From: Candidatus Omnitrophota bacterium
GTDB taxonomy: Bacteria > Omnitrophota > Gorgyraeia > Zapsychrales > Fredricksoniimonadaceae
NCBI GenBank assembly: GCA_044225175.1
Contig: JBGAJA010000006.1
Location: 65,049 to 129,048, forward strand
Length of the DNA: 64,000 nt
Direction: 5' to 3'
Shown: piece after piece, positions 1-64,000 of the stretch
How positions within the stretch are numbered: position 1 is the stretch's first letter
How the letters are laid out: the number at the start of each line of letters is the position of its first letter
Position numbers and translations under genes: made by a program
The notes under the pieces: generated by a model
Told to the model about the DNA's origin: nothing
Database searches by the model: none
Seen by the model: the letters and a program-made list of their open reading frames with translations, nothing else

Positions 1-1
1 T

Positions 2-283
2 GTGGAAGATACATACGGTACCAAAAGCGTCAAATTACCGGCAGGACATATGATCCTTTATCCTTCAACTAGTCTTCATCATGTCACGCCAGTCACACGA
101 GGTACTCGCATTTGCTCTTTCTTTTGGATGCAAAGTATGATTCGTGATGATGGGCAAAGAACAATTATGTTTGATCTTGACTCAGCCATACAGCGCATTG
201 GCCGTGATCACCCTAATAGTCCTTATCCCGTTCAGTTAACTGGGATTTATCACAATCTGATTAGACAATGGGCAGAGATGTAA
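2..283 (+). CDS. piuC: C-terminal fragment of a PKHD-type Fe(II)/2-oxoglutarate-dependent hydroxylase (PiuC/YbiX-like); the N-terminus lies before the window
   Basis: The ORF runs in from the window edge. Its C-terminal region (…[19 protein letters not shown]…) resembles the PiuC/YbiX oxygenase family. It sits immediately upstream of a PepSY/PiuB-like gene, which is the canonical piuC-piuB pairing. Confidence 0.5.
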
Positions 284-1449
284 TGGCTCGACAAACCCAT
301 CATAAGCTGACCGTTCGAGACGTTCTTTACCGCGTTCATTTGGTATTTGCCATTGCTACAGGGATAGTTATTTTGATTATATCTGTGACAGGTACAATAC
401 TGGCTTTTCGTCCTCAACTTATTGATTTCGCGGAGCATAAGATTAGATACGTAACAGCGGCGGACAACTCGACTCAATTAAGTTTTAATGAGCTGATATC
501 TAAGGTTCGCCAAGAGTATCCTGACAGTAAGCCTAGAGGGTTAAGTGTTAAGTATGATTCAACAGCAGCTGTTGCAGTGAATTTGGGTAAAGAGGAAGGG
601 ACAGTATATGTAAATCCTTATACTGGTGAAGTTTTAGGTAAGCCTTCCCAAATGACCCATTTCCTTGAGAAAGTTGAAGATTGGCATCGCTGGCTTAATT
701 TAGAAGGGGATTTAAAGCCGATTGGACATCAGATTAAAGGCGCTTGCAATATTGCTTTCTTTATCATGATTGTCACTGGTATTTTTCTGTGGTGGCCGCG
801 CAATTGGAGATGGAAGACTCTTGAGAGCGTTATGAAATTGAATTGGTCGTTGAAAGGTCGCAGCCGTGATTGGAATCAACACAATGTCATTGGCTTTTGG
901 GGTGCTCCTTTTTTAATTGTGATCACCTTGACAGGTGTTGTGATGAGCTATCAATGGGCCAATAATTTAGTGTATCGTATGGCAGGTAATGAGCCCCCTG
1001 TTGCTATGAAAAGGATGGAATCAAGTGAAGCAAATCAATCCAAGGGGAAATCTAAACCAATAGATTATGATATGTTGATTACACAAGCCAAGGAACAAGT
1101 GCCTGGCTGGGCATCAATTAATATGCGTTTGGCAAAGCCTGGTGAGCCTGTCCATATGACAATTGATCAGAATCGATCCGGCAATATTCCTAAACGTTCT
1201 CAATTAACGATTGATCCATCTTCTGGGCAGTTTATTAAATGGGAACCCTACTCGGAGCAGACATTAGGACGCACTTATCGTATATGGGCCCGTTACCTCC
1301 ATACAGGAGAAGCAGGCGGTATTATCGGACAAACAATTGCTTTTTTGGCAGCTCTTGGCACTGTTTTTTTAGTTTGGACAGGTTTTGTTATGGCTTGGCA
1401 AAGATTTTGTGTGTGGCGAAGTAAACGTCAGTATAAAAAGGAGAAATAA
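268..1449 (+). CDS. PepSY-associated transmembrane protein (PiuB-like; iron-uptake associated)
   Basis: 393 aa with an N-terminal TM segment, a periplasmic domain and C-terminal TM segments, the typical PepSY-TM architecture. It overlaps the stop of the upstream oxygenase and is followed by exbB-exbD-tonB. Confidence 0.55.
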
Positions 1450-1452
1450 TTT

Positions 1453-2061
1453 ATGTGGAGTATATTTGTCAAAGGTGGGCCTGTGATGTGGCCGCTTCTT
1501 TTAACTTCTTTGGTTGCGGTGACTGTTGTCGTTGAGAGAATCATTTTTATTATTAGAGAGCGCCGCCGCAGACGATCAGACGTGATTGAAAAGATCTTTG
1601 CTTATGTTGAACGTGGAGACGTTGATAGTGCTGTCAAATGCGGACAAGAAACCCAGGACTTTGTTGCGAAAACACTGGTTTATGGTTTAACACATCGGCA
1701 GCATTCGTTTTCTAATGCACTTTTGTTGGCAGCTAATCAAGAGCTCAAACGTTTTAGTCAGGGACTTTCAACATTAGATACCATCATCACTTTGGCGCCC
1801 CTCTTGGGCCTTTTAGGTACTGTAACAGGGATGATTCGTGCTTTTGGTCTTTTGGGGAATAAAGAATTGGAAGCTCCAACAGTCATTACAGGAGGTATTT
1901 CTGAAGCGTTGATTGCAACTGCCTTTGGACTTTTAATTGCTGTTATTGCACTTATTCCTTTTAATTATTTAAATAGCCGCCTGGAAGATGCCAGACATGA
2001 AATCGAAGATGCAGGGACATACCTTGAACTTTTGATCGTTAAGTTGGTCAATAAAATATGA
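1453..2061 (+). CDS. exbB: MotA/TolQ/ExbB-family proton channel (ExbB)
   Basis: 202 aa with three TM segments and a conserved C-terminal TM region (…TGGISEALIATAFGLLIAVIALIPFNYL…) typical of ExbB/TolQ. It is followed by exbD and tonB. Confidence 0.75.
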   Translation: MWSIFVKGGPVMWPLLLTSLVAVTVVVERIIFIIRERRRRRSDVIEKIFAYVERGDVDSAVKCGQETQDFVAKTLVYGLTHRQHSFSNALLLAANQELKRFSQGLSTLDTIITLAPLLGLLGTVTGMIRAFGLLGNKELEAPTVITGGISEALIATAFGLLIAVIALIPFNYLNSRLEDARHEIEDAGTYLELLIVKLVNKI

Positions 2062-2471
2062 AAATACCTTCACCTATAGCGAAGAAACGAGTCCGTATCG
2101 AGATTATTCCGCTTATTGATATTATCTTTTTTCTTTTAGCCACATTTGTCATGGTTTCTTTATCTATGGTTAAGAATCAAGGTATTTCTGTCAATTTACC
2201 GACAGCGACTACTAGCACTCAACAAGAAATTGAAAAGATTGTCACACTTTCTGTAAGTGAAAATGGAGATATTTATGTGGATAAAGACAAGGTTTCTTTT
2301 GAGGAAATGACTGCCCAATTAACTCATTTAAAAGCAAGTCAACCAAATTTAAAAATCCTCATTAATGGGGATGACAAAGCAGATTTTGGAAAGGCGATTG
2401 GTATTTTGGATGAAGTACGGCGCATCGGAATCACCAAAGTATCTATACGTACAAAAAATCATGCCAAATGA
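2058..2471 (+). CDS. exbD: ExbD/TolR biopolymer transport protein
   Basis: 137 aa with an N-terminal ExbD motif (INIIPLIDIIFFLLATFV; single TM) and a periplasmic domain. Its start overlaps the exbB stop (ATGA coupling). Confidence 0.75.
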   Translation: MKIPSPIAKKRVRIEIIPLIDIIFFLLATFVMVSLSMVKNQGISVNLPTATTSTQQEIEKIVTLSVSENGDIYVDKDKVSFEEMTAQLTHLKASQPNLKILINGDDKADFGKAIGILDEVRRIGITKVSIRTKNHAK

Positions 2472-3144
2472 ACTTAAAGAAGTGAATGTCGTTTCAGAAC
2501 GCGTTGTTTTAAAAGACATGATGTGTCCTTTGATCCGTCTGGATCAATCACGACGCAAAGATAAGTCTGTGAGTTTTTCCATATCAGTTGTTTTGCATGT
2601 GGTGATTTTTCTTTTGGTTGGATTGTCCTTGATTAAGCCGCCGCAGTTTGGGGTTGATCAAGGTCTTGGTGGAATCGAAGTCAATTTGGTTGCTGCGCCA
2701 TCCGAGGTTGTTCCTAAAATGGTTGTTGAGACTCCTGTTGAGGCTCCATCTGAATTTATCGAGAAAGTTATTGAGAAGCCATTGCCACCAGTAGAAGAGA
2801 AACCTATTATAAAAACTGAGGGAAAAAATAAGAATACAGTCCAAACTACTGCAGGAGCCATTTCAGAGGCTAAGCCTGATTATTTAAATAATCCTGCACC
2901 CGCTTATCCAGCAGAGGCAAGACGAAAAGGCTGGGAGGGAACTGTTGTTCTAAAAGCTTTGGTTGATAAAAATGGATTTCCTCAAGAAGTGAAGATCGAA
3001 AAAAGTTCAGGACATTATTCTCTGGATAAGGTAGCATTAGAAGCAGTTAAAAAATGGAAATTTCATCCAGCAAAATTAGGAAGTATGCCAGTTGAATCTT
3101 CGGTCGTTGTTCCAGTGAGATTTGATCTGGACACTTCCAAATAA
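2461..3144 (+). CDS. tonB: TonB-family energy transducer (C-terminal TonB domain)
   Basis: An internal ATG at 2461 immediately follows the exbD stop. The protein has a TM anchor, a Pro/Glu/Val-rich spacer (PVEAPSEFIEKVIEKPLPPVEEKP) and a C-terminal TonB domain (YPAEARRKGWEGTVVLKALVDKNG…). Confidence 0.65.
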   Translation: MPNELKEVNVVSERVVLKDMMCPLIRLDQSRRKDKSVSFSISVVLHVVIFLLVGLSLIKPPQFGVDQGLGGIEVNLVAAPSEVVPKMVVETPVEAPSEFIEKVIEKPLPPVEEKPIIKTEGKNKNTVQTTAGAISEAKPDYLNNPAPAYPAEARRKGWEGTVVLKALVDKNGFPQEVKIEKSSGHYSLDKVALEAVKKWKFHPAKLGSMPVESSVVVPVRFDLDTSK

Positions 3145-3149
3145 TCCGC

Positions 3150-3275
3150 ATGGAAATTCAAACACTTATTGTTTTTGTGATTATTGCTATCAGCCTTTGG
3201 TATTTGACCAAAGGGTTATTGAAATCTCTTAAGAATAAAAAAGATAAGCATTGCTCAGGATGTGGTAAGGATTAA
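3150..3275 (+). CDS. Small FeoB-associated Cys-rich membrane protein (41 aa), missed by the ORF track
   Basis: Manual translation gives MEIQTLIVFVIIAISLWYLTKGLLKSLKNKKDKHCSGCGKD*. It has a single TM helix, a basic stretch and a C-terminal CxxC, matching the FeoB-associated Cys-rich small membrane protein pattern. It sits directly upstream of feoA. Confidence 0.45.
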   Translation: MEIQTLIVFVIIAISLWYLTKGLLKSLKNKKDKHCSGCGKD

Positions 3276-3276
3276 T

Positions 3277-3825
3277 ATGGCTTGGTTTAAAAAATTTTTT
3301 TCAGGTAAGCAAAAAGAATGTATTTGTCAGGAGGCTCCAAAGAGTCTTAGCGAGTCTTCCGTCGGGCAACGCAGTCAAATTAAGTGCCTTGTTGGTGAAG
3401 AAAAGACATGCCAACGTCTAAGGGAGATGGGGTTTTGTGAATCTTCTATGGTTGAGAAGATTGCGGATAGCGGCACATTGATTTGTAAGGTGTGCGATAG
3501 TAAGGTTGTCATCAGTAAAGAGCTGGCGCAAAACATCATTGTGGTAGATGTTTGTCAATTACCAGGCCATATGAATTCTAAGGATGGTTCTAAAATGATG
3601 CTTTTAAGTCAAATGACACTCGGACAAAAAGGTATCATCGATAACTTTGTTGCTGATAGTGATGATTGTGAACGCATTGAAGAAATGGGAGTCACTCCTG
3701 GAGAAATGGTTGAAATCGTTCGCTATGCTCCCTTAGGAGATCCTATTGAGATTAAAATACGTGGTTACCTTCTTTCTTTACGCAAACAGGAAGCAGAGCG
3801 TATTAAAGTAAAACTTCTTTCCTAA
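3277..3825 (+). CDS. feoA: FeoA-domain protein (two tandem FeoA domains)
   Basis: Two SH3-like FeoA repeats (…VGQRSQIKCLVGEEKTCQRLREMGF… and …LGQKGIIDNFVADSDDCERIEEMGVTPGEMVEIV…). It sits immediately upstream of feoB. The ATG at 3277 is the likely start; the track start at 3262 is a non-ATG alternative. Confidence 0.65.
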   Translation: MAWFKKFFSGKQKECICQEAPKSLSESSVGQRSQIKCLVGEEKTCQRLREMGFCESSMVEKIADSGTLICKVCDSKVVISKELAQNIIVVDVCQLPGHMNSKDGSKMMLLSQMTLGQKGIIDNFVADSDDCERIEEMGVTPGEMVEIVRYAPLGDPIEIKIRGYLLSLRKQEAERIKVKLLS

Positions 3826-3829
3826 ATCT

Positions 3830-5944
3830 ATGTCTCAAGAGAATTCTATTAATCCAGAACAAACGATTAAAACAATTGTTCTTGCTGGAAATCCTAATTC
3901 CGGTAAGACAACTCTCTTTAATGCCTTTACTAAGCTTCGTCAGAAGGTTGGCAATTACGCAGGTGTTACTGTGGAAAAGAAAACAGGAACACTTGTATTA
4001 GCCAAAGATCGGGTCGTGAATGTCATTGATCTTCCAGGGACATACAGTCTAGCTGTCCGCTCTCCAGATGAACAAGTAGCCCGCGATGTGTTATTGGGCC
4101 GCACTCCTGAAACTCCCAAACCTGACATGGTTGTTTGTGTGGTGGATGCTGGAAATTTGGAGCGCAATCTTTATTTGGTCAGTCAAATCCAAGACTTAGG
4201 GTTACCCATGGTCATTGCTTTAAATATGATGGATGAAGTTGAGTTAAAAGGCAGAACAATTGATGTGGCTAAGTTATCTCAAAAGTTAGGGGTGCCTGTA
4301 GTTCCGACGGTGGCTAACCAAAATAAAGGGATTGAAGAGCTTAAAGAATTGATTGCTAATGGTGTCCAGGTCCAATACAAGCGTGGGTGGCGTATGGCGC
4401 CTGATTTGGAAGAGGACATTGAACATTTAGTCAGGCTTTTGGTCCAACATGAGGGAATGTCATCCAATGAAGCTTTTGCCGAAGCTCTAGTGTTTATGTC
4501 CGTATGGCCGAATTTAAAGAATGAAGAGAAATCAAATTCCACCAAACGTTTCTATAAACAAGAATTGATCTCTCAGATTAATTTGATTCAAGAGCGTTTG
4601 AGAAAAAAAGGCCTACGTGCTAAAACAGCGGCTATTGAAGCCAGATATGATTGGATTAAATTTATTATCAAAGAATGTGTCACGGATAAAAATAAAAAAG
4701 GTCCTGATCTCACAGAACGCATTGATGCATTTCTAACCCACAGAATTTTTGGTTGGGTGTTCTTTTTAGGGATTATGGGTTTTGTGTTTTATATGATTTT
4801 TACGGTCGCAGCAATTCCGATGGATTTTATTAGCAATATATTTACTCAATTATCCAATTGGGTTAGTTCAGTGATGCCTCCCGGGGATTTGCAGGATTTG
4901 ATTGCTAATGGTGTCATTGCGGGTGTTGGGGGGGTAGTTGTCTTTCTACCTCAAATTTTGATTTTGTTCTTATTTATTGGTCTCTTACAAGATACGGGTT
5001 ATATGGCTCGTGCCGCTTTTATCATGGATCGTGTGATGAATAAAGTAGGACTGCACGGTAAGTCATTTATTCCTTTATTAAGCTCTTTTGCCTGTGCTAT
5101 TCCTGGAATCATGTCTGCTCGAACGATCGAAAGCCCTAAGGACAGACTTGTGACCATTCTAGTTGCTCCTTTAATGAGTTGTTCAGCTAGACTTCCTGTG
5201 TATGCTGTCATGATTGCTGTGATCATGCCTTTAGCCAATGGATGGCAAAAGGCTGGTCTTTTGTTAATTATGTATATGGTTGGTATTACTGGTGCATGTC
5301 TTATGGCTTGGTTGTTCAAATCTACTTTGCTACGTTCTCAAAAGCCTGTTTTTATTATGGAGCTTCCCCCTTATAGACTTCCTTCCTGGAAAGCTGTGTT
5401 CATTCATATGTGGGAACGAAGCGGCCTCTTTCTTAAAAGGGCAGGGACAGTCATTTTAGCTATTTCGATCATTCTTTGGGCCTTAATGACCTATCCTAAG
5501 CATCCAGGTGTAGATAAAAGTGAAGCTTTGAAATTAAGCTATGCAGGACAAGCAGGGACTTTGATTGAACCCATCATTCAGCCGCTAGGCTATGATTGGC
5601 GAGTTGGAATTGGTCTCATTGGTTCTTTTGCAGCCCGTGAAGTCTTTGTTTCAACAATGAGTATCGTTTTTAACTTAGAAGACGATGCTAAGGAAGATAC
5701 ATTGCGAGAAGCCTTTCAAAAAGCCACATGGCCTGATGGCAGGCCATTGTTTACACCTTTGATGTGTATTAGTCTTATGATTTTTTATGTATTTGCCCTT
5801 CAATGCGTGAGCACCATTGCCGTTGTGTATCGAGAGACAAATTCTTGGTTTTGGCCGCTATTTCAATTTGTTTATATGGCAGTTTTGGCTTACTTAGCGG
5901 CTTTATTTGTTTATCAAGTGGGTCATCTATTAGGGTTTTCTTAA
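3830..5944 (+). CDS. feoB: Ferrous iron transporter FeoB (N-terminal GTPase plus polytopic membrane domain)
   Basis: 704 aa with a G1 motif GNPNSGKTTLFN and a DLPG G3 motif, followed by a large membrane domain with the gate motif region. This is the classic FeoB architecture. Confidence 0.9.
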   Translation: MSQENSINPEQTIKTIVLAGNPNSGKTTLFNAFTKLRQKVGNYAGVTVEKKTGTLVLAKDRVVNVIDLPGTYSLAVRSPDEQVARDVLLGRTPETPKPDMVVCVVDAGNLERNLYLVSQIQDLGLPMVIALNMMDEVELKGRTIDVAKLSQKLGVPVVPTVANQNKGIEELKELIANGVQVQYKRGWRMAPDLEEDIEHLVRLLVQHEGMSSNEAFAEALVFMSVWPNLKNEEKSNSTKRFYKQELISQINLIQERLRKKGLRAKTAAIEARYDWIKFIIKECVTDKNKKGPDLTERIDAFLTHRIFGWVFFLGIMGFVFYMIFTVAAIPMDFISNIFTQLSNWVSSVMPPGDLQDLIANGVIAGVGGVVVFLPQILILFLFIGLLQDTGYMARAAFIMDRVMNKVGLHGKSFIPLLSSFACAIPGIMSARTIESPKDRLVTILVAPLMSCSARLPVYAVMIAVIMPLANGWQKAGLLLIMYMVGITGACLMAWLFKSTLLRSQKPVFIMELPPYRLPSWKAVFIHMWERSGLFLKRAGTVILAISIILWALMTYPKHPGVDKSEALKLSYAGQAGTLIEPIIQPLGYDWRVGIGLIGSFAAREVFVSTMSIVFNLEDDAKEDTLREAFQKATWPDGRPLFTPLMCISLMIFYVFALQCVSTIAVVYRETNSWFWPLFQFVYMAVLAYLAALFVYQVGHLLGFS

Positions 5945-5963
5945 AGTTTGCTTTTTTTTCATA

Positions 5964-5984
5964 TTATGAGATACTGTCTCATAA
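5964..5984. promoter_or_regulatory. Perfect 8-bp inverted repeat (TTATGAGA-tactg-TCTCATAA) in the feoB to OMP intergenic region, preceded by a T8 run. It may be an operator or terminator hairpin.
   Basis: Read directly from the sequence at 5951-5984. It lies between the feoB stop and the RBS (AGGAG) of the downstream OMP gene. Confidence 0.25.
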
Positions 5985-6002
5985 ATTAAAGGAGAATCTA
6001 AA

Positions 6003-6857
6003 ATGAAGTTTTCAATGATAATAGTTGTGTGTTTATGTTTGATAAACGTGATGAGAGCAGCAAATAGTTATGGAAGTGAAAAGGACCAGTATCATTTCTT
6101 TAATCCTACGCCACGGGAACTCATGCGTGAGATGTCGACAGATAGGCCAGATAAAACAGAAAGTCCTTACACAGTTGATGCTGGACATTATCAAATTGAA
6201 TCTAGTTTGATTGATTACACATATGATCATAGAAATACAGATCAAACAGACACGCGAGTTGATAACTTCAGCATTTTCCCAACAAATTTTAAAGCTGGCT
6301 TGTTAAGTAATGTGGATCTCCAAATTGTCATGGATCCTTATATTTCTGAACATTCCCAGGGGGATGGGGCAAAGGAAGCAAAGAAAGGCTTTGGTGACAT
6401 TCAAAGCAGACTAAAGGTCAATCTGTGGGGTAATGATGAAGGGGCAACTGCTTTGGCGGTAATGCCTTTTATAAAGTTTCCTACCAACTCTAATGATCTA
6501 GGCAATAATGCTGTAGAAGGAGGAGTAATTGTCCCTTTAGCTATTTCTCTACCGGCACAGTGGAGTATGGGTTTAATGACGGAATTTGATTTTACCCGCA
6601 ATGAAGAAAAGAATTATTTTACTGATTTTATTAACACGATTACATTTGGACACCAAATTATTGGAAATTTAAACGGTTATATTGAGTTTTTCAGCAGTGT
6701 TAATCATGAAGAGGCATCTCAATGGATTGGCACAGTAGATGCTGGATTAACGTATGCTCTTTCCAATGACATTCAATTGGATGGGGGAGTCAATATGGGG
6801 GTCACCAATTCTGCAGACGATTTTAATCCCTTTCTGGGATGCACAATCAGATATTGA
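6003..6857 (+). CDS. Putative outer-membrane beta-barrel protein ('transporter'/MetA-pathway-like OMP family)
   Basis: It has a signal peptide (MKFSMIIVVCLCLINVMRA). Alternating hydrophobic beta-strand patterning and a C-terminal aromatic residue (…GCTIRY) are typical of OM beta-barrels. A strong RBS (AGGAGAATCTAAAATG) precedes the start. Confidence 0.4.
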   Translation: MKFSMIIVVCLCLINVMRAANSYGSEKDQYHFFNPTPRELMREMSTDRPDKTESPYTVDAGHYQIESSLIDYTYDHRNTDQTDTRVDNFSIFPTNFKAGLLSNVDLQIVMDPYISEHSQGDGAKEAKKGFGDIQSRLKVNLWGNDEGATALAVMPFIKFPTNSNDLGNNAVEGGVIVPLAISLPAQWSMGLMTEFDFTRNEEKNYFTDFINTITFGHQIIGNLNGYIEFFSSVNHEEASQWIGTVDAGLTYALSNDIQLDGGVNMGVTNSADDFNPFLGCTIRY

Positions 6858-6890
6858 CGGACATTCTGGTCCGTGTTAAATTTGACCCCA

Positions 6891-7340
6891 ATGTCTAAGA
6901 AAATTCTCACTAAAAGTCCGCAAGAAACTATTAACACCGCTTCAGAGTTCTCCAAGAATTTAAAAGCAGGTGACACTCTCTTATTAGAAGGAGATTTGGG
7001 CTCTGGCAAGACTACATTTGTAAAAGGTTTAGCCAAAGGATTAAAAGCCAAGATCACAGATGTCAATAGTCCCACTTTTGTATTAATGAATATTTACAAG
7101 GGCAGGATTCCCATCTATCATTTTGATCTGTATCGTTTAGAAAAGTCTCAAGAAATTGAATCTCTTAATATTGATGAATATTTGAATGCTGATGGGGTCT
7201 CTGTGATTGAATGGCCTAAGCGTTTAGGTTCCAATATGCCTGAAAATGCTTATTGGATTGAATTTAGACACAAAGATGAACATACGCGAGAAATATGTAT
7301 CTCTTATCCCTTGAAACCTCAACAAAAAGTTTCTCGTTAG
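6891..7340 (+). CDS. tsaE: tRNA threonylcarbamoyladenosine biosynthesis ATPase TsaE (YjeE)
   Basis: Walker A motif LEGDLGSGKTTFVKGLAKGL, characteristic of TsaE, and about 150 aa in length. Confidence 0.8.
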   Translation: MSKKILTKSPQETINTASEFSKNLKAGDTLLLEGDLGSGKTTFVKGLAKGLKAKITDVNSPTFVLMNIYKGRIPIYHFDLYRLEKSQEIESLNIDEYLNADGVSVIEWPKRLGSNMPENAYWIEFRHKDEHTREICISYPLKPQQKVSR

Positions 7341-7969
7341 CAGTTTCCAAAGACGAGAAGATCTTACGATTTCGCAATATGCGAACGGCGAAGATCTTAG
7401 AATCCTCTATTATCACAGCTATTGATCGGCTTTTAAAATCGTGTCATTTAGATCTTCAGAAGATTGATACTTTTGCTATTGGCCTGGGGCCAGGATCTTT
7501 CACCAGCTTAAGAGTAGGGTTATCCACGGTCAAAGGTTTTACATTGGCTTTGAACAAGAATATTGTTGGAATAGGAGGCTTGGACATGATTGCGCAGGGA
7601 GTGGGGAAAATCCAGGCAGATCAAATTTGTGTCATAGTTGATGCAAGGCGAGGGAAGATTTATACCGCAATTTATGATAAAGCTATGGTCCAGAAGACAG
7701 AATATCTATTAACAACGGTTGAAGATATTCTTAAGAAATTAAAAGGCACAACATTGTTTGTTGGAGATGGTTTAAGTTTGTACAAAGGAGTTATTGAAAA
7801 GACTTATCAAGGGCAGTCTATCTTTGCTCCGGAAAAATTTTGGTATCCTAAGGCCCAAGTTTTAGCTAAACTTGGCTTTAAGAAAGCAAAGCAAAAGCAA
7901 TATGATGATCCAGCTAAAATAGTTCCTGTGTACCTCTACCCTCAAGATTGTCAGGTCGACAAACGATGA
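7295..7969 (+). CDS. tsaB: tRNA threonylcarbamoyladenosine biosynthesis protein TsaB (YeaZ)
   Basis: N-terminal LSLETSTKSFSLAV (the LALDTST-like motif of the inactive Kae1/YgjD homolog). It follows tsaE. Confidence 0.75.
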   Translation: MYLLSLETSTKSFSLAVSKDEKILRFRNMRTAKILESSIITAIDRLLKSCHLDLQKIDTFAIGLGPGSFTSLRVGLSTVKGFTLALNKNIVGIGGLDMIAQGVGKIQADQICVIVDARRGKIYTAIYDKAMVQKTEYLLTTVEDILKKLKGTTLFVGDGLSLYKGVIEKTYQGQSIFAPEKFWYPKAQVLAKLGFKKAKQKQYDDPAKIVPVYLYPQDCQVDKR

Positions 7970-9141
7970 CACAAGAAACTCAATACTCTCAAGAAGTAGC
8001 CGTCAAACCTCTCACATGGGTTGAAATTGACTCTAAAGCCATCGAACATAATTGGAAAGAGCTTAAGAAGCTAGCAGCAGCAAATATGGCCTACAATGCA
8101 GGAATTATGCCTGTCATTAAGGCTGATGCCTATGGCCACGGGATGATTCCTATAGCTCAGAATTTATCGGATCTCGGATGCAAGTTCTTTGGTGTTTCAA
8201 ACGTTCAAGAAGGGCTCTCCCTTAGAGAGGCTGGATTTAAACAAAAAATCCTTCTTTTTGAAAGTACCCTTGCTGAAGATGCCAATGCGATTGTCGTAGG
8301 CCAGTTGACTCCCACTGTTTGTAATTTGAAATTAGCTAACAGATTAGATGATTTGGCTAAATCCCAGAACATAGAAATACCTGTCCATATCAAGATTGAT
8401 ACTGGAATGGGACGTTTGGGTGTTGCAGAAGATCAAGTGCTCGATTTTGTTTTAAAGATCAGAGAAGACTTTAAGAATCTGAAATTAGAGGGGATTTATA
8501 CTCATTTTCCCGTCGCAGATACAGATCGTGACTTTACATTTTCTCAAATGAGACGTTTTCGAGACATTGTATTCTCTCTTGAAAATCAGTTTATTACTTT
8601 TACCTATGTCCACGCGGGAAATAGCATGGGACTAGGCGACTATAAGAGTGAGTTGTTTAATTTGGCCCGGCCTGGTCTTATGGTCTATGGGCTTTATCCC
8701 AGCCAAGAAGTTAAGACAAAGGTTCATCTGAAACCAGTCATGTCTGTGAAGGCGAAAATTATTTTTGTCAAAACAATCAAAAAAGGCCAGGGCATTAGCT
8801 ATGGCCATACCTTTAAAGCCAAAGAAGATACAACGATTGCCGTCTTGCCTATTGGCTACAGCAATGGATATTTGCGGGCATTATCCAACAAAGCATTTGT
8901 GTTAATTCAAGGGGTTCGTTGTCCCGTGGTTGGAAGGGTCACTATGGACCAATTGATTATCGATGTCTCAACTGTTTGTCTGTCAGGTCAAATCCCTCGT
9001 ATTGGTCAAGAAGCTGTTCTTGTGGGACACCAAAAAGACCAAACTCTTTCGTGCGATGAGCTAGCCCTTTGGGCTGACACCATCAGCTACGAAATCGTCT
9101 GCTCCTTAGGCAGCCGCCTACCGCGGGTTTATATTTCTTAG
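7966..9141 (+). CDS. alr: Alanine racemase
   Basis: PLP-binding motif VIKADAYGHG plus the C-terminal domain. The start overlaps the tsaB stop (ATGA). Confidence 0.9.
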   Translation: MTQETQYSQEVAVKPLTWVEIDSKAIEHNWKELKKLAAANMAYNAGIMPVIKADAYGHGMIPIAQNLSDLGCKFFGVSNVQEGLSLREAGFKQKILLFESTLAEDANAIVVGQLTPTVCNLKLANRLDDLAKSQNIEIPVHIKIDTGMGRLGVAEDQVLDFVLKIREDFKNLKLEGIYTHFPVADTDRDFTFSQMRRFRDIVFSLENQFITFTYVHAGNSMGLGDYKSELFNLARPGLMVYGLYPSQEVKTKVHLKPVMSVKAKIIFVKTIKKGQGISYGHTFKAKEDTTIAVLPIGYSNGYLRALSNKAFVLIQGVRCPVVGRVTMDQLIIDVSTVCLSGQIPRIGQEAVLVGHQKDQTLSCDELALWADTISYEIVCSLGSRLPRVYIS

Positions 9142-10256
9142 AATTTTGTTTTAATTGCGGTCAATCCGATGATTAAGAAGATAAGAGGAGCAACGAAGGC
9201 GCAGCTCCAGGTGGGGAGTCCGTCGCCTTTTCCTAAGGCAAGACCTACGGCATCAATGACGTAATACGAAAATCCAATAATTAAGGCAATTCCAATCGAC
9301 GTAAATGTAGCAGCTTTTCTTTTGCCTGAACTCGATAATGCAAATGGAAGTCCTGCTAGAACAATTACAATGATTCGCAAGGGCAGAGCGATTTTCTCAA
9401 AGAGATCAACTTTGAGGTTGTTGACGGTTTTAATGGCCCCGCTTCCGGAAAAACGATTGATATAGCTGCTTAATTGTTTGATATTCATAGCATTCACATC
9501 GAGGCGCTGTTTAACAAAGTCTTTTGGTGTTTCTTTAATATCCATGAGTTTTTCTGGATAGACTTTAACTTCTCCTGGGACATTAGGAAGTGCCGAGTTA
9601 TAAGTTGTAATTTGGCAATTATAAAATTTCCAGGCAATTCCAGTCCATACCCCTTTTAAAGCCACAATCTTTTCAACCAGGTTCTGATCTTTGTCATGAC
9701 CAACGATAGAAATACCTTGAAGGACATTGGTATTAGGATCAAATGTATCCACAAAGAATAAACGGTTTTTTAAGCCATATAATGTAAAGTTTTTGATAGT
9801 AGGAAGTCCCTTACTTTTTTCCGAAACAGTGATCTTGATTTTGGCATCCCGAATTTCCTGGTTAACAATCGATGAAGAAGGAACAAAGCATTCGTTAATT
9901 AGAAAAACGCATGCAGAGATGACTAAGGTAAATACCAGTGCTGGCTTCGTAACTTGCCAGAAGTTCATTCCGCTTGTTCGAATAGCTACGATTTCGTTGT
10001 GATTGGAAAGGTTACTATAAGTAAAAAGTACAGCCATCAAGCATCCCATGGTAGATGTATTAACAATGATTCGAGGAAGAAAAGTGATGTAATACTGAAC
10101 TATGGTCTCCCAACCAACTTGTTTTTCTATGAAATCTTGAAGGTTCCCAAAGGCATCTATTAAAATAAACAAAAAGGCAAATGTAATGAGCATGCCTATA
10201 AAAATTCCAGCAATAGATTTGAGGATGTAGCGATCTAGGATGCGCATAATTTCCAA
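9138..10256 (-). CDS. lptG: LPS export ABC permease, LptF/LptG (YjgP/YjgQ) family
   Basis: 372 aa with six TM segments and a large periplasmic beta-jellyroll insert between TM3 and TM4. It is in tandem with a paralog, as lptF-lptG typically are. Confidence 0.7.
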   Translation of the reverse strand: MEIMRILDRYILKSIAGIFIGMLITFAFLFILIDAFGNLQDFIEKQVGWETIVQYYITFLPRIIVNTSTMGCLMAVLFTYSNLSNHNEIVAIRTSGMNFWQVTKPALVFTLVISACVFLINECFVPSSSIVNQEIRDAKIKITVSEKSKGLPTIKNFTLYGLKNRLFFVDTFDPNTNVLQGISIVGHDKDQNLVEKIVALKGVWTGIAWKFYNCQITTYNSALPNVPGEVKVYPEKLMDIKETPKDFVKQRLDVNAMNIKQLSSYINRFSGSGAIKTVNNLKVDLFEKIALPLRIIVIVLAGLPFALSSSGKRKAATFTSIGIALIIGFSYYVIDAVGLALGKGDGLPTWSCAFVAPLIFLIIGLTAIKTKF

Positions 10257-11323
10257 TTCATAATAACCACAACAATGCCTCCAATGATATCAGGAATCCA
10301 CATGGTTAATGCAGGGTTTAAGACATTCTGTGTGGCAATTCCTTGACAGGCCAAAGACAAGATATAGTAGGGTGCCGCAAAAAGAATAGCATAGAGAATA
10401 TTGGCCGATTTAGCTCTTTTATGAGTGATGACAGCAAAAGGAAATCCTAGAAGGATAAACATAAGAGGTGTCAAAGACCAAGCTAGTCTTCGGTGATATT
10501 CCGTGATCAAAGGGGAGGGGTCAATTGCCATCTTTTTTAACTCCTCAGTTCTTTGTTGAAGTTCCTTGAGGGTCATGGCTTTGGGTTTTTTGTCTAATTT
10601 GGTGTTCTTTTTAGACATATCCATGGTAATAAAAGAGTTTTGAAAGTTGAGCTTATAAAAATTGTTGGGATTTTTTAAGTCTGGCTCATCAGAAGTCCCA
10701 TTGATGAGCTTTAACATTAACTTATCCTGTCCAGGAACTTTAACAAATTCGCCTTCTTGAGCTACGATAGTTCGTGTTGGTCTGTTGGCTTGGGGTTGAT
10801 AAATCCTGACCCCATAGAGGCGGTCATTCTCAATGCGATAAATGAAAACGACATATTTATCAAAAGCATTAATAAATGTACCTGGTTCAAGGAGAGCATT
10901 GGGGTTTTGGGCCCCTGTTTGTTGGAGAATTTTCGTCTGAGCATCATAGGCCATTGGAATGACACGGTCGTTAAGGATATGAACAAAAAGACATAATGCA
11001 ATTCCAACCACAATAAGAGGTGTCAATAGTCTTCGTAAGTACACTCCGCTTGCGCGCATGGCAAGAATTTCGTTTTCTGCAGAAAGTTTTCCAAATGTCA
11101 GAATGACTGTCACTAAGCAGGCAATTGGAAGAGTGTAACCTAAGAGTATGGGGATATAAAAAAGAAAGATCTTGCTGATGGCAACTAAAGATACTCCTTT
11201 ATTAATGACTTTGTTGGCAAGCTGGGGAAGGTATCCCAATAAGAATACAGAAGTCAAAACACTGATAGAAATAGTAAAAGGGACTACACATTCATTAAGG
11301 ATATAATTGCGAAGAATTCTCAT
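10235..11323 (-). CDS. lptF: LPS export ABC permease, LptF/LptG (YjgP/YjgQ) family
   Basis: 362 aa with the same architecture as its downstream paralog. Confidence 0.7.
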   Translation of the reverse strand: MRILRNYILNECVVPFTISISVLTSVFLLGYLPQLANKVINKGVSLVAISKIFLFYIPILLGYTLPIACLVTVILTFGKLSAENEILAMRASGVYLRRLLTPLIVVGIALCLFVHILNDRVIPMAYDAQTKILQQTGAQNPNALLEPGTFINAFDKYVVFIYRIENDRLYGVRIYQPQANRPTRTIVAQEGEFVKVPGQDKLMLKLINGTSDEPDLKNPNNFYKLNFQNSFITMDMSKKNTKLDKKPKAMTLKELQQRTEELKKMAIDPSPLITEYHRRLAWSLTPLMFILLGFPFAVITHKRAKSANILYAILFAAPYYILSLACQGIATQNVLNPALTMWIPDIIGGIVVVIMNWKLCAS

Positions 11324-12045
11324 GGGGTTATTGCTAAGGTTAAAACTCCTACATAGGCTGCGCCTGCATCTTTAAGCGATTGAGATGCAGCGTTAGCTGT
11401 GGCTGCTGTTGTTAACAAATCATCGACGATTAATATACTTTTGTCGCCGATCTTTAAAGAATGGTTTATTCTAAAAGCACCCTCTACGTTTGTCCAGCGT
11501 TGTTTTGCATCCAATTTAGTCTGAGTTTCTGTAAACTTGATTCGAGAAATGAGATCCTTTGAGTGGGGGATTTCGTAGTGATCACAAATCATCTGGCTTA
11601 ATAGTTGAGACTGATTAAATCCTCTTTCGCGGTGTCGAGTTGAGTGAATAGGGATAGGAGTTATGATATCAAAGTTGTGGATAGGGACATGATAAGTATC
11701 TATAAATTCTATTATAAGTTTTGTAAATATTCTTCGTAAATGTGTTTTTCCATGATATTTAAATGAGTGTATAAGGTCAGTTAAGGGTTCTTCATAGAGA
11801 CAAGCAGACCAGGCAGCATCAAAATGATAGTTTGTAGTTAAGCAAGAAGGGCAAAGGCCTTGATCATTGAAAATGAGAACATGTCTGGAACAAGTTAAAC
11901 AAAAAGGAGGGCAGTTCATTTTGATCGATGATAAACATGATTGGCATAGCGTGTGTTGATGAGATGAGCCTAAATACTCTTTACATAAAAAGCAATTATC
12001 AGGAAAGATAATTTCTTTGAAACCTTGTAGTAAGTTTTGGATCAT
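11320..12045 (-). CDS. comF: ComF-family protein (double zinc-ribbon plus phosphoribosyltransferase domain)
   Basis: N-terminal CxxC…CxxC pairs and a C-terminal PRTase motif (ILIVDDLLTTAATANAA). Confidence 0.75.
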   Translation of the reverse strand: MIQNLLQGFKEIIFPDNCFLCKEYLGSSHQHTLCQSCLSSIKMNCPPFCLTCSRHVLIFNDQGLCPSCLTTNYHFDAAWSACLYEEPLTDLIHSFKYHGKTHLRRIFTKLIIEFIDTYHVPIHNFDIITPIPIHSTRHRERGFNQSQLLSQMICDHYEIPHSKDLISRIKFTETQTKLDAKQRWTNVEGAFRINHSLKIGDKSILIVDDLLTTAATANAASQSLKDAGAAYVGVLTLAITP

Positions 12046-12171
12046 GAGTCATCTCGACGTATTAAGTTTGTAGATCTCCTCGATAGATACAGAAAATAAA
12101 ATCTATTTTGGATTTGGTTTATCATACCATATAATAAATTTCTCTATTAAAGTTTATCTGTGGAGGTATGT

Positions 12172-12474
12172 ATGAGAAAATCGTTAATCCTTAGTGCTCT
12201 AATTTTGTTGGTTCCACTGACAGCTTGGGCCGGCTATACTTCCAATCTTGTGATTCTTGATAAAAAAGAGATTTCAAAATTATCTGATGAAGAATTAACT
12301 AATGTTTATATGGATACATGGGTTGATGCGCAGGCTCGAAAAGATTTCTTTAATCATTTTGGTATGGCAGGCAAAGACCTTGATGAATATAAGGCTGTCA
12401 TGAAATACCGACTTTTGCTTTTAATGGAAGTGCACAGTCGTAACATAGATATCCCTCAATTTGATCGTTATTAA
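12172..12474 (+). CDS. Hypothetical small secreted protein
   Basis: It has a signal peptide (MRKSLILSALILLVPLTAWA) with an RBS (GGAGG) 5 nt upstream of the ATG at 12172. No family was recognised. Confidence 0.35.
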   Translation: MRKSLILSALILLVPLTAWAGYTSNLVILDKKEISKLSDEELTNVYMDTWVDAQARKDFFNHFGMAGKDLDEYKAVMKYRLLLLMEVHSRNIDIPQFDRY

Positions 12475-12532
12475 ATTCTTGTAAAGACAAGGCATTCCCT
12501 CGTCTCTACATCTTAATTAGAAAGCGAATTCC

Positions 12533-13090
12533 ATGAATACAACTATTGAAGAAGCGCGCAGCAAATTGTTAGGTATTTTGAAAAAAGAGGCCTTTACTAA
12601 GGGCAAATTCATACTTTCTTCCGGAAAAGAGAGTAGTTTTTATCTCGATGCTAGGATCGTCACATTGAGTGCTCCTGGTGCATACTTAACAGGGCGGATC
12701 ATTTTGGATATGGTTAAGAATGATCATATTGACGCCATCGGAGGTCCAACATTGGGCGCAGATCCTATGGTGGGAGCTGTGGCTTCTTTGAGTTATCAAG
12801 CAGAAAACCCTATTCCTACATTTATTATCCGTAAAACTCCCAAGGCCCACGGTAAAGGTCAGCAAGTTGAAGGTCCGGCATTAAAAGAAGGATCTTCTGT
12901 TGTCATTATTGATGATGTGGCCACTACCGGAAAAGCTTTTGTAGAATCAATTGAGGTTCTACAGAAGATGAATGTCAAGATTGTTAAAGCTATTTGTGTT
13001 ATCGATCGAGGTGAAGGGGCCAAAGAAGCTTTGGCCAAATTTAATGTTCCTATGGAGTCTATATTTACGATTGATCAATTTTTATCATGA
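12533..13090 (+). CDS. pyrE: Orotate phosphoribosyltransferase
   Basis: PRPP-binding motif VVIIDDVATTGKAF, the PyrE-typical N-terminal region, and a length of 185 aa. Confidence 0.85.
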   Translation: MNTTIEEARSKLLGILKKEAFTKGKFILSSGKESSFYLDARIVTLSAPGAYLTGRIILDMVKNDHIDAIGGPTLGADPMVGAVASLSYQAENPIPTFIIRKTPKAHGKGQQVEGPALKEGSSVVIIDDVATTGKAFVESIEVLQKMNVKIVKAICVIDRGEGAKEALAKFNVPMESIFTIDQFLS

Positions 13091-13668
13091 CCCTTAAGCT
13101 TATTCTGGCATCCGCATCCCCGCAGCGTAAAAAGCTTATTAAGTTGCTTGGTCTTCCCGTTAAGGTGATTCCAAGTAAGGCCCAGGAGCAAGATGTCATA
13201 ACTAAAGATGTAAAACATTTGGTTGAGTTTAATGCTTTGATAAAGGCAAAAGAGGTTGCTTCCCGTGTTTCCTCAGGAATTATTATTGGTTGTGATACAG
13301 TTGTATTTTCCCACAAAGGCCGTTTGATTTTAAAGCCTAAAGATTTGAAACAAGCTAAATATAATCTGCAAGAATTGATGGAGCATCCTCACTGGGTTTA
13401 TTCAGGACTGGCTTTAATTGATGCTAAATCTGGAAAAACATTAATTGGTTGTGAGAGAACCAAAGTCTTTATGAATCCATTAACCTCAAAATCGATTGAT
13501 CAATATCATCGCAAGGTTTCTCCTCTAGATAAAGCAGGAGGGTTCGACATCGAGGGCACTGGAGCATTGTTTATTCCTCGTATTGAAGGCTGTTATTTTA
13601 ATGTCGTTGGTCTTCCTTTAGCAAAACTCACTAAAATGTTGAAGGCATTTAATGTGAACATATTATGA
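13087..13668 (+). CDS. maf: Maf-family nucleoside triphosphate pyrophosphatase (septum formation protein)
   Basis: N-terminal LILASASPQRKKLI, the canonical Maf start, and about 190 aa in length. Confidence 0.85.
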   Translation: MTLKLILASASPQRKKLIKLLGLPVKVIPSKAQEQDVITKDVKHLVEFNALIKAKEVASRVSSGIIIGCDTVVFSHKGRLILKPKDLKQAKYNLQELMEHPHWVYSGLALIDAKSGKTLIGCERTKVFMNPLTSKSIDQYHRKVSPLDKAGGFDIEGTGALFIPRIEGCYFNVVGLPLAKLTKMLKAFNVNIL

Positions 13669-14444
13669 GATTCTTGAGTCTGTTGATCTGTAGTTTATGC
13701 TTTACAATTTTGATGGGCTGCGAGACCCAATATAATGCAGCTTTGCATCATCAGGAAACCTTATTATATGGAGATGAAAAGGAAAAAAGTATAGGAGCTT
13801 CCGCTGCCCTTTCTGTTGAGAAAACTTCGAAGATTAATACAGATGTGGATGTTAATGAGAGGGTTCGGAGAGTCTTAGATAAGATTGTAGCTGTTTGTGA
13901 TCGTCAAGACTTGGTCTACACTATTCGTGTCGTTGATGAGGATGTGATGAATGCCTTTAGTTTGCCAGGGGGATATGTATATATTTATAAAGGTCTACTC
14001 GATAAAATGGATAATGATGATCAGCTAGCTGGTGTCATAGGCCATGAAGTGGCGCACATTGTAGCCAAACATGCACTCAAACGTCTACAGGCAGCCTATG
14101 GAGCAACTATTCTTGAGGGTGCAGCTGTTGCGAGTGGTCATATCAATATGGCGGCAGGCATGGACCTAGCTATTTCATCTGTTTTTTTCGAGAATTCTAG
14201 AGAAGATGAATTTCAATCGGATCGCTTAGGCCTAAAATATATGTCACTTGCGGGTTATGATCCTCATCAAATGAAGATTATGTTAGGCAAATTGCTTAAA
14301 GCCCAGACAAAACTAGGTCTACAACCTAAAAGTTATTGGAGAAGTCATCCGTACATTCCTCTTCGTATAGCTAAGGTAGACCAAGAGGCTAATGGAAAAG
14401 TTCAATTTAAAGACTATTTAAATTTGACGGGAGAAGAACGATGA
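13665..14444 (+). CDS. M48-family zinc metallopeptidase (lipoprotein-like signal, HExxH)
   Basis: HEVAHIVAKH zinc-binding motif and a signal peptide with a Cys (…FTILMGC). Confidence 0.75.
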   Translation: MRFLSLLICSLCFTILMGCETQYNAALHHQETLLYGDEKEKSIGASAALSVEKTSKINTDVDVNERVRRVLDKIVAVCDRQDLVYTIRVVDEDVMNAFSLPGGYVYIYKGLLDKMDNDDQLAGVIGHEVAHIVAKHALKRLQAAYGATILEGAAVASGHINMAAGMDLAISSVFFENSREDEFQSDRLGLKYMSLAGYDPHQMKIMLGKLLKAQTKLGLQPKSYWRSHPYIPLRIAKVDQEANGKVQFKDYLNLTGEER

Positions 14445-14872
14445 GATCTAATTTTCTTTTCATGGTCTTAGTTTTTTTCAGTCAGAATATTTATGCCTCT
14501 TCAGTTTGCAGTGAAAAAACATGTCTTGAGGTGGAGGTTGTTTCCAAAGAAGAGGATTTGATGCGTGGTTTGCAGGGAAGAAATGGGTTGGGAGAGAATA
14601 AGGGAATGTTCTTTGTGTTTGACCATGAGGATATCTATCGATTTTGGATGAAAGATATGAAATTCTCGATCGATATACTTTGGTTAGATTCAAAAGGAAA
14701 AATTATTAATGTGGCTTCTGCATGTCCACCCTGTCTTCAAGAACCCTGCGAGGTGTATGCCCCTTTAGATAAAGCTAGGTATGTTCTGGAAGTTGCCAGT
14801 GGATATGCTTTAACGCATGACTTTAAAAAAGGCGACACTCTTCAATTGAAAGACATCTTTAAAACTCTATGA
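14441..14872 (+). CDS. DUF192 domain protein (secreted)
   Basis: It has a signal peptide and a DUF192-like core (…MFFVFDHEDIYRFWMKDMKFSIDILWLDSKGKII…). Confidence 0.6.
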   Translation: MRSNFLFMVLVFFSQNIYASSVCSEKTCLEVEVVSKEEDLMRGLQGRNGLGENKGMFFVFDHEDIYRFWMKDMKFSIDILWLDSKGKIINVASACPPCLQEPCEVYAPLDKARYVLEVASGYALTHDFKKGDTLQLKDIFKTL

Positions 14873-15714
14873 TTATCTTTATATGTTTAAGTCTTTTTTT
14901 TCTCATAATTATCTTTCGTTTAGTAGTTGAGAATCGTCAACTTCGTCAAGAAATTCATCATCAAACACAAAAATTAGAAGTAACTATTAAAGAACTTAAA
15001 ACCGCCCAAATTCGTCTCATGGAAAGCGGAAAAACTTCTGCTCTGGCTGCTCTCAGTGCTGGTATTTTGCATCAAATTAGTCAGCCTATTACAGCGATTC
15101 ATGGATTTGTTCGATTTATGAAAAAAGAAATGAAACCTGAAGATGTTTTTTATAAACCGGTTTCAATTATGGAAGAACAATCTACCTACATGCGTGAAAT
15201 GCTTGAAAATCTGATGGAATTAGTTAGGCATCGTAAGATCCAAAAGGATGCGGTTGATGTTAATGTGGTTCTTAATAAGGCTCTAAATTTGCTTAGTGAT
15301 GAGCTGCGTATTCGTCGTATTGGCTGGGATATCAAATTGGACCCTCACATTCCTCAGGTGTTTGCTGATGCGGTTCATCTGCAGCAAGTTTTCATGAATT
15401 TGGCAGTTAATGCAATGGAAGCTTTAATTGAGAAACCTGCAGGTGAGATCAGGGTTTTAGAAGTATCATCTCATTGGGACATCATGCAAGAATCAGCAAT
15501 TATTCGATTTAAAGATAATGGCCCAGGAATGGCACCTGATGTTCAGTCTAAAATCTTTGATCCCTTTTTTTCTACCAAGGAAAAAGGTTCTGGGATAGGA
15601 TTAGCCCTCTGCTATGATTTAATTAATGAGCACGGAGGACATATCAAGGTTGAGAGTAATGAAGAAGGGACCACATTTACAATTGATTTGCCATGTCTTA
15701 AAAGAATCGCCTAG
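14869..15714 (+). CDS. Sensor histidine kinase (one TM, HisKA plus HATPase_c, no obvious sensor domain)
   Basis: H-box region ILHQISQPITAIHGF, then N-box, G1 (DNGPGM) and G2 (GSGIGLAL) motifs. Confidence 0.75.
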   Translation: MIIFICLSLFFLIIIFRLVVENRQLRQEIHHQTQKLEVTIKELKTAQIRLMESGKTSALAALSAGILHQISQPITAIHGFVRFMKKEMKPEDVFYKPVSIMEEQSTYMREMLENLMELVRHRKIQKDAVDVNVVLNKALNLLSDELRIRRIGWDIKLDPHIPQVFADAVHLQQVFMNLAVNAMEALIEKPAGEIRVLEVSSHWDIMQESAIIRFKDNGPGMAPDVQSKIFDPFFSTKEKGSGIGLALCYDLINEHGGHIKVESNEEGTTFTIDLPCLKRIA

Positions 15715-15724
15715 AGGAGAAGCT

Positions 15725-16111
15725 ATGACAATGCCCCCATCAAATCCTATTAAGATATTAGTTGTTGATGATAAGAAGGTGATCCAAGATTTCTTCGAGA
15801 TTACTTTAGGTTATTATGGTCATTTGATTACTGGAGTCCAGGATCCTCGTCTTGCAACCAAGATTGTTAAAGAACATTCTTTTGATATTGCCTTCATTGA
15901 CATGGTGATGCCGGAAAAGGAAGGCGTAGAAGTCTTAAAATCACTTAAAGAAATTTGTCCTACACTGCCTGTAGTTATGATGAGTGGATATTCCATTCAA
16001 GAAAAGAAGGATGAGGCCCTACGTTTAGGGGCCATGGGTTGTCTTAAGAAACCTTTTGAGTTAGAAGATGTTAGAAAAGTAGTTAAACAAGTGATTGATA
16101 GGGATCTATGA
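15725..16111 (+). CDS. Single-domain response regulator (CheY-like receiver, no output domain)
   Basis: KILVVDD … DIAFIDMVMP (the phospho-acceptor Asp) … MMSGY … KKPF. The ATG at 15725 has an AGGAG RBS. The upstream part of the track ORF overlaps the kinase and is probably not translated. Confidence 0.75.
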   Translation: MTMPPSNPIKILVVDDKKVIQDFFEITLGYYGHLITGVQDPRLATKIVKEHSFDIAFIDMVMPEKEGVEVLKSLKEICPTLPVVMMSGYSIQEKKDEALRLGAMGCLKKPFELEDVRKVVKQVIDRDL

Positions 16112-16866
16112 GCACTAAAAACACTGTATCTGATTTACATTTAGATTCTTCTGAAAGAACCCTTCTTCATGGAGAAATTATTCAAAATAAAGTTTTCTTA
16201 AGAAAGCTATACATTGATTTTTATCGACGATTTCAAAAAGTAATCAAAGATCTTCCATCAAATGGATGTTACGTTGAGCTAGGTAGCGGAGGAGGATTCA
16301 TTAAAGAAGTTCTGCCTCGCGTCATCACATCTGATGTAATGCCTCTTCCTATGATTGATCAGCAATTTTCTGCACTTCAAATGCCTTTTGCTTCAGAAAG
16401 TGTCGATGCATTTATGATGATCAATGTTTTTCATCATATTCCTAATGCAGAGCTATTTTTGAAGGAAGCAAGTCGATGCCTTAAAAAAGATGGAAAAATT
16501 ATCATGGTTGAGCCGGCCAACACACCTTTTGCACGATGGATTTACCAGAATTTTCATCATGAAGATTTCGATGTTAAAGGGGAGTGGTTCTTTGAATCAA
16601 AAGGGCCCTTATCTTCGGCTAATGGTGCATTGCCTTTTATTGTTTTTTTGCGTGACCGACTAGAGTTTACAAAGAAATTTCCCGAACTCAGAATTACAAA
16701 AATTGCACCGGATACGCCATTTCGTTATTTGCTTAGCGGAGGGTTATCTTCTAATTTTTCAATGCCGGGATTTTCGTTTGAATTCTTTAGTGCGTTAGAA
16801 AGAGTATTGACGCCAGTTAATCCTCTGTTGGGGATGTTCTACACGATTGAAATTACAAAAACTTGA
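16108..16866 (+). CDS. Class I SAM-dependent methyltransferase
   Basis: Motif I VELGSGGG and motif II/III regions (…DAFMMINVFHHIP…KKDGKIIMVEP). Confidence 0.6.
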   Translation: MSTKNTVSDLHLDSSERTLLHGEIIQNKVFLRKLYIDFYRRFQKVIKDLPSNGCYVELGSGGGFIKEVLPRVITSDVMPLPMIDQQFSALQMPFASESVDAFMMINVFHHIPNAELFLKEASRCLKKDGKIIMVEPANTPFARWIYQNFHHEDFDVKGEWFFESKGPLSSANGALPFIVFLRDRLEFTKKFPELRITKIAPDTPFRYLLSGGLSSNFSMPGFSFEFFSALERVLTPVNPLLGMFYTIEITKT

Positions 16867-18274
16867 TCTTCTTCATCGCAAATCCACACATCTTAAAGAG
16901 TAATAATCCATGCCTGAATCGTTGAATTTGCGTTGTACCGTATTGACGGTTCTTGTAGCGGATAGGAACTTCAACAACCTTAAGATTTTGTTTAATGGCT
17001 CCAAATATGAGGTCAAAATCACCAAAGGGGTCAAAATCACCGAAATAGTGTCGATTGGCAGCTAGTTCTGTGTAATGGTGCCGTAAGATGACCTTCGTAC
17101 CACACAATGTATCTTTGAATCTCTGCCCTAGAAGCCAGCTGAAGAATAGTCCAAAGAATTTATTAGCAATCAGATTTAAGAAACGCATGGCTTCATCTTC
17201 CATAGGATAAACAAGTCTACAACCATTGATAAATTCTCCCTTACCAGTTTGGATTGCGTGATAGAACTTAGGTAATTCTTCAGGGGGTACGGTTAAATCT
17301 GCATCTAAAATCATCAGAATGTCACATGTGGCATGGCTAAATCCTAAGCGGACCGCGTCACCTTTGCCTTTGCCTTGTTGCCTAAAGAGTTTGATGTCCT
17401 TATGAGGATATTTTGACATAACACGCTCAACTTCTTCATAGGTCCCATCCTTAGAATGGCCTTCTACAAAAATAAATTCCTGATGTTTTCCAAATTCAGG
17501 AGTACGTGTTATGGCCGATTCAATATTTCCTTTTTCATTACGACAAGGAACAAGGATCGTTACAGAGTAGTCTTGTCGTAGCTCTATCTGGGGGCGGGCA
17601 ATGATAAAGTGGCTCAAAGTTAAACCATTAAATAAAGGTAGCTTGGCAAGGAACTTGTTGATTACATAACTAATACCCCAAATGTTAACAGGTAAAAGTA
17701 TGGCCCGATCTGTGCGGATATTCTCAAAGTTACTCAAGTTTAGGAAATTGATAATATCTTTTTCTGTTAGCCAATTCTGTCCAATGCGAGGAATAGTAAG
17801 GTGACACTTTTCAGCAGCTTTTAAGATGAGTTGCCATAAATAACTATGATACTCAATAATAATTCTTGTATCAGAAGTGCAGAATTTTCTTAATGAATTA
17901 AAAAAACTTTCAATATCTAAAAGATCCTCTACCAGTACAGGAAGGATGATGTAGTCAAATTTTTCTTGAGAATCAAAATGATCAATAGTGCCTTTGACAA
18001 ATTGAAGATGAGGGTATTTAGATTTTCCAAGTTCAATCATTTTTGGGCTTAAGTCAATGCCGACCCCAATAGAAGGTTCTAGGCTGGCCAATAAATCACC
18101 GGAGCTGCAACCAACAGCTAATATTTTTTTGCCTTTAGGAATAAAAAATCGGTACTGCTTTTGTCTAAGGCTCTCATAATACTTTCGCCGATGACTTAAT
18201 TTCTCATAATGATTGGCAATATGATCGTAGTGTTGTGAAATTTTTTGAAGTGTGATTTGGTCTGAGCTGCTCAT
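16853..18274 (-). CDS. Fusion protein: N-terminal SAM-methyltransferase domain plus C-terminal family-2 glycosyltransferase domain
   Basis: N-terminal motif I ILAVGCSSGDL. The C-terminal half has the GT2 signature (ILVPCRNEKGNIE… ILDADLTVPPEE). Confidence 0.65.
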   Translation of the reverse strand: MSSSDQITLQKISQHYDHIANHYEKLSHRRKYYESLRQKQYRFFIPKGKKILAVGCSSGDLLASLEPSIGVGIDLSPKMIELGKSKYPHLQFVKGTIDHFDSQEKFDYIILPVLVEDLLDIESFFNSLRKFCTSDTRIIIEYHSYLWQLILKAAEKCHLTIPRIGQNWLTEKDIINFLNLSNFENIRTDRAILLPVNIWGISYVINKFLAKLPLFNGLTLSHFIIARPQIELRQDYSVTILVPCRNEKGNIESAITRTPEFGKHQEFIFVEGHSKDGTYEEVERVMSKYPHKDIKLFRQQGKGKGDAVRLGFSHATCDILMILDADLTVPPEELPKFYHAIQTGKGEFINGCRLVYPMEDEAMRFLNLIANKFFGLFFSWLLGQRFKDTLCGTKVILRHHYTELAANRHYFGDFDPFGDFDLIFGAIKQNLKVVEVPIRYKNRQYGTTQIQRFRHGLLLFKMCGFAMKKIKFL

Positions 18275-18285
18275 ACATTCTCTTT

Positions 18286-21200
18286 TTAACGTTGATTTTG
18301 TAAACGATTGTATATCACAGAAAGAAAATAATCTACTTTGCCTTTTGGTTGAAGCTTTAATTCTTTGCTTTTCAAAGCCAATACAAAAGCTTCACGGTAC
18401 TGTCCTTTTTCTAAAGCTGTCATGGAAGCCGCAAATAGAGTTTCCGCCTGTTTTTCAGTAGAGTTAGTCAAAAGAAAAGCATCCGCAAAATCAGATGTTT
18501 TTATCAGCTCAACAGACAAAGGTTGGTCAGAGAAATCAATAGCATATTGATTGTTTATCTTTGGATTAATCAAAATGACATGGGGAAAGTGATTAAGAAG
18601 ATCATCAGCAAAGATCTTCTGCGTAAAGCTGTTAACCCCATAACCGAATGGGCGTTCGCTATAAAGATTGAAATAAAAACTTTGAGGGTATAGTGAGAAA
18701 AGCTCTGAACTTTCTTTAAAGGAGTAAGTAGGGCTTAAAAGGAATGAGAAGTAAGAATTGGCAAACAATAAGGCAGAGTTTTGGTCGAAGAATATATTTC
18801 GATCAGCCGTTGTCATAATAGTTGCTCCGGGATATTGGGCATACAGTTTCTTGTTAAAAGTCAGGATATGGTTTGTTAAGCCTGACAATTGAGTACGGAA
18901 TAACATTGTGTGAATAATGGTTTGAAGACCAAATACCAGAATCAAGACGATCGTTAATCGGATGAAGATTTTCTTTTTGGTTAATTGCTCTAAATAAAAT
19001 ATGGGAAGGATGATGCTTAATAAGCAGATTCCAGGGATCAGATAGTGAGGGGAATAATGGCTTATTGTGATTAGGAATACAAATAAGACACAAGCGTTTA
19101 ATGCCCATAAGAATTGTGCGCTTCGATGGCGGTAGTTTCGAAAGAGTTTAATAGAACTCCAAAGCAATATTCCACCGGTAATTAGTAAGATCACGCAGTA
19201 AGTCCACAGGATTTTATTAAAGAATATACTTAGAAAATGTGGTGCATCAAGGACTCGAGGCCCGCCAAAAAGCAGATTGCCTGAGAATATTCCAATTGTC
19301 CATTTCCATAAAAGGGGGTATTGCGCATAAATCGGAATGGTCCATACAAAAAAAGACATGATAGTCATGCCTATAAAAAGAAGCTTTTTCTTCCACGGGA
19401 CCATGAGGAAGATAAAAATAAATATAGCAAGAAAGTTTAACTTGGTAGCTATGCCTAAGCCAGCGACTAATCCCAAGAGCAATGTTCCTATTAACTCTGC
19501 TTTTGGAGTTCTCGCATAAAATAGAATACATATGGCTATGCCTAGTAAATTGATGATGCTTATTAATAATGGTTCACAGCTAATATTGGCGCTAATAGGA
19601 AGAGTTGCTAAATTGGAATCCAGGGATTTGATGGTCAAAAGAAATAGGCCTGGGATTTGACTTAAAATTGCGGCAATTTTATTACGTGTTTTATAGAAAA
19701 TGTAAGCTGCCAGGGCAGATGATGTCAGAAAGACCCCCAGCACTAAAACAATGTGGATGGCATGCAGATAATATTCAGGATTTAAAAGTACATTATGGAC
19801 TGTATCTGTAATGGGGCGCCCTAAATTTAAGACGCTGATGACACATGCATACAATAATTGAAGTGGAGTCCCAGGATGATCAATATGGGTGATACTGATG
19901 CCTTTTAGAATATGAATTCCATTAAAAAGATAAACATAGCAAGGATCAGCATATTGCCAAAAAGGTCCTGCGGCAGATCTTAAAAGAAAAGATAATAAAG
20001 CAACCACGCAAGGGATTATAAAAACAAAACTATAAGAAGCTAATGTTGAAAGAATGGGATGAGTTCTAAGTTGAATCTGCTCGATAGAATTTTTATAGGA
20101 CCATCTTCGTCCAAAATCCACGATCGGTTTTTCAAAGTACATCCAAGAGAGTTGGGCACATACGATTGTCATTAAGAATGCACCGATCGTTGTGAAAGCA
20201 TCTGTCCATTGAAGAATTTGAGGCGAACTTTGATTTAAAAATAGAGCATGCATCACCCCAGAAATACCCTGATGAAACAAGTACATGCCGTAGGCAATGA
20301 TTCCTAAGCGGACAATCCAAGGATTACGTACAACAGCTGTAATGACTCCTCGTTTTTCACAGAGAGCAATTAACAATACACACGCATATCCGAAGGCCAG
20401 CAACGAATAGCCATACCACACCATATTCTTTGATAGGACGTTTTTGTCTTTGCACATAATGGCAAATACACAAGCAAAGATGATGGCGGTTGTGATATAC
20501 AACAACGGAATACATCGATGAATTAGATTTTTAATAGTCTTTTTACGCAACAGGAGAGCACATAACACCCCAATCATTAAGGCATCCATACGAGAAGGCA
20601 TCATTAAGAAGCCCCAGAACTCACCATGAGGGACATTGGAGAATAAAAGCATTCTCAACACAGGAGCTGAAAAGATCAGAAAGACAACAACATAGGGTAA
20701 GCTGCGTACCGAACAGGCATAAATCAAAAGGGGAAGGACTAGATAGAATTGTTCTTCAACAGCTAAGGACCAAGTTATTCCAAGCCAGGGGCTTCCCCAT
20801 TCATTAATATTGGCCATAGCAAAATTCTGTGTAAAAGTTAAATAATAAGCAAGGCCAATAGATTTAGGGTCGTTGATAAATGATTTTAAATGAGGATTGA
20901 TCGATGGGAAATGAACAATAGCCCATGTGATCACTTGTAAAAGGAGAATCCATAAGATATAAAGCGGTAATATTCGACAAAAACGACGAATGTAAAAGGT
21001 CTGAAAGAAATTGGTTGCGTGTTTATTATTTAATAAGATTCCACCTAATAAAAATCCAGAAAGCACAAAGAACAGATCCACTCCGCTCCACGTTAACCAT
21101 AAGCATTGATAGATTGTTAAAAGCCAGGGAGTCGAATTGATTTGATCAAAAACGGGGCCTTTTTGGATTTGACAGACGACATAGTGCCAAATCAACACTT

Positions 21201-21294
21201 GAAGAATGGCAAGGCCTCTTAGTCCATCCAATTCAGGGATACGAATTGCAGCAACAGAAATAGATTGATTGAAATCTTTAAAAAATTTAATCAT
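18286..21294 (-). CDS. Fusion: N-terminal acyltransferase-3 (OafA/YrhL-type) domain plus a C-terminal ~600-aa polytopic membrane domain. The C-terminal domain is paralogous to the next two genes and belongs to an unrecognised GT-C-like family.
   Basis: AT3 hallmarks: LDGLRGLAIL…H, GVDLFFVLSGFL, FYIRRFCRILPLY. The C-terminal domain starts at …AAGPFWQYADPCYVYLFNGIHILKG and ends with a TPR-like tail (…TEKQAETLF…ALKSKELKLQPKGKVDYFL…). Both regions align with the ORFs at 21298-23037 and 23043-24800. Confidence 0.6.
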   Translation of the reverse strand: MIKFFKDFNQSISVAAIRIPELDGLRGLAILQVLIWHYVVCQIQKGPVFDQINSTPWLLTIYQCLWLTWSGVDLFFVLSGFLLGGILLNNKHATNFFQTFYIRRFCRILPLYILWILLLQVITWAIVHFPSINPHLKSFINDPKSIGLAYYLTFTQNFAMANINEWGSPWLGITWSLAVEEQFYLVLPLLIYACSVRSLPYVVVFLIFSAPVLRMLLFSNVPHGEFWGFLMMPSRMDALMIGVLCALLLRKKTIKNLIHRCIPLLYITTAIIFACVFAIMCKDKNVLSKNMVWYGYSLLAFGYACVLLIALCEKRGVITAVVRNPWIVRLGIIAYGMYLFHQGISGVMHALFLNQSSPQILQWTDAFTTIGAFLMTIVCAQLSWMYFEKPIVDFGRRWSYKNSIEQIQLRTHPILSTLASYSFVFIIPCVVALLSFLLRSAAGPFWQYADPCYVYLFNGIHILKGISITHIDHPGTPLQLLYACVISVLNLGRPITDTVHNVLLNPEYYLHAIHIVLVLGVFLTSSALAAYIFYKTRNKIAAILSQIPGLFLLTIKSLDSNLATLPISANISCEPLLISIINLLGIAICILFYARTPKAELIGTLLLGLVAGLGIATKLNFLAIFIFIFLMVPWKKKLLFIGMTIMSFFVWTIPIYAQYPLLWKWTIGIFSGNLLFGGPRVLDAPHFLSIFFNKILWTYCVILLITGGILLWSSIKLFRNYRHRSAQFLWALNACVLFVFLITISHYSPHYLIPGICLLSIILPIFYLEQLTKKKIFIRLTIVLILVFGLQTIIHTMLFRTQLSGLTNHILTFNKKLYAQYPGATIMTTADRNIFFDQNSALLFANSYFSFLLSPTYSFKESSELFSLYPQSFYFNLYSERPFGYGVNSFTQKIFADDLLNHFPHVILINPKINNQYAIDFSDQPLSVELIKTSDFADAFLLTNSTEKQAETLFAASMTALEKGQYREAFVLALKSKELKLQPKGKVDYFLSVIYNRLQNQR

Positions 21295-21297
21295 GAA

Positions 21298-23037
21298 TTA
21301 CTTCGGGATTTTGTTATAAATGAAAGCCAGCAAATATTCGACCTTGCCCCGCGGCTCATATTTTAAATCTCTACTTTTTAATGCCAGAGCAAAGGCTTGT
21401 TGAAAATCGCCTTTTTGCAAGGCCGCTTCAGCGAGCGATAAAAGTTCATTAGCTTGCTTTTCTGTTGATCCAGTTAATAGATAGGCATTGGCAAACGATG
21501 ATTGGTCAATCTTTTTAAGCGTGTAGGCAGATTGTTCGATATCTGTATTAGAAAGAAAAATGACGCAAGGATAGTTAGCAAGTAAATCTTCTCCATAAAC
21601 TCGTTGTTGAGAATCCCATATTCCATAGCCATCGTATTGGTCTTGAATGATTTTATCTGGATTAAAGTAATAAGCATGAGGGGAAGCTTTTTTTAGTTCT
21701 TCGTTCTCATGATGAAGAGCATATCTATTGCCAAACAGCAGGGCGTATTCTTGGTTAAGGTATAGGGAAACAAGATTGGAGTTAGAAGCAATCACTGTGC
21801 AGTTAGGGTATTGGGAGTAGATCCGGTCATGAAGGCCCATTGTATCATTTGTCAGATTTGATAAATTGTGATGATACATCACCGCTTGAGTTGTGGTTAC
21901 AATCATGAACAATGGCACAAATGACATAACTAGTTTATTAGCTAGTTGAGTCTGGAACAGACGATTAATGCTTAACAAGAATAGGATGGGGCTGGTAGAA
22001 CAGATCCCTAAGACTAAATAATGCCATGAGAAATGTTTGGCAATAATACCAAAATGTAATAATGTCCCGATACATGCTGCCCATAAAAAAAGAGCATTTT
22101 TATTAGTGCGGTCCTTGATGAATTGAATCGAACTTAAAATAAAAGCTCCTAGAGTTATCAAAACGAAGAACCAATGTTGAGGAAAAATATCTTTGAATAA
22201 ATGGGAGGCGAAGGTATTCCAGTCAACTACCCCTGTTGTACCTGAGCCGAGGGCGCCTGTGTGAGTGACAATGCTTTGAGCCCATTGCCATACTAAAGGA
22301 TATTTAGAAAGTATAGGTAATGTGCAGATAAAAAATGATACAAAAGAAACAGTCATCAGAATAAGTTTCTTTCGTCCTGGGGTCACAATGAGGGCTGAGA
22401 TTAAAAATGTAAAGAAAATTAGTCTTGTAGACAGGCCAAGACCACAGACAAGGCCCATAATCAAGATCCATTTTATTTGGGAAGAAGAATCCTTTGCAAA
22501 ATATAAAGCCAAGAAGCATAAAGTAAAAAGATTAACAATACTTATTAATAAAAGCTCAGGGTTTACATTCGCACTGATAGGTAGGATTGGAAGGTTTGAG
22601 GCGTTTGATTTAATGATTAATGCACAAAGCCCAGGCAGTTGTGTTAGCAGTGCAGCCCATCTATTGCTGGTTTTGTGATAAATATAAACAGCTAATAAAA
22701 CATAGGTTACAAAAGTTCCTAGAATTAACAGAAAATGAACTGCCTGAAAATAGAATTCGGGGTGTACTAAAGCTCTGTGGATAATATCTGGAGTTGAAAG
22801 GCCGATATTAAAGATCCAAATTGTAATGAGAATTATCAGTTGAAGAGGAATACCTGGATGTTGAATTAGGGTGGGAGTGATGCCCTTAAGCATATGAAGC
22901 GCATTAAAGTAGTAAATGTACGAAGGATCGCAGTATTGCCAAAGAGGTCCTCCTGCACTCTTAAGAAAGAAAGCCAAGGTGATAATCACTATGGGAATGA
23001 TTAGTGCAAAACTATATGTTTTTAATAATTTCAGCAT
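21298..23037 (-). CDS. Polytopic membrane protein, paralog 2 of the unrecognised GT-C-like family (membrane domain plus C-terminal soluble TPR-like tail)
   Basis: N-terminal …SAGGPLWQYCDPSYIYYFNALHMLKGITPTLIQHPGIPLQL…. C-terminal …AYLLTGSTEKQANELLSLAEAALQKGDFQQAFALALKSRDLKYEPRGKVEYLLAFIYNKI. It is clearly homologous to both neighbours. Confidence 0.55.
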   Translation of the reverse strand: MLKLLKTYSFALIIPIVIITLAFFLKSAGGPLWQYCDPSYIYYFNALHMLKGITPTLIQHPGIPLQLIILITIWIFNIGLSTPDIIHRALVHPEFYFQAVHFLLILGTFVTYVLLAVYIYHKTSNRWAALLTQLPGLCALIIKSNASNLPILPISANVNPELLLISIVNLFTLCFLALYFAKDSSSQIKWILIMGLVCGLGLSTRLIFFTFLISALIVTPGRKKLILMTVSFVSFFICTLPILSKYPLVWQWAQSIVTHTGALGSGTTGVVDWNTFASHLFKDIFPQHWFFVLITLGAFILSSIQFIKDRTNKNALFLWAACIGTLLHFGIIAKHFSWHYLVLGICSTSPILFLLSINRLFQTQLANKLVMSFVPLFMIVTTTQAVMYHHNLSNLTNDTMGLHDRIYSQYPNCTVIASNSNLVSLYLNQEYALLFGNRYALHHENEELKKASPHAYYFNPDKIIQDQYDGYGIWDSQQRVYGEDLLANYPCVIFLSNTDIEQSAYTLKKIDQSSFANAYLLTGSTEKQANELLSLAEAALQKGDFQQAFALALKSRDLKYEPRGKVEYLLAFIYNKIPK

Positions 23038-23042
23038 TGATA

Positions 23043-24800
23043 TTATTCCTTTTGAATGTGCGGGTAGATCAAGCCAAGGTAATATTCAACCTTACCTCGT
23101 GGTTGGAAATTGAGTTCCCTGGCTTTTAAGGCTAACGCGAAAGCTTGTTGATAGTTGCCTTGTTTTAATTGATTCAAAGCTCCTAAGAAAAAGTTCTCTG
23201 CTTGTTTCTCTGTTGAATTAACGAGTAAATAAGCTTGGGCGTATTTAGATTCTTCGATTGGTTTGACAATAAAAGGGTATTGTGAGAAATCAGAATTTAA
23301 TTTAAGAAAAATACTGCAAGAACCTGCATTTAAAAGATCATCAGCATAAATTCTTTGTCCTTTGAAATTTCTAATGCCATATCCATCATCATAATTTTCT
23401 GGCCGGGGCTCTGTTTGTTCGGAATTAAAATAAAATGTTTTAGGATACAAAGCGTAGATCGCTTGGTCAGCTTTATGGAGGGTGCCATAATTGCCTAAGA
23501 ATAAGCCGTGAGATTGCGTCAGGTAAATATTTGTAGCAGTGGTTGCTGAAGGAAGGATGGAGCAGTTGGGATATTGTGTATGAATTTTTCCGCGTATCTG
23601 ATCTAAGTCGTGGGTGAATTCTTTTACTTGATGATAATAAGAATAAGCCTGAAATGAGCTTTGAATGGAAATGAGTACAATAACAATTAATGTGATTCGT
23701 TTCATAAGCACACTGTGAGGAGTCAATTGAAGATAAAATAATAAGAGTATTGGGCCTAATAAAAGCAGAGAGGGAAGAAGATAGTGGAAAGAAAAATGTT
23801 TAGCTGTGATCAGGATCTGAAGAAGGCTTACCAAACAAAGGGTCAATAACATCTGGACATTCCGGTTCTTCCACTGATTCTTAATTCTTATTAAACACCA
23901 TGAAAAAATTCCAAATGTAAAGAATATTAAGAATTTGAAATGAAGTACAATTGCTGTTAAGTGTGACCAAAATTCAGTCCAATTAATCATCTCTTGTTGG
24001 CCTAATCCATAGTGCCCGGAGTGAGTGATTAGACTGATTATCCAATCAAATAGCTTTGGGTATTGAGCAATGATGGGAATGGTCCACACAACAAAGGACA
24101 GTAGGGATATCGCTATAAAAATAGGTTTGATTCTCCAAGAGACAATGAGCAATCCTGCTAAACATAGAGGAAGGAAAACGAGTTTGATCGCTAATCCAAA
24201 TCCACATACGATTGCTAAGAACACGCTGGCTTTCCATTGATCTTTGGGAGTTTGCGCAAAATATAATTTAAGAAAGAAAAGGTTAAAAAGGTTGATGCTG
24301 CTAATAAGAAATGGTTCGGGGCTAACGTTAGATACAATGGGTGTCACAGCAAAACTGGAGTCAAAGGATTGAATAGTTAGAAGACTTAAAGCGGGTAATT
24401 GTATTAATAGCGCTGCACTTAGATCGTTTGTTTTTTTGTAAATAAAATGACCTAGAAGAATAAATGTTGCCGCAGTGAGAATGGTTAAAGTGACAAATGT
24501 CAGATTTAAATAAAATTCTGGGTGAAGAAAAGCTTCATTGGTAATGTCTGTTTTGGAATGGTTAATATTAAAGAGTCGAATGATAGCTAGAATCAGAAGT
24601 TGTAAAGGGGTGCCTGGATGGGCTGTTTGTGTTGGAGAAATGCCATTAAGCATGTGAATGGCATCAAAAAGATATGTATAACAGGGATCAGCATATTGCC
24701 AAAAAGGGCCAGCAGCGCATCTAAGGAAGATTGAGAAAACTAATGTGAGAAAAGGGATAATGAGCAAGAAAGCCCATCGGAATCGGATAATAAAATTCAA
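23043..24800 (-). CDS. Polytopic membrane protein, paralog 3 of the same family
   Basis: N-terminal …AAGPFWQYADPCYTYLFDAIHMLNGISPTQTAHPGTPLQL…. C-terminal …AYLLVNSTEKQAENFF…ALKARELNFQPRGKVEYYLGLIY. Confidence 0.55.
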   Translation of the reverse strand: MNFIIRFRWAFLLIIPFLTLVFSIFLRCAAGPFWQYADPCYTYLFDAIHMLNGISPTQTAHPGTPLQLLILAIIRLFNINHSKTDITNEAFLHPEFYLNLTFVTLTILTAATFILLGHFIYKKTNDLSAALLIQLPALSLLTIQSFDSSFAVTPIVSNVSPEPFLISSINLFNLFFLKLYFAQTPKDQWKASVFLAIVCGFGLAIKLVFLPLCLAGLLIVSWRIKPIFIAISLLSFVVWTIPIIAQYPKLFDWIISLITHSGHYGLGQQEMINWTEFWSHLTAIVLHFKFLIFFTFGIFSWCLIRIKNQWKNRNVQMLLTLCLVSLLQILITAKHFSFHYLLPSLLLLGPILLLFYLQLTPHSVLMKRITLIVIVLISIQSSFQAYSYYHQVKEFTHDLDQIRGKIHTQYPNCSILPSATTATNIYLTQSHGLFLGNYGTLHKADQAIYALYPKTFYFNSEQTEPRPENYDDGYGIRNFKGQRIYADDLLNAGSCSIFLKLNSDFSQYPFIVKPIEESKYAQAYLLVNSTEKQAENFFLGALNQLKQGNYQQAFALALKARELNFQPRGKVEYYLGLIYPHIQKE

Positions 24801-24950
24801 ATACTAGTCCTCATTTATATACAAAATTTATTAATCGGGTTATGGTACTATAAAATAATATTCTTTAAAAGAATTAAAACAATCCAAAAATAAATCTTAA
24901 TAAATTCTCTAAATTACGATATTATGTCTGCAATTAATTAGTCAGAAATT

Positions 24951-25676
24951 ATGTCTAACCTCAATGGCTCCATGGAATCTTCTGTTTTAAAAACATTACA
25001 TGTTGTACGCGGTTCTCGCAGGTACAATTCATGGCTTTATGATCGTATTAAAAGTCATTTGCGTGGTTCTGTGTTAGATATAGGCAGTGGTTTGGGAGAT
25101 ATTGCTCGTCAGTTTGTGAATCCTTCCATTGATGAGGTTGTCCTCTCTGATTATGCTGATGAAATGCTCAATTTATTAACACAAAATCCTCCTCCATTAA
25201 AAAAGTACCGCATCACCAAGTTAGATATTACTAATCCTCACACCTTTAATGATTATCCAAAAGAACAAGCAGATACGATCACTTGTATTAACGTGTTGGA
25301 GCATATTCAAGATGATGTGAGGGCCCTTAAACATATGAAGAGTTTGCTTAAAAAAGGTGGCAAGGTGGTTATTTTTGTTCCCGCATTACCTGCAATTTAT
25401 GGCACTCTAGATACACATGTAGAGCATTATCGACGTTATACCAAAAGAAGTTTGGGCCGAGTTTTTAAAGAGGCAGGTTTTACGGTTCAAGATTCTTATT
25501 ATATGAACATGTTTGGTATTTTAACCTGGTTTTTTGCTGGACGTATATTAAGACAGAAGAAGTTTCACAAAAATGCTTGTCATATGTTGGATCGCATTGT
25601 GCCTTCTTTAAGGGCAATCGAGAATGTTTTTAATCCACCTTTGGGGCAATCATTAATCATGGTTGGGCAATCCTAA
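24951..25676 (+). CDS. Class I SAM-dependent methyltransferase
   Basis: Motif I VLDIGSGLGD and motif post-II …GGKVVIFVPA. It is transcribed divergently from the paralog triplet. Confidence 0.6.
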   Translation: MSNLNGSMESSVLKTLHVVRGSRRYNSWLYDRIKSHLRGSVLDIGSGLGDIARQFVNPSIDEVVLSDYADEMLNLLTQNPPPLKKYRITKLDITNPHTFNDYPKEQADTITCINVLEHIQDDVRALKHMKSLLKKGGKVVIFVPALPAIYGTLDTHVEHYRRYTKRSLGRVFKEAGFTVQDSYYMNMFGILTWFFAGRILRQKKFHKNACHMLDRIVPSLRAIENVFNPPLGQSLIMVGQS

Positions 25677-25682
25677 ATAGTA

Positions 25683-27113
25683 ATGATCTTATTTTCCAAG
25701 ATTCACTCCTTCTATCTTTTTCATGCGCAGTTAATTGAACGAATTTTGTTCTTAATTGCTATTCTTAGCGCTGTTTTAATTCGTTATTCCTTCCTCAATC
25801 GAGGATTCTTTTATGATGAACTCTTTCTCGTAACTCACTTTCTTCAATCGCCTGAGCTTTTCGGTCCTTCTTTTAAAGATTATACAACTGCTAATCATAT
25901 GGGTTATACGATCTGTTCGTATGTGACAAGTCATTTATTTGGCATGAAAGAATGGGCTGTACGTTTGCCAGCCTTATGTTTTGATATAGCAAGTATGTGT
26001 GTCTTTGGGTATTGGACAAGAAAGTATTTTGGAAGAGCAGTTGCATCGGTTGGAATGATTTTATTTGTTTTTTCTCCAGCAAGTATTATTTGGAGCTCCT
26101 CTGCACGCGGATACTCGGCAATGATATTCTTCACATTAGCTTCCAGTATTCTTTATTTTCGTCTGCTACAACAAACTTCCAAAAGAACGCTGTTTTTGTT
26201 CATAGTTACAAACCTTATTGGGTTTTCCTTCCATTTGTATTTTGCTTTTATCGAGATTGTTCAATTGTTTCATTTGGTATTGTTAGCTTTTGCCAGTAGT
26301 CGATTAAACATATCTAGAAAGAATTTGGTTAATTTATCGATAGGGATGGGGATTACATGCATCTTATCGGTTCTTATCTATGCTCCGATCATGTTCAAGT
26401 TTCTCATGCAGCAAACAGGTGTACATGGGGAATTGATTCCATATTTTCCTTTGAAAGTATTTACAGATTTAATATCTGTCTCATGGTTGCCCTTAGGATT
26501 AATTTGTTTGATTGTGATGATTGTTGGATTTAAATATTTTAATCCCAGATTAGTGTATTGGCCCGTCTATGTTTTATTGTTATTCTTGATTCCATTGCCC
26601 ATTTGGTTGTCGAAACCATGGTTTTTATATCCTCGTTTCTTTTCTTTCTTATTGCCTTTTATTTTTCTTGGACTTGCCAATGGGATGGTCATGATTCCCA
26701 GGCTTTTTCCAAAGCCTTTTCAAATCATCCTTGGACTATGTATGGTGGCAGTCCTATGTGCGATTCTGTGGTCTTGGAAGAACAACTCTGCGAATGTCGT
26801 CCAAGAATTCAATAGCACTTTTAAAGAATCTGTGGCCTTTGCTGAAGGTATATCCAATAGTCAGGTGCGCTTTTGTTCATTTGGGAGTGAAGATCAGTTT
26901 TTTCAATATTATTCCAAACGGCCAGTCATTCAATTTAAGACTTTTGAAGAATTTTTATTATTTTATAATCAGAAGATAGATTCTTTGTGTTTTGCTATTA
27001 TGGGACCACCGATGAATGATGAACATAAGAAGATTTTTCTCTTTATGCTCACGCATTCCCAATTTAAATCTTTTGATAAAATTAATGTGTTTCATATAGG
27101 TGAAAGGCTGTAG
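25683..27113 (+). CDS. GT-C membrane glycosyltransferase, GT39/GT83 (PMT/ArnT)-like
   Basis: First-loop acidic motif …FFYDELFLV…, then …WAVRLPALCFDIASMCVFGYWTRKYFGRAVASVGMILFVFSPASIIWSSSARGYSAM…. This is typical of the ArnT/PMT 4-amino-arabinose or mannosyl transferase fold. Confidence 0.5.
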   Translation: MILFSKIHSFYLFHAQLIERILFLIAILSAVLIRYSFLNRGFFYDELFLVTHFLQSPELFGPSFKDYTTANHMGYTICSYVTSHLFGMKEWAVRLPALCFDIASMCVFGYWTRKYFGRAVASVGMILFVFSPASIIWSSSARGYSAMIFFTLASSILYFRLLQQTSKRTLFLFIVTNLIGFSFHLYFAFIEIVQLFHLVLLAFASSRLNISRKNLVNLSIGMGITCILSVLIYAPIMFKFLMQQTGVHGELIPYFPLKVFTDLISVSWLPLGLICLIVMIVGFKYFNPRLVYWPVYVLLLFLIPLPIWLSKPWFLYPRFFSFLLPFIFLGLANGMVMIPRLFPKPFQIILGLCMVAVLCAILWSWKNNSANVVQEFNSTFKESVAFAEGISNSQVRFCSFGSEDQFFQYYSKRPVIQFKTFEEFLLFYNQKIDSLCFAIMGPPMNDEHKKIFLFMLTHSQFKSFDKINVFHIGERL

Positions 27114-28757
27114 ATGATTATTGTTATTCTTTTAGCGCTCTTAGGTTTGCCTTTATACTTTGGTCTTTTTAGCGAGCATATTGTGGGTGGTCATGATGCA
27201 GCATCAGGGCTAATCAGAGCTATTTGCATGGATAAATATTTGGGTGATGGGCAGATATTGCCTCGTTGGCTTCCAGATGTTAATTTTGGCTTTGGTTCTC
27301 CAATGTTCAACTTTTATCCTCCGTTTTTCTATTTTTTATCTGTTGTACTCTCTAAAGTTACGCACAATATGCTCTTAGCTATGAATTGGGTTTGTATTAT
27401 TCTGTGGATTGTTTCAGGGATTGGCATTTATTTGTTAGCGAAAGAATTTTGGGGGCGTAAAGGTGGGTTGGTATCGGCTATTGCCTACATGTATGCTCCG
27501 TATCATATCCAGGATCTTTATGTTCGAGGAGCTTTTGCGGAATTTAGCGCATTTGCATTTTTTCCTTTGATCATTTTAGCCTTTTACAAGATTAGTAAGA
27601 AAATTGAAGTGAAATATGTCGTACTGGGGACGCTGGGTATTACTTCTTTAAGTCTTACTCACAATGTGATGAGTATGCTCTTTCTTCCAGTCTTGATGTC
27701 ATATATTGTTTTCTTATCGATCTTAAGAAAGAATATTTACATTTTTTTGTTTAATTTTGCAATGGTTGTGGTGGGGCTCATGATGGCTGCCTTTTTTTGG
27801 TTGCCCGCATTTAATGAGAAGAGTTCTTTAAACATGCTTCTTTTGGTCCTCTTTCATTATGATTTTCATCAGCACTTTCTTTCTTTAGCTCAATTGTTTA
27901 ATACTCCATGGGCGGTTAATCCTGAGGATCAAACAAAGTTGCCTTATCATGTAGGATTGTTTCCTGTCATTTTAGTGGTGGTTTCTTTAGGTCTTGTGAT
28001 TAAAAGGTTCAAAGAAAATAAAGAGATGTCTCTGCATTATCTATTTTTTCTTTTTGTAACTATTGTCGCTATGTTGTTTACTCTGCCCATTACTGAGATC
28101 ATTTGGGAAAAAGTCATTTTATTAAGATGTATTCAATTTCCATGGCGTTTATTGGCGATCATCAGTTTTTTTGTCTCGTTAATGGCAGGTGGAATCATGC
28201 TCATAAATAAATCAAAAGTGGTTAGTAATTTTATTCTTATTGGAGTCATGATTGTCATTATGCTTTCATCCGCGAAATTAATTTCCAGCATAAAGTTTAA
28301 GAATATAGATCAAGTTAAGATCAAAGAACACCTTTCTGAGCTTACTTTTTTGGGAGAAGGTGAATATACTCCTCGGTGGATTATGAAAGTGCCAACATCA
28401 AAACTGCCAGACAAATTTATGTTCTTACAGGGTAGTGGAACTCTCACAGAATATAAAAAGATTAATGCTGTAGAGCACACTATACGTGTGATGTCTTTTC
28501 AACCTGCCATGTTATGTTTTGGTTCTTTTTATTTTCCAGGATGGGAAGCTTTTATAGATGGTAAGTCAACGCCTCTCAGGGCCGACAATCAATATGGGCT
28601 TGCGGTCTTTGTGGTTCCTCCTGGAGACCATCTAGTGAAAATGGTCTTTAGAACAACTCCTATTCGACAACTAGCTGTGAGGATTTCTTGGGGAGGATTA
28701 ATCTTGTTTATCATTGGATTATTTCTTATTCGAAAATCAAATTGGTCAAGATCATGA
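27114..28757 (+). CDS. YfhO/PTPS-related-domain membrane protein (predicted GT-C glycosyltransferase)
   Basis: N-terminal …GGHDAASGLIRAICMDKYLGDGQILPRWLPDVNFGFGSPMFNFYPP…. The C-terminal …FPGWEAFIDGKSTPL… is typical of the 6-pyruvoyl-tetrahydropterin-synthase-related (YfhO-like) membrane family. Confidence 0.5.
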   Translation: MIIVILLALLGLPLYFGLFSEHIVGGHDAASGLIRAICMDKYLGDGQILPRWLPDVNFGFGSPMFNFYPPFFYFLSVVLSKVTHNMLLAMNWVCIILWIVSGIGIYLLAKEFWGRKGGLVSAIAYMYAPYHIQDLYVRGAFAEFSAFAFFPLIILAFYKISKKIEVKYVVLGTLGITSLSLTHNVMSMLFLPVLMSYIVFLSILRKNIYIFLFNFAMVVVGLMMAAFFWLPAFNEKSSLNMLLLVLFHYDFHQHFLSLAQLFNTPWAVNPEDQTKLPYHVGLFPVILVVVSLGLVIKRFKENKEMSLHYLFFLFVTIVAMLFTLPITEIIWEKVILLRCIQFPWRLLAIISFFVSLMAGGIMLINKSKVVSNFILIGVMIVIMLSSAKLISSIKFKNIDQVKIKEHLSELTFLGEGEYTPRWIMKVPTSKLPDKFMFLQGSGTLTEYKKINAVEHTIRVMSFQPAMLCFGSFYFPGWEAFIDGKSTPLRADNQYGLAVFVVPPGDHLVKMVFRTTPIRQLAVRISWGGLILFIIGLFLIRKSNWSRS

Positions 28758-29467
28758 AAAGCATTTCGATTGTTATTCCAGCAAAAGATGAAGAGAAGCG
28801 TTTGCCGATTTTTCTTAAAACAGTGATTGAATTCTGTAATCGCTCTACACATTCCTATGAGATCATTATTGTTGATGATGGCAGCAAGGATGCTACAGCA
28901 TCTTTGGCACTAGAATTTCAAAAAGAGTTTTCTTCATTGAAGATCATTTCATTGGACCGCAATCACGGAAAAGGTTTTGCGGTCAAGCAAGGATTCTTGG
29001 CTTCCCATGGAGATATTGTTTTATTCTTAGATGCGGATGGTTCAACGTCACCTACGGAAATTGAGCGACATCTATATCTATTAGATCAAGAAAATGATGT
29101 GGTGATTGGATCAAGGGTTTTAAGGGATGGGCAATCTCAGGTTAAGAGTCGTTTTTATCGCAAGATTATGGGTCATGTGTTCAATTATTGTGTCTCATCT
29201 TTTTTGATCAAAGGAATCAAAGATACTCAATGTGGTTTTAAGATGTTTAAAAGTACAGCTGCGAAAAATATATTTCAGAAAGTTTATTTGGAAGGGTTTG
29301 GTTTTGATTTGGAAGTCCTATTCTTGGCGCAAAAGTTTCATTACCGCATTAAAGAAGTTCCCGTCAACTGGTCTCACGTGCAAGGAAGCAAGGTCAATAT
29401 TTGGAAAGATTCTTTACGAATGTTCTTCAATATTCTAGAAATCAAAAAATTACATAAAGATCTTTAG
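28754..29467 (+). CDS. Family-2 glycosyltransferase, polyprenyl-phosphate sugar synthase-like (DPM1/ArnC/GtrB type)
   Basis: ISIVIPAKDEE… IIIVDDGSKD… LFLDADGS…; about 237 aa and soluble. The ATG at 28754 overlaps the previous stop (ATGA). Confidence 0.8.
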   Translation: MKSISIVIPAKDEEKRLPIFLKTVIEFCNRSTHSYEIIIVDDGSKDATASLALEFQKEFSSLKIISLDRNHGKGFAVKQGFLASHGDIVLFLDADGSTSPTEIERHLYLLDQENDVVIGSRVLRDGQSQVKSRFYRKIMGHVFNYCVSSFLIKGIKDTQCGFKMFKSTAAKNIFQKVYLEGFGFDLEVLFLAQKFHYRIKEVPVNWSHVQGSKVNIWKDSLRMFFNILEIKKLHKDL

Positions 29468-30873
29468 TATGCTTTAGGGAGGCCTAGGGCATGGCGCATG
29501 TCCATCCACATGGCACGTGAAGAAGAACAGCTGTCTCCGTGGTAATTCATCAGATAATAGCGGAAGTGATAGTCGTTTTCTTGGTATCGAACCATAAATT
29601 TGACCCAGTCTTCCTTGGTCTTCGCATGCAAAGCTTCTTCTTTGGTCCAGAAACTAAACCAACCCATGCTCTCTTTAGGGTACACTGTAAAATATCCTCT
29701 TAAGAAGACGAATGCAAAGATGATCCCTGTTACTGTGACAATGATAAAGGTGGCTTGCCATCGCTGGGTTAGCATCCATAATCCATAAGCCAATAATAAG
29801 CATGAGAAGGGAAGGGCACTCACAGTTCTTAAATTGCTGGGGAGGCCCCCTTGAGTTAAAGCTGCCGGAATAATAGAAATCAATATATTAATAAATAAAA
29901 AAATAAGCCACCAATGATGCGCTCTTGTAGCTTTAAATTGAAAGATTAAGAACCCAACCAGACATAGAAGTCCTAGAATTTCAACCCAACTTAAAAGTCC
30001 AACGTGTTGGGTAGAATGTTCCCATGAGGGATCTCCCGTTACAAATAAATATTGAGGAGTAAAGTGGGAGAAATAATTCTTTAGGAAAATTTCGGACAAA
30101 TCATGAATGCTTTTGGTTTTTCCAATACTGTGAAGAAATTCTTCATTTGCGATTGAAATGCCTTTAAATCGTTCCTGTAAATTTCCAAACAAAGTACCGT
30201 GAATTAAAGGAATACAAGGGATGACCAAGGCCAAAACAAAGGCGATGAAATTCTTTTTATTAAGAGTTTTTATTTGGAATTGATAGATAAACAATGTGAT
30301 GAGAAATAAAGGAACCTGCATGCGAGCAGGAGGATAGACATACAATGCACACGCAAATAAAAGTCCCGCCCAGACTTTATCTAACACCTTTGGAGAACGA
30401 AGAAAGAAGAATAAGCCCCAAATGATAAATGTGGCACAAAAAGTAGATTCATATCCTATTCTAGAGAGATTCCAACACCACGGAGAAAGGCTTGCTATAA
30501 AAGCTCCTAAGAGACCGTATGAGGTCCCCAAGAGTAGACGTCCTACAAAGAATATGCCAATGACGGTTAAGACATTGAAAAAAGCCGTGAAGGCTCTGAG
30601 TTTATCAACGGTAGGTCCAAATATTTTGACCCATAGAGCAGCAGGATATGCGTACACAGGAGGTTTAGGAGTGCCGTAATGTTGTTCAAAGAATAAGGGA
30701 TGAGGGATGAGATGTGCATCAGTTCCCTGAGTTTCAAGGCATTGAATGCTGACTGCACCTGCCAATTCATCGACATTAAAACCATAAGGAACGTCATCTA
30801 ACCAACAGAAACGAAGGATGTTGATAACGATAATGGTAAGAATAATCAGTGCGCAAGAAATCTTTTTGATCAT
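29464..30873 (-). CDS. GT-C membrane glycosyltransferase, ArnT/PMT (GT83/GT39)-like
   Basis: N-terminal …LRFCWLDDVPYGFNVDELAGA… (the DE motif in the first periplasmic loop), followed by about 12 TM segments. Confidence 0.6.
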   Translation of the reverse strand: MIKKISCALIILTIIVINILRFCWLDDVPYGFNVDELAGAVSIQCLETQGTDAHLIPHPLFFEQHYGTPKPPVYAYPAALWVKIFGPTVDKLRAFTAFFNVLTVIGIFFVGRLLLGTSYGLLGAFIASLSPWCWNLSRIGYESTFCATFIIWGLFFFLRSPKVLDKVWAGLLFACALYVYPPARMQVPLFLITLFIYQFQIKTLNKKNFIAFVLALVIPCIPLIHGTLFGNLQERFKGISIANEEFLHSIGKTKSIHDLSEIFLKNYFSHFTPQYLFVTGDPSWEHSTQHVGLLSWVEILGLLCLVGFLIFQFKATRAHHWWLIFLFINILISIIPAALTQGGLPSNLRTVSALPFSCLLLAYGLWMLTQRWQATFIIVTVTGIIFAFVFLRGYFTVYPKESMGWFSFWTKEEALHAKTKEDWVKFMVRYQENDYHFRYYLMNYHGDSCSSSRAMWMDMRHALGLPKAY

Positions 30874-32285
30874 GTCTTTTTGGGTCGGTAAATATGTGTG
30901 CTATGTCCAAAAAAGCTTTCTGCAGTTTCCATGATAGTCTCTGATAGAGTTGGATGTGGGTGAATGGAAAGTTTTAAATCTTTCGCAACAGAACCCATTT
31001 CAATGGCAAGAACACCTTCCGCAATCATTTCTCCAGCTCCAACTCCAACAATTCCAACGCCTAAGATTCGTTCTGTTTGAGGATCAATGATGAGTTTGGT
31101 TAAACCATCTTGACGATCAAGCGTTAAAGCGCGTCCCGATGCTGCCCAGGGGAATTTAATTACTTTTACATCGCGGCCAGCCTTGAGAGCTTCACCTTCA
31201 GTTAAACCAGCCCAGGCAATTTCAGGATCGGTAAAGACTACAGCAGGGATAGCTTGTGGTTCAAAGGCAACCTTTTGACCGTTAATTGCTTCAACAGCAA
31301 CGCGGCCTTCGTGGGATGCTTTGTGAGCAAGCATTGGATCGCCTGCAATGTCACCAATAGCATAAATATTTTCATCTCCTGTGCGGCGTTGATCATTGAC
31401 TTCAACGAATCCGCGGGGAGTTACTTTAACTTTTGTATTTTCTAATCCTAAATTCTCGGAATTTGGTTTACGACCAATGGAAATGAGGACTTTGTTGTAT
31501 TCGCTTTTAAACTCTTTTCCTTCTTTGTCTTGGAAGGTGACGGCAATACCTTTAGCAGATTCTTCCATTTTTAAGACCTTTGTCTCAAGCATAATGCTTG
31601 CAAACATGCCGGTTACTCGTTTAGTTAAGACAGCAGCTAGATCAGCGTCTGCTCCAGCTAGTAAAGAAGGAAGCATTTCAACGACGGAGACCTTAGAGCC
31701 TAATTCATGATAGACAGTTCCAAGTTCCATGCCAATATAACCACCGCCAATAACAAGTAATGATTCAGGAACGGTTTCCATATCGAGTGCGCCAGTTGAA
31801 TCCCAAATGTGAGGTGATTTGGGAGCAGAAGGTAAAGTTGTTGGCCGGGACCCAGTTGCAAGAATTGCTTTATCAAAGCTAACGTCTTCACTTGTGCCAT
31901 CCATTTTCTTAACCTTAAGAGATGTAGAACTTGTAAAGGAAGCTTCACCTTGAATGTATTTGATTTTGCGTGCTTTAGCCAGTTGTCCTAATCCACCTGT
32001 CAACTTAGAAACAACGCTCTTTTTCCAATCGCGTAGTTTGTTAAAGTCCATCTTAGGTTCAGCATACTCAATACCAAAGTTCTTGGCATGTTTAGCCTCA
32101 GAGATAATTTTAGCTACGTGTAAGAAGGCTTTTGATGGGATGCATCCGCGATAAAGGCAGACGCCACCGGGATTGGTTTCTTTTTCAACGATGGTTACTT
32201 CCATGCCGATATCAGAGGCCAAGAATGCAGCGGAATACCCGCCAGGACCAGCGCCGATGACTACTAATTTGATTGGATTAGCCAT
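30870..32285 (-). CDS. lpd: Dihydrolipoyl dehydrogenase (E3)
   Basis: FAD motif LVVIGAGPGGYSAA and the redox disulfide GGVCLYRGCIPSK. The internal ATG is the likely start, overlapping the E2 stop by 1 nt (TAATG on the minus strand). Confidence 0.9.
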   Translation of the reverse strand: MANPIKLVVIGAGPGGYSAAFLASDIGMEVTIVEKETNPGGVCLYRGCIPSKAFLHVAKIISEAKHAKNFGIEYAEPKMDFNKLRDWKKSVVSKLTGGLGQLAKARKIKYIQGEASFTSSTSLKVKKMDGTSEDVSFDKAILATGSRPTTLPSAPKSPHIWDSTGALDMETVPESLLVIGGGYIGMELGTVYHELGSKVSVVEMLPSLLAGADADLAAVLTKRVTGMFASIMLETKVLKMEESAKGIAVTFQDKEGKEFKSEYNKVLISIGRKPNSENLGLENTKVKVTPRGFVEVNDQRRTGDENIYAIGDIAGDPMLAHKASHEGRVAVEAINGQKVAFEPQAIPAVVFTDPEIAWAGLTEGEALKAGRDVKVIKFPWAASGRALTLDRQDGLTKLIIDPQTERILGVGIVGVGAGEMIAEGVLAIEMGSVAKDLKLSIHPHPTLSETIMETAESFFGHSTHIYRPKKT

Positions 32286-33925
32286 TACAGTAAACCCTCC
32301 ACAGTAGAAGGTTGTTCTAAGGCTTGGGCAACCCAACGGATAAAGCGAGCGCCATCTGCGCCATCTACGATGCGATGGTCATAGGATAGTGATAAAGGAA
32401 GCATCATTTTTGGAACGAATGCCCCGTCCACAAATACAGGCTCCATGACACCACGAGAAACACCTAAAATGGCTACTTCAGGCCAGTTAACAATGGGAGT
32501 AAAGAAGCTTCCACCAATGCCGCCTAAGTTGGAGATGGTGAATGTGCCGCCTTGTAAATCTTCGATTGAAATCTTACGAGTTCTAGCTTTTTCAGCGACC
32601 GCAGTTAATGCGTCAGAGATTTCGTTAACGCTTAGGCGATCAACATTCTTAATAGTTGGAACAAGAAGCCCACGATCAGTATCAACGGCAACACCAATAT
32701 TAATAAAGTCTTTGTAAACGACTTCATTGGTTGTCATATCTACAGATGAATTGAATTGTGGGAATTTCTTTAAACCAACAGCAATAATTTTAATTAAATA
32801 AGCAGTAATTGAAAGTTTACGTGTAGAAGTTGAAGCTGCTTTACGGATCTTTTCAATTTCTGTGATATCCACTTTTTCACATTGGGTCACGTGTGGGATC
32901 ATGCTCCAGGCAGAGGAGAGATGTTCAGCTGTTTTGCGGCGAACATTGCTCATAGCTTCACGTTTAGATGTTCCCCATTTGTTAAAGTCTGGTAATGCAG
33001 GGATGGCAGGACCAACTGGGCCTTGACCACGAGACATATTTAAAGCTTTGGAGAATTTCTTAACATCATCAATGGAAATACGTCCGCCAGCGCCGCTTCC
33101 GGTCACTTGGCCTAAATCAATTCCAATTTCACGCGCAAATAAACGAACAGAGGGAGCAGCTGCCAGATTCTTTCGAACAGGAGGATGTCCTGTTGTGGTC
33201 ACAGGGGCAGCTTCAGCAGCTTTGACAGCTTGAGGAGTTGAAACTGATGCGGCCTTTTCAGCCGAAGGCTGACCAGCCTTTGGCTGGGGCTGAGGTTTCG
33301 CAGAAGCAGTTGCACCGGACAGAATTTTGAATACAGGTTGTCCAACCTTAATGACATCACCTGATTTGACTAAAATTTCTTTAATGACACCCGCTTCAGG
33401 GGATGGAACTTCCAAAACAGCTTTGTCGGTTTCAAGTTCAAGGATGTTTTGACCCTTTGTGATAGTGTCTTCAGCTTTGACTAAGACTTTTGTGACTGTT
33501 CCTTTATCGAGATTTTCACCAAGAGCAGGAAGTAAGAGATCTTTAACGGTAGCTGGGCCCGACGCTGCTGGTGCTTTTGCTTCGCTTGCAGGAGCTTCTT
33601 GTTGTGGGGCTGCAGGAGCAGCTTTGGGAGCTTCTGTTTTTGTTTGAGCTGCAGCAGGTGCAGCGGCGCCACCTCCGCCGGAGGCGGATCCGCCTTCGGC
33701 GGATAGATTGAAGACAGGTTGGCCAATCTTAATAACATCGCCTGCTTTGACCAGAATTTCGCTCACTGTTCCTTCTTGGTTAGAAGGAATCTCTACAACA
33801 GCTTTATCGGTTTCAAGTTCAAGGATGTTTTGACCTTTTTTCAAAGAGTCGCCAACCTTAACTAAAACCTTAGTTACTGTTCCTTGGGTAATGTTTTCAC
33901 CGATTTCGGGTAATTTTAATTCCAT
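32285..33925 (-). CDS. aceF: Dihydrolipoamide acetyltransferase E2 with two lipoyl domains
   Basis: Two …ELETDKA… lipoyl-lysine motifs, Ala/Pro-rich linkers, an E3-binding domain, and a catalytic domain with DHR (…LSLSYDHRIVDGA). Confidence 0.9.
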   Translation of the reverse strand: MELKLPEIGENITQGTVTKVLVKVGDSLKKGQNILELETDKAVVEIPSNQEGTVSEILVKAGDVIKIGQPVFNLSAEGGSASGGGGAAAPAAAQTKTEAPKAAPAAPQQEAPASEAKAPAASGPATVKDLLLPALGENLDKGTVTKVLVKAEDTITKGQNILELETDKAVLEVPSPEAGVIKEILVKSGDVIKVGQPVFKILSGATASAKPQPQPKAGQPSAEKAASVSTPQAVKAAEAAPVTTTGHPPVRKNLAAAPSVRLFAREIGIDLGQVTGSGAGGRISIDDVKKFSKALNMSRGQGPVGPAIPALPDFNKWGTSKREAMSNVRRKTAEHLSSAWSMIPHVTQCEKVDITEIEKIRKAASTSTRKLSITAYLIKIIAVGLKKFPQFNSSVDMTTNEVVYKDFINIGVAVDTDRGLLVPTIKNVDRLSVNEISDALTAVAEKARTRKISIEDLQGGTFTISNLGGIGGSFFTPIVNWPEVAILGVSRGVMEPVFVDGAFVPKMMLPLSLSYDHRIVDGADGARFIRWVAQALEQPSTVEGLL

Positions 33926-33933
33926 AAATTCCT

Positions 33934-36606
33934 TTATGATGTCATTGGATTCAATTTATCTGGATTGATCTTCAATTCTGTTTTAGCTTTTGATAATGAA
34001 TCTTGGGTAATTTTCTTGGCTGCAAATAAATCAACCAAAGTTGCCCACACAATATGTTTAGCATCCACTTCAAAGAAGTCGCGCAATGCTTCACGGCTCT
34101 CAGAACGGCCAAAGCCATCTGTTCCAAGAACAGTATAGGAAGCTGGCATCCATTGACGGATGGAGTCCGGCATGGCTTTTAAGTTGTCAGAGGCTGCAAT
34201 GAATACGCCTTCTTCGTTTTTAAGTAAAGTTGCCACATAAGGAGCCTTAGCATTCTTGGTTCCACGTAACATATTGTCACGCTCTGCATGTAGCGCATCG
34301 CGACGAAGTTCGTTGTAACTTGTAACTGACCAAACATCCGTTGCAACGTTATATTTTTCTTCCAAGATCTTTTGAGCTTCAAGAACTTGGTTCATGATGG
34401 CGCCACTTCCCATCAAATGAGCGCGCATTTCAGATTTCTTGGTTGATTTGCTAAAGCGATACATGCCTTTCAAGACGCCTTCTTTAACGCCTTGGGGCAT
34501 GACAGGCATAGCATAGTTTTCATTGCTAACACTTAAATAGTAGAAGATGCTTTCTTGCTTTTCATACATGCGATAAATACCGTCGCGGATGATTAAGGCG
34601 ATTTCAAAAGCAAAGGCAGGATCATAGCAGATCACATTGGGAACGGAAGAAAGAAGCATATGAGAATGACCATCTTGATGCTGTAAACCTTCTCCGTTTA
34701 ATGTGGTACGACCTGCTGTTCCGCCAACTAAGAATCCTTTGCAACGTAAATCAGCCGCTGCCCAGATTAAATCTCCAACGCGTTGAGGTCCAAACATGGA
34801 GTAATAAGTGTAGAAAGGAATCATATTGATATTGTGATTCGCATAAGCACAACCAGCAGCAATAAAGGAGGAGATAGCACCTGCTTCATTGATACCTTCT
34901 TCAAGGATTTGGCCGTCTTTTGCTTCTTTGTAATACATTAAACTTTCTGAATCCACAGGTTCATATAACTGACCTGCATGAGCATAAATACCAATTTGAC
35001 GGAATAAACCTTCCATACCAAATGTGCGCGCTTCATCAGGAATGATGGGAACAATTAACTTTCCAATTTTTTCATCGCGAAGCAACTTGGATAAGACGCG
35101 GACGTAAACCATGGTTGTGGATACGGCGCGTCCTTCAGTTCCTTTAAAAAACTCTTCAAATAATTCTTCTGAAGGAGTTGAAAGTGGTGTGGTTGTGGTG
35201 CTTCGTTGGGGTAAGTAACCGCCTAAAGCTTTACGGCGTTCTTGTAAGTATTTCATTTCTGGAGAATCATCGGCTGGACGATAGAAGGGGGTTTTGACAA
35301 CTTCAGCATCTGAAAGAGGAATATTAAAACGGGTGCGGAATTCTTTAAGTTCTTGTTCATTCATCTTCTTTTGCTGATGGGTAATATTTTTTCCTTCACC
35401 GCTTTCACCTAAACCATAACCTTTGACAGTTTTGGCTAAGATGACTGTTGGAGCACCTTTGTATTCAACGGCCGCTTTATAAGCAGCGTAAACTTTTTCA
35501 GGATCATGTCCACCGCGACGCATTTTTTGAATTTGTTCATCGGATAAATGTTTAACCATGTCTTGCAAGCGTGGATCATTGAAGAACTTTTCACGAACAT
35601 AGGAGCCAGAGGAGACGGTGTACTTTTGATATTCACCGTCTAAGACTTCTCCCATACGTTTAGCTAAATGACCTTCTGTATCTTTTTCTAATAAATCATC
35701 CCAATCATCACCCCAAACAACCTTGATAACGTTCCAACCAGCCCCGCGGAAAAGAGCTTCTAATTCTTGAATGATCTTTCCATTTCCACGAACAGGACCA
35801 TCTAAGCGTTGCAAGTTGCAGTTGATGACAAAAATAAGATTGTCTAATTTTTCACGAGAGGCCATGGTTAAGGCGCCTAAAGATTCTGGTTCATCGCTTT
35901 CACCATCACCCATGTAAACCCAAACTTTGTGATCATCTTTAGCTTTAAGACCACGATCTTCTAAATAACGTGTGAAGCGGGCTTGATAGATTCCCATAAT
36001 TGGAGCTAAACCCATTGAAACTGTAGGGAATTGCCAAAAGTTTGGCATAAGCCAAGGGTGTGGATAAGATGATAAGCCTTGAACAGGTTGAAGTTCGCGG
36101 CGAAAGTTCTTTAAGTTTTCTTCAGTTAATCGCCCTTCTACGAAAGCGCGGGCATATATCCCTGGAGAGGCGTGTCCCTGAAAATACACCAAATCTCCTG
36201 AAAAAGTGGTTGGACTTGCCCTAAAAAAGTGGTTAAAACCTATTTCATATAGGGTTGCAGAGGAGGCAAAGGTAGATATATGACCACCGATTCCATCCGT
36301 GTTTTTGTTCGCTTTGACAACCATGGCCATAGCATTCCAGCGAATAATACTCTTAATGCGGCGTTCTAACTCACGGTTTCCTGGAAAAGCAGGTTGTTTA
36401 TCTTTGGCGATTGTATTGATATAAGGGGTGTTTAATGTGAAAGGGAGTGTAACTCCGCTTTCTTGTGCTCTAATTTGAAGTTGTTGGAGAAGATATTGCA
36501 CACGGTCTGGGGTTCCGTTTGATAAGACATAGTCCAGTGAAGCTAACCATTCTTTTAACTCAATATCATCCATAACGTTTGGTTTTTTAACATTGGGTTC
36601 ATCCAT
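33934..36606 (-). CDS. aceE: Pyruvate dehydrogenase E1 component, homodimeric type
   Basis: 890 aa with a ThDP-binding region (…GDGESDEPE…NLIFVINCNLQRLDGPVRGN…) typical of AceE. Confidence 0.9.
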   Translation of the reverse strand: MDEPNVKKPNVMDDIELKEWLASLDYVLSNGTPDRVQYLLQQLQIRAQESGVTLPFTLNTPYINTIAKDKQPAFPGNRELERRIKSIIRWNAMAMVVKANKNTDGIGGHISTFASSATLYEIGFNHFFRASPTTFSGDLVYFQGHASPGIYARAFVEGRLTEENLKNFRRELQPVQGLSSYPHPWLMPNFWQFPTVSMGLAPIMGIYQARFTRYLEDRGLKAKDDHKVWVYMGDGESDEPESLGALTMASREKLDNLIFVINCNLQRLDGPVRGNGKIIQELEALFRGAGWNVIKVVWGDDWDDLLEKDTEGHLAKRMGEVLDGEYQKYTVSSGSYVREKFFNDPRLQDMVKHLSDEQIQKMRRGGHDPEKVYAAYKAAVEYKGAPTVILAKTVKGYGLGESGEGKNITHQQKKMNEQELKEFRTRFNIPLSDAEVVKTPFYRPADDSPEMKYLQERRKALGGYLPQRSTTTTPLSTPSEELFEEFFKGTEGRAVSTTMVYVRVLSKLLRDEKIGKLIVPIIPDEARTFGMEGLFRQIGIYAHAGQLYEPVDSESLMYYKEAKDGQILEEGINEAGAISSFIAAGCAYANHNINMIPFYTYYSMFGPQRVGDLIWAAADLRCKGFLVGGTAGRTTLNGEGLQHQDGHSHMLLSSVPNVICYDPAFAFEIALIIRDGIYRMYEKQESIFYYLSVSNENYAMPVMPQGVKEGVLKGMYRFSKSTKKSEMRAHLMGSGAIMNQVLEAQKILEEKYNVATDVWSVTSYNELRRDALHAERDNMLRGTKNAKAPYVATLLKNEEGVFIAASDNLKAMPDSIRQWMPASYTVLGTDGFGRSESREALRDFFEVDAKHIVWATLVDLFAAKKITQDSLSKAKTELKINPDKLNPMTS

Positions 36607-36720
36607 AACAATTTACTCCTGATATAGTTACATTGATTAAAAATCGGGGTATTCTAGTATGCAAATTTATGATTGGCAAGGGGAAAACCGTATTTCAAAG
36701 ATATTTTACTGTTATTTATC

Positions 36721-36748
36721 GTAGAGACGCAAGATTTTGCGTCTCTAC
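36721..36748. terminator. Perfect 10-bp stem-loop (GTAGAGACGC-aagatttt-GCGTCTCTAC) between the tRNA-Leu and the PDH operon
   Basis: Read directly from the sequence. On the plus strand it is followed by a moderately T-rich tract, but not on the minus strand. It could be a terminator or insulator; the strand is uncertain. Confidence 0.3.
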
Positions 36749-36763
36749 GGAATATTTTAATTA

Positions 36764-36848
36764 TGGTGCCCGAGGAGAGATTTGAACTCTCAAGGCTTTC
36801 GCCATACGCTTCTGAGACGTACGCGTATACCAATTCCGCCACCCGGGC
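36764..36848 (-). tRNA. tRNA-Leu (anticodon CAG), type II with a long variable arm; CCA encoded
   Basis: Manual fold of the reverse complement: acceptor stem GCCCGGG/CTCGGGC, a 3-bp D-stem, the anticodon stem TACGT/GCGTA with loop CT-CAG-AA, a long variable arm, a T-arm containing TTCAAATC, then discriminator A and CCA. Confidence 0.8.
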
Positions 36849-36956
36849 AAACAAGGCGCTCAGTATAAAGCTCAAGCCTTTCCCTGTCAATGGTTCGACT
36901 GGAACATCCTAAACAGGTTAATTGGCATTAAGTATTTATATATTGTATACTTCTGC

Positions 36957-39900
36957 ATGCGCAAAAATTTAAGAAGAGTTTTATCCCTAGGGGTTTTATT
37001 TGCCTTTTTGATCACTAGTCTGGGCCCAATTCCAAGTGCTCACGCTCAGGAGCTTGCCTTACCAAAACCTGGGGTGATGGTTCATTTAAGCCCTGCGGTC
37101 AATCCACCCATCCTAAAGGGTTTGAAGGTTCATACGGATAATCCTTTTAGATTTGACTTTATCCTGGATAAAGGTGATTCCGAGCAAGGCTCAACCAATG
37201 CAGGATTGAAAGAAGAATCCAGCCGCTTAATTAAGTATTTTCTAGCTAGTCTAACTATCCCTGAGAAAGATCTCTGGGTGAACTTATCTCCCTACGAAAA
37301 AGATCGAATCATCCCCAATAGCTTTGGTTTAACCGAAATGGGTCGCGATCTCCTAGCTCAGGATTATATCCTCAAACAGATCACCGCATCTTTAATCTAT
37401 CCGGAAGATGAAATAGGAAAGAAGTTCTGGAAGAGAATTTATGAAGAAGCTCAAGTTAGGTATGGGACAACAAATATCCCAGTAAACACTTTTAACAAAG
37501 TTTGGATCGTCCCACAGAAAGCTGTGGTGTATGAGAATGCCAAGGCTGGTACGGCTTATGTTGTTGAATCCAGGTTGAAGGTGATGTTGGAAGAGGATTA
37601 TTTGGCGATGGGTAAAAATATCGTAGGGACGACCCCCCGTGGGCGCCCTTTACCAGGGCAGGTACAGGGGCCTGCCCCTACGGAAACAAATAAAATCGGA
37701 TCCCAAATCATCCACGAAATCGTCATCCCCGAATTAACCAAAGAAATCAACGAAGGCTCAAATTTTGTCCAACTTAGGCAGGTTTATAGTTCCTTGATTC
37801 TAGCTACATGGTACAAGAAAAAGATCAAAGATTCGATATTGGCACGAATTTATGCGGATAAGAATAAGATAGCAGGAGTGGGATATTCTTCCAGTGTCAT
37901 GGCGAGCGAACGTAGTGAGCGCGGCAATCTTTCTAAAAAGATTGCTTCGTCGCCTTTGGCTCCTCGCAATGACACGGAGGAAATCTACCAACGCTACCTC
38001 CAAGCCTTCAAAAGAGGCGCTTACAACTATATCAAAGTAGAAATTGACCCTGTTACTCAGCAATCCATTTCCAGGAAGTATTTTTCTGGTGGAATGCTTA
38101 TAAAACCTGATATTGAAACCACTCAAATTCTTCCTTCGATGTCTCCTGTCCAGTCCTCTGTTGTTGTTTCTGCTGATTTAGCAATGAGCTCAGACCTTAC
38201 ATCAGAGTTAGCTGGTAAAGAGCCTGGAGGGGAAGATCGTGGAAGAAAGAGTCTAGAAGCGCTTAGAGCAATTAAATATGAAGATATTAATGTTAATCAA
38301 GGAACAGGGTTAAAGGAATTGGTTAGGGAGGCGCTGGGTGTAAGTAGTAAAAGAAAGGCTTCTGGGGTAAAGGTATCTGCAGAAGAATATGTAGGCAAGA
38401 TGCAGCGAGGTGAGAGGATTATTGATCAAGTGCCGCAAGCGGTAGATACGATCATGGGTAGGATAGATTTGGGTAAGTTAAATGACATTAATGCCTATGA
38501 TAAGAAAACTATTGTGGCTGATTTATTAAGAGATTTATGGATAGCGGATTTATTGGGGTTGTTAAATGTGGATTTGATATCAACTTTTGGATTTTCGAGT
38601 TTTACGACAATGTTAGTAAAGAAAAGAATTCTTACTAAAGTTTCTTTAAGACCGACAGTCAGATTTGAAGATTATTGGGTTATTAGGAATCGTATCATTC
38701 AGGGTGAGATTATAAATAATCAAATTTATAAAGGTAATGAGGGACAGATTAAATGGGTTAGGCAGATGAAGGACGATGGAAAGATTAATTCGACCAATTT
38801 AAGACATATTTACAATATCTTGGAAGAAGAGTGGGTAAAGCTACTTAATTGGCAAGGAATGAGTATGCCTCTGGAGGAGGCCGAGAAAGTCAGAGTGTTA
38901 GTTGAAGCATTAGTTAAGGATAAAGAACAAATGAAGCTTTATCGAGGCAACGTCGGTCAGATTAAATGGGTGAGAGAAATGAAGAAAGCAAACAGAATTA
39001 CCTCAACCAATCTGGGAAGTATTTATAGCGTGTTGGAAAACGAGTGGATCAAGACAGAAGTCCTTAATTGGCAATACATCAATATGCCTTTAGAAGAAGC
39101 AGAGAAAGTTAGAACTTTAATTGAAGCATTAATTCAGGATCGAGATCAGATGAGACGTTATCAAGGCAATGCTGGTCAGATCAGATGGGCAAGGCAAATG
39201 AAGGATGAAGAGAAGATTGTCTCAACACATCTAGGAAATATTTATAGTGTGTTAGATGAAGAATGGATCAAGACAGAAAACCTTAATTGGCAAAAGATAA
39301 ACATGTCTTTAGAGGAGGCTGAGAAGGTTAGAGTGTTAATTGAAGCATTGGTTCAGGATCCTAACCAAGTAAGGCTTTATCAAGGTAATGCTGGCCAGAT
39401 CAGATGGATAAGACAAATGAATGATGAACGGAAGATTGCCTCAACACATCCAGGAAATATTTATACTGTGTTGGATGAAGAATGGATCGAGACAGAAAAT
39501 CTTAATTGGCAAAAGATGAATATGCCTTTAGAAGAGGCAGAGAAAGTCAGAGTATTAGTGGAAGCATTGGTTCAGGATCCAGATCAGATGAGACGGTATC
39601 AAGGTAATGCCGGCCAGATCAGATGGGTAAGGCAAATGAAGGATGAGGGAAAGATTGCCTCAACACATCTAGGGCATATTTATAGTGCATTTGATGAAGA
39701 ATGGGTCAATACAGAAAATCTTAATTGGGAAAAGATGAATATGCCTTTAGAAGAGGCAGAGAAAGTCAGAAAGTTAATTGAAGCGTTAGTTCAGGATCGA
39801 GATCAGATGAGGCGGTATCAAGGCAATGCCGGCCAAATCAGATGGGTAAGGCAAATGAAGGATGAGGGGAAGATCAACGCTACTAATTTAGCTAGTATTT

Positions 39901-42179
39901 ATAGTGTTTTGGAAGGTGAATGGGTAAAGCCGGATGTGCTTAATTGGAAAAAGATGGATATGCCTCTGGAGGAAGCAGAGAAGATAAGAGAGATGATTCA
40001 AAAATTAGTTCAAGACCCTAAACAGGTGGAGTTATATAAAAATAATGCTGGGCAGATTAAATGGGTAAGACAGATGAAGGATGGCGGCAAGATTGCCTCA
40101 ACTCACTTGTCTAATATTTATAGTGTCTTGGAAGAAGAGTGGATAAAGCCTGATGAGCTTAATTGGCAACAGATGAATATGTCTTTAAAGGAAGCGGAGA
40201 AGATAAGAGAGATGATTCAAAAATTAGTTCAAGACCCTAAACAGGTGGAGTTGTATAAAAATAATCCTGGCCAGATCAGATGGGCAAGGCAAATGAAGGA
40301 TGAGGGTAAGATTAATTCGACTTATTTAGGCAATGTTTATAGTGTCTTAGATAAAGAATGGGTAAATGCGGATGTGCTTAATTGGCAAAATATACACATG
40401 TTATTAAAAGAAGCAGAGGCCCAGCAGCTATCTCAAGAACCTCCTGATCAAGCTATGTTAAGCGCTGTCCCAGATGTCGTGGCATTATTAGAAGAAAAAC
40501 AACGGCAAGGCATGATAGATCAATATTTAGGCTCCATGATGCATTATGCAAAGTTTGGAGATTTAGCTATTTATTATTTGATACGTGATGTTCGCTCTAA
40601 AACTGGTTTTTTAAAACCAATTTCTCCGGCAACGTTTGCTGCCAGTATGAATACTCTTCTTGCGCCTCAACTTAAAGAGATTGGCTTTACTTTTAAGAAA
40701 GGATCTTTAACTGAAGAGGTATATTCGGGATTGGAACAATGGTTAAAAAAAATCTCCTTCGATCAACTCTCTTCCTATGGAAGTATGGCAGGATTAATTC
40801 GTCTAATCAAACAGATCGAAGCAGATAAAGATGGTGATTTAAGTAAATTAAAAGGGGTCCATCTAAGTCAATTAACTGCATTGCTTCATGCATCGAGGAA
40901 TGTTGAGCTTATATCAGGTCATGCTATACAGAAGTGGGAGCTTCCATATCTAACTATGAGTATGGAAAAGTTTCAGGCTCTAGAAGCTTGGGCTGAAAAA
41001 ACAAAGGAATTATCTAATTATGGAAACATGAAAGGTTTGGTTTTGCTGGTTCAAGAAATTATGTCTGGGAAAGATGATGATTTAAAGAAATTGCAAGATG
41101 CGGATTTGTATGATCTTACGATGGTGCTTCATTCATCCGAAAATATTAAAGCTTTAACAGCTCGAACCATTCCAGGTTGGAATATGCCTCGGGTTAATAT
41201 GTCGGTCCGGCAATTTTATGCTATTCAACTTTGGCTTAAGAAGCAAGACGCATACAAATATAATAAGATGTCAGGTTTGATTTTATTGGTTGGAGAAATT
41301 GAAAGTGGAAAAGAACTCGATCTCAAAGTTCTAAAAGGAGTTAACCTCAGTTCATTGACTTCATTGCTTTCTTCAAGGGAGAATATGGAAGCTTTGACAG
41401 GTCAGTTCATGAAAGATTGGGATATTCCAAATATTAAAATGACCATAAAACAATTTACTGCTTTGCGTCTTTGGGCAAGAGAACAAGAAAGCAGATTAGC
41501 TATATATGGAAGTATGCAGGGATTGATTACTTTAATCGATGAAATCAATAAAGGTCAAGATCCACATTTGAAGGTTTTGCAAGGGATCAATTTGGGATAC
41601 TTAACTCACCTTCTTCATTTTTCTGAGAATATTGAAGCGTTAACCGGACAATATATTGAAAGTTGGGATATGCCGTTTGTCAATATGTCCATGAAACAGT
41701 TTCAAGCGCTTTATCAATGGATTATAAAACAGAAATCTAATTTAGAGCAATATGGAAGTGAGAAAGGTTTGGAAGAATTGCTTAAGAAAATTGAGGCAGG
41801 GGAAGCTGAGTTGAGTCCATTGAAAGGGATCAATCTAAAACCTCTAACATTATTTCTTTCTTCCCCTAAAAATATTAGAGATTTATCAGGCCGAGATATT
41901 GCAGGTTGGAATATGCCTATTTTGAAAACTACATATGCGGAAGCTCTTAGAGATTTTGGAATTAAAGATCAGGCGATGTCAAAATCTACCCCAGGTGGTA
42001 TTGATTTAACCACTGCTTCAATGAATTTGGAAACTGAAACTCAAAATAGTAACGAAGAATTTAAATTCAATATTGACCCCGCAATGCTCAAACAACTTCA
42101 AAACGCTCCAGGTTTTTATCCCATCATCATGAATATCACACGTTTACAAGATTTGAAAACTTTCCTGGTAAGTCCATAA
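36957..42179 (+). CDS. Giant secreted repeat protein (1740 aa). It has a signal peptide, a conserved ~330-aa N-terminal module shared with the ORF at 49678, 8x 73-aa repeats, 5x ~80-aa repeats, and a conserved C-terminal module.
   Basis: A single uninterrupted ORF with signal peptide …SLGPIPSAHA. Its N-terminal and C-terminal (…GGIDLTTASMNLE…GFYPIIMNITRL…) regions align with those of the 49678-53736 protein. The internal repeats were read directly. No known family was recognised. Confidence 0.7.
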   Translation: MRKNLRRVLSLGVLFAFLITSLGPIPSAHAQELALPKPGVMVHLSPAVNPPILKGLKVHTDNPFRFDFILDKGDSEQGSTNAGLKEESSRLIKYFLASLTIPEKDLWVNLSPYEKDRIIPNSFGLTEMGRDLLAQDYILKQITASLIYPEDEIGKKFWKRIYEEAQVRYGTTNIPVNTFNKVWIVPQKAVVYENAKAGTAYVVESRLKVMLEEDYLAMGKNIVGTTPRGRPLPGQVQGPAPTETNKIGSQIIHEIVIPELTKEINEGSNFVQLRQVYSSLILATWYKKKIKDSILARIYADKNKIAGVGYSSSVMASERSERGNLSKKIASSPLAPRNDTEEIYQRYLQAFKRGAYNYIKVEIDPVTQQSISRKYFSGGMLIKPDIETTQILPSMSPVQSSVVVSADLAMSSDLTSELAGKEPGGEDRGRKSLEALRAIKYEDINVNQGTGLKELVREALGVSSKRKASGVKVSAEEYVGKMQRGERIIDQVPQAVDTIMGRIDLGKLNDINAYDKKTIVADLLRDLWIADLLGLLNVDLISTFGFSSFTTMLVKKRILTKVSLRPTVRFEDYWVIRNRIIQGEIINNQIYKGNEGQIKWVRQMKDDGKINSTNLRHIYNILEEEWVKLLNWQGMSMPLEEAEKVRVLVEALVKDKEQMKLYRGNVGQIKWVREMKKANRITSTNLGSIYSVLENEWIKTEVLNWQYINMPLEEAEKVRTLIEALIQDRDQMRRYQGNAGQIRWARQMKDEEKIVSTHLGNIYSVLDEEWIKTENLNWQKINMSLEEAEKVRVLIEALVQDPNQVRLYQGNAGQIRWIRQMNDERKIASTHPGNIYTVLDEEWIETENLNWQKMNMPLEEAEKVRVLVEALVQDPDQMRRYQGNAGQIRWVRQMKDEGKIASTHLGHIYSAFDEEWVNTENLNWEKMNMPLEEAEKVRKLIEALVQDRDQMRRYQGNAGQIRWVRQMKDEGKINATNLASIYSVLEGEWVKPDVLNWKKMDMPLEEAEKIREMIQKLVQDPKQVELYKNNAGQIKWVRQMKDGGKIASTHLSNIYSVLEEEWIKPDELNWQQMNMSLKEAEKIREMIQKLVQDPKQVELYKNNPGQIRWARQMKDEGKINSTYLGNVYSVLDKEWVNADVLNWQNIHMLLKEAEAQQLSQEPPDQAMLSAVPDVVALLEEKQRQGMIDQYLGSMMHYAKFGDLAIYYLIRDVRSKTGFLKPISPATFAASMNTLLAPQLKEIGFTFKKGSLTEEVYSGLEQWLKKISFDQLSSYGSMAGLIRLIKQIEADKDGDLSKLKGVHLSQLTALLHASRNVELISGHAIQKWELPYLTMSMEKFQALEAWAEKTKELSNYGNMKGLVLLVQEIMSGKDDDLKKLQDADLYDLTMVLHSSENIKALTARTIPGWNMPRVNMSVRQFYAIQLWLKKQDAYKYNKMSGLILLVGEIESGKELDLKVLKGVNLSSLTSLLSSRENMEALTGQFMKDWDIPNIKMTIKQFTALRLWAREQESRLAIYGSMQGLITLIDEINKGQDPHLKVLQGINLGYLTHLLHFSENIEALTGQYIESWDMPFVNMSMKQFQALYQWIIKQKSNLEQYGSEKGLEELLKKIEAGEAELSPLKGINLKPLTLFLSSPKNIRDLSGRDIAGWNMPILKTTYAEALRDFGIKDQAMSKSTPGGIDLTTASMNLETETQNSNEEFKFNIDPAMLKQLQNAPGFYPIIMNITRLQDLKTFLVSP
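38727..40478 (+). repeat. Eight in-frame tandem repeats (one 213-bp unit, then seven 219-bp units) inside the giant gene. Units 3-6 are nearly identical at the DNA level.
   Basis: Unit consensus: YQGNAGQIRWVRQMKDEGKIASTHLGNIYSVLDEEWIKTENLNWQKMNMPLEEAEKVRVLIEALVQDPDQMRR. Unit starts (TAT codons) are at 38727, 38940, 39159, 39378, 39597, 39816, 40035 and 40254. Confidence 0.85.
40776..41985 (+). repeat. Five in-frame, more diverged tandem repeats of ~240-246 bp (~80 aa) inside the giant gene
   Basis: Unit pattern: YGSM.GL..L..EI..G.D.DLK.L.G.NL..LT.LL.S.ENI.ALTG..I..W.MP.…M…QF.AL..W. Unit starts are near 40776, 41019, 41259, 41505 and 41751. Confidence 0.7.
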
Positions 42180-42239
42180 ACAAAACTTCACATTTAAAAT
42201 CTGTTGAAGATTTTTCCAAGATATATATAATGCACAGCT

Positions 42240-44228
42240 ATGAATAAAACTACTTCTATTGATAACTTCAAAGAAGCACCGAAAGCCTCCTCACCTCAAG
42301 AAAGTCCCAAAGAAAATTTAAAAGTTTTATCGCATCCCTTTATCACAGAACATGATATCTACCTTTTCAAAGAAGGAAATCACTTTAGACTTTACGAGAA
42401 ATTAGGCGCTCATCAGATCGTTGTGGATGGGAAGCCGGGTGTTCATTTTGCCGTTTGGGCCCCGAATGCTAAGAAGGTTTCTGTTATTGGGAACTTCAAT
42501 GGCTGGAATCGTTCTTCTCATTCTTTAAACCCCCGCTGGGATCATTCTGGGATTTGGGAAGGTTTTGTTCCGGGAATCTCTAAGGGTGAAATCTACAAAT
42601 ATTTCATTGTTTCTAGTCAGGACTATTATCAAGTTGAGAAACAGGATCCTTTTGCCATTTATAATGAAGTAGCTCCCAACACAGCTTCTATAGTATGGGA
42701 TTTAGATTATGAATGGAAGGATCAGCCATGGATGGAGAGCCGTTACAAGAAGAATAGTTTAAATGCTCCTATGTCCATCTACGAGATGCATTTAGGTTCT
42801 TGGAAGAAGGTTGTTGAAGATAATGGTCGTTTCTTGACGTACCGTGAAATGGCAGATCAATTACCTGAATATCTTAAATACATGGGGTATACCCACGTCG
42901 AATTTTTGCCAGTTATGGAGCATCCTTTCTATGGTTCCTGGGGATATCAAACTTTAGGCTATTTTTCAACCACCAGTCGCTACGGTACGCCGCAAGATTT
43001 TATGCATTTGGTCGACTGCCTGCATAAAAATAATATTGGTGTCATTCTAGATTGGGTTCCATCTCACTTTCCGACGGATGAACATGGTTTATCTTACTTT
43101 GATGGAACACATTTATTTGAACATACAGATCCTAGAAAAGGCTATCACCCAGATTGGAAGAGTTCCATTTTTAATTATGGACGTAATGAAGTTCGTGAGT
43201 TTTTAATTTCTTCTGCCATGTTTTGGATGGAGAAATTTCATATTGATGGACTTCGGGTAGATGCTGTTGCCTCCATGTTGTATTTGGATTATTCCCGCCA
43301 ACAGGGCGAGTGGATTCCAAATGAATATGGCGGGCGTGAGAATTTAGATGCCATGTTCTTTATTCGTAAATTAAATGAAACAATTTATTCTAACTTTCCT
43401 GACACACAAATGATTGCAGAGGAATCTACCGCATGGCAAGGTGTTTCAAGGCCAAATTATCTAGGCGGATTGGGATTTGGGATCAAATGGAATATGGGAT
43501 GGATGCACGATACGCTCGTTTACATGAGTAAAGATCCTATCTATCGTAAATACCATCAGAATGATCTAACATTCTCATTTTTATACGCCTACACAGAAAA
43601 TTTTATGTTGTCTTTATCCCATGATGAAGTGACTCATGGAAAAGGGTCCTTGATTTCTAAAATGCCTGGTGATTTTTGGCAGAAATTTGCTAATCTTCGA
43701 CTACTAATGGGCTATATGTTTGCCCATCCAGGTAAGAAGTTGAATTTTATGGGAACTGAGTTTGCCCAATGGGAAGATTGGAATCATGATCATTCTCTGC
43801 AATGGCATTTATTGAACTATGAGCCTCATAAAGGAATTCTTCAATTGGTCAAAGACTTAAATCACTTGTATCGTTCAGAGCCAGCTCTCTATGAATGTGA
43901 TTTTACTCCAGATGGTTTTGAATGGATTGATTTCAGTGATTACCAAAAAAGTATCATTTGCTTCATGAGAAAGTCTTTTGCTAATAATAGCCAGATCATT
44001 GCTGTTTGTAATTTTACACCCCAAACTTGGCATAATTATTCAATCGGTGTTCCGTATGCAGGAATATGGAGAGAAGTTTTAAACACTGATGCATCCATAT
44101 ATGGAGGATCCAATCAAGGTAATGGAGGAGCTCTTCAGGCCCAGAATTATTCCAGCCATGGAAGACCTTTTTCATTATCATTAACTATTCCTCCACTAAG
44201 CATTTTGTTTTTAAAAAATGTTAAATAA
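42240..44228 (+). CDS. glgB: 1,4-alpha-glucan branching enzyme (GH13)
   Basis: Includes the motif YMGYTHVEFLPVMEHPFYGSWGYQTLGYF. Confidence 0.9.
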   Translation: MNKTTSIDNFKEAPKASSPQESPKENLKVLSHPFITEHDIYLFKEGNHFRLYEKLGAHQIVVDGKPGVHFAVWAPNAKKVSVIGNFNGWNRSSHSLNPRWDHSGIWEGFVPGISKGEIYKYFIVSSQDYYQVEKQDPFAIYNEVAPNTASIVWDLDYEWKDQPWMESRYKKNSLNAPMSIYEMHLGSWKKVVEDNGRFLTYREMADQLPEYLKYMGYTHVEFLPVMEHPFYGSWGYQTLGYFSTTSRYGTPQDFMHLVDCLHKNNIGVILDWVPSHFPTDEHGLSYFDGTHLFEHTDPRKGYHPDWKSSIFNYGRNEVREFLISSAMFWMEKFHIDGLRVDAVASMLYLDYSRQQGEWIPNEYGGRENLDAMFFIRKLNETIYSNFPDTQMIAEESTAWQGVSRPNYLGGLGFGIKWNMGWMHDTLVYMSKDPIYRKYHQNDLTFSFLYAYTENFMLSLSHDEVTHGKGSLISKMPGDFWQKFANLRLLMGYMFAHPGKKLNFMGTEFAQWEDWNHDHSLQWHLLNYEPHKGILQLVKDLNHLYRSEPALYECDFTPDGFEWIDFSDYQKSIICFMRKSFANNSQIIAVCNFTPQTWHNYSIGVPYAGIWREVLNTDASIYGGSNQGNGGALQAQNYSSHGRPFSLSLTIPPLSILFLKNVK

Positions 44229-44247
44229 TTATTATCAAGGAGAGGTT

Positions 44248-44544
44248 ATGAAAGATAAGATTATAGAAGCGGCAGGGAAAACATGGAGATTTTTAGGGCA
44301 AAATGGTGAAGTGAATGTTGATCAATTACCTAAAGTTCTCAAAGAAAAAGAACATGTTATTTTTCAAGCTCTTGGCTGGCTGGCCCGTGAGGATAAATTA
44401 AGTTATTCTACCAAGAATCGTCGTACGTTCGTTACGCTCGTTGAAGGTGAGTTGCAAGCTTTTAATAGTTTGATGTATAACATTCAACAAGACCAAAGTG
44501 CCCCCCAAAAAACTAAGGGTTCAAACGGAAGGCTTAAGAAATAA
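44248..44544 (+). CDS. Hypothetical small protein (possible winged-helix fold)
   Basis: 98 aa from the ATG at 44248, with a GGAGAGG RBS. It lies between glgB and the GH57 gene. No family was recognised. Confidence 0.3.
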   Translation: MKDKIIEAAGKTWRFLGQNGEVNVDQLPKVLKEKEHVIFQALGWLAREDKLSYSTKNRRTFVTLVEGELQAFNSLMYNIQQDQSAPQKTKGSNGRLKK

Positions 44545-44557
44545 TTAGAAAGTATTT

Positions 44558-47011
44558 ATGAATCGTTTCGTTTGCATCCATGGTCATTTCTATCAGCCGC
44601 CTCGAGAAAATCCTTGGTTGAATGAAGTTGAACTTCAAGAATCTGCTCATCCTTATCATGATTGGAATGAGCGCATTAATGCTGAGTGTTATGCGCGTAA
44701 TGCCTTTTCACGCATCCTAGATGATAAGCAAAGAATCATTGATATCGTCAATAATTACTCCAAAATTAGTTTTAATTTTGGTCCTACTTTATTTTCCTGG
44801 TTAGAGCAAAAAGCCCCTCAAACATATGAAGCTATTTTAGAAGCTGATCGCAATAGTCAAAAGAATTTCTCTGGTCATGGCAGTGCTTTAGCGCAGGTTT
44901 ATAACCATATGATTATGCCCTTAGCTAATACGAGGGATAAACGCACCCAAATATTATGGGGAATTAAAGATTTTGAATATCGATTCAATCGAAAGCCTGA
45001 AGGGATGTGGCTTGGCGAAACGGCAGTTGATTTAGAAACTCTTGATATTATGGCTGAGTATGATGTGAAATTTACAATCTTAGCGCCTCATCAAGGGAAG
45101 ATGATCAGGAAAATTAAGGATGTCCAATGGCAGGACCTTCAAGGGCAAAAGGTGGATTATCGTCGAGCTTATCTTTGTCGATTACCTTCGGGAAGATCTA
45201 TCAGCATTTTCTTTTATGAAGGATCTATTGCTCAAGAAGTTGCTTTTAATGGGCTTTTAAATAATGGAGGAAATTTTGCTCATCGCCTGATGTCTAATTT
45301 TGAAAATCATAATCATGAACCTCAATTAGTGAATATTGCGACTGATGGGGAGACATATGGGCATCATCATAAATTTGGCGATATGGCTTTAGCCTACTGT
45401 TTACAGTCAATGGAATCTCAGGAACACACTCAATTAACGATTTATGGCGAATATTTAGAGAAATTTCCTCCTACATATGAAGTCATGATTGAAGAGAATT
45501 CATCATGGAGTTGTTTTCATGGTATTGAAAGATGGAGATCTAATTGCGGTTGTCATACCGGCGGGCAGCCAGGATGGAATCAGCATTGGCGCAAACCTTT
45601 AAGGGAAGCATTGGATTGGCTGCGAGATGAGCTGGCTAAAGTTTACGAAGAGGAGATTAGTACTTTTGCGCCAGAAGCCTGGATTCTTAGAAATCAATAT
45701 ATTGAGTTAATCCTGGATCGTACTCCTGAGAATACTCAGAAATTCATTGATAATCATATTTCTAAACCTTTAAATGAAGAAGAACGCATCAAACTATTTA
45801 AGCTTCTGGAAATGCAATACAACGCTCTTTTGATGTATACCTCTTGCGGCTGGTTTTTTGCAGATATTTCTGGGATTGAGACCATACAAATTCTTAAATA
45901 TGCTGCGCGCGCTATTCAATTGGCCCATGAAGCAACATCGGTTGATTTAGAAGAAGGGTTTATAAGAAGATTGGAAGAATCGCGTAGTAATGTGCCGGAA
46001 TACAAAAATGGGGCCCATGTTTATAAGACTTTTGTCAAACCTTCGATCGTCGATCTTCCTAGAGTATCAGCCCATTATGCCGTAAGCTCTTTGTTTGAAC
46101 ATTATCCTCCTAAGATTCAAATGTATTGTTACACCATTGAAACTGAATTTTATGAACTCAAAGAGGCTGGACGTTTACGTTTGGCTTTGGGGTATGGCTG
46201 GGTTTCTTCGAATATTACAGGGGAGAAAGCCCATGTGCGATTTGCTGTATTGCATTTGGGGGACCATAATTTCATTGGCGGGATGGATTATCAGAAAAAT
46301 GATGATTTTACTCAGATTTATAATGTATTGTCTGAAGCTTTTTTAGAGAGTAATGTCTCTGAGATCATTCATTTGATCAACATTTACTTTGATGCAAGAA
46401 ATTATTCTTTGTGGGACTTATTCAAGCAGGAACAAGAAACAATATTGAACCATGTTTTACATTCCACCATTGAAGATATGGAATATTCTTTTCGTCAGAT
46501 TTATGAATACCACTATCCTTTAATGCAGATCAAAAATGATACTAGGCTTCCTTTGCCAAGGATGTTAACTACCGTCGTAGAATTCATTCTGACTCGAGAC
46601 TTGGTTGCATTGATAGAGCAGGAAAACTTGCAGGTCGATAAGATGAAGGGGCTTGTTGAGCAAATGAAGAGGTGGGATTTTAAAAGGGATCAAGCTAACT
46701 TTGGATTCCTGGCTAGTAAACGGATGAATGTGTTTATGGAAAAACTTCTGGATCACCCAGATAATATTGAACTTCTTGAGAATGTTACGGTGACTTTTGA
46801 ATTATTAAACCAATTAAACTTCGATTTAGATTTATGGAAAGCACAGAATATTTATTTTTCTTTGGTACTTAAGATTTATCCTGAAATATTAAGCCAAACG
46901 CCAAAAGATGCTTTGGCATTACGTTGGATTGCGTGGATTGAACGTTTGGGAGATGTTTTACAGGTAACCTATAATTCTTCTTCCACTGTTAAAGGACCAG
47001 CTTATATATGA
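44558..47011 (+). CDS. Glycoside hydrolase family 57 protein with C-terminal DUF3536-like extension
   Basis: N-terminal …CIHGHFYQPPRENPW… is the hallmark GH57 start, followed by …DGETYGHHH…. The protein is 817 aa. Confidence 0.8.
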   Translation: MNRFVCIHGHFYQPPRENPWLNEVELQESAHPYHDWNERINAECYARNAFSRILDDKQRIIDIVNNYSKISFNFGPTLFSWLEQKAPQTYEAILEADRNSQKNFSGHGSALAQVYNHMIMPLANTRDKRTQILWGIKDFEYRFNRKPEGMWLGETAVDLETLDIMAEYDVKFTILAPHQGKMIRKIKDVQWQDLQGQKVDYRRAYLCRLPSGRSISIFFYEGSIAQEVAFNGLLNNGGNFAHRLMSNFENHNHEPQLVNIATDGETYGHHHKFGDMALAYCLQSMESQEHTQLTIYGEYLEKFPPTYEVMIEENSSWSCFHGIERWRSNCGCHTGGQPGWNQHWRKPLREALDWLRDELAKVYEEEISTFAPEAWILRNQYIELILDRTPENTQKFIDNHISKPLNEEERIKLFKLLEMQYNALLMYTSCGWFFADISGIETIQILKYAARAIQLAHEATSVDLEEGFIRRLEESRSNVPEYKNGAHVYKTFVKPSIVDLPRVSAHYAVSSLFEHYPPKIQMYCYTIETEFYELKEAGRLRLALGYGWVSSNITGEKAHVRFAVLHLGDHNFIGGMDYQKNDDFTQIYNVLSEAFLESNVSEIIHLINIYFDARNYSLWDLFKQEQETILNHVLHSTIEDMEYSFRQIYEYHYPLMQIKNDTRLPLPRMLTTVVEFILTRDLVALIEQENLQVDKMKGLVEQMKRWDFKRDQANFGFLASKRMNVFMEKLLDHPDNIELLENVTVTFELLNQLNFDLDLWKAQNIYFSLVLKIYPEILSQTPKDALALRWIAWIERLGDVLQVTYNSSSTVKGPAYI

Positions 47012-48507
47012 GTCACAGAGCAAGCGGCATACTTCTTCATATCAGTTGTTTACCATCTAATTATGGAATTGGAGATTTTGGTCCCCATGCTTATGCCTTT
47101 ATAGATTTTCTTAAGAATTCTGGCCAAACCTATTGGCAAATGCTTCCACTTAATCCGACCGATGGGATTAATGGTCATTCTCCTTATAGCTGTTTTTCCG
47201 CTTTTGCTGGAAATTCTTTATTGATTAGCCCTGATTTCTTAGTCATTGATGGTTTTCTTAAGCCAGGTGATTTAAAAAACAATCCAGACTTTGAAAAAGA
47301 TCAAATTGATTATCCTAAAGTAATTCCTTTCAAGCACAAACTTCTGGATTTAGCTTTTAAGAATTTCCAAGCGCAGGAGAGGAAAGCTGATTATGATGAT
47401 TTTCTGGTACAAAATAAATCTTGGTTAATTGATTTTGCTATTTTTTCCGCTGCTAAATCTAAATATTCGGGTCTTTGTTGGGAGCAATGGCCAGCTACTT
47501 TGAAGGACCGTAATTCACGTACTTTGGCTACTTTTGCTAAAAAACATTCGGACGAAATTGAGCTGACCAAATTCACCCAATATGTATTTTATCGTCAATG
47601 GGGGCGATTAAAGGCTTATGCTAATAGTAAGGGGATCAGCATTATTGGCGATATTCCCATTTATGTGAATTATGATAGTGTGGATGTATGGTGTCATAGG
47701 TCTTATTTCAAATTGGATAAAAAAGGCGAATTGAAATTTATCAGCGGCTGTCCGCCCGATTATTTTTCTAAAACTGGCCAACGCTGGGGAAATCCAGTCT
47801 ATGATTGGGTAAATATTAAGAAAAATAAATATTCATGGTGGGTCAAGCGTATTGCTCATAATTTGTCGATGTTTGATTATTTACGTATTGATCATTTTCG
47901 TGGTTTTTGTTCTTTTTGGCAGATTCCAGCTCATGAAAAGCTCGCTGTCTTTGGACAGTGGATCAAAGGTCCAGGAGAAGAATTCTTTAATTATTTACTT
48001 AGACATTTTAAATATCTGCCTCTTATTGCAGAAGATTTAGGTGAGGTCAGTAATGAAGTTTTGCTTTTAATGCGTCGATTTCAGTTTCCTGGAATGAGAG
48101 TATTGTTATTTGCTTTTACAGGGGAACCTAAAAGAAATCCACATGTACCAGCTAACTATCCGGAAAATTCTGTAGCCTATACGGGAACCCACGATAATAA
48201 TACTGTCCAAGGCTGGTACTATCAGGAAGCCAAGGAGCATGAGAGAGCCAATATTAAAATTGTTCTGGGAGTCAAGCCTGTTCCTCGACAATTACATTGG
48301 CAAATGATAGAAGCACTCTTTAAATCGAAATCGAATACTGTGATTGTTCCTTTACAAGATGTTTTTGGCCTGGATGCTTCTTCACGAATGAATACGCCGG
48401 CAACTAAATCTCATAATTGGAGATGGCGTTTTGAAGCAGGAGCATTAACAGCCTCCTTATCTGCTAAACTTTTAAGAATTACTCGTCGAACAAAGAGGAG
48501 CGAATAA
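47008..48507 (+). CDS. malQ: 4-alpha-glucanotransferase (amylomaltase, GH77)
   Basis: ASGILLHISCLPSNYGIGDFG at the N-terminus, plus …GDIPIYV… and …LRIDHFRGF…. Confidence 0.85.
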   Translation: MSHRASGILLHISCLPSNYGIGDFGPHAYAFIDFLKNSGQTYWQMLPLNPTDGINGHSPYSCFSAFAGNSLLISPDFLVIDGFLKPGDLKNNPDFEKDQIDYPKVIPFKHKLLDLAFKNFQAQERKADYDDFLVQNKSWLIDFAIFSAAKSKYSGLCWEQWPATLKDRNSRTLATFAKKHSDEIELTKFTQYVFYRQWGRLKAYANSKGISIIGDIPIYVNYDSVDVWCHRSYFKLDKKGELKFISGCPPDYFSKTGQRWGNPVYDWVNIKKNKYSWWVKRIAHNLSMFDYLRIDHFRGFCSFWQIPAHEKLAVFGQWIKGPGEEFFNYLLRHFKYLPLIAEDLGEVSNEVLLLMRRFQFPGMRVLLFAFTGEPKRNPHVPANYPENSVAYTGTHDNNTVQGWYYQEAKEHERANIKIVLGVKPVPRQLHWQMIEALFKSKSNTVIVPLQDVFGLDASSRMNTPATKSHNWRWRFEAGALTASLSAKLLRITRRTKRSE

Positions 48508-49128
48508 ATGAATTTATCAAAACAAACATTAACAGTGATTATTATTGTGTGTGTAATCGCTCTTGTGGTTGGTCTTAAAGGTTTGCATTCAAAATCCCCA
48601 GTCAATGTGGATCCAGTGGTAGCCAGGAGCTTAGGATCTGATAAAGCCAGAGTCAATATTGTTGAATTTATTGATTTTGAGTGTCCCGCTTGTGCTCAGG
48701 GATCAAAGATTCTAAAAGACTATGTGGCTAAATATCCCGACCAAATCTATTTGCAAGTAAAATATTATCCTTTGATGAACGTTCATCATCATGCTCTTCA
48801 GGTAGCTGCCTATGGTGAATGTGTGGCTCGACAAGGGAAGTTTTGGCAGTTCTTTGAGCCCTTAATGGTGCAGCAGGCTCAATGGTCCCAATTAGTCAAT
48901 GCCCAAGGTATATTTGACCAAATTGCTCAGGCTGCTGGAGTTAACATGGCTCAATTAAAAACGTGTGTTTCTTCGGATGATGTATCTACAAAGATTATGG
49001 CTGAAAAGAATATTGGCCGCTCGCTGGGAGTGCAGTCAACACCCACATATTTTATTAATACTAAGATGGTTGTAGGAACAAAGTCTTTGAAAGAAGAATT
49101 AGATACGTATTTTCCTAAGGCAAAGTAG
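48508..49128 (+). CDS. DsbA-family thiol:disulfide oxidoreductase (membrane-anchored)
   Basis: An N-terminal TM anchor and a thioredoxin-fold active site FECPACAQ. The start immediately follows the malQ stop. Confidence 0.7.
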   Translation: MNLSKQTLTVIIIVCVIALVVGLKGLHSKSPVNVDPVVARSLGSDKARVNIVEFIDFECPACAQGSKILKDYVAKYPDQIYLQVKYYPLMNVHHHALQVAAYGECVARQGKFWQFFEPLMVQQAQWSQLVNAQGIFDQIAQAAGVNMAQLKTCVSSDDVSTKIMAEKNIGRSLGVQSTPTYFINTKMVVGTKSLKEELDTYFPKAK

Positions 49129-49162
49129 AGACGGGGCATGCCTCGTCTGTACAAAATCAAAT

Positions 49163-49597
49163 ATGGCCGCTCTATTACGAATCTTCATAGGCTCAATTTT
49201 CTTAGTTTCTGGTTTAGAGAAATTAATAAGTCCTTATCAGAATTTTATGTATGTTATACAAGGCTATGAACTTTTTCCTTCATGGATGGAAAAACTTATT
49301 GCCGTAACTGTTCCATGGGTTGAAGTGTTTGTTGGAATCTTTTTGGTTGTGGGATTGTGGATTAATTTATCTTTAAAAGGAGCTTTATTATTCTTTGGCT
49401 GCTTTATCATAATTGTAGGACAGGCTCTTGTAAGGCGTTTGCCCATTGATCAATGTGGCTGTTTCGGTGAAAGTATTCATATTCCACCTCAATATATCCT
49501 CGTTTTTGACAGTTTTATGCTTTTAACTGTGTTTTGGCTTCTTCGAAACATGACTAAAGCTCAGCGGTTTAGCTTAGATAAGAAAACGTTTTCTTAA
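49163..49597 (+). CDS. MauE/DoxX-family membrane protein
   Basis: Four TM helices and a conserved CGCFG motif (…DQCGCFGES…), characteristic of the MauE-like family. These are frequently paired with DsbA/thioredoxin-like partners. Confidence 0.5.
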   Translation: MAALLRIFIGSIFLVSGLEKLISPYQNFMYVIQGYELFPSWMEKLIAVTVPWVEVFVGIFLVVGLWINLSLKGALLFFGCFIIIVGQALVRRLPIDQCGCFGESIHIPPQYILVFDSFMLLTVFWLLRNMTKAQRFSLDKKTFS

Positions 49598-49677
49598 ACT
49601 ATCCCTCCAGACCTTGACATTCCCTTTGCACATGGCATACTTTTATAGAAGATAAAAATTGTGGATGAGGAATTTAA

Positions 49678-52600
49678 ATGAAGCAAAATACTTTTAACCC
49701 CAAAAAAGTAGCATATCAAAACCTGCGTAAAACAATTACAAGCGTTGTTCTCACAGCTTTTTTTTGTACTTCCTTACATAATCCATCTTATGCACAATCT
49801 GTATCGGGCAATATGCCTTGGATGCCAAAGCCAGGGGTAATTGTCCGTTTAAGCCCTGAATTTAAACCAGCACATTTACTGGGAATGACCATTCATGGGG
49901 ACAATGCTTTAAAGTTTGATTTTATTGTTCATCGTGGTGATAACCCATTAACTGAAGATCAGAAAAAAGAAGAATATAATAAGCTTATTAAATATTTTCT
50001 AGCTTCTTTGACTATTCCTGATGAAAACCAATGGGTCAACCTTTCGCCTTATGAAAAGAACCGCATTATTAAGGAAGACTTTGGAACAACAGAAATGGGA
50101 CGTGATCTTTTAGCCCAGGATTACGTGTTAAAACAAATCACATCCAGTCTTATTTATCCTGAAGATAATCTAGGAAAGAAGTTTTGGGATAAGGTGTATG
50201 ACCGTGCTTGGAAAGAATATGGCACAACAAATGTCCCTGTAAATACCTTTAATAAGGTTTGGATTATTCCTGATGAAGCAGTTGTTTATGAAAGCGGTAA
50301 TACTGCTTATGTGCTTCGTAATCATTTGAAGGTCATGTTGGAAGAAGATTATGTCTCTTTAGATAAACATAGTGGAATTACAAATAATAAACCTACTGTT
50401 AGCAATACCAATAAAGCACATAGCCTGGCTTCACAAATTATTAAGGACATTGTTCTCCCTGAGTTAGAAAGGGAAGTTAATGAAGGGCAGAATTTTGCTA
50501 ATCTTCGTCAGATTTATAGCGGGATGATTTTGGCTACATGGTACAAGAAAGCATTGAAAGAAAGTTTATTAGGACAAATTTATGTTAATCGATCTAAGGT
50601 CAAAGGAGTTGAACAGAACCCTCAAAATAATCAAGTCATTTATCAGCAATACTTAAAAGCCTTTAAGAAAGGTGTATTTAACTACATTAAAGAAGATGTA
50701 GACAAATACACCAAGGAGAGTATTCCTCGTAAATATTTCTCTGGTGGAACAATCAACGATTATGCCCAGGTCACAAAATTCTTAAAAAAAGGAGATTCTT
50801 TGCCAGAGAACATTGATTTTGCTTCTCTTGCAACAGGGATTGCTGACCTTGCGACTGTGGTAATTGATGGTTCAGGTAATAATGCAAGTTTTAATGGTCG
50901 CGATTCAGTAGTGGAAGTTCTTAGGTTATTACAAGGAGGAGGCCTTTCTAATGCAGAAAGAAATGGGTGGCAGGCGTTGGGAAGGTTGGCGGGAACAGAA
51001 GCTTTGGAAGTCAAAAGAAGAATTATGGATGCTGAGTTAATCGTGTATGACAGAGAAGGAAGGGCTATTAGAAGAACATTCTTTAACGGAAACTCTTTGA
51101 TAGACCAAGTTCAAATTTTATTTAAGGAAGGTCAACAGGTTCTTTTTCTTGATGAATCTTCTGAAGTATCAAGTAGCAGTCAAATGGTTGCTGTCCCTTC
51201 GGTCAGGGGAAATTCAAAAGGAATTATCCTTTCTGAGACATCTAGAGCCCCTGAAATAGCGCGTAAATTAGGAGCTCTGTTTTCTTCATTGATCTACATA
51301 ACAGAAACTAAACCTACAATAACGTATCTTGGTTTGTATCCTTCATTAGATAGAGGTTCCAAAGATTTTCAAAAAGGGCCAAATGCCATTGATAAAAATA
51401 ATAAAGATAAGACTACCTCTGCGTATAAACTTAATGGGTTTACAACTCTACCGGTAGTTCTGAGTCAAAGTATGAATGAAAGGGTATTAGAAAGAAGCAT
51501 AGGTACTTTTAGTAATCGAAAAAGAGGAATGGTAGGTGTTGCTGTTGAGTCGTTTGAAAAAATACCTAATGGGTTACTTGCACTTTCAAATGAAAGATTT
51601 TATTTAGTCTCTATTTATGTGCAAGTTCCTTCTAGTATCCCTCACGTGGATACTGGCAGAAATTCTGCGATAACTGTTAACTTTTATATGACAAAATCTG
51701 AGCTAGATCAATTTACGAGTTTGATTCAACAGTCACCTGAAGCATTGATTTATGCGTTTCAAGAAAATTCAGACGTAAATCTTAGTAATATTTTTAAAGG
51801 GATGATGGGAGATGCGCTGAAAGAGGGTATAGGGTTCTATGGTCCTACTAATTTAGGTCAATATCCGTTGGAAGGTCTTATATCTTCTGACGAGTTAAGG
51901 TCTATTATTTCAGCTGATGCGGCATTGATTGCGGGGAAAGATAAGGCCCTTTTAGAAAAAGTATTCCTAGGAACTCTTCAGATGTTGAGTAAATCTGGAC
52001 TATTGGGAGATGAGGTAGCACGAGAAAGAGTATATGAACGTTTATTTCCTCATTTAAAACCTTTGAGAGGTATGATTTCTACTGCATTGACAAACAAACC
52101 TACTATTGAGAGTGTACAAGAAATACCAGAATTTGTGGCTGCAGTTAACAATTTATTTACACCAGAGCAGGTAGCGCGTGATTTTACTAGTTTTTCAAAA
52201 GATGCACGAGATATTAGTAATCTAAAACAAGTTTTTATTAATGATTTCAATCAATTCTTAAGATTAATCAAAAACTTTTCTGAGACTAGAGTTGTATTAA
52301 GTGCTAATAAAATCATTCTTTCAGATGTTCTTTCGGATTTATATGATCTCTCCAATAAAATAATCCAGAATAAGACTTCTGTTGTAGAGTTGCAAAAAGC
52401 AGTTGAGGCTCTTCTTTTAAAACAACCGGAAGCCGCTCGACCATCCTTAAGGGAGATTTTATTAAAAGAAGTAAAAAGAATGCATAGTCAATTGAAGCTA
52501 AAAGAAGTCGTGTTGGAGAAAAGCAATCAAGTATTAGCAGATTTAAAAGCAAGAGGGGTGATTGGTGAGCTAGATGCAGTTAATGCAAGGGAGAAATTGA

Positions 52601-53736
52601 TAAATCTAAGAGTACTTGTTGAACAGAATCCTAAAGTGGGAGCTATTGCACAGATCGGAGAACTCAAGAATCGAATCGCTGCATTATTTAATGGAGATGG
52701 TAATGTTTTGCCTGGAGTGTCTAAAGCTGAGATTGCCGCTCTTCGGACATTTTTAGAAGAGGATTTAAGTAGTTATTTAGAGTTAATTACAGCTTTTTCT
52801 AAAACGCGAGAAGCTTTAAAAGGTGATCCAGATTCTTGGGATGCTATTATCTTTGATTTATACGCTATTGATAGGCATGATTTGGAGAGAATCTTTGCTA
52901 AGGTGTTATCAAAAGTTCCTGAAATTATTAAACTAATAGGAACTCCAAATCAAGAGGCAGGGAGAGAGGCTTTAACTGCTGATTTAAATGCTATCAAAGA
53001 TAATGCCATGTCATCGATAAATAGGGTAAACACACCTGGAGTTAATCGATTTGGGGATTCAATAGTTCCTCCCGTGGAAAGAAGTTCAAACACAGGAGCA
53101 TACGAGAGAGGGACTCTTCCTCAAGATCAAAGGGGGGCATTTCGACTACCATCTCAACAAGAAGACCCACAGCCTCTACCTCGTCAAGAAGATAGTACTA
53201 CGATAACTCTATCTCAAGGTGCTACATTTAATATCTTTCCTGATGAAGCAAAGTTTAACCGATTGGTTATCTCAAATTCTTCTGATTCTAAAATAATAGA
53301 GTTCACTCTGGGGGAGATTCAGAATCTTAAAGAGGGGAATTATAATGGATTTACTGTTACTAGAAATGAAGGAGAGTTGCCTAAAGTAGGAGAAATAACT
53401 GCACCGTGGAAACTCCAAGAAATGTCGAGACGGTCTGTGACAATAACTGCCACTAGAGATTTAAGAATTACAACTTTTACGAATCCAGCCATGCTTAATA
53501 GTACATCGGATAAACAAGATAAACTTGGTGGTATCGATTTAAATTCAGCCAATTTGAATTTACAAATTAAACGTGATGGTAAAGGTGTTCCATTACCTTT
53601 GAATCAACAGGACATGGCGCAACTCATGCAAATTCAAGGCTTTATTCCCAAAATCATTGAAATCACGCCTGCTGCCGGTCTTCCAATCTTCAGTGAACTC
53701 AAACAAAAGCTAAAACCTGCAAGTAGCTTATCGTAA
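49678..53736 (+). CDS. Giant secreted protein (1352 aa) that is a paralog of the 36957 gene. The N- and C-terminal modules are shared; the ~900-aa middle is non-repetitive and unrelated.
   Basis: Signal peptide …NPSYAQS. The N-terminal region aligns with the first giant protein. The C-terminus …GGIDLNSANLNL…GFIPKIIEITP… matches the first protein's C-terminus. Confidence 0.65.
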   Translation: MKQNTFNPKKVAYQNLRKTITSVVLTAFFCTSLHNPSYAQSVSGNMPWMPKPGVIVRLSPEFKPAHLLGMTIHGDNALKFDFIVHRGDNPLTEDQKKEEYNKLIKYFLASLTIPDENQWVNLSPYEKNRIIKEDFGTTEMGRDLLAQDYVLKQITSSLIYPEDNLGKKFWDKVYDRAWKEYGTTNVPVNTFNKVWIIPDEAVVYESGNTAYVLRNHLKVMLEEDYVSLDKHSGITNNKPTVSNTNKAHSLASQIIKDIVLPELEREVNEGQNFANLRQIYSGMILATWYKKALKESLLGQIYVNRSKVKGVEQNPQNNQVIYQQYLKAFKKGVFNYIKEDVDKYTKESIPRKYFSGGTINDYAQVTKFLKKGDSLPENIDFASLATGIADLATVVIDGSGNNASFNGRDSVVEVLRLLQGGGLSNAERNGWQALGRLAGTEALEVKRRIMDAELIVYDREGRAIRRTFFNGNSLIDQVQILFKEGQQVLFLDESSEVSSSSQMVAVPSVRGNSKGIILSETSRAPEIARKLGALFSSLIYITETKPTITYLGLYPSLDRGSKDFQKGPNAIDKNNKDKTTSAYKLNGFTTLPVVLSQSMNERVLERSIGTFSNRKRGMVGVAVESFEKIPNGLLALSNERFYLVSIYVQVPSSIPHVDTGRNSAITVNFYMTKSELDQFTSLIQQSPEALIYAFQENSDVNLSNIFKGMMGDALKEGIGFYGPTNLGQYPLEGLISSDELRSIISADAALIAGKDKALLEKVFLGTLQMLSKSGLLGDEVARERVYERLFPHLKPLRGMISTALTNKPTIESVQEIPEFVAAVNNLFTPEQVARDFTSFSKDARDISNLKQVFINDFNQFLRLIKNFSETRVVLSANKIILSDVLSDLYDLSNKIIQNKTSVVELQKAVEALLLKQPEAARPSLREILLKEVKRMHSQLKLKEVVLEKSNQVLADLKARGVIGELDAVNAREKLINLRVLVEQNPKVGAIAQIGELKNRIAALFNGDGNVLPGVSKAEIAALRTFLEEDLSSYLELITAFSKTREALKGDPDSWDAIIFDLYAIDRHDLERIFAKVLSKVPEIIKLIGTPNQEAGREALTADLNAIKDNAMSSINRVNTPGVNRFGDSIVPPVERSSNTGAYERGTLPQDQRGAFRLPSQQEDPQPLPRQEDSTTITLSQGATFNIFPDEAKFNRLVISNSSDSKIIEFTLGEIQNLKEGNYNGFTVTRNEGELPKVGEITAPWKLQEMSRRSVTITATRDLRITTFTNPAMLNSTSDKQDKLGGIDLNSANLNLQIKRDGKGVPLPLNQQDMAQLMQIQGFIPKIIEITPAAGLPIFSELKQKLKPASSLS

Positions 53737-53801
53737 TTGTTATCGTCAACAACCTGCCTTTTTGTTGGTAATGATCTTCTGCTATTGATATACTAAATAT
53801 T

Positions 53802-54194
53802 ATGATTAAAGGTAAGTACAAAATCGTCTATGATGGGCGATGCAGTTTTTGTGTTAGTTGTATCCGTGATTTAAAGATTATGGATTGGTTTAAGAAATGT
53901 GAATTTGCGGACTATCATGCCGCATCAGATTTAAAAGAATTGCATTCCACTTTAGATCCGAAGGTGGCTGCCAGTCAAATTCACTTGATAACCCCTGAAG
54001 GAAAGATCTATGGAGGATTTTTTGCTATCCGACAAACTGCATGGCTGATGCCTCTCATGTATCCCTTATTGCTTGTTATGTATTTACCTTTTGCTAATAA
54101 GATTGGGTCAGCTATGTATCGTTGGATTGCTTTAAACCGTTATATTCTTCATTCCCATCAAGGCTGCAAAGATAATCACTGTTTTAGACCATGA
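53802..54194 (+). CDS. DCC-family thiol-disulfide oxidoreductase (DUF393)
   Basis: N-terminal IVYDGRCSFCVSCIRDL (CxxC) and a length of 130 aa. Confidence 0.6.
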   Translation: MIKGKYKIVYDGRCSFCVSCIRDLKIMDWFKKCEFADYHAASDLKELHSTLDPKVAASQIHLITPEGKIYGGFFAIRQTAWLMPLMYPLLLVMYLPFANKIGSAMYRWIALNRYILHSHQGCKDNHCFRP

Positions 54195-55303
54195 TTACAC
54201 ATAAAGATATCCCCAAATTTATTTGGATCCACACCATATTAATCATGGGTATTGGATTGATTGCCCTTTATAGTGCTTCTTTTAATAACTCACGCGTAGG
54301 ACAGAATGTGTTTTATGACCAACTTGTTTGTGCCTTTCTTGGGCTTATGGTCATGATGTTTTTGGCCTATTTTGATTATCGCCGGTTCTTTGATATTGCC
54401 TATGTCATTTATGGTTTCAGTCTTATTTTTCTTTTCTTTGTATTGTTTTTGGGACGTGAAGCGCTTGGTGCTACTCGTTGGTTTTCTATAGGAGGATTTA
54501 GTTTTCAGCCCTCTGAATTCAGTAAATTGGCGGTTATTTTATTTCTTGGAAGGTATTTAAGTTTGCGCAGGCCAAAACTATCTTTTAATTTTTCAGGAAA
54601 TTTAAGAGGTGTGTGGGATGATTTAGTCTTTCCTTTGATCATTATAGGTATTTCAGTGCTTTTGGTTTTTAAACAGCCTGATTTGGGTACGGCAATTTTG
54701 ATATTTGGAATTTTTATAGTGATGATTTATGCGAGCGGCATTGCTCATAAGCTTTTTCTTGGTTTTATAATTACTATTCTAGCGTTAGCGCCTTTTGTCT
54801 GGCATTTCTTGAAACCATATCAGAAGACTCGATTAACTGTGTTTTTAGATCCGAGTCATGATCCAACGGGAGCGGGTTATACAATCACTCAGTCCAAAAT
54901 CGCTGTTGGTTCTGGACAGCTTTGGGGAAAGGGATGGCTTTCTGGAACTCAAAATCAATTGAATTTTCTTCCAGAAAGACACACAGATTTTATTTTTTCA
55001 GTTATTGGAGAGGAGTGGGGGCTGATGGGAGCCTTATTCTTAGTATATTGTTACATCATGATTATTTATTGCGGATTTACGATAGCTAATTTTAACAAAG
55101 ATCGTTTTGGCCAACTGGTAACTATCGGAATTGTAGCGATATTAGCAATGCAGGTAGTGATTAATATTGCTATGGTAATTGGCTTATGTCCTGTTGTAGG
55201 AATTACCCTTCCATTTATTAGTTATGGACGCACTTCATTTATTGTTTTTGCTTTAATGATTGGCTTTTTGTTGAGCTTGAGCCGAAAAAGATCCATATTT
55301 TAA
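54191..55303 (+). CDS. SEDS-family peptidoglycan glycosyltransferase (FtsW/RodA/SpoVE)
   Basis: About 10 TM segments, with a conserved …SEFSKLAVILFLG… region and a …PERHTDFIFSVIGEEWG… motif. Confidence 0.8.
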   Translation: MITHKDIPKFIWIHTILIMGIGLIALYSASFNNSRVGQNVFYDQLVCAFLGLMVMMFLAYFDYRRFFDIAYVIYGFSLIFLFFVLFLGREALGATRWFSIGGFSFQPSEFSKLAVILFLGRYLSLRRPKLSFNFSGNLRGVWDDLVFPLIIIGISVLLVFKQPDLGTAILIFGIFIVMIYASGIAHKLFLGFIITILALAPFVWHFLKPYQKTRLTVFLDPSHDPTGAGYTITQSKIAVGSGQLWGKGWLSGTQNQLNFLPERHTDFIFSVIGEEWGLMGALFLVYCYIMIIYCGFTIANFNKDRFGQLVTIGIVAILAMQVVINIAMVIGLCPVVGITLPFISYGRTSFIVFALMIGFLLSLSRKRSIF

Positions 55304-55376
55304 AGTCAATTTTTTATCCTAAATGGTAATTTTGTGATAAAATTCGACATGCTATATTCACAAAAAGGACAGTTCT

Positions 55377-55826
55377 ATGAAACATTTTCGTAAAATTATC
55401 AATAAGCAACTTGGGGAGATTTTAGTCGAACGGGGAATTATTACCCGTATGCAGCTGGAACAAGCTTTAAAAATTCAAAAAGAACAGAATATTCTTTTTG
55501 GAGAAGCTTTAGTGAGTTTGCAATATACGACTGAAGAAAATATTGTTCAAGCGCTCACAGCTCAGTACGGTTTCCCATACCTGCCTTTATCTAATTATGA
55601 AATTTCCCCTGAAGTCTTATCGGTTATTCCTGCCAACATTTGTAATAAGTATTGTCTTATTCCTATTGATAAAATTGGTAAGAGTTTGACTTTGGCAATG
55701 GCTAATCCTTTAAATTTGAGTGCTTTGGAAGATGTTGAATTGGTTACAAATTGTATGGTCCAAGCCTTTGTCAGCACAGCGACAGATATTAAATCAGCCA
55801 TCAAGCGATACTATGAATCAAGTTAA
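55377..55826 (+). CDS. Standalone T2SSE_N/MshEN-domain protein (putative c-di-GMP receptor)
   Basis: 149 aa consisting only of the GspE/PilB N-terminal domain. QLGEILVERGIITRMQLEQALKIQ matches the 24-residue MshEN motif RLGxxLLxxGLLxxxxLxxxLxxQ at every defined position except R1 to Q. Confidence 0.6.
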   Translation: MKHFRKIINKQLGEILVERGIITRMQLEQALKIQKEQNILFGEALVSLQYTTEENIVQALTAQYGFPYLPLSNYEISPEVLSVIPANICNKYCLIPIDKIGKSLTLAMANPLNLSALEDVELVTNCMVQAFVSTATDIKSAIKRYYESS

Positions 55827-55855
55827 TGGTTTTATAGTGCCATTAATACTTAATT

Positions 55856-57574
55856 ATGCCCCCTCTTAACCAGCGTCTTATAGATATTTTTCAAAGAGAC
55901 AATCTCATCCCTTCCTCTGATATTGAACGTGCTGTCAAAGAGCATCAAAGTTCAGGACAAGAATTTAGTAGCATCCTCCTTAAGCTTAAGCTTATTTCAG
56001 AAGACCAATTAGCCATGTCCATTAGCGAAGCGCTTGATATCCCTATCATAAATTTATCTGTATTTAAGATTGATCCTACCTTGATCAAGCTGGTTCCTCG
56101 TTCCATGGCCAACAAATATCATTTGATTCCATTATCTCGTATCGGAGATCAATTGACGCTGGCAATTAAAGATCCTTTAAATATTTTTGCCATTGATAAT
56201 GTGAGGGCTGCGACCGGAATGACAGTCAATGTGGTCATGGCCAGATCTAAAGATATTCAAATGGCTATCAATAAGCTTTATACGGAAGAATCAACAGATA
56301 CTCTCGATGATATTTTAAAGGACATCAAGGAGTCTGAAGATCTAGAACTGGTCAAAGAGGGCCCTGCAAGTTCAAATAACAAAGAAGTGGAAGATCTCTC
56401 CAAAGAAGCTCCCATTATTACTTTAACAAATACGATTATTCTCCAGGCTATCTCTGCCAAGGCGAGTGATATTTTTATAGAGCCCATGGAAAATGCTCTT
56501 AGGATCAGGTATCGGGTGGATGGTTTTATTCGAGAGATGGATCGTATGTCTAAAGTCCTTCATTTTTCAATCATTTCTCGTATTAAGGTCATTTCTAATC
56601 TGGATATTGCAGAACATCGTCTGCCTCAGGATGGCCGATTTCGCATCAGTGATTCTAAGGGGGATGAAATTGATTTTCGTGTCAGTGTTCTTCCGACTGC
56701 ATTGGGCGAAAAGATTGTTATGAGAGTTTTGGATAAGAACCTAGACATGTTAGATTTAGATAAATTAGGATTTGAAGAGGATTCGTTGGTGAGGCTAAAA
56801 GAAGTTTGCACAAGACCACATGGATTGATCTTGGCTTGCGGTCCGACGGGAAGTGGAAAGACAACGACTCTATACTCCATACTTAAAGCTATTGATGATC
56901 CGGGAAAAAATATTATTACCGTTGAAGATCCTGTTGAGTTTCAGATGAAAGGTTTTAATCAGGTCAATATCCGTTCTGAGGTCGGATTGACATTTCCTTC
57001 AGCGTTACGGTCTATCCTTCGGCAAGATCCTGATGTAATTTTAATCGGAGAAATTCGAGATTCTGAGACGTTGGATATTGCTGTCAAAGCAGCTTTGACA
57101 GGCCACTTGGTTGTCTCTTCTTTACACACAACAACTGCGGCCGGTTCCATTACTCGTATGATTAACATGGGTGTTGAACCTTTTCTGGTATGTTCTTCTG
57201 TTGTTGCCATTGTAGCTCAGCGTCTCATTCGTCGTTTGTGTATTAAATGCCGCCAGTCCTATACTTTATCTCCTGAAGGTATTAAAGAGTTTCAAGTCAA
57301 CGAACTTATGCCTAATCACAACATGGTCTTTTATAAGCCTAAGGGATGTGATCATTGTTTTAATACGGGATACAAAGGGCGGGTTGGAATTACAGAAACA
57401 TTGGTGCTGACTGCTGAGATTAGAGAGTTGGTTTTAGCTCGTGCCTCTGAGATGGATATTAAGAAAAGTGCTAGAAAAAGTGGTATGAAAACAATGAGAG
57501 AAGATGCTGTTATGAAAGCTTGTCGGGGATTTACGAGTTTAGAAGAAGTGGTTCGTTTAACCATGTATGATTAA
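55856..57574 (+). CDS. pilB: Type IV pilus assembly ATPase PilB (GspE family), copy 1
   Basis: N-terminal MshEN/T2SSE_N domains, Walker A GPTGSGKTT, Asp-box, Walker B, His-box and a tetracysteine motif (CIKC…CDHC). Confidence 0.85.
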   Translation: MPPLNQRLIDIFQRDNLIPSSDIERAVKEHQSSGQEFSSILLKLKLISEDQLAMSISEALDIPIINLSVFKIDPTLIKLVPRSMANKYHLIPLSRIGDQLTLAIKDPLNIFAIDNVRAATGMTVNVVMARSKDIQMAINKLYTEESTDTLDDILKDIKESEDLELVKEGPASSNNKEVEDLSKEAPIITLTNTIILQAISAKASDIFIEPMENALRIRYRVDGFIREMDRMSKVLHFSIISRIKVISNLDIAEHRLPQDGRFRISDSKGDEIDFRVSVLPTALGEKIVMRVLDKNLDMLDLDKLGFEEDSLVRLKEVCTRPHGLILACGPTGSGKTTTLYSILKAIDDPGKNIITVEDPVEFQMKGFNQVNIRSEVGLTFPSALRSILRQDPDVILIGEIRDSETLDIAVKAALTGHLVVSSLHTTTAAGSITRMINMGVEPFLVCSSVVAIVAQRLIRRLCIKCRQSYTLSPEGIKEFQVNELMPNHNMVFYKPKGCDHCFNTGYKGRVGITETLVLTAEIRELVLARASEMDIKKSARKSGMKTMREDAVMKACRGFTSLEEVVRLTMYD

Positions 57575-57586
57575 CATATTTAACTT

Positions 57587-59290
57587 ATGGAATCGACTAG
57601 AGATAAAATATTCAATGCGCTTCGTCAATTGCCTAATGTTAATCAGGCAGATTTAAATGTATTGATGGTGGCGGGACGAGAGAAAGAATCGAGCCTTACT
57701 AAAGCTTTGATTAAGCAAGGCATTATTTCCGAGAAGGATTTGCTGATTTTGCTTATTCGTGAACTTCGAATTCCTTCCATTGATCTAGGTAAATATCGTT
57801 TAGAAGAACGATTAAAAGAATATATCCCTGAGAAAACTGCTAAACAATACAATATTGTTCCTCTTTCTATATTTGGTGAAACGCTTACGATTGCTGTATC
57901 TGATCCTTTGAATGTTTTTCTTGCTGATGATTTAAGAAATATCACCGGTAAGACTATAGACATTGTTCTTGCTAGCGACTCCCAAATCTCACGTGCTATA
58001 GACCAGTTTTATGCTTCCGCTTCTGAAACTTTAGCTAAAGTGACTGAAAATATGCCAGAAGCAAGTTTAGATATTATTGATGAAAGTGGTGATCAATTCA
58101 ATTTTGGTTCTGAGGTAGGGGAACAAGCGCCTGTTATTCGTATGGTCAATTTGATTATTAAGGAAGCTATTCGTCAGAGGGCTTCAGATATTCATATGGA
58201 ACCAACAGAGACAGGGATGAGAGTTAGATACCGTATTGATGGGATTTTGCAAGACATTATGACGGTTCCCTTTGAAAGTCAAAATGCTGTTGTTGTTCGT
58301 ATTAAAATCATGTCTCGTCTAGACATTACTTCATTTCAAACCCCTCAAGACGGTCGTTTTAAGATGCGTATGCCAAGCGGGGAGATTGATTTTCGTATTT
58401 CTTTACTTCCGACGACCCATGGACAAAAAGTAGTCATGAGAGTCTTAGATAAAGCAAATCTTTCTGTGGGTTTGAATAAATTAGGTTTTTCAAAAAGGTC
58501 TATGGAGATATTAGAAGAAGCCATTTATAAACCATTTGGAATGATTCTCATTACAGGGCCTACGGGAAGTGGAAAGTCAACGACCCTTTATTCATTGATT
58601 AATAAATTGAATACTCCGGAACGAAACATAATTACTGTCGAGGAGCCTGTTGAATATTTGATTGAAGGTTTAACGCAGATTGAAGTCAGACAAGACATTG
58701 GTTTGACCTTTGCTACTGGATTACGAGCTATTCTTCGTCAGTCTCCAGATATTGTCATGGTGGGAGAAATTCGCGATAAAGAAACAGCGGATATTTCGAT
58801 CAAGGCTTCTTTAACAGGACAAATGGTCCTGTCTACCTTACACACGAATGATGCGGCAGGAGCATTGACTCGTCTTGTTGATATAGGATTAGAACCATTT
58901 CTTGTTGCCTCCAGTTTGGTTGTCGTATGTGCTCAAAGGCTTTGTCGCCGGCTTTGTCCTCATTGTAAGGTCCCCGTTGAGGTTCCGGAGTCTGCCTTAA
59001 GAAGAATCAAAGATAAAGTTAAACCCGGGACAGTTTTTTATGAAGGCAAGGGATGTGATCGATGTCGTCATAAGGGATATTTAGGTCGTATGGGGGTCAC
59101 GGAGATTTTGCAAATAGATGATCATATTCGTGACATGTTGCTGCGAGGAGAATCATCAGATGCTATTTCACATTATGCGCAAGAAAAACAAGGGATGAAA
59201 TTGCTTTTCGATGATGGCCTTGATAAAATGTTTCAAGGTGAGACGACATTATCAGAAGTTATGCGTATTGCTTCAGCAGGATCAGAGTAA
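57587..59290 (+). CDS. Type IV pilus assembly ATPase PilB/GspE family, copy 2
   Basis: Same domain set: GPTGSGKST, and CPHC…CDRC. Confidence 0.85.
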   Translation: MESTRDKIFNALRQLPNVNQADLNVLMVAGREKESSLTKALIKQGIISEKDLLILLIRELRIPSIDLGKYRLEERLKEYIPEKTAKQYNIVPLSIFGETLTIAVSDPLNVFLADDLRNITGKTIDIVLASDSQISRAIDQFYASASETLAKVTENMPEASLDIIDESGDQFNFGSEVGEQAPVIRMVNLIIKEAIRQRASDIHMEPTETGMRVRYRIDGILQDIMTVPFESQNAVVVRIKIMSRLDITSFQTPQDGRFKMRMPSGEIDFRISLLPTTHGQKVVMRVLDKANLSVGLNKLGFSKRSMEILEEAIYKPFGMILITGPTGSGKSTTLYSLINKLNTPERNIITVEEPVEYLIEGLTQIEVRQDIGLTFATGLRAILRQSPDIVMVGEIRDKETADISIKASLTGQMVLSTLHTNDAAGALTRLVDIGLEPFLVASSLVVVCAQRLCRRLCPHCKVPVEVPESALRRIKDKVKPGTVFYEGKGCDRCRHKGYLGRMGVTEILQIDDHIRDMLLRGESSDAISHYAQEKQGMKLLFDDGLDKMFQGETTLSEVMRIASAGSE

Positions 59291-59300
59291 TGGAGGGAAA

Positions 59301-59726
59301 ATGGATCAGAAGTTGATGATAGGGGAGATTTTAATTAAGCGTAAGCTTATCACACAAGAGCAGCTTGATGAGGCGCTTGATATACAGAAAAAAGAAAAAG
59401 GTTTTATAGGTGAAATTTTAGTTAAGTTGGGGTATCTTGAAGAGCAAGATATTGTAGTAGCTTTGGTTGTCCAATGTGATTTGCCCTACATTGCCATAAA
59501 TAAGTACGACGTTATGCCAGAGATTCTCAAAATGATCCCTAAGGATGTGGCGATGAGAGAGAGAATTGTTCCATTGGACTGTATTGGAAATATTTTGAGT
59601 GTGGTGATGATGAGTCCTTGCAGTGAAGAAAAGAAAGTTTATTTGGAAGAAATAACAAAGTGTAAAGTGGCTACTTTTATTTCAACTAAGACTGAAATTG
59701 ATCAAGCAATTCAACGTTTGTATTAA
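59301..59726 (+). CDS. Standalone T2SSE_N/MshEN-like domain protein, second copy
   Basis: 141 aa from the ATG at 59301, with a GGAGGG RBS. MIGEILIKRKLITQEQLDEALDIQ matches the MshEN motif except that the central Gly is Lys. Confidence 0.55.
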   Translation: MDQKLMIGEILIKRKLITQEQLDEALDIQKKEKGFIGEILVKLGYLEEQDIVVALVVQCDLPYIAINKYDVMPEILKMIPKDVAMRERIVPLDCIGNILSVVMMSPCSEEKKVYLEEITKCKVATFISTKTEIDQAIQRLY

Positions 59727-59743
59727 TAAATTGAGGTCTAAAT

Positions 59744-60961
59744 ATGCCAACATACAAATATGTAGCTCGTGATCAAGAAGGTAAAAATGTTTCAGGTAAA
59801 ATTGCTGCTGATAATGAGACTTTAATTGTTGCGGAACTTCGTAAACGAAATTTAATTATTGTTACAATTGACGAGGAAAGATCTTCTTCTGCTCAAACTG
59901 CTACCCCTAAGTTTAAGGGGGGCAAGAAAATGAAGTCTGAAGACATTGTTATTTTTACCCGTCAATTCGCCACAATGGTGGATGCGGGCATTCCCATTTT
60001 ACAATGTCTGGAAGCATTAGGGGAGCAAGCTTCAAATCCTTCGTTTAAATCAACAATCAGCGTTATTCGAGAAGATATTCAGCTAGGAAGTAGCCTTTCT
60101 TCAGCATTTGCAAAGCATCCTCAGGTATTTGATCAATTGTACATCAATATGTTAAGGGTTGGGGAAACGGGGGGTATTCTAAGTACGATTCTTGATCGTG
60201 TTGCATTGTATTTAGAAAAATCTGAGAAATTGAAACAGAAAGTTCAAGCGGCTATGATCTATCCTGCAGTTGTAGTAGGAATGGCTTTAGCGATCACAAC
60301 ACTACTTCTTGTTAAGGTTGTTCCAACATTTGCCCAGATTTACGATTCTTTAGGTCAGAAATTGCCTGCTATGACGCAAGTGTTAATTGATACTAGTAAT
60401 TTTCTGCAGCATCAGTTTATTTTAATCATTGGTATCATTGTTGCGGTGGTTGTTGGATTTAACAGATACCGTAAAACTAAACAAGGAAGGTACCAAACAG
60501 ATTCAATTGCATTACAATTGCCTATTTTTGGAGATTTAATTTGTAAAGTCTCGGTTAGTCGTTTTAGCCGAACTTTCTCTACGTTATCTCAAAGTGGGGT
60601 TGCGATTTTGGAAACATTAGATATTGTTGGCAAAACTTGTGGAAATAGTGTGATTGAGGCTTTAGTTGATGAGGTTAAGCTGAGTGTGCGTGAAGGTGAA
60701 AGTATTGCTATTCCTTTGTCTAAAAGTAAAGTTTTCCCCCCCATGGTTACGCGTATGATTTCAATTGGAGAAAAATCAGGTCAACTTGAAAAAATGCTTT
60801 CTAAAGTTGCTGAATTCTATGATGATCAAGTTGACACTGCGGTTGAAGGTTTGACTAAGTTAATTGAGCCTTTGATCATCGCTTTCTTGGGAATCGTGGT
60901 TGGTTTTATTGTCGTTGCTTTATTTATGCCAATTTTAAATTTAACTGCAAACATGCGTTAA
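59744..60961 (+). CDS. pilC: Type IV pilus inner-membrane platform protein PilC (GspF family)
   Basis: 405 aa with two GspF repeats and three TM segments. Confidence 0.85.
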   Translation: MPTYKYVARDQEGKNVSGKIAADNETLIVAELRKRNLIIVTIDEERSSSAQTATPKFKGGKKMKSEDIVIFTRQFATMVDAGIPILQCLEALGEQASNPSFKSTISVIREDIQLGSSLSSAFAKHPQVFDQLYINMLRVGETGGILSTILDRVALYLEKSEKLKQKVQAAMIYPAVVVGMALAITTLLLVKVVPTFAQIYDSLGQKLPAMTQVLIDTSNFLQHQFILIIGIIVAVVVGFNRYRKTKQGRYQTDSIALQLPIFGDLICKVSVSRFSRTFSTLSQSGVAILETLDIVGKTCGNSVIEALVDEVKLSVREGESIAIPLSKSKVFPPMVTRMISIGEKSGQLEKMLSKVAEFYDDQVDTAVEGLTKLIEPLIIAFLGIVVGFIVVALFMPILNLTANMR

Positions 60962-60967
60962 TCATTT

Positions 60968-61963
60968 ATGAAGCCCGTGAAGATATTTCAGTTTTTCTTA
61001 ACAGTATTCATTTCTTTTGTTTGCTTTCCGGCAAAAGCAGAGGAAGCTTTCTCGGAGAATTTAGCTCAGAGTTTGGTTGAGCTGAAGAATAATGTGGAGC
61101 AATTAACTGTCTCCAATCAAACTCTGGCGCTAAAAAATGATCAACTCAAAGCAGATTTAAAAGGCATTCAAATTACTTCCCAGAAATTGTTGCAAGAAAA
61201 TAGTCGTCTTGAAGCGGATAAAGCTAAATTACAGGAATCAACCCCTCTTAAAGCTGAGCAAATTGAGCGAGAAAATAAAAACATTGCTGATTTGGATCAA
61301 CAAATCGCCTCTTTGGCTCAGCAAACTAAAGATTTTCAAAATACTTTGGAAAGTAAGGAAAAAGAAGAAAAAGATTTGTCTGGGCAAATGCAACAATTAT
61401 CTCAACCGAAGGAAAAGGTTTCAGAAGACCTGCCTGTTAATTTATCAAAAGTTTTATTACAGAAGCAAAAAGAAAAACTTGCCATACTTAAATTGATTTC
61501 TGAGAGTGAGAACCGTCAGCAAATGTTGCAGGAGAAATTCTTAGATTCTAAGAAAGTCGTTCCTGGAGAAGGTAGTCTTGATAATGATAAAACGCCTAAA
61601 AAGGAATACCTTAATGCTCAGATTGTCCAATTGCAAGATGAAATTGGGCGTCTCAACGCGTTTTTAAGTGCTGATTCAAAAAGTGGTTGGAGTGAACAGC
61701 AAATTCAAGAGTTAGAGGGAAGTGTTAATAAGTTAGAGAGAAATAGCGAGGAATTAAGAGCATTAATTAAAAGAATGCAATTTAAGGCCCAACAATTAGA
61801 CAGCAAAAAAGATCAAAATTATGAACATGCTAAGATTCAATCACAGCTTGACCAACTTAAACGCGACAGGCGTAGTTTAAAAATTGATTTGGCTGAACTC
61901 CAGCAGCAAATGGTTATTTTAGACAAAAGAAAATCTTCTCTGGAAGCGCTTTCTAGAAAATAG
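60968..61963 (+). CDS. Secreted coiled-coil protein (Q/K/E/L-rich), hypothetical
   Basis: It has a signal peptide (…FVCFPAKA) followed by about 300 aa of heptad-like coiled coil. It lies between pilC and the pilin gene. Confidence 0.4.
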   Translation: MKPVKIFQFFLTVFISFVCFPAKAEEAFSENLAQSLVELKNNVEQLTVSNQTLALKNDQLKADLKGIQITSQKLLQENSRLEADKAKLQESTPLKAEQIERENKNIADLDQQIASLAQQTKDFQNTLESKEKEEKDLSGQMQQLSQPKEKVSEDLPVNLSKVLLQKQKEKLAILKLISESENRQQMLQEKFLDSKKVVPGEGSLDNDKTPKKEYLNAQIVQLQDEIGRLNAFLSADSKSGWSEQQIQELEGSVNKLERNSEELRALIKRMQFKAQQLDSKKDQNYEHAKIQSQLDQLKRDRRSLKIDLAELQQQMVILDKRKSSLEALSRK

Positions 61964-62418
61964 AAACCATTGATATTAAAAGGTTTATGTCATTTTATCG
62001 GTGGCCAAATTTGACAGTCTTCTGGGAGGATGCTACACTTTAGGTGTGGTTGTATAGCTATTTGATAAAGGGATTTTTAAACACCGGGATTACTGGGGAA
62101 ATGCAGATTGAGAGAATACAATGTCCTTCTATATACTCAATAATGCTCAATCCTGCCTAAAATGCTCCTAATCCAAACAAAAGACAGATGGACTGTGTCT
62201 TTAAAAGATGAGAAAATTAAAGACAAAAAAGAACATTTTGTTCTTTAAAAAAGCAAATCGTTGTTTTAGTATACTGGCAACGAGAAAGGAGGAGCTAAGC
62301 AAAAAGGTTTTGTCTTAGTAGTTGTTGAGATCTTTAAGGGAAAAATCTCGTTATCATACATACAAAATACTCTTAAAACTCAATACATTTTAATGGTTTA
62401 ATTTTAAGGAGAATAAAC

Positions 62419-62820
62419 ATGAGAAAATTCACATCTAAATCTTCAGGGTTCACATTAGTGGAAATTATGATCGTTGTTGCGATCATCGCTTTATTAGCGG
62501 CAATCGCAATTCCAAACTTGCTTCGTGCTAAGATGTCAGCTAATGACGCTTTAGCTAAAGCAACCATTCGTTCTATGTCAACTGCAGCTGAAAGTTTTGC
62601 TACAGCCCAACAAGGTAATTATCCAGCTGATGAAGCATCATTAACAAATGCTACTCCACCATATGCTAATAAAGCATATTGTACTCAAACCATTTCGGGT
62701 TATACGTATACTTGCCCAACAATGGATACAAGTGGTTATACTTTTGTGGCAACACCTGTAACTACTGGGACATCAGGTTCAACAACATACACAGTTACAA
62801 CAGGTGGTGTTTTGAACTAA
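62419..62820 (+). CDS. Type IV pilin (prepilin with N-terminal cleavage/methylation motif)
   Basis: MRKFTSKSSG|FTLVEIMIVVAIIALLAAIAIPNLL gives G-1, F+1 and E+5. The C-terminal half is Thr/Ser/Gly-rich. Confidence 0.75.
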   Translation: MRKFTSKSSGFTLVEIMIVVAIIALLAAIAIPNLLRAKMSANDALAKATIRSMSTAAESFATAQQGNYPADEASLTNATPPYANKAYCTQTISGYTYTCPTMDTSGYTFVATPVTTGTSGSTTYTVTTGGVLN

Positions 62821-62845
62821 GCTGTAAAGCATTAAATGGTTTATT

Positions 62846-62880
62846 AAAGACCTCGCTAGTATTAGCGAGGTCTTTTTTTA
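62846..62880. terminator. Rho-independent terminator (13-bp stem AAAGACCTCGCTA/TAGCGAGGTCTTT, then a T-run) after the pilin gene. It may be bidirectional with the convergent DUF2079 gene.
   Basis: Read directly from the sequence. A T7 tract follows on the plus strand, and the stop codon of the minus-strand gene lies within it. Confidence 0.55.
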
Positions 62881-63999
62881 TGGGTGGATTTGTTTATAAA
62901 CTCGAATACTGTTGCGGTTAAAGATTTCAGTGTAGCGGTCATCTTGGGTGGCCTCGTTAGTATCCAAAATCATATACTCGCCTTTACGTGGATCACTTAA
63001 TAGAAAATAGTCTCTTCTACTTGAAAAATACCCTGCTAGATATTTAGGAATGCTGACAGATGCTTCTTTTGGAATCAAAAGGGCAGCTTCATTTAATGTT
63101 TTAGTGTAAATTTTGTTCTCTTTTAGGCTTAAATAATCACTCCAAAGAAAGAAATGGCTCACTGTGCATACTAGTAAGAACCAGGAAAGAGTTGTTTGAA
63201 TCTTATGGAGAGGAAGTTTAAATTTATTGAGTAAATTTAAAGAGAGCTTGCTAACGGTAGCCGCGCAGGCAATGATCAGGAAACAGCTTATGATGATGTT
63301 ATAGTGCCATGTAGGATATATTAATGGACGAGATGCTAAGAGATTAATAAGTAGTTCTGGCAATCCGATAAGAAAAATCACAGAACCAAAGGGAAGGAAC
63401 ACGATTAAAGGTGACAAAAGGAGGTAAACTAAACAAAACTTATTCCATTGTCCTAAATTTGTCTCCTTTAGCCCCAAAATTATATTATTGAGTATAGAAG
63501 TGTCAGCATGGGTGAAGTTTCTTTTAATTTCAACAATCAACCACGCTGGAGCCGGATCAACATTATAAATCATTTGAAAATGAGACATGATCCACAGTGA
63601 AAAAAAGGCCCAGAAGATTCCTAGAATAATAGGAGTTAAAATCCATTCTTTTTGTCGTCTCAACACGAGAGCATAGAGCCCAAGCATGACCGAGATAATG
63701 GCTAGATGCTCCTTAACGCTTAGGGATATCAATAGAAAAAGAATAAACTCCCTGAATTTACTCTTTAAGAAGAAATAAAAGCAGAATAGCAGAAAAGGAG
63801 GCAGAAATACCATTTCATGAGGTGCATTAAAGTTTTGTCCAACTATAAAGGGAAAGAATAAATAACTAATTGAGAAAAGTAGAGCAGCTTTTTCATTAAG
63901 AAAATGCTTAGCAACAAGAAAAAAAGGGAAAGCGGAGAATCCTATAAAACATGTTTTAAGTATAAGAAGTGTTTGAGGGGATGGGTACAGTGCGTACAA
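62878..63999 (-). CDS. DUF2079-like polytopic membrane protein, N-terminally truncated by the window end
   Basis: 373 aa in window. It is highly hydrophobic and shows DUF2079-like features (…VAKHFLNEKAALLFSISYLFFPFIVGQNFNAPHEMVF…). The ORF runs to the window edge. Confidence 0.4.
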   Translation of the reverse strand: MYALYPSPQTLLILKTCFIGFSAFPFFLVAKHFLNEKAALLFSISYLFFPFIVGQNFNAPHEMVFLPPFLLFCFYFFLKSKFREFILFLLISLSVKEHLAIISVMLGLYALVLRRQKEWILTPIILGIFWAFFSLWIMSHFQMIYNVDPAPAWLIVEIKRNFTHADTSILNNIILGLKETNLGQWNKFCLVYLLLSPLIVFLPFGSVIFLIGLPELLINLLASRPLIYPTWHYNIIISCFLIIACAATVSKLSLNLLNKFKLPLHKIQTTLSWFLLVCTVSHFFLWSDYLSLKENKIYTKTLNEAALLIPKEASVSIPKYLAGYFSSRRDYFLLSDPRKGEYMILDTNEATQDDRYTEIFNRNSIRVYKQIHP

Positions 64000-64000
64000 T

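Follow-up and report, generated by a model that had tools for sequence, protein, structure and literature searches.

A divergent Omnitrophota locus with two putative lipid-sugar synthases and six predicted GT-C enzymes, a candidate system for decorating envelope glycoconjugates outside the cytoplasm

The 64,000-nucleotide stretch of a Candidatus Omnitrophota genome analysed here (contig JBGAJA010000006.1), referred to as the window, contains a ~15-kb cluster of genes for membrane glycosyltransferases, methyltransferases and an acyltransferase. The question is what such a locus makes, on which side of the membrane and on what acceptor. The Omnitrophota are almost entirely uncultured, and we know of no experimental work on their envelope glycans. 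The locus most likely serves to add methylated, possibly acylated sugars to an envelope glycoconjugate outside the cytoplasm. We consider it probable (roughly 0.6) that glycosylation takes place outside the cytoplasm via lipid-linked sugars, with two donor/transferase modules that decorate a pre-formed envelope glycoconjugate after its export.

Table 1. Features of the locus and their positions in the window.
Feature	Position	Strand	Description
MT1	16108..16866	+	252 aa soluble class I SAM methyltransferase; Pfam Methyltransf_11, E 2e-11
MT-GT2	16853..18274	-	473 aa; N-terminal class I SAM methyltransferase and C-terminal DPMS/ArnC-like GT2; Glycos_transf_2 E 1.6e-20
AT3-X	18286..21294	-	AT3 membrane acyltransferase (residues 20-382) and new-family GT-C domain (~415-1002)
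X2	21298..23037	-	579 aa polytopic protein, new-family GT-C fold (predicted)
X3	23043..24800	-	585 aa, third new-family GT-C paralogue (predicted fold); opens the leftward operon
Divergent intergenic region	24801..24950	.	AT-rich, between both operons; presumed promoter region
MT3	24951..25676	+	241 aa soluble class I SAM methyltransferase; Methyltransf_23 E 1e-18; opens the rightward operon
GTC_a	25683..27113	+	476 aa GT-C membrane protein, PMT_2-related (GT39/GT83-like)
GTC_b	27114..28757	+	547 aa GT-C membrane protein, PTPS_related/YfhO-like
GT2	28754..29467	+	237 aa soluble ArnC/DPMS/GtrB-like; Glycos_transf_2 E 2e-30; putative polyprenyl-phosphate sugar synthase
GTC_c	29464..30873	-	469 aa GT-C membrane protein, PMT_2 (ArnT/PMT-like)

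An ORF check places the ten ORFs of the cluster where a sequence-only reading had put them. The locus consists of two divergent operons, each with its synthase last (Table 1). The divergent intergenic region is the only sizeable gap within the locus, and the ORF layout leaves no room for an extra gene. Promoter-like matches in this region are not above chance. The start of GT2 is most likely the ATG at 28754, which overlaps the upstream stop codon and displaces a TTG at 28688 (ORF 28688-29467). The MT1 start overlaps the stop codon of a response-regulator gene, and GTC_c overlaps lpdA (pyruvate dehydrogenase operon) by 4 nt.

The domain scan of the window covers 49 ORFs of at least 120 aa. In these ORFs, there are no homologues of Wzx, Wzy or WaaL, no initiating phosphoglycosyltransferase and no Pfam domain of the ABC exporter of a standard O-antigen or LPS-core cluster. 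A standard cluster of this kind, the alternative that the sequence-only reading had raised against itself, is therefore rejected for the scanned ORFs. Because the window has no initiating phosphoglycosyltransferase, polymerase, ligase or exporter, the acceptor is probably pre-formed. A flippase of the GtrA, SMR/ArnEF, MATE or Wzx type is found neither in the scanned ORFs nor as a conserved gene of the related loci. The dedicated GtrA-like flippase of a Gtr-type three-component system is thus absent from the window as scanned. LptF and LptG (LPS transport, housekeeping) are encoded 5 kb upstream.

There are two DPM1/ArnC-like GT2 domains in the locus. One such enzyme had been recognised from the sequence alone; it is present, but the count was too low, and the second domain is in MT-GT2. 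The best PDB sequence matches of GT2 are ArnC (E 1.5e-18), DPMS and GtrB sll0501. Those of MT-GT2 are DPMS 5mlz (E 7e-17) and ArnC, and the GT2 half of its AF2 model (pLDDT 80) matches ArnC and DPMS (Foldseek). Both GT2 domains carry a DAD motif, the form of DXD expected in a GT-A enzyme, and DPMS, ArnC and GtrB are their nearest solved relatives. This fits the logic proposed earlier, in which a soluble GT2 makes a polyprenyl-phosphate sugar for periplasmic GT-C enzymes. MT-GT2 is a second putative lipid-sugar synthase with a methyltransferase attached. It also has a C-terminal amphipathic helix, and it has more than 8000 homologues, the top 120 of which share 63-72% identity.

Neither GT2 reaches the curated NCBIfam equivalog cutoffs for ArnC, AglJ and PpgS. 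The best NCBIfam match of GT2 is ArnC, with 88 bits against a cutoff of 529. The AglJ score is 99 against 325. No TM segments are predicted in GT2 or MT-GT2, and the C-terminal TM helices of ArnC, GtrB and archaeal DPMS are absent. With these features, both could be ordinary GT2s that act on another acceptor. Human DPM1 and the mycobacterial Ppm1 catalytic domain are soluble members of the polyprenyl-phosphate GT2 group, so the missing helices and the low scores are compatible with synthase activity.

In the proposed mechanism, the two soluble DPMS/ArnC-type GT2s (GT2 itself, 237 aa, and the corresponding half of MT-GT2) would transfer sugars from nucleotide sugars to polyprenyl phosphate in the cytoplasm. 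The three SAM methyltransferases would act before export, most plausibly by O-methylating the donor sugar. They are taken to be cytoplasmic because no TM segments are predicted in MT1, MT-GT2 or MT3 and because SAM is available there. That one methyltransferase is fused to a synthase argues for methylation of the donor sugar. The loaded lipid would be flipped to the periplasmic side by some flippase, and six GT-C-fold enzymes with active sites facing the periplasm would pass the sugars to an envelope acceptor. We infer that X2, X3 and AT3-X pair with MT-GT2 and MT1, and that the PMT_2/PTPS-related enzymes GTC_a, GTC_b and GTC_c pair with GT2 and MT3. Acylation of the same product would come from the AT3 domain of AT3-X, which would move an acyl group through the membrane. 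The acceptor would be LPS or another surface polysaccharide, decorated once exported.

The three paralogues of the new family, termed X, are X2, X3 and the C-terminal part of AT3-X. X2 and X3 share 40% identity, with one another as well as with the AT3-X part. X3 keeps every conserved motif, and the AT3-X part keeps the D, HPG, PE and H..HY motifs. X2 and X3 have no Pfam or NCBIfam match, the ~590 residues after the acyltransferase domain of AT3-X have no Pfam match, and the PMT_2 (PF13231) match is absent from all X paralogues in Pfam. The X family comprises about 2,300 clusters at 50% identity; neither Pfam nor NCBIfam has a model for it, and it lacks a relative of solved structure. Distant members weakly match GT87, PMT_2 and PMT, and one member of the family bears a carbohydrate-binding module.

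The acyltransferase domain of AT3-X is Acyl_transf_3 (PF01757), with a score of 96.2 bits (cutoff 31, E 2.6e-27, residues 20-382). OafA/OafB-type AT3-SGNH O-acetyltransferases join an AT3 membrane domain to a second, periplasm-facing domain that acts on a surface glycan. AT3-X likewise combines AT3 with a partner predicted to face the periplasm. However, an SGNH domain is not detected in AT3-X by Pfam, and the partner is the X domain with its predicted GT-C fold, whereas that of OafA/OafB is SGNH esterase-like.

X2, X3 and the C-terminal domain of AT3-X are predicted to have a GT-C fold. The X paralogues are polytopic, with a number of TM helices in the GT-C range (7-13) and an overall structural likeness, in the predicted model, to solved GT-C enzymes. 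X2 appears to have about 11 TM helices, a periplasmic C-terminal alpha/beta domain and a TPR-like tail. The structure model of X has a 9-sequence alignment behind it and contains disordered stretches. Its best structural match is the protein O-mannosyltransferase Pmt4, a likeness of structure only, with 12% identity, and AftB, AftA, PimE, EmbA and AftD are also among the matches. The suggested comparison of the paralogues with GT-C folds thus places all three in this class by prediction, and structure prediction supports the upper count of six GT-C enzymes, which had been given as a "perhaps".

Among 54 diverse X members, D37 is invariant and lies 3-5 residues past TM1. Y40, HPG 60-62, PE 93-94, K/R205, H335 and Y340 are also highly conserved. 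In the predicted topology, the conserved residues are in the first outside loop or at the outside ends of TM helices, and the cytoplasmic loops hold none. The catalytic face had been suggested to be periplasmic, and this prediction is consistent with it. The Lys+Arg count is 10 inside and 4 outside, and by the positive-inside rule the D37 loop is probably extracytoplasmic. D37 would then be the counterpart of the acidic residue that GT-C enzymes conserve just after TM1, in their first extracytoplasmic loop. It is very improbable that the X proteins share just a GT-C-like scaffold, as PIG-U/GAB1 subunits do, and serve in lipid binding, transport or polymer ligation.

The genes surrounding X homologues were compared in 71 loci. 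Of these, 19 have a full-length MT-GT2 homologue (E 1e-122 to 1e-235) no more than 3.1 kb from the X homologue, and the distance is below 200 bp in 13 of the 19. The 19 represent Omnitrophota, Bacteroidota, Burkholderiales, Gemmatimonadota and one deltaproteobacterial MAG; the related-genome check proposed from the sequence alone therefore links X to the MT-GT2 gene in other phyla. In 8 further loci, a short GT2 gene adjoins or overlaps the X gene. A DPMS/ArnC-like synthase gene adjoins the X gene in 27 of the 71 loci, and this linkage indirectly supports a polyprenyl-phosphate-linked sugar as the putative donor of X. Elsewhere in Omnitrophota, MT-GT2 adjoins other Pfam-less polytopic proteins instead of X, so the pairing is not obligatory.

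In 14 loci of other phyla, homologues of MT1 (E 1e-55 to 1e-81) are neighbours of MT-GT2 and X homologues, and one is also present in another Omnitrophota locus (L078). As a module, MT1, MT-GT2 and a new-family GT-C recur side by side in Bacteroidota, Burkholderiales, Gemmatimonadota and one deltaproteobacterial MAG. The sequence-only reading had considered the system new for this type of organism; the core module is not peculiar to it and is spread across several phyla. In one locus (L059), a separate AT3 gene shares an operon with MT1, MT-GT2 and X. Receiver-only regulators recur next to X homologues.

A tentative and rather doubtful extension is that MT1, MT-GT2 and X are an unrecognised multi-phylum pathway. 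The methyltransferases, fused and accessory, would O-methylate a polyprenyl-phosphate sugar on the cytoplasmic side, and the methyl-sugar would be transferred outside by X as a new GT-C (CAZy) family. In the present locus the family would be tripled, with one AT3-fused copy that couples acylation to glycosylation of the same envelope target.

Parts of the second module also recur. MT3 homologues (E about 1e-42) are found in 12 Bacteroidota loci, all with a 240-aa GT2. In L009, the only one of these annotated in detail, an ArnT-like PMT_2 protein comes after the GT2, and the cluster of this protein's homologues is found in 10 loci. In the Omnitrophota MAG L001, an equivalent locus with partly different gene content lies between lpdA and an HK/RR pair. 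Its GTC_c orthologue is 63% identical and has the same place after lpdA.

The three remaining GT-C proteins have relatives in described families. GTC_c matches PMT_2 with 44.1 bits (gathering threshold 26.1). GTC_a scores 19.0 bits, below this threshold, and has roughly 9 hydrophobic segments after merging of overlapping windows; PF13231 is present in nearly all of its 67 homologues. GTC_b matches PTPS_related (PF10131) over residues 65-404 with 58.7 bits (cutoff 26.4) and has a weak PMT_2 match, and its L001 orthologue has faint YfhO and weak PMT_2 matches. We take PF10131 to belong to the GT-C clan, and the weak PMT_2 and YfhO co-matches agree with this. The proposed GT39/83-like and YfhO/PTPS-related ORFs are thus in GT-C families, the former through its PF13231-bearing homologues. 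ArnT is presumably placed in PMT_2 as well, the same family as GTC_c and GTC_a.

These matches bear on the reading that the GT-Cs glycosylate lipid A or the phosphates or sugars of the inner core, possibly under HK/RR control. Systems of this type are the ArnC/ArnT lipid A aminoarabinose pathway and its relatives LgmA/LgmB and RgtE/RgtA-D. GT2 is closest to ArnC, GTC_c and GTC_a are in PMT_2, and source names of GTC_a homologues are ArnT-like or GT39 in some cases and ArnT-like or RgtA-D-like in several. LptF and LptG indicate that the organism makes LPS, translational coupling links MT1 to an HK/RR pair, and the recurring receiver-only regulators also favour this reading. However, homologues of ArnA, ArnB, ArnD, ArnE and ArnF are not found in the window, and membership in the Arn (L-Ara4N) pathway is rejected. 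The locus also has methyltransferases and many more GT-Cs than this pathway, six being far above the use in any known system of the type. The NCBIfam ArnC and ArnT scores are all far under the equivalog cutoffs, and the adjacent response regulator has no output domain. Lipid A or core modification is rather unlikely.

Pmt4 as the best structural match of X is congruent with protein O-glycosylation, in which the GT-Cs would act like PMT or TMTC enzymes, with secreted or surface proteins as acceptors, for example pilins or the large repeat proteins nearby. The TPR-like tail that closes the close X subfamily is reminiscent of TMTC enzymes. Genes for a set of type IV pilins and for a secreted repeat protein of 1740 aa are present in the window, but 25 kb separates the pilin genes from the locus. 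PMT (PF02366) and MIR domains are absent from the window proteins, including all six GT-C proteins (Pfam), and membership in the protein O-mannosyltransferase family (PMT, GT39) is rejected. The tail is limited to the closest X relatives. Other X members end early or have carbohydrate-binding or Ig-like domains, which points to glycan acceptors. We regard a protein target as unlikely.

Mycobacterial GT-C networks include Ppm1/PMT, PimE, the Emb and Aft enzymes and the Rv0539/Rv0541c methylthioxylose capping pair. This pair offers a precedent for a lipid donor that carries a modified (methylthio) sugar. The networks resemble the locus in using several GT-Cs on lipid-linked donors, and AftB, AftA, PimE, EmbA and AftD match X structurally. 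They differ in phylum and envelope, and sequence similarity is not detected. By analogy with mycobacterial arabinan/LAM, successive GT-Cs could assemble a new glycan or glycolipid stepwise in the periplasm, with no existing polymer being decorated. Six GT-Cs with just two donor synthases resemble the layout of arabinan synthesis, in which several GT-C Araf transferases draw on one lipid-linked donor (PMC11127046). The paralogues are old and divergent (37-49% identity), older than the split from the L001 lineage. However, primer-forming, export and attachment machinery is absent from the locus and the window, and gene content varies among close relatives, as is typical of variable decorations. 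Stepwise assembly is improbable, and decoration of a pre-formed glycoconjugate is the preferred reading.

For such decoration, the scheme of a lipid-sugar synthase and a GT-C is already known, with precedents in PMC11127046 and PMC11754754. In the GtrA/GtrB/GtrC (O-antigen glucosylation) and GT136 pentofuranose systems (PMC11127046), a polyprenyl-phosphate sugar is also made in the cytoplasm and transferred to an exported glycan by an outside-facing GT-C. As here, new GT-C families keep appearing, and their C-terminal domains are variable and include CBMs (PMC11127046). Unlike these systems, which have one GT-C and one synthase each, the locus has six and two. It differs further in that GtrA, MATE and SMR flippases are not found, the synthases have no TM anchors, and three methyltransferases and an AT3 domain are integrated. 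As judged by Pfam and NCBIfam alone, X is outside the described GT-C families.

The Streptococcus mutans SCC locus likewise has two synthase/GT-C pairs, SccN/SccM and SccP/SccQ, each with its own decoration and with no flippase identified for them (PMC11754754). In contrast to the present locus, it is from a Gram-positive species and is joined to a gene cluster for rhamnan that has an ABC exporter. Its GT-Cs are of known families, and the methyltransferase and AT3 fusions are absent (PMC11754754).

The locus predicts a heavily decorated Omnitrophota surface that is made outside the cytoplasm. X is defined as a large family with a predicted GT-C fold, and its genes show a conserved pairing with a very widespread, highly conserved methyltransferase-GT2 fusion. 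If the donor is a methylated lipid-linked sugar, it would be a new donor type for periplasmic glycosylation. The module is present in Draconibacterium, Maribellus and Mariniphaga, genera with cultivated members, in which it is directly testable.

The main new result is a module that recurs across phyla and is made up of MT1 (a stand-alone SAM methyltransferase), MT-GT2 (a methyltransferase-GT2 fusion) and a polytopic protein of the Pfam-less X family. In the window, its genes belong to a locus of ten tightly packed ORFs (ORF listing, 16108-30873). Pfam and NCBIfam scans confirm the assignment that the sequence-only reading gave to each ORF. By simple hydropathy, the methyltransferases and GT2 proteins have no TM segments and the other six proteins have many. 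The only real gap in the locus, at 24801-24950, is 150 bp long and AT-rich. Two operons diverge from it, one leftward (X3, X2, AT3-X, MT-GT2) and one rightward (MT3, GTC_a, GTC_b, GT2), and each therefore closes with a GT2-type enzyme. Promoter and terminator scans give no matches beyond the shuffled expectation. The mechanical ORF call places the start of GT2 at a TTG 66 nt upstream of ATG 28754, with a 70-nt overlap with GTC_b (28688-28757). The start is probably the ATG itself (MKSISIV...), which agrees with the Pfam domain start and overlaps the GTC_b stop codon in a 4-nt ATGA.

Genes of the glycosylation locus, in window coordinates
Gene	Position	Strand	Assignment
MT1	16108-16866	+	class I SAM methyltransferase (Pfam/NCBIfam)
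MT-GT2	16853-18274	-	methyltransferase fused to family 2 glycosyltransferase
AT3-X	18286-21294	-	Acyl_transf_3 at residues 20-382, then ~590 residues without database match
X2	21298-23037	-	no Pfam or NCBIfam match
X3	23043-24800	-	no Pfam or NCBIfam match
MT3	24951-25676	+	second stand-alone methyltransferase
GTC_a	25683-27113	+	PMT_2, 19 bits, below cutoff
GTC_b	27114-28757	+	PTPS_related, 58.7 bits
GT2	ORF call from 28688; likelier start 28754	+	family 2 glycosyltransferase
GTC_c	29464-30873	-	PMT_2, 44 bits

X2 and X3 share 40% identity with each other and with the C-terminal portion of AT3-X. In a Foldseek search with the AlphaFold2 model of X2 (pLDDT 77, pTM 0.75; alignment of 9 sequences only), the top 20 matches are all GT-C enzymes, the best being ArnT 5f15 (E 5e-5). 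The three X paralogues have a predicted GT-C fold, with putative catalytic activity and sidedness. An exhaustive profile search puts the family at 2,308 cluster representatives with E <= 1e-3; 1,043 of them reach E <= 1e-30. When 54 diverse members are scanned singly, only a handful have weak GT87, PMT_2 or PMT matches and one carries a CBM_4_9 domain. Across the 54 members D37, Y40, P61 and Y340 never vary, and positions such as G62, E94 and K205 vary very little. All three window paralogues retain the conserved residues. The topology taken from the X2 model has 11 TM segments, oriented by the positive-inside rule (Lys+Arg 10 versus 4). In this topology, every highly conserved polar residue maps either to outside loop 1 or to the outer end of a TM helix, and none are in cytoplasmic loops. 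An invariant Asp shortly past TM1, by a few residues, marks the place where GT-C enzymes characteristically have their catalytic base.

When searched against PDB sequences, neither the X paralogues nor GTC_a, GTC_b and GTC_c, the PMT_2/PTPS_related-type proteins of the locus, give any useful match. That X is merely a divergent PMT_2 or PTPS_related member is ruled out at the sequence level, because hhalign finds no significant similarity between the X-family profile and the single GTC_a, GTC_b and GTC_c sequences. GTC_c and GTC_b exceed the Pfam thresholds for PMT_2 and PTPS_related, respectively. GTC_a alone falls below the PMT_2 threshold; almost every one of its 67 homologues contains PF13231, and sources label some of them GT39, ArnT-like or RgtA-D-like. 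The sequence-only reading had allowed for perhaps six GT-C enzymes. Given the family evidence for these three proteins and the predicted fold of the X paralogues, the number of GT-C-type proteins is best put at six.

The two GT2 domains resemble synthases of lipid-phosphate sugars. Among solved proteins, the 237-aa GT2 is closest to ArnC (E 1.5e-18), Pyrococcus DPMS and GtrB, and the GT2 half of MT-GT2 is closest to DPMS (E 7e-17) and ArnC. The MT-GT2 model (pLDDT 80) matches ArnC and DPMS in its C-terminal half and generic class I methyltransferases in its N-terminal half. Both domains contain a DAD motif. Two results count against lipid-phosphate synthase membership: TM helices are absent from both proteins by hydropathy, and both domains score below the NCBIfam equivalog cutoffs.

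Scanning a single genome for each species yields 75 loci that encode X relatives, all ORFs of which were searched with the window proteins. In 19 of the 71 loci holding an X hit, the X gene has a full-length MT-GT2 homologue (E 1e-122 to 1e-235) no more than 3.1 kb away, and in 13 of these 19 the distance is less than 200 bp. The taxa represented are Omnitrophota, Bacteroidota (Maribellus, Draconibacterium and other Prolixibacteraceae), Burkholderiaceae, Alcaligenaceae, Gemmatimonadaceae and one deltaproteobacterial MAG. A short GT2 adjoins or overlaps the X gene in eight further loci. By a rough estimate, a gene that occurs about once per genome has a chance of well under 1% of lying in any particular 20-kb stretch. 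The recurrence of the module across phyla rules out chance juxtaposition of its genes.

MT1 homologues (E 1e-55 to 1e-81) are beside the X/MT-GT2 pair in 14 loci, and MT3 (E about 1e-42) and a 240-aa GT2 (E about 1e-20) are found in 12 Bacteroidota loci. The Maribellus locus (L009) has the order MT1, MT-GT2, X, polytopic protein, MT3, polytopic protein, GT2 and ArnT-like PMT_2 protein, the last of which belongs to a cluster present in 10 loci. Midway through this cassette, a toxin-antitoxin-like pair of Gp49 (HigB-like) and HTH (HigA-like) genes (L009 13056-13726) separates the X side from the MT3 side. HMMs of the Pfam-less polytopic neighbours in the Bacteroidota loci match no window protein. 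In a Burkholderiaceae locus, two genes for TylF-family (macrocin-type sugar) O-methyltransferases (L013 13234-14733) come after the X/MT-GT2 pair and again tie the module to sugar methylation; ahead of the pair are DUF218, GNT-I-like and DUF5672 genes. In one further locus (L059), a separate AT3 gene stands ahead of MT1, MT-GT2 and X.

On sequence comparison, MT-GT2 is much more strongly conserved than X and much more widespread. Its homologues at E <= 1e-30 number more than 8,000; the top 120, with many Omnitrophota proteins among them, show 63-72% identity. Among three other Omnitrophota genomes, MT-GT2 has an NAD-dependent sugar epimerase/dehydratase as a neighbour in two, Pfam-less polytopic proteins in two and an MT1 homologue beside it in one. 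Nonulosonic-acid genes are also among its neighbours in this set. In loci L077 (9718-13552) and L079 (9894-13672), MT-GT2 is flanked by polytopic proteins that are ~390-490 aa long and have some 6-10 hydrophobic segments; NeuB and DegT then follow. Similar proteins flank the syntenic island of Omnitrophota MAG nDJH6bin18 (L001, 15534-18288). The polytopic neighbours in these three loci have no Pfam, NCBIfam or X-profile match and may be further unclassified membrane transferases. In these MT-GT2 neighbourhoods, the synthase side is therefore constant and the membrane transferase side variable.

In MAG nDJH6bin18, the same locus is located between lpdA and a block of histidine kinase/response regulator (HK/RR), DUF192, Maf and PRTase genes. 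The flanking proteins are 50-86% identical to those of the window (lpdA 83%, PRTase 86%, HK 74%, Maf 68%, DUF192 51%), and the glycosylation proteins only 44-70%. The assignment of the window to Omnitrophota is based on this synteny, on the 68-86% identity that most flanking housekeeping genes show to the MAG, and on the names of the top hits. The MAG locus lacks MT1, MT3, the AT3 fusion and MT-GT2 and contains in addition a PTPS_related gene, a GT2 with an epimerase and three polytopic proteins without a Pfam match. The site is therefore conserved and its content variable, which is typical of surface-glycan loci.

The most economical reading of the window locus would be two donor/transferase modules of the 'lipid-sugar synthase + GT-C' type. 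This scheme is already known, with precedents in the three-component Gtr and GT136 systems (PMC11127046) and in the S. mutans synthase/GT-C pairs SccN/SccM and SccP/SccQ, whose flippase is also unknown (PMC11754754). No GtrA/SMR/MATE-type flippase is found among the window ORFs scanned. Since they have no TM segments, the methyltransferases would be cytoplasmic, where SAM is available, and methylation would thus precede export. The likeliest substrate would be the donor sugar, lipid-linked or nucleotide-linked, because one methyltransferase is fused to a synthase. A topology of ~ten AT3 helices followed by an N-in GT-C domain is plausible for AT3-X, and the AT3 fusion upstream of the X domain suggests acylation of the same product.

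The sequence-only reading had set a standard O-antigen or LPS-core cluster against its own proposal. The window ORFs scanned include no Wzx, Wzy or WaaL, which rules out a standard O-antigen cluster, and no initiating phosphoglycosyltransferase or ABC exporter. Because the window is without primer, polymerase, ligase and exporter genes, decoration of an already exported envelope glycoconjugate is favoured over the alternatives, in which the locus would modify lipid A or core, glycosylate protein or assemble a polymer de novo in the periplasm.

The literature searched contains the general paradigm and nowhere describes the MT-GT2/X module. In the libraries and papers searched, the X family, with its predicted GT-C fold, appears undescribed, as judged against Pfam, NCBIfam and PDB sequences. 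Also undescribed there are the conserved pairing of X with the methyltransferase-GT2 fusion and MT1, the AT3/GT-C fusion, and the packing of as many as six GT-C genes into 15 kb in a candidate phylum that is Gram-negative.

Directly upstream of MT1 are HK and a receiver-only response regulator (14869-16111, +), which are translationally coupled to it; the MT1 start overlaps the stop codon of the regulator. Receiver-only regulators form one cluster in six X-family loci (also L042 11639-12007 and L005 15988-16356), and in L042 the regulator lies 136 bp past the X gene. At the other end, GTC_c overlaps by 4 nt lpdA, the end of the aceE-aceF-lpdA (pyruvate dehydrogenase) operon (29464-32336, -). 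It is odd to find a membrane glycosyltransferase gene coupled in this way to an operon of central metabolism, and the position of GTC_c after lpdA is the same in MAG nDJH6bin18 (L001 1-2799).

Outside the locus, the window contains LptF/G, housekeeping genes, glycogen genes, a type IV pilus set and two large uncharacterised proteins. One of these (36957-42179, +) is 1740 aa long and has a signal-like sequence at its N-terminus, some seven repeats of 73 aa (219-bp tandem array, 38844-40361, 79% matches) and a second repeat family with units of roughly 70 aa. The GC skew of its region is strong, and its only Pfam matches are spurious low-complexity ones. The other (49678-53736, +) is a 1352-aa ORF without any Pfam match, downstream of DsbA-like and MauE/DoxX genes. 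The type IV pilus/T2SS-like set (55377-62820, +) includes two tandem PilB-like ATPases, two small MshEN-domain-only proteins, a PilC-like platform protein and a prepilin with an N-methylation motif.

Follow-up and report, generated by a model that had tools for sequence, protein, structure and literature searches.

What are the three large membrane proteins encoded in tandem in the 64-kb stretch of DNA analysed here (the window), and what might they do? An initial annotation had described three consecutive homologous genes on the minus strand, and the open reading frames agree with it to the nucleotide: gene A (18286-21294; 1002 aa), comprised of an N-terminal AT3 domain and a C-terminal GT-C module (aa 414-1002, 18286-20055), gene B (21298-23037; 579 aa), whose protein was modelled, and gene C (23043-24800; 585 aa, with a TTG start), all on the minus strand. 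Gene C is the first gene of an operon with the order C-B-A, followed by a methyltransferase-GT2 fusion (MT-GT2; 16853-18274, minus strand, 473 aa), with spacers of 5 and 3 nt among the three paralogs and 11 nt between A and the MT-GT2 gene. In BLASTP comparisons, B shares 40% identity with C over 577 aa (E 1e-140) and 39% identity with residues 414-998 of A (E 2e-132), a similarity far above chance that establishes the three as paralogs, and the family HMM (E 8e-167 for C) finds exactly three copies in the window. Synonymous sites are saturated at 39-40% amino acid identity, and the copies were compared by means of an NJ tree and by which key residues each of them retains. We consider A, B, and C very likely to be long-diverged paralogs within an unnamed family of integral-membrane glycosyltransferases with the GT-C_A fold, best read as periplasmic transferases that would use polyprenyl-phosphate sugars.

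At the level of sequence, the family is as unrecognised as had been proposed. The paralog module gave no significant match in Pfam-A 2025 and none in NCBIfam 20.0 at E≤1; nothing was found for PF13231 or PF02366 at E≤0.1 with B, C, or the GT-C part of A, no match to PF09594 (GT87) rose above the gathering score, and PDB sequences compared with family profiles of 3 and 134 sequences returned nothing, or noise (Cas12f, prion protein) at E≥0.14. Among 85 diverse members, weak Pfam matches recurred only to GT-C families, namely GT87 (5/85, best 7e-6), PMT_2 (4/85), and PMT (1/85), with a best E of 7e-4 for the latter two. A PMT-type relationship is detectable only when profile is compared with profile: in hhalign the family matched the GT39/PMT_2 profile with a global P of 3e-8 and a local P of 1.2e-5, reversed controls giving P values of 0.002-0.18, and the alignment is collinear over ~400 columns, with the DP of the family falling on the DE motif of PMT/ArnT-type enzymes. 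This signal required a real profile of 57 homologs; a 9-sequence family profile gave no match (prob <0.2%) to any of three neighbouring GT-C genes taken as single sequences. A phmmer search of the PDB with the neighbouring PMT_2 protein was also empty, and therefore no ArnT/PMT residue numbering was transferable by that route.

The family is large. A word-indexed homolog search had yielded 8 matches and suggested a very rare family, a view overturned by an exhaustive profile search with 2,401 matches, corresponding to ~2,400 cluster representatives at 50% identity. These are spread over many phyla, with at least 10 bacterial lineages represented, and all named members that were checked are annotated as "hypothetical protein". 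The literature searched, incomplete in its coverage and thus weak evidence of absence, held no earlier description of the family or of the AT3-GT-C fusion.

The predicted structure of B contains 11 TM helices in a TM core spanning aa 1-409 (21811-23037, minus strand). TM1 (residues 2-29) is followed by D37, two helices, JM1 (39-50) and JM2 (63-75), and TM2 (93-123); the first periplasmic loop, with D37, JM1, and JM2, corresponds to aa 35-92 (22762-22935, minus strand). Enzymes of the GT-C_A class have a conserved N-terminal module of seven TM helices and then a variable C-terminal module (PMC13503287, PMC12041299), and in all of them a catalytically essential Asp is located at the tip of JM helix 1 (PMC12041299), the catalytic base being borne by the first of two LL1 helices (PMC13503287). 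The model shows the same arrangement, with a conserved seven-helix N-terminal module preceding a variable C-terminal one, and with JM1 and JM2 in the predicted first extracytoplasmic loop and the Asp at the tip of the first of these helices. As its position matches that in GT-C_A enzymes and it is 99% conserved, D37 (22927-22929, minus strand) is the candidate catalytic Asp. The highest-ranked structural matches are active transferases, and identity to solved GT-C enzymes is 7-14%. The GT-C link is supported by the predicted structure together with one moderate profile-profile score.

A cytoplasmic location of the Asp-Pro loop, or a confident fold match outside the glycosyltransferases, would be at odds with a GT-C assignment. 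Across 134 members, loops predicted to be cytoplasmic have a combined Lys and Arg density of 0.256, against 0.075 for those predicted to be periplasmic, which by the positive-inside rule favours an N-in topology and therefore predicts that the loop is periplasmic. This topology is consistent with the GT-C module of A being fused behind an AT3 domain, which has 10 TM helices (PMC9558356). No WaaL, Wzy, or RodA-type fold and no Wzy_C Pfam match were found, so that identification as an O-antigen ligase, Wzy, or SEDS protein was rejected on fold evidence; fold searches with the models led to rejection of a transporter identity as well. The GT-C reading of the initial annotation, and the conserved acidic residue in the first extracytoplasmic loop on which it leaned, are thereby supported by the Asp at the GT-C_A position, the predicted N-in topology, and the hhalign alignment of DP on the PMT/ArnT-type DE.

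The motif following TM1, with its Asp-Pro pair, had been singled out from the three paralogs and proved to be the most conserved stretch of the family. Conservation among 139 diverse members (B numbering) is 99% for D37, 92% for P38, 97% for Tyr40 (Y40), 96% for Y42, 91% for H60, 100% for P61, and 99% for G62. The candidate catalytic Asp is retained in all three paralogs, as D37 in B, D450 in A (19945-19947, minus strand; named together with K618, 19441-19443, minus strand), and D38 in C (24687-24689, minus strand). In the model of B, K205 sits in the TM5-TM6 turn and K334 to Y340 in the TM9-TM10 turn, the loops which carry the phosphate ligands R185 in ALG12 and H371 in ALG3 (PMC13503287). 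From helix and loop positions and the hhalign alignment, we infer that D37, K205, and K334/H335 are equivalent to catalytic and phosphate-binding residues. In module A, three residues of the family consensus are altered (K334 replaced by S745, H259 deleted, and G264 replaced by L675); with a Ser in place of K334 and an altered EL4 motif, protein A may be less active or functionally different.

The membrane part of B is followed by an alpha/beta periplasmic domain (aa 410-525, 21463-21810, minus strand), a domain conserved in 132 of 134 members, and by a TPR-like tail of three helices (aa 526-574, 21316-21462, minus strand). Paralog C has the same modules within 23043-24800 (minus strand): an 11-TM GT-C_A-like module, a periplasmic alpha/beta domain, and a TPR-like tail. 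All three modules, that of A included, are assigned 11 TM helices with a cytoplasmic N-terminus, a periplasmic alpha/beta domain, and a short TPR-like cap; within the family at large, the TPR-like tail noted initially belongs to a subfamily rather than being a general trait.

PIG-U/GAB1 is a non-catalytic subunit of GT-C-fold type in the GPI transamidase, and A, B, and C could by analogy be catalytically inactive scaffolds, substrate-binding subunits, or subunits that bind or chaperone lipid-linked sugars for adjacent GT-C enzymes. This is unlikely: the acidic residue at the catalytic position is near-invariant, and the two loops that hold the donor phosphate in ALG12 and ALG3 have conserved residues of basic and aromatic character, a pattern typical of active enzymes. 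Active transferases lead the structural matches, and most genomes have one copy of the gene, next to that of a GT2 donor synthase and without a further GT-C gene alongside.

The surrounding genes bear on the donor. The GT2 half of the MT-GT2 fusion, the last gene of the operon and the proposed donor synthase, most resembles synthases of polyprenyl-phosphate sugars (Dol-P-Man synthase, ArnC, AglJ), and the best PDB matches of the GT2s in the window are ArnC, Dol-P-Man synthase, and GtrB. A Methyltransf_11 protein (16108-16866, plus strand, 252 aa) is convergent with the operon. On the other side of gene C, an AT-rich intergenic region of 150 bp (24801-24950), presumed from sequence to be a promoter region, separates it from a divergent plus-strand glycosylation operon. 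The adjacent block of glycosylation genes (24951-30873) encodes an SAM methyltransferase (24951-25676, plus), a weak PMT_2-like GT-C (25683-27113, plus), a PTPS_related GT-C-like protein (27114-28757, plus), an ArnC/DPM1/GtrB-like GT2 (28751-29467, plus), and a PMT_2/GT39-type GT-C (29464-30873, minus). The association extends beyond this genome. No neighbour of the family is commoner than a polyprenyl-phosphate sugar synthase of the GT2 type, frequently fused to a methyltransferase as it is here. Of 81 loci, 28 have a DPM1/ArnC-like GT2 directly next to the family gene and 38 have one no more than 3 kb away; among the 42 loci with full flanks, 22 have one at up to 3 kb and about half do not. 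A full-length MT-GT2 fusion accompanies the family gene at up to 3 kb in 18 loci, which belong to Omnitrophota, Bacteroidota, Burkholderiales, and Gemmatimonadaceae, and in 10 loci besides the present one the fusion occurs beside family genes together with a protein of the 252-aa Methyltransf_11 type.

The GT2 neighbours and the positions of K205 and K334/H335 lend indirect support to a polyprenyl-phosphate sugar as the donor. It is quite improbable that the proteins instead polymerise or ligate oligosaccharides carried on polyprenyl diphosphate, in the functional manner of Wzy, WaaL, or oligosaccharyltransferase, rather than transferring single sugars from a polyprenyl monophosphate. Least credible of all is the reading that they are membrane transporters or flippases, perhaps moving the lipid-linked sugar that the neighbouring GT2 produces, with only a superficial likeness to GT-C; the 64-kb window contains no recognisable flippase (GtrA, SMR, MATE, or Wzx) and MFS transporters do appear at lower Foldseek ranks, but the fold evidence speaks against it.

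For A, B, and C as GT-C transferases, a mechanism can be drawn by analogy with ArnT, PMT, and ALG enzymes, from which we infer catalysis, donor, and residue roles. At the cytoplasmic face, a DPM1/ArnC-type GT2, either the downstream MT-GT2 fusion, the second GT2 at 28751-29467, or both, would load a sugar onto polyprenyl phosphate, and the lipid-linked sugar would be flipped by a flippase. On the periplasmic side, the acceptor hydroxyl would be activated or oriented by the near-invariant Asp that tips JM1, while K/R205 in the TM5-TM6 turn, together with K334, H335, H339, and Y340 in the TM9-TM10 turn, would bind the phosphate group of polyprenyl phosphate as it departs. The three copies probably differ in where on a single envelope glycan or glycoconjugate they would add sugars, in the linkage formed, or in the acceptor used, with the AT3 domain fused to A potentially O-acylating the same product. 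Most likely, the three proteins decorate the envelope with sugars at the outer side of the inner membrane.

Comparison with characterised systems places the family close to, yet apart from, several of them. ArnT (GT83; undecaprenyl-phosphate-L-Ara4N:lipid A transferase; PDB 5F15/5EZM) shares 11% identity with the family and has 13 TM helices, in contrast to the 11 of the model; the window proteins have no Pfam PMT/PMT_2 match, carry D-P-x-Y-x-Y...HPGTPLQ in place of the ArnT loop motifs, and give no support for lipid A as the acceptor, and some family members bear a TPR-like cap. Relative to Pmt1/2/4 and the bacterial PMT_2 "GT39 family" (PF02366, PF13231), 80 of 85 members lack a PMT-type match, there is no MIR domain, and the C-terminal domain is different. 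Where PMT, ArnT, and STT3 have D-E or D-x-D, the family has D-P, Pro replacing the second acidic residue of the PMT DE motif. Identity to ALG9/ALG12/ALG3 and PIG-M (GT22, GT58, and GT50; Dol-P-Man-dependent, GT-C_A) is 8-13%, and no sequence-profile link to them was found; these are eukaryotic ER proteins with Dol-PP-oligosaccharide or GPI as acceptors. The locus resembles the GtrA/GtrB/Gtr* and ORF12 GT136 systems, in which a cytoplasmic polyprenyl-phosphate sugar synthase is likewise encoded beside a GT-C transferase, the partners of ORF12 being a PPPRS and a flippase of the MATE type (PMC11127046). It differs from such three-component systems in having no recognisable flippase gene and in that the donor synthase of the family is often fused to an SAM methyltransferase; moreover, one GT-C and one GT2 there compare with six GT-C-type genes and two GT2s here.

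The family is a new sequence family with a known fold and mechanism, and it leaves the understanding of how GT-C enzymes work unchanged. Enzymes of the GT-C type assemble or modify LPS, cell-wall glycans, lipoglycans, and glycoproteins, and surface antigenicity and resistance depend on them, examples being ArnT for polymyxin and EmbB for ethambutol. Through the assignment, ~2,400 clusters of hypothetical proteins acquire a function that can be tested, and a so far uncharacterised route of envelope glycosylation is indicated, in which a methyltransferase-GT2 protein is the conserved partner. A Pfam/InterPro entry is merited, and a new CAZy family would be if activity is demonstrated, as for GT136, where a GT-C enzyme without similarity to existing families founded a new one by that route (PMC11127046). 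More tentatively, and with the balance against it, the family, the MT-GT2 fusion, and the ~250-aa methyltransferase may form a conserved module across the four groups named above, in which a sugar would be O-methylated while attached to its polyprenyl-phosphate carrier and delivered by the GT-C enzyme to an envelope glycan or protein; here the pathway would have expanded to three specialised transferases, one of them AT3-coupled, so as to channel glycosylation and acylation. If true, this would be an undescribed type of periplasmic glycan-decoration pathway, with a new CAZy GT family.

The extra domain at the N-terminus of A, recognised but left unnamed in the initial annotation, is an AT3 O-acyltransferase domain (Acyl_transf_3, PF01757; aa 20-382, 20149-21237, minus strand). 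It matches PF01757 with an E of 2.6e-27 and 96 bits (cutoff 31) over profile positions 2-323 of 326. The signature motifs of AT3 enzymes are R/K-X10-H, FFxxSG, and RxxR, essential in OafA and Oac (PMC7448272), and all three are intact in A (R26-X10-H37, F75-FVLSG, and R104-FCR107), so that A, like OafA/OafB, Oac, and OatA, combines the whole AT3 profile with its motifs. Known AT3 architectures are AT3-only, AT3-SGNH, and AT3-alanine racemase (PMC9558356), whereas the AT3 domain of A is fused to a GT-C module, a natural "Rosetta stone" tying periplasmic glycosylation to O-acylation. Among the best 150 of 2,401 family representatives, A alone is extended at the N-terminus, ahead of its GT-C module. 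O-acyltransferases recur near family genes: an A-type ortholog in another locus (L084) is flanked by stand-alone AT3 genes, and an MBOAT and GDSL pair is found near a further ortholog.

The three tandem paralogous membrane proteins A, B, and C are best assigned to a large sequence family that has no name and whose modelled fold is that of the GT-C_A glycosyltransferases. They are encoded by consecutive minus-strand ORFs, with boundaries exactly as in the initial annotation: C (585 aa, TTG start) at 23043–24800, B (579 aa) at 21298–23037, and A (1002 aa) at 18286–21294. The genes are separated by 5 and 3 nt, and a fourth gene, encoding a methyltransferase-GT2 fusion (MT-GT2, 16853–18274, minus strand), starts 11 nt past A; from this spacing, C-B-A-(MT-GT2) looks like one operon. 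Pairwise comparison upheld the paralogy, with B sharing 40% identity with C across 577 residues (E = 1e-140) and 39% with residues 414–998 of A (E = 2e-132), and a family HMM matched exactly these three proteins in the 64-kb window. The additional N-terminal domain noted in A is a complete Acyl_transf_3 domain (AT3, PF01757; aa 20–382, E = 2.6e-27; 20149–21237, minus strand), which retains R26-X10-H37, F75FVLSG, and R104FCR107; OafA and Oac require R-X10-H, FFxxSG-type, and RxxR-type motifs for function (PMC7448272).

The family had been reported as unrecognised, and the window paralogs indeed matched no named model: neither B and C nor the last 590 residues of A had a Pfam-A match at E ≤ 0.1, and the paralog module had none in NCBIfam at E ≤ 1. 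Against PDB sequences, a 3-sequence family profile produced no match and a 134-sequence profile noise alone (E ≥ 0.14). Ten diverse members had zero significant Pfam matches, and the weak matches recurring in 85 further members were to GT-C families only (GT87 in five, best E = 7e-6; PMT_2 in four; PMT in one). The family is unrecognised by sequence libraries, yet it is not rare. Word-indexed searching turned up just eight relatives among 5.8 billion proteins, the nearest in Candidatus Omnitrophota MAGs, but when 1.84 billion cluster representatives were searched exhaustively with a HMMER profile, 2,401 passed E ≤ 1e-3, of which 1,172 also passed E ≤ 1e-30. The hosts found by genome scan comprise Omnitrophota, Planctomycetales, Ignavibacteria, Verrucomicrobiota, Nitrospirales, many Bacteroidota (including Prolixibacteraceae, Mariniphaga, and Draconibacterium), Burkholderiaceae/Alcaligenaceae, cyanobacteria, Aminicenantes, and Gemmatimonadaceae, mostly with one copy per genome and two in a few. 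Where members carry a name, it is always 'hypothetical protein'.

The AlphaFold model of B reached a pLDDT of 76.5 with a 9-sequence alignment and of 95.8 (pTM 0.94) with 134 sequences. The top Foldseek match was ArnT (5F15; E = 1.9e-4, full-length TM 0.43–0.45). A non-glycosyltransferase fold found no backing in the same search, in which the MFS transporter fold appeared at noise level (probability ≤ 0.18, TM about 0.1) and the list held no Wzy, WaaL, or SEDS protein. GT-C_A enzymes are defined in recent structural papers by a conserved N-terminal seven-TM module followed by a variable module, with two helices in the first luminal loop, the first of which carries the catalytic base (PMC13503287). 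The model of B, with 11 TM helices in total and a broken, kinked TM3, fits this definition: TM1 (H2–29) is followed by a short turn with Asp37, JM1 (H39–50), JM2 (H63–75), and TM2 (H93–123), placing Asp37 at the predicted catalytic-base position.

An hhalign comparison of the family profile with one built from 57 homologs of the adjoining PMT_2 ('GT39 family') gene was collinear across about 400 columns (global P = 3e-8, probability 94%; local P = 1.2e-5, probability 81%), with reversed-sequence controls at P = 0.002–0.18. The family N-x-D-P-x-Y aligned onto the v-D-E motif of the PMT_2 profile, and DHPGT..PLQ onto its next motif, G..kpP. The GT-C_A-like model, the ArnT match, and this alignment of DP on DE support the GT-C interpretation of the initial annotation. 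A, B, and C show the structural and positional features of GT-C_A, and by sequence they belong to none of the curated families against which they were compared (PMT, PMT_2, GT87, and NCBIfam models).

Conservation was scored on 139 full-length members, in B numbering. The Asp-Pro motif described after TM1 is highly conserved, with Asp37 (99%), Pro38, Tyr40, and Tyr42 in the first loop among the top positions, together with His60, Pro61 (100%), Gly62, Thr63, Gln66, Pro93, Glu94, Tyr96, Gln133, Glu161, Gly199, Gly201, Lys205 (97%), Pro241, a G-x-Y-G-x-G stretch at 261–266, Lys334, His335, His339, and Tyr340 (100%). A, B, and C all retain Asp37, HPG, PExY, Gln133, Glu161, Lys/Arg205, His335, His339, and Tyr340; in A alone Lys334 is replaced by Ser and the 259–266 motif is altered. 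In ALG12/ALG3 the donor phosphate ligands lie in the TM5-TM6 (R185) and TM9-TM10 (H371) loops. Lys205 and the Lys334/His335/His339/Tyr340 cluster occupy the TM5-TM6 and TM9-TM10 turns, respectively, and may be their counterparts, by position rather than superposition.

With segments delimited by the model helices, Lys + Arg density across 134 members came to 0.256 for the six segments predicted to be cytoplasmic, against 0.075 for those on the periplasmic side, which predicts an N-in/C-out topology; both Asp37 and the C-terminal domain would then be periplasmic. An AT3 domain standing alone has ten TM helices (PMC9558356), so the linker in A between AT3 and the GT-C TM1, with 5 Lys/Arg in 34 residues, would be cytoplasmic, in agreement with N-in. 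Both the densities and the fusion thus speak against a cytoplasmic DP loop. The TM core and a periplasmic α/β domain (B 410–525) are family-wide (132 of 134 members). The C-terminal tail reported as TPR-like is a subfamily rather than a family-wide feature, the three-helix tail being present in 56 of 134. C-terminal extensions of ~250–300 aa occur in members P0112 (827 aa), P0076, P0081, and P0100 (812–844 aa), and one extended member has a weak match to the CBM_4_9 carbohydrate-binding module (E = 3.6e-5), consistent with a glycan as acceptor.

Between 16000 and 31000 the cluster contains six GT-C-type genes, two polyprenyl-phosphate-sugar synthase-type GT2s, three or four methyltransferases, and one AT3. 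In addition to MT-GT2, three SAM methyltransferases are encoded around A, B, and C. Beside MT-GT2 lies a 250-aa Methyltransf_11 protein (16108–16866, plus strand); a PTPS_related gene (27114–28757), the second GT2 (28751–29467), and the PMT_2 gene (29464–30873) are further neighbours. The longest ORF of this GT2 starts at a TTG (28688) and overlaps the PTPS_related gene by 70 nt (28688–28757); translation more likely begins at the ATG at 28751 (MKSISIVIPAKDEE...). The gene at 25683–27113 (plus strand) encodes a 476-aa polytopic protein with a sub-threshold PMT_2 match (E = 1.7e-3, 19 bits, cutoff 26), probably another poorly recognised GT-C enzyme.

The top matches of the window GT2s are polyprenyl-phosphate sugar synthases: ArnC (E = 1e-18), Pyrococcus Dol-P-Man synthase (4e-16 and 7e-17), GtrB, AglJ, PgfS, and PpgS. 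An Omnitrophota relative (L001) has a syntenic locus, and loci L002 and L084 have the same gene types. Across 81 loci drawn from many phyla, GT2s and SAM methyltransferases are the two commonest neighbours. A DPM1/ArnC-like GT2 is adjacent (≤ 300 bp) to the family gene in 28 and within 3 kb in 38 (22 of the 42 with full flanks). MT-GT2, a class I SAM methyltransferase joined to a DPM1/ArnC/AglJ-like GT2 (about 475 aa), reached the cutoff of no curated NCBIfam model; it lies within 3 kb in 18 of the 81 loci, 15 of them adjacent, in hosts including Bacteroidota, Burkholderiales, Gemmatimonadaceae, and Omnitrophota (e.g. L018:6354–7787 and L024:9670–11118). It is accompanied by the Methyltransf_11 protein in ten loci (as at L018:5567–6316), a recurrence which suggests that the lipid-linked sugar donor may be methylated. 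Known periplasmic glycosylation systems combine a polyprenyl-phosphate-sugar synthase, a flippase, and a GT-C enzyme (PMC11127046); the cluster resembles them in its GT2 synthase beside GT-C genes but differs in that no recognisable flippase (GtrA, SMR, MATE, or Wzx) was found in the window. By analogy, A, B, and C are most probably periplasmic transferases using polyprenyl-phosphate-linked sugars from the adjacent GT2. Proteins of ~584 aa without a Pfam match adjoin the family genes at L002:7467–9221, where the family HMM gave no match, and L084:5450–7204, and may represent a further membrane family, likewise unannotated, in this pathway.

In a neighbour-joining tree, without bootstrap support, A grouped with members P0005/P0011, B with P0002/P0003, and C with P0004/P0006, which argues with moderate strength that the duplications are older than the divergence from other Omnitrophota-like organisms; a tandem B-type and C-type pair is retained in one MAG. 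Long retention with intact key residues argues, again moderately, for specialised, non-redundant enzymes. Of the 150 best representatives, A alone is extended on the N-terminal side of the GT-C module, and on that sample no genome but this one appears to have the AT3-GT-C fusion; a 2022 review lists AT3-only, AT3-SGNH, and AT3-alanine-racemase architectures, AT3-GT-C not being included (PMC9558356). In L084, stand-alone AT3 genes lie on either side of the A-type ortholog (L084:7217–8305 and 11851–12915), one of them 45 bp downstream, another ortholog has MBOAT and GDSL-type genes nearby, and MBOAT recurs among family neighbours. The link to glycan O-acylation is therefore recurrent. One more GT-C family is unsurprising in itself, GT136 having likewise been founded as a new one (PMC11127046); noteworthy are how large and phylogenetically broad this unannotated family is, the conservation of its MT-GT2 partner, and the fusion of AT3 to GT-C, an unusual combination.

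Elsewhere in the window, a 1,352-aa ORF (49678–53736, plus strand), to which Pfam assigned no family at E ≤ 1e-4, precedes a RodA/FtsW gene and tandem T2SS/T4P ATPase genes (55856–57574 and 57587–59290). The 1,740-aa ORF at 36957–42179 (plus strand) has only spurious zero-stretch Pfam matches (Rrn6_HB, Ribosomal_L21e) and falls where the GC skew is unusually high (0.35 at 38–40 kb); its product is thus probably a low-complexity or repetitive giant protein.

What the first reader, a model, noticed from the sequence alone, without database searches (positions are those of the whole stretch)
18286..21294. Acyltransferase-3 (OafA-type) domain fused in-frame to one copy of the unknown GT-C-like family
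The 1002-aa ORF has all AT3 hallmark motifs in its first ~380 residues (LDGLRGLAIL…H; GVDLFFVLSGFL; FYIRRFCRILPLY). It continues without a stop into a full-length copy of the paralog domain. AT3 enzymes O-acylate extracytoplasmic glycans such as O-antigen, peptidoglycan and Nod factors. A covalent fusion to a putative glycosyltransferase implies coupled glycosyl transfer and O-acylation of the same substrate. I am not aware of this architecture being characterised.
Basis: seen in the sequence. Interest (0 to 1): 0.6.

Follow-up and report, generated by a model that had tools for sequence, protein, structure and literature searches.

The report
Acyltransferase fused to membrane glycosyltransferase
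An uncultured Omnitrophota bacterium encodes one 1002-residue membrane protein that joins a sugar O-acylating domain (AT3) to a lipid-linked-sugar glycosyltransferase module of an unnamed family, so it probably adds a sugar and an acyl group to the same surface glycan; this domain pairing is rare and unstudied, but both halves belong to known enzyme superfamilies.

Summary
ORF 18286..21294(-) is an uninterrupted 1002-aa frame. Residues 20-382 are a full AT3 domain (PF01757, 96 bits) with intact R-X10-H, RXXR, GVDLFFVLSGFL and WSLAVEEQFY motifs. Residues ~414-1002 are a complete copy (40-41% identity) of the two stand-alone paralogs directly upstream.

A confident AlphaFold model of that module (pLDDT 88.5) matches only GT-C glycosyltransferases (ArnT, Pmt4, ALG9, STT3, DPY19, AftA, Emb). 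It hits no Pfam or NCBIfam model. It belongs to a large unnamed family (about 2,000 clusters at 50% identity) with an invariant Asp in the first outer loop.

The family's usual neighbour is a GT2 of the polyprenyl-phosphate-sugar-synthase type, often with a SAM-methyltransferase, and some genomes fuse all three. The AT3 fusion was seen only here (0 of 187 other family ORFs; 1 of the top 150 representatives). Unfused AT3 genes abut family genes in a few relatives, and another lineage has an AT3 fused to a PMT-type GT-C.

The gene lies in a strain-variable glycan island. Coupled glycosylation and O-acylation is plausible but inferred. The junction itself has no independent sequence support. Verdict: new variant of known kinds, moderate interest.

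The parts
18286..21294 (-). Fused gene, 1002 aa: an AT3 acyltransferase domain, a cytoplasmic linker and a GT-C-fold module
   Evidence: ORF listing. The exact protein is on public record as P0001. An independent strain, L167, reproduces the first 101 aa with 98/101 identical.
20149..21237 (-). AT3 (Acyl_transf_3, PF01757) domain, residues 20-382
   Evidence: Pfam E=2.6e-27, 96.2 bits, model positions 2-323 of 326. A4 alignment invariants: G71, V72, F75, F76, S79, G80, R103, R107, W175, E180, E181.
21184..21219 (-). AT3 TM1 motif R26-X10-H37 (RGLAILQVLIWH)
   Evidence: Translation check. The motif is described for OafA/OafB in PMC9558356.
20974..20985 (-). AT3 RXXR motif (R104-F-C-R107) in the first cytoplasmic loop
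   Evidence: Translation check. The motif is described for Oac in PMC9558356.
20038..20139 (-). Junction/linker, residues 386-419 (YFEKPIVDFGRRWSYKNSIEQIQLRTHPILSTLA), K/R-rich and inferred to be cytoplasmic
   Evidence: Sequence. It has no stop codon, and there is no ATG/GTG/TTG between codons 393 and 429. It carries 5 K+R.
18835..20055 (-). Membrane part of the GT-C-fold module, residues ~414-820
   Evidence: Family profile match 414-1001. AF2 pLDDT 88.5 and pTM 0.87. Foldseek top hits are ArnT, Pmt4, ALG9, STT3, DPY19, AftA, ALG3 and Emb.
19945..19947 (-). Codon of D450 (module D46), the invariant Asp of the 'DPxYxY' motif in the first extracytoplasmic loop; candidate catalytic base or metal ligand
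   Evidence: Invariant in 100 family representatives. It lies between TM1 (H9-38) and the juxtamembrane helix H48-60 in the model. Translation check.
19870..19878 (-). H473-P474-G475 of the 'DHPGTPLQ' family signature
   Evidence: P70 is invariant and H69 and G71 are >=90% conserved in A9. This motif was used as the search pattern that recovered 148 and 178 relatives.
18289..18834 (-). C-terminal soluble alpha/beta plus helical-hairpin (TPR-like) domain, residues ~821-1002, inferred to be extracytoplasmic and to recognise the acceptor
   Evidence: AF2 secondary structure: strands E421-541 and helices H543-597 in module numbering. In distant family members this domain is replaced or extended by discoidin and CBM_4_9-like domains.
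21298..23037 (-). Stand-alone paralog, 579 aa, 3 nt upstream of the fused gene
   Evidence: It is P0134.
23043..24800 (-). Stand-alone paralog, 585 aa (TTG start), first gene of the four-gene minus-strand unit
   Evidence: The public call P0135 is 49 codons shorter.
16853..18274 (-). SAM-methyltransferase + GT2 fusion (473 aa), 11 nt downstream of the fused gene; candidate polyprenyl-phosphate sugar synthase that supplies the donor
   Evidence: Pfam Glycos_transf_2 E=1.6e-20 and Methyltransf_31 E=1.2e-9. The best NCBIfam similarities are AglJ, dolichyl-P hexose transferase, ArnC and PgfS, all below their equivalog cutoffs. An orthologous fusion lies next to the family gene in L001.
24951..30873 (.). 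Rest of the glycan island: methyltransferase (24951..25676 +), weak PMT_2-like protein (25683..27113 +), PTPS_related membrane protein (27114..28757 +), GT2 (28688..29467 +) and PMT_2 GT-C (29464..30873 -)
   Evidence: Pfam. The PTPS_related protein is 45% identical to the neighbour of the family genes in L081.

Best explanation
The gene encodes a genuine bifunctional inner-membrane enzyme of an Omnitrophota bacterium. It sits in a strain-variable surface-glycan modification island.

Shown:
- An intact AT3 domain with all hallmark motifs is joined, through a ~30-residue basic linker, to an intact GT-C-fold module.
- That module belongs to a large unnamed family with an invariant Asp in the first outer loop.

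Inferred mechanism:
1. The adjacent methyltransferase-GT2 protein loads a sugar from a nucleotide sugar onto polyprenyl phosphate at the cytoplasmic face.
2. The lipid-linked sugar is flipped by an unidentified flippase.
3. The three GT-C paralogs, with D450 (in the fused copy) as base or metal ligand, transfer that sugar to an extracytoplasmic glycan acceptor. Their C-terminal soluble domains select the acceptor. LPS is one candidate, because LptF/G are encoded nearby.
4. The AT3 domain passes an acyl group, most likely acetyl from acyl-CoA, through its transmembrane pore. It esterifies a hydroxyl of the sugar just added or of a neighbouring residue.

Covalent tethering places both reactions on the same acceptor. 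The topology is coherent. The 10-helix AT3 core ends in the cytoplasm, and the module starts in the cytoplasm, as shown by relatives whose module is fused to cytoplasmic GT2 and methyltransferase domains. No extra helix is therefore needed.
For: - AT3 domain: PF01757 at 96 bits over the full model, with motifs verified.
- GT-C fold: AF2 pLDDT 88.5 and pTM 0.87. The top 19 Foldseek PDB hits are all GT-C enzymes with probability 0.98-1.0, and unrelated GPCRs follow at probability <0.45.
- Family: 2085 representatives at E<=1e-3 and 663 at E<=1e-30. D46, P70 and Y347 are invariant, and H69, G71, E103 and K214 are >=90% conserved in 100 representatives. All of these are retained in the fused copy.
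- Donor pathway: GT2 is the commonest immediate neighbour, in 20 of 135 flanking ORFs, usually with a SAM-methyltransferase. GT2+MTase+family is a single ORF in L063, and MTase+family in L155. The window GT2 is most similar to AglJ, DPM-type, ArnC and PgfS enzymes.
- Recurrent link to transmembrane acylation in the closest clade: two family genes in L081 are each followed by a stand-alone AT3; L163 has an AT3 49 nt after the family gene; the P0122 loci have MBOAT+GDSL next to the family gene.
- Operon-like packing, with gaps of 5, 3 and 11 nt.
- Variable island: absent from the sister genome L166.
- An independent strain, L167, reproduces paralog -> AT3 start.
- AT3 topology and the extra 11th helix in AT3-SGNH proteins: PMC9558356.
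Against: - No biochemical data exist for any member of the GT-C-like family.
- Structural similarity is moderate (TM 0.40-0.46).
- No donor, acceptor or acyl group can be named.
- No GtrA-type flippase is visible in the island.
- AT3 adjacency is rare across the family as a whole: 6 of 164 loci with my AT3 profile, and AT3 is not in the top 25 neighbour families. Acylation is therefore not an intrinsic part of the family's function.
- The AT3 genes next to family genes elsewhere are <=27% identical to the fused domain. They do not show an unfused ancestral state.
- The full-length model is poor in the AT3 half, with pLDDT 30-75, so no domain interface is supported.
- The junction is seen in only one assembly.
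Confidence: 0.6

Rival explanations
1. The fusion is an assembly or sequencing artefact, or a very recent stop-codon loss of no functional consequence. On this view an AT3 gene and a third stand-alone paralog are really separate adjacent genes, like the paralog-AT3 pairs in L081.
For: - Only one sequence in 5.8 billion carries both halves.
- The source is an uncultured-organism assembly.
- Neighbouring genes in this operon are separated by only 3-11 nt, so loss of one stop could merge two genes.
- Stand-alone AT3 genes abut family genes in relatives.
- L167 ends before the junction.
Against: - Both halves are in the same frame, with a stop-free linker.
- There is no ATG/GTG/TTG between codons 393 and 429. 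A single restored stop would therefore leave the downstream module without a canonical start at the position where its paralogs start.
- Both domains are complete and collinear with their profiles.
- The gene order in relatives is family->AT3, not AT3->family, and those AT3s are a different lineage.
- N-terminal fusion of this module to other cytoplasm-ending partners (GT2-MTase) occurs naturally.
- Across 2,718 bp the independent strain L167 differs only by substitutions, with no indels.
Confidence: 0.12
2. The GT-C-fold module is not a glycosyltransferase in this protein. It acts instead as the acceptor-binding or transfer partner of the AT3 domain, taking the role the SGNH domain has in OafA, OafB and OatA. 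Alternatively, the family transfers a non-sugar group or acts on a lipid such as lipid A, as ArnT does.
For: - AT3-only proteins are suspected to need partners (PMC9558356).
- The best structural hit is ArnT, which modifies lipid A.
- No sequence family membership could be established.
- LPS transport genes are nearby.
Against: - The fused copy keeps every family-invariant residue, including D450, as do its two unfused paralogs. The module therefore looks catalytically competent rather than degenerate.
- The family is overwhelmingly found without AT3 and with GT2 sugar-loading enzymes.
- Distant members carry carbohydrate-binding-type C-terminal domains.
Confidence: 0.15
3. The two halves work in series on the donor rather than on the acceptor. 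The AT3 domain O-acylates the polyprenyl-phosphate sugar at the outer face, and the tethered GT-C module then transfers the already acylated sugar.
For: - Covalent linkage of an acyl-translocating pore to a lipid-linked-sugar binding enzyme.
- The partner GT2 is fused to a methyltransferase, which suggests that donor sugars are decorated before transfer.
Against: - Purely inferential; nothing computed here bears on the order of the two reactions.
- The AT3 enzymes listed in the review read here modify glycans such as O-antigen, LOS, capsule/EPS and pilin glycans (PMC9558356).
- No structural model of the interface was obtained.
Confidence: 0.1

Closest known systems
AT3-only O-acetyltransferases (Shigella phage Oac/OacA, Salmonella WbaK, Legionella Lag1) and AT3-SGNH enzymes (OafA, OafB, OatA)
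   Same: Same Pfam domain (PF01757). It has the R-X10-H and RXXR motifs and a 10-helix transmembrane acyl-transfer core. Like these enzymes it sits in a surface-glycan locus.
   Different: There is no SGNH domain and no dedicated 11th helix. The C-terminal partner is itself a ~590-aa polytopic GT-C-fold enzyme. The closest AT3 relatives share only 36-42% identity and are uncharacterised metagenomic proteins. No NCBIfam equivalog matches.
GT-C glycosyltransferases of multi-component transmembrane glycosylation systems (ArnC/ArnT, GtrB/GtrC, CsbB/YfhO, DPM1/PMT)
   Same: GT-C fold with an invariant Asp in the first outer loop. The gene is linked, and in some genomes fused, to a GT2 of the polyprenyl-phosphate-sugar-synthase type. 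It has a C-terminal soluble domain.
   Different: There is no detectable sequence relationship to PMT, PMT_2, ArnT, STT3, YfhO, PTPS_related or any other Pfam/NCBIfam model. Its signature motifs are its own (DPxYxY, DHPGTP, THxGxYGxG, KHxxxHYLxP). The partner GT2 usually carries a SAM-methyltransferase. No GtrA-type flippase was seen.
Salmonella gtr operons in which 'family II GtrC' (OafB) is an AT3-SGNH acetyltransferase
   Same: Precedent for acyl transfer and Gtr-type glycosylation sharing one modification locus. The identification of OafB with family II GtrC is from my own knowledge; OafB as an AT3-SGNH O-antigen acetyltransferase is in PMC9558356.
   Different: There the acyltransferase replaces the GT-C enzyme. 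Here the two are covalently joined.
P0083 (uncharacterised 1013-aa metagenomic protein): AT3 + Pfam PMT domain
   Same: An AT3 N-terminal domain followed by a GT-C membrane module in one polypeptide.
   Different: The GT-C module is of the PMT (GT39-like) sequence family, unrelated in sequence to the family found here. The AT3 is 30% identical. It is also uncharacterised.

Membership tests
Acyltransferase-3 (AT3, PF01757; TmAT superfamily) | Match to the Pfam model above the gathering threshold over the whole domain | tested here: met
   96.2 bits against a cutoff of 31; residues 20-382 cover model positions 2-323 of 326.
Acyltransferase-3 (AT3, PF01757; TmAT superfamily) | R/K-X10-H motif in TM1 and RXXR motif in the first cytoplasmic loop (PMC9558356) | tested here: met
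   R26...H37 and R104-F-C-R107 were verified by translation. The columns are invariant or nearly invariant in 40 AT3 relatives.
Acyltransferase-3 (AT3, PF01757; TmAT superfamily) | Ten-helix transmembrane core with both termini cytoplasmic | tested here: inconclusive
   Full coverage of the Pfam model implies a complete core. However, the AF2 model of this half has pLDDT 30-75, and a simple hydropathy scan undercounts helices.
Acyltransferase-3 (AT3, PF01757; TmAT superfamily) | Acyl-CoA-dependent O-acylation of an extracytoplasmic carbohydrate | not testable with these tools
   Needs biochemistry or genetics.
AT3-SGNH subfamily (OafA/OafB/OatA type) | C-terminal SGNH/GDSL domain after an 11th helix | tested here: not met
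   There is no SGNH, Lipase_GDSL or PF19040 hit in the 1002-aa protein. The C-terminal part is the GT-C-fold module.
GT-C fold glycosyltransferase superfamily | Polytopic N-terminal membrane domain with the GT-C architecture | tested here: met
GT-C fold glycosyltransferase superfamily | Conserved acidic residue in the first extracytoplasmic loop | tested here: met
   D46 (D450 in the fused protein) is invariant in 100 family representatives. It lies between TM1 and the first juxtamembrane helix of the model. Residue-level superposition on ArnT or PglB catalytic residues was not possible.
GT-C fold glycosyltransferase superfamily | Use of a polyprenyl-phosphate-linked sugar donor | not testable with these tools
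   Indirect support only: GT2 neighbours in 20 of 135 flanking ORFs and GT2-MTase-family fusions.
Described GT-C sequence families (PMT/PMT_2, ArnT-type, STT3, YfhO, PTPS_related, DUF2079) | Significant match to the family's Pfam or NCBIfam profile | tested here: not met
   The module gives 0 Pfam families even at E<=5 and 0 NCBIfam families. It has no PDB sequence relative at E<=1. One distant member (P0127) carries a precomputed PF26626 hit that is absent from the local Pfam copy, so its identity is unresolved.
Three-component (GtrA/GtrB/GtrC-type) glycosylation system | GT2 polyprenyl-phosphate glycosyltransferase + small GtrA-family flippase + GT-C transferase encoded together | tested here: inconclusive
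   The GT2 and the GT-C are present and adjacent. No GtrA-like gene is present in the tightly packed island. ORFs shorter than 150 aa elsewhere in the window were not scanned.

The most novel reading that the evidence does not exclude
The fusion is a dedicated acyl-glycosyl transfer machine. The AT3 pore and the GT-C active site would form one composite extracytoplasmic catalytic centre. A sugar would then be O-acylated while still on its polyprenyl-phosphate carrier, or at the moment of transfer, and delivered as an acyl-sugar. In that case the GT-C module would do for an AT3-only enzyme what the SGNH domain does for OafA/OatA. This would also identify the long-sought partner type of 'AT3-only' acyltransferases.
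Probability: 0.1. Interest if true: 0.75.

Novelty: new variant of a known kind. Interest (0 to 1): 0.45.

Why it matters
AT3 proteins acylate many bacterial surface glycans. How stand-alone AT3 domains find and modify their acceptor, and whether they need a partner, is an open question raised in the field's own review (PMC9558356). A natural covalent fusion names a physical partner for one AT3 lineage: a periplasm-facing GT-C enzyme. It therefore offers a single-polypeptide system for testing whether glycosylation and acylation are coupled.

The work also defines a large GT-C-fold family that is present in many phyla, has no Pfam or NCBIfam model here, and has a clear signature and a conserved GT2/methyltransferase partner. 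That family deserves annotation in its own right.

Finally, the locus is a strain-variable island in Omnitrophota. It therefore probably contributes to surface-antigen diversity in a poorly known phylum.

Tried and rejected
- The full-length query against 5.8 billion proteins returned only AT3-half matches. It did not even list the close family members found later, so its candidate list was saturated and it cannot be used to exclude other fusions. I replaced it with profile searches and locus scans.
- My own AT3 HMM, built from close relatives, missed one of the two L081 AT3 genes. The '2 of 80' figure is therefore an underestimate. I replaced it with a Pfam census of flanking ORFs and a domain-agnostic test for N-terminal extensions.
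- The P0002 C-terminal module gave no Pfam hit beyond weak TPR matches, no hhalign relation to the family (probability 0.4) and only TPR hits in the PDB. It remains an unverified lead for a second AT3-GT-C-like fusion.
- The full-length AF2 model was uninformative about domain packing, because the AT3 half had low confidence.
- The look-up of encoding contigs had no record for P0001, so the source contig could not be fetched.
- The first genome scan, with the 16-sequence alignment, failed for lack of a conserved stretch. I repeated it with 8 closer sequences.
- The Kyte-Doolittle topology scan was too crude for helix parity.
- I considered a chlamydial origin from the GC content and rejected it, because PDH E1 places the window in Omnitrophota.
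Full report
**Observation**

The minus-strand ORF 18286..21294 is an uninterrupted 1002-codon frame starting with ATG. Pfam places a complete Acyl_transf_3 domain at residues 20-382, with 96.2 bits against a gathering score of 31 and model positions 2-323 of 326. They include the two motifs that the AT3 literature treats as functionally essential: R26-X10-H37 in TM1 and R104-x-x-R107 in the first cytoplasmic loop (motif definitions in PMC9558356).

After the linker YFEKPIVDFGRRWSYKNSIEQIQLRTHPILSTLA (20038..20139), the same frame continues into ~590 residues. These align end to end with the two stand-alone proteins encoded immediately upstream on the same strand: 21298..23037 (579 aa) and 23043..24800 (585 aa). 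Identity is 40-41%. There are only three copies in the window.

**What the C-terminal module is**

It hits no Pfam model even at E<=5, no NCBIfam model, and no PDB sequence. A word-indexed search found only 14 relatives. An exhaustive HMMER scan of 1.84 billion cluster representatives found 2085 at E<=1e-3 and 663 at E<=1e-30, typically 500-600 aa long. It is therefore a large but unnamed family.

Genome and metagenome scans with its signature peptide ([IT][DQA]HPG[TI]P[LV]Q) recovered it in Omnitrophota, Bacteroidota, Ignavibacteria, Aminicenantes, Acidobacteriota, cyanobacteria, Planctomycetota, Verrucomicrobiota, Rickettsiales, Rhodospirillales and others.

An AlphaFold2 model built on a 16-sequence family alignment is confident (mean pLDDT 88.5, pTM 0.87). 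Foldseek against the PDB returns GT-C glycosyltransferases for ranks 1-19: ArnT, Pmt4, ALG9, STT3/AglB, DPY19, AftA, ALG3, Pmt1/2 and EmbA/B/C. Their probabilities are 0.98-1.0 and TM-scores 0.40-0.46. Below them come unrelated GPCRs and transporters at low probability.

In an alignment of 100 diverse representatives, three residues are invariant: D46, P70 and Y347 in module numbering. H69, G71, E103 and K214, among others, are at least 90% conserved. D46 (D450 of the fused protein, codon 19945..19947) lies just after TM1, in the first extracytoplasmic loop of the model. GT-C enzymes carry their catalytic acidic residue in that position. The fused copy and both stand-alone paralogs retain all of these residues. 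At the sequence level, however, the family belongs to no described GT-C family.

**Donor pathway**

I extracted the ORFs immediately flanking the family gene in the 80 genome-contig loci and scanned them against Pfam.
- GT2 is the most frequent neighbour, at 16 of 68 upstream and 4 of 67 downstream ORFs.
- It is usually accompanied by SAM-methyltransferase domains.
- The neighbour in the Omnitrophota MAG L001 is the same methyltransferase-GT2 fusion as window gene 16853..18274.

That window gene is most similar, below equivalog thresholds, to AglJ, dolichyl-phosphate hexose transferase, ArnC and PgfS, which are all polyprenyl-phosphate sugar synthases.

A domain-agnostic search for N-terminal extensions among 187 family ORFs in 164 loci found two. 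L063 (an Opitutales MAG) has a single 1115-aa frame with GT2, methyltransferase and the family module. L155 is a truncated version of the same architecture. These fusions tie the family functionally to GT2 and methyltransferase. They also place the module's N-terminus in the cytoplasm.

**Is the AT3 fusion found elsewhere?**

Among the top 150 family representatives, only the window protein has an N-terminal extension; its match starts at residue 414, against 81 or less for all others. None of the 187 family ORFs in fetched loci is fused to AT3, and AT3 is not among the 25 commonest neighbour families.

Association with transmembrane acylation does recur, mainly in the closest clade.
- In L081 (family protein P0121, 44% identical), two family paralogs are each followed on the same strand by a stand-alone AT3 gene of 362 or 354 aa.
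- In the loci of P0122 (45% identical), the neighbours are an MBOAT and a GDSL-like protein.
- L163 has an AT3 49 nt after the family gene, and L039 has an AT3-SGNH gene abutting it on the opposite strand.

These AT3s are at most 27% identical to the fused domain. They therefore represent independent recruitments, not an unfused ancestor.

On the AT3 side, the domain is a promiscuous fusion partner. Among the top 120 AT3 relatives, most carry SGNH domains, about 16 carry GT2 or GT4 domains, and others carry TPR, methyltransferase or aminotransferase domains. P0083 joins AT3 to a module that passes the Pfam PMT threshold (26 bits against 22.7). This shows that an AT3-GT-C fusion arose at least once more, with a different GT-C family. 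No paper in the library mentions an AT3 domain together with GT-C. The AT3 reviews list only stand-alone, SGNH, NRF and racemase (VanT) architectures.

**Real gene or artefact?**

In favour of a real fusion:
- Both domains are complete and in one frame.
- The linker is basic, as expected for a cytoplasmic loop.
- There is no ATG, GTG or TTG between codons 393 and 429. Restoring a stop in the linker would leave the module without a canonical start at the place where its paralogs start.
- The topology needs no extra helix. The literature describes a 10-helix AT3 core that needs an 11th helix to place an SGNH domain outside, which implies a cytoplasmic C-terminus for the core.
- An independent assembly (L167, 94.5% DNA identity over 2,718 bp with no indels) reproduces the order 585-aa paralog, 579-aa paralog, start of the fused gene, with 98 of 101 residues identical.

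Against:
- L167 ends about 0.9 kb before the junction.
- No other sequence carries both halves.
- The source is an uncultured-organism assembly.

I put the artefact or trivial-read-through explanation at about 0.12.

**Genomic setting**

PDH E1 from the window has 80-92% identical homologues, and all named ones are Candidatus Omnitrophica/Omnitrophota. The four minus-strand genes are separated by 5, 3 and 11 nt, so they are probably co-transcribed: 585-aa paralog, 579-aa paralog, AT3-GT-C fusion and methyltransferase-GT2. Together with two further methyltransferases, a second GT2, two PMT_2-like proteins and a PTPS_related membrane protein, they form an island from ~16.1 to 30.9 kb.

In the sister genome L166 (E1 92% identical), the flanking PDH operon and the histidine-kinase/response-regulator/DUF192 genes are conserved. 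The slot between them, however, holds a shorter and different set: a PMT_2-like protein, GT2, UDP-galactopyranose mutase, GT2 and a GDSL protein. All three paralogs, the AT3 fusion, the methyltransferase-GT2 and the PTPS_related gene are absent. The island is therefore a strain-variable glycan locus of the kind that diversifies surface antigens. LptF/LptG are encoded at 9.1-11.3 kb, so LPS is one plausible acceptor.

**Mechanism proposed**

Shown: domain identities, motifs, fold, gene linkage and the variable-island context.

Inferred:
1. The methyltransferase-GT2 makes a polyprenyl-phosphate sugar, possibly methylated.
2. An unidentified flippase exposes it on the outer face.
3. The three GT-C paralogs transfer it to distinct positions or acceptors, using the invariant Asp. 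Their C-terminal alpha/beta plus helical domains recognise the acceptor. In distant members this domain is replaced or extended by discoidin or CBM-like domains.
4. In the fused enzyme, the AT3 domain carries an acyl group from cytoplasmic acyl-CoA across the membrane. It esterifies the sugar just installed or a neighbouring one.

The order of the two reactions, the sugar, the acyl group and the acceptor are all unknown. The full-length AlphaFold model was too poor in the AT3 half (pLDDT 30-75) to say whether the two active sites face each other.

**Verdict**

Both halves belong to known superfamilies. The GT-C half defines an unannotated family, and the specific AT3-GT-C pairing is, in the data examined, unique to this Omnitrophota lineage. 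I rate it a new variant of a known kind, with moderate interest (0.45). Its main value is as a natural single-chain system for testing how AT3 domains are coupled to extracytoplasmic glycosylation, and as a pointer to an uncharacterised GT-C family with a conserved GT2/methyltransferase partner.

Noticed in passing
window 16108..30873, compared with L166:5885-11130: The whole glycan island sits in a slot between the PDH operon and an HK/RR/DUF192 cluster. In a sister Omnitrophota genome (E1 92% identical) that slot holds a different, shorter gene set: a PMT_2-like protein, GT2, GLF, GT2 and GDSL. This is a replacement-type variable surface-glycan locus.
   Followed up: partly
window 23043..24800 (-): The public gene call for the 585-aa paralog (P0135, 536 aa) starts 49 codons later. 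That would delete TM1 and the invariant Asp. Homology to all family members supports the longer TTG-initiated form.
   Followed up: partly
L063:4909-8253 (+) and L155:3-2390 (+): The same GT-C-like family is fused at its N-terminus to GT2 + SAM-methyltransferase (1115-aa frame in an Opitutales MAG) or to methyltransferase (truncated contig). This puts the donor-synthesis and transfer steps in one polypeptide.
   Followed up: partly
P0083 (1013 aa), P0002 (894 aa; L165:5504-8188), P0114/P0117 (~1055 aa): Other long AT3 proteins were seen. P0083 is AT3 + a Pfam PMT GT-C module. P0002, the closest AT3 relative at 42% identity, is AT3 + an unassigned multi-TM module with a 'MLDDY' loop and TPR repeats. 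P0114 and P0117 have AT3 at the C-terminus after ~680 unassigned residues.
   Followed up: partly
L082:4744-8164 (and L083-L085): In the loci of the family member P0122, the neighbours are a YgjP-like protein, a GDSL-like 436-aa protein and an MBOAT. This is a different transmembrane O-acylation system next to the same GT-C-like family.
   Followed up: no
window 16108..16866 (+) and 16853..18274 (-): These convergent genes, a methyltransferase and the methyltransferase-GT2, overlap by 14 nt at their 3' ends.
   Followed up: no
window 36957..42179 (+) and 49678..53736 (+): Two very long ORFs have no credible domain. The 1740-aa one gives only spurious low-complexity Pfam hits and coincides with a strong GC-skew peak (0.35 at 38-40 kb). 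The 1352-aa one has no Pfam hit at all.
   Followed up: no
window 55856..57574 and 57587..59290 (+), 59744..60961 (+): There are tandem paralogous PilB/MshE-type secretion ATPases, both with MshEN + T2SSE domains, followed by a T2SSF platform protein.
   Followed up: no
window 62878..63999 (-): A DUF2079 predicted membrane protein is cut by the window end. It may be a further polytopic glycosyltransferase-like protein outside the island.
   Followed up: no
P0127 (distant family member): It carries a precomputed Pfam hit, PF26626, that is not reproduced with the local Pfam copy and is not mentioned in any paper searched. A newer Pfam release may already hold a model touching this family.
   Followed up: partly
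window 42240..48507 (+): A glycogen/alpha-glucan metabolism cluster is present: a branching-enzyme-like GH13 with CBM48, a GH57 with DUF3536, and a GH77 4-alpha-glucanotransferase.
   Followed up: no
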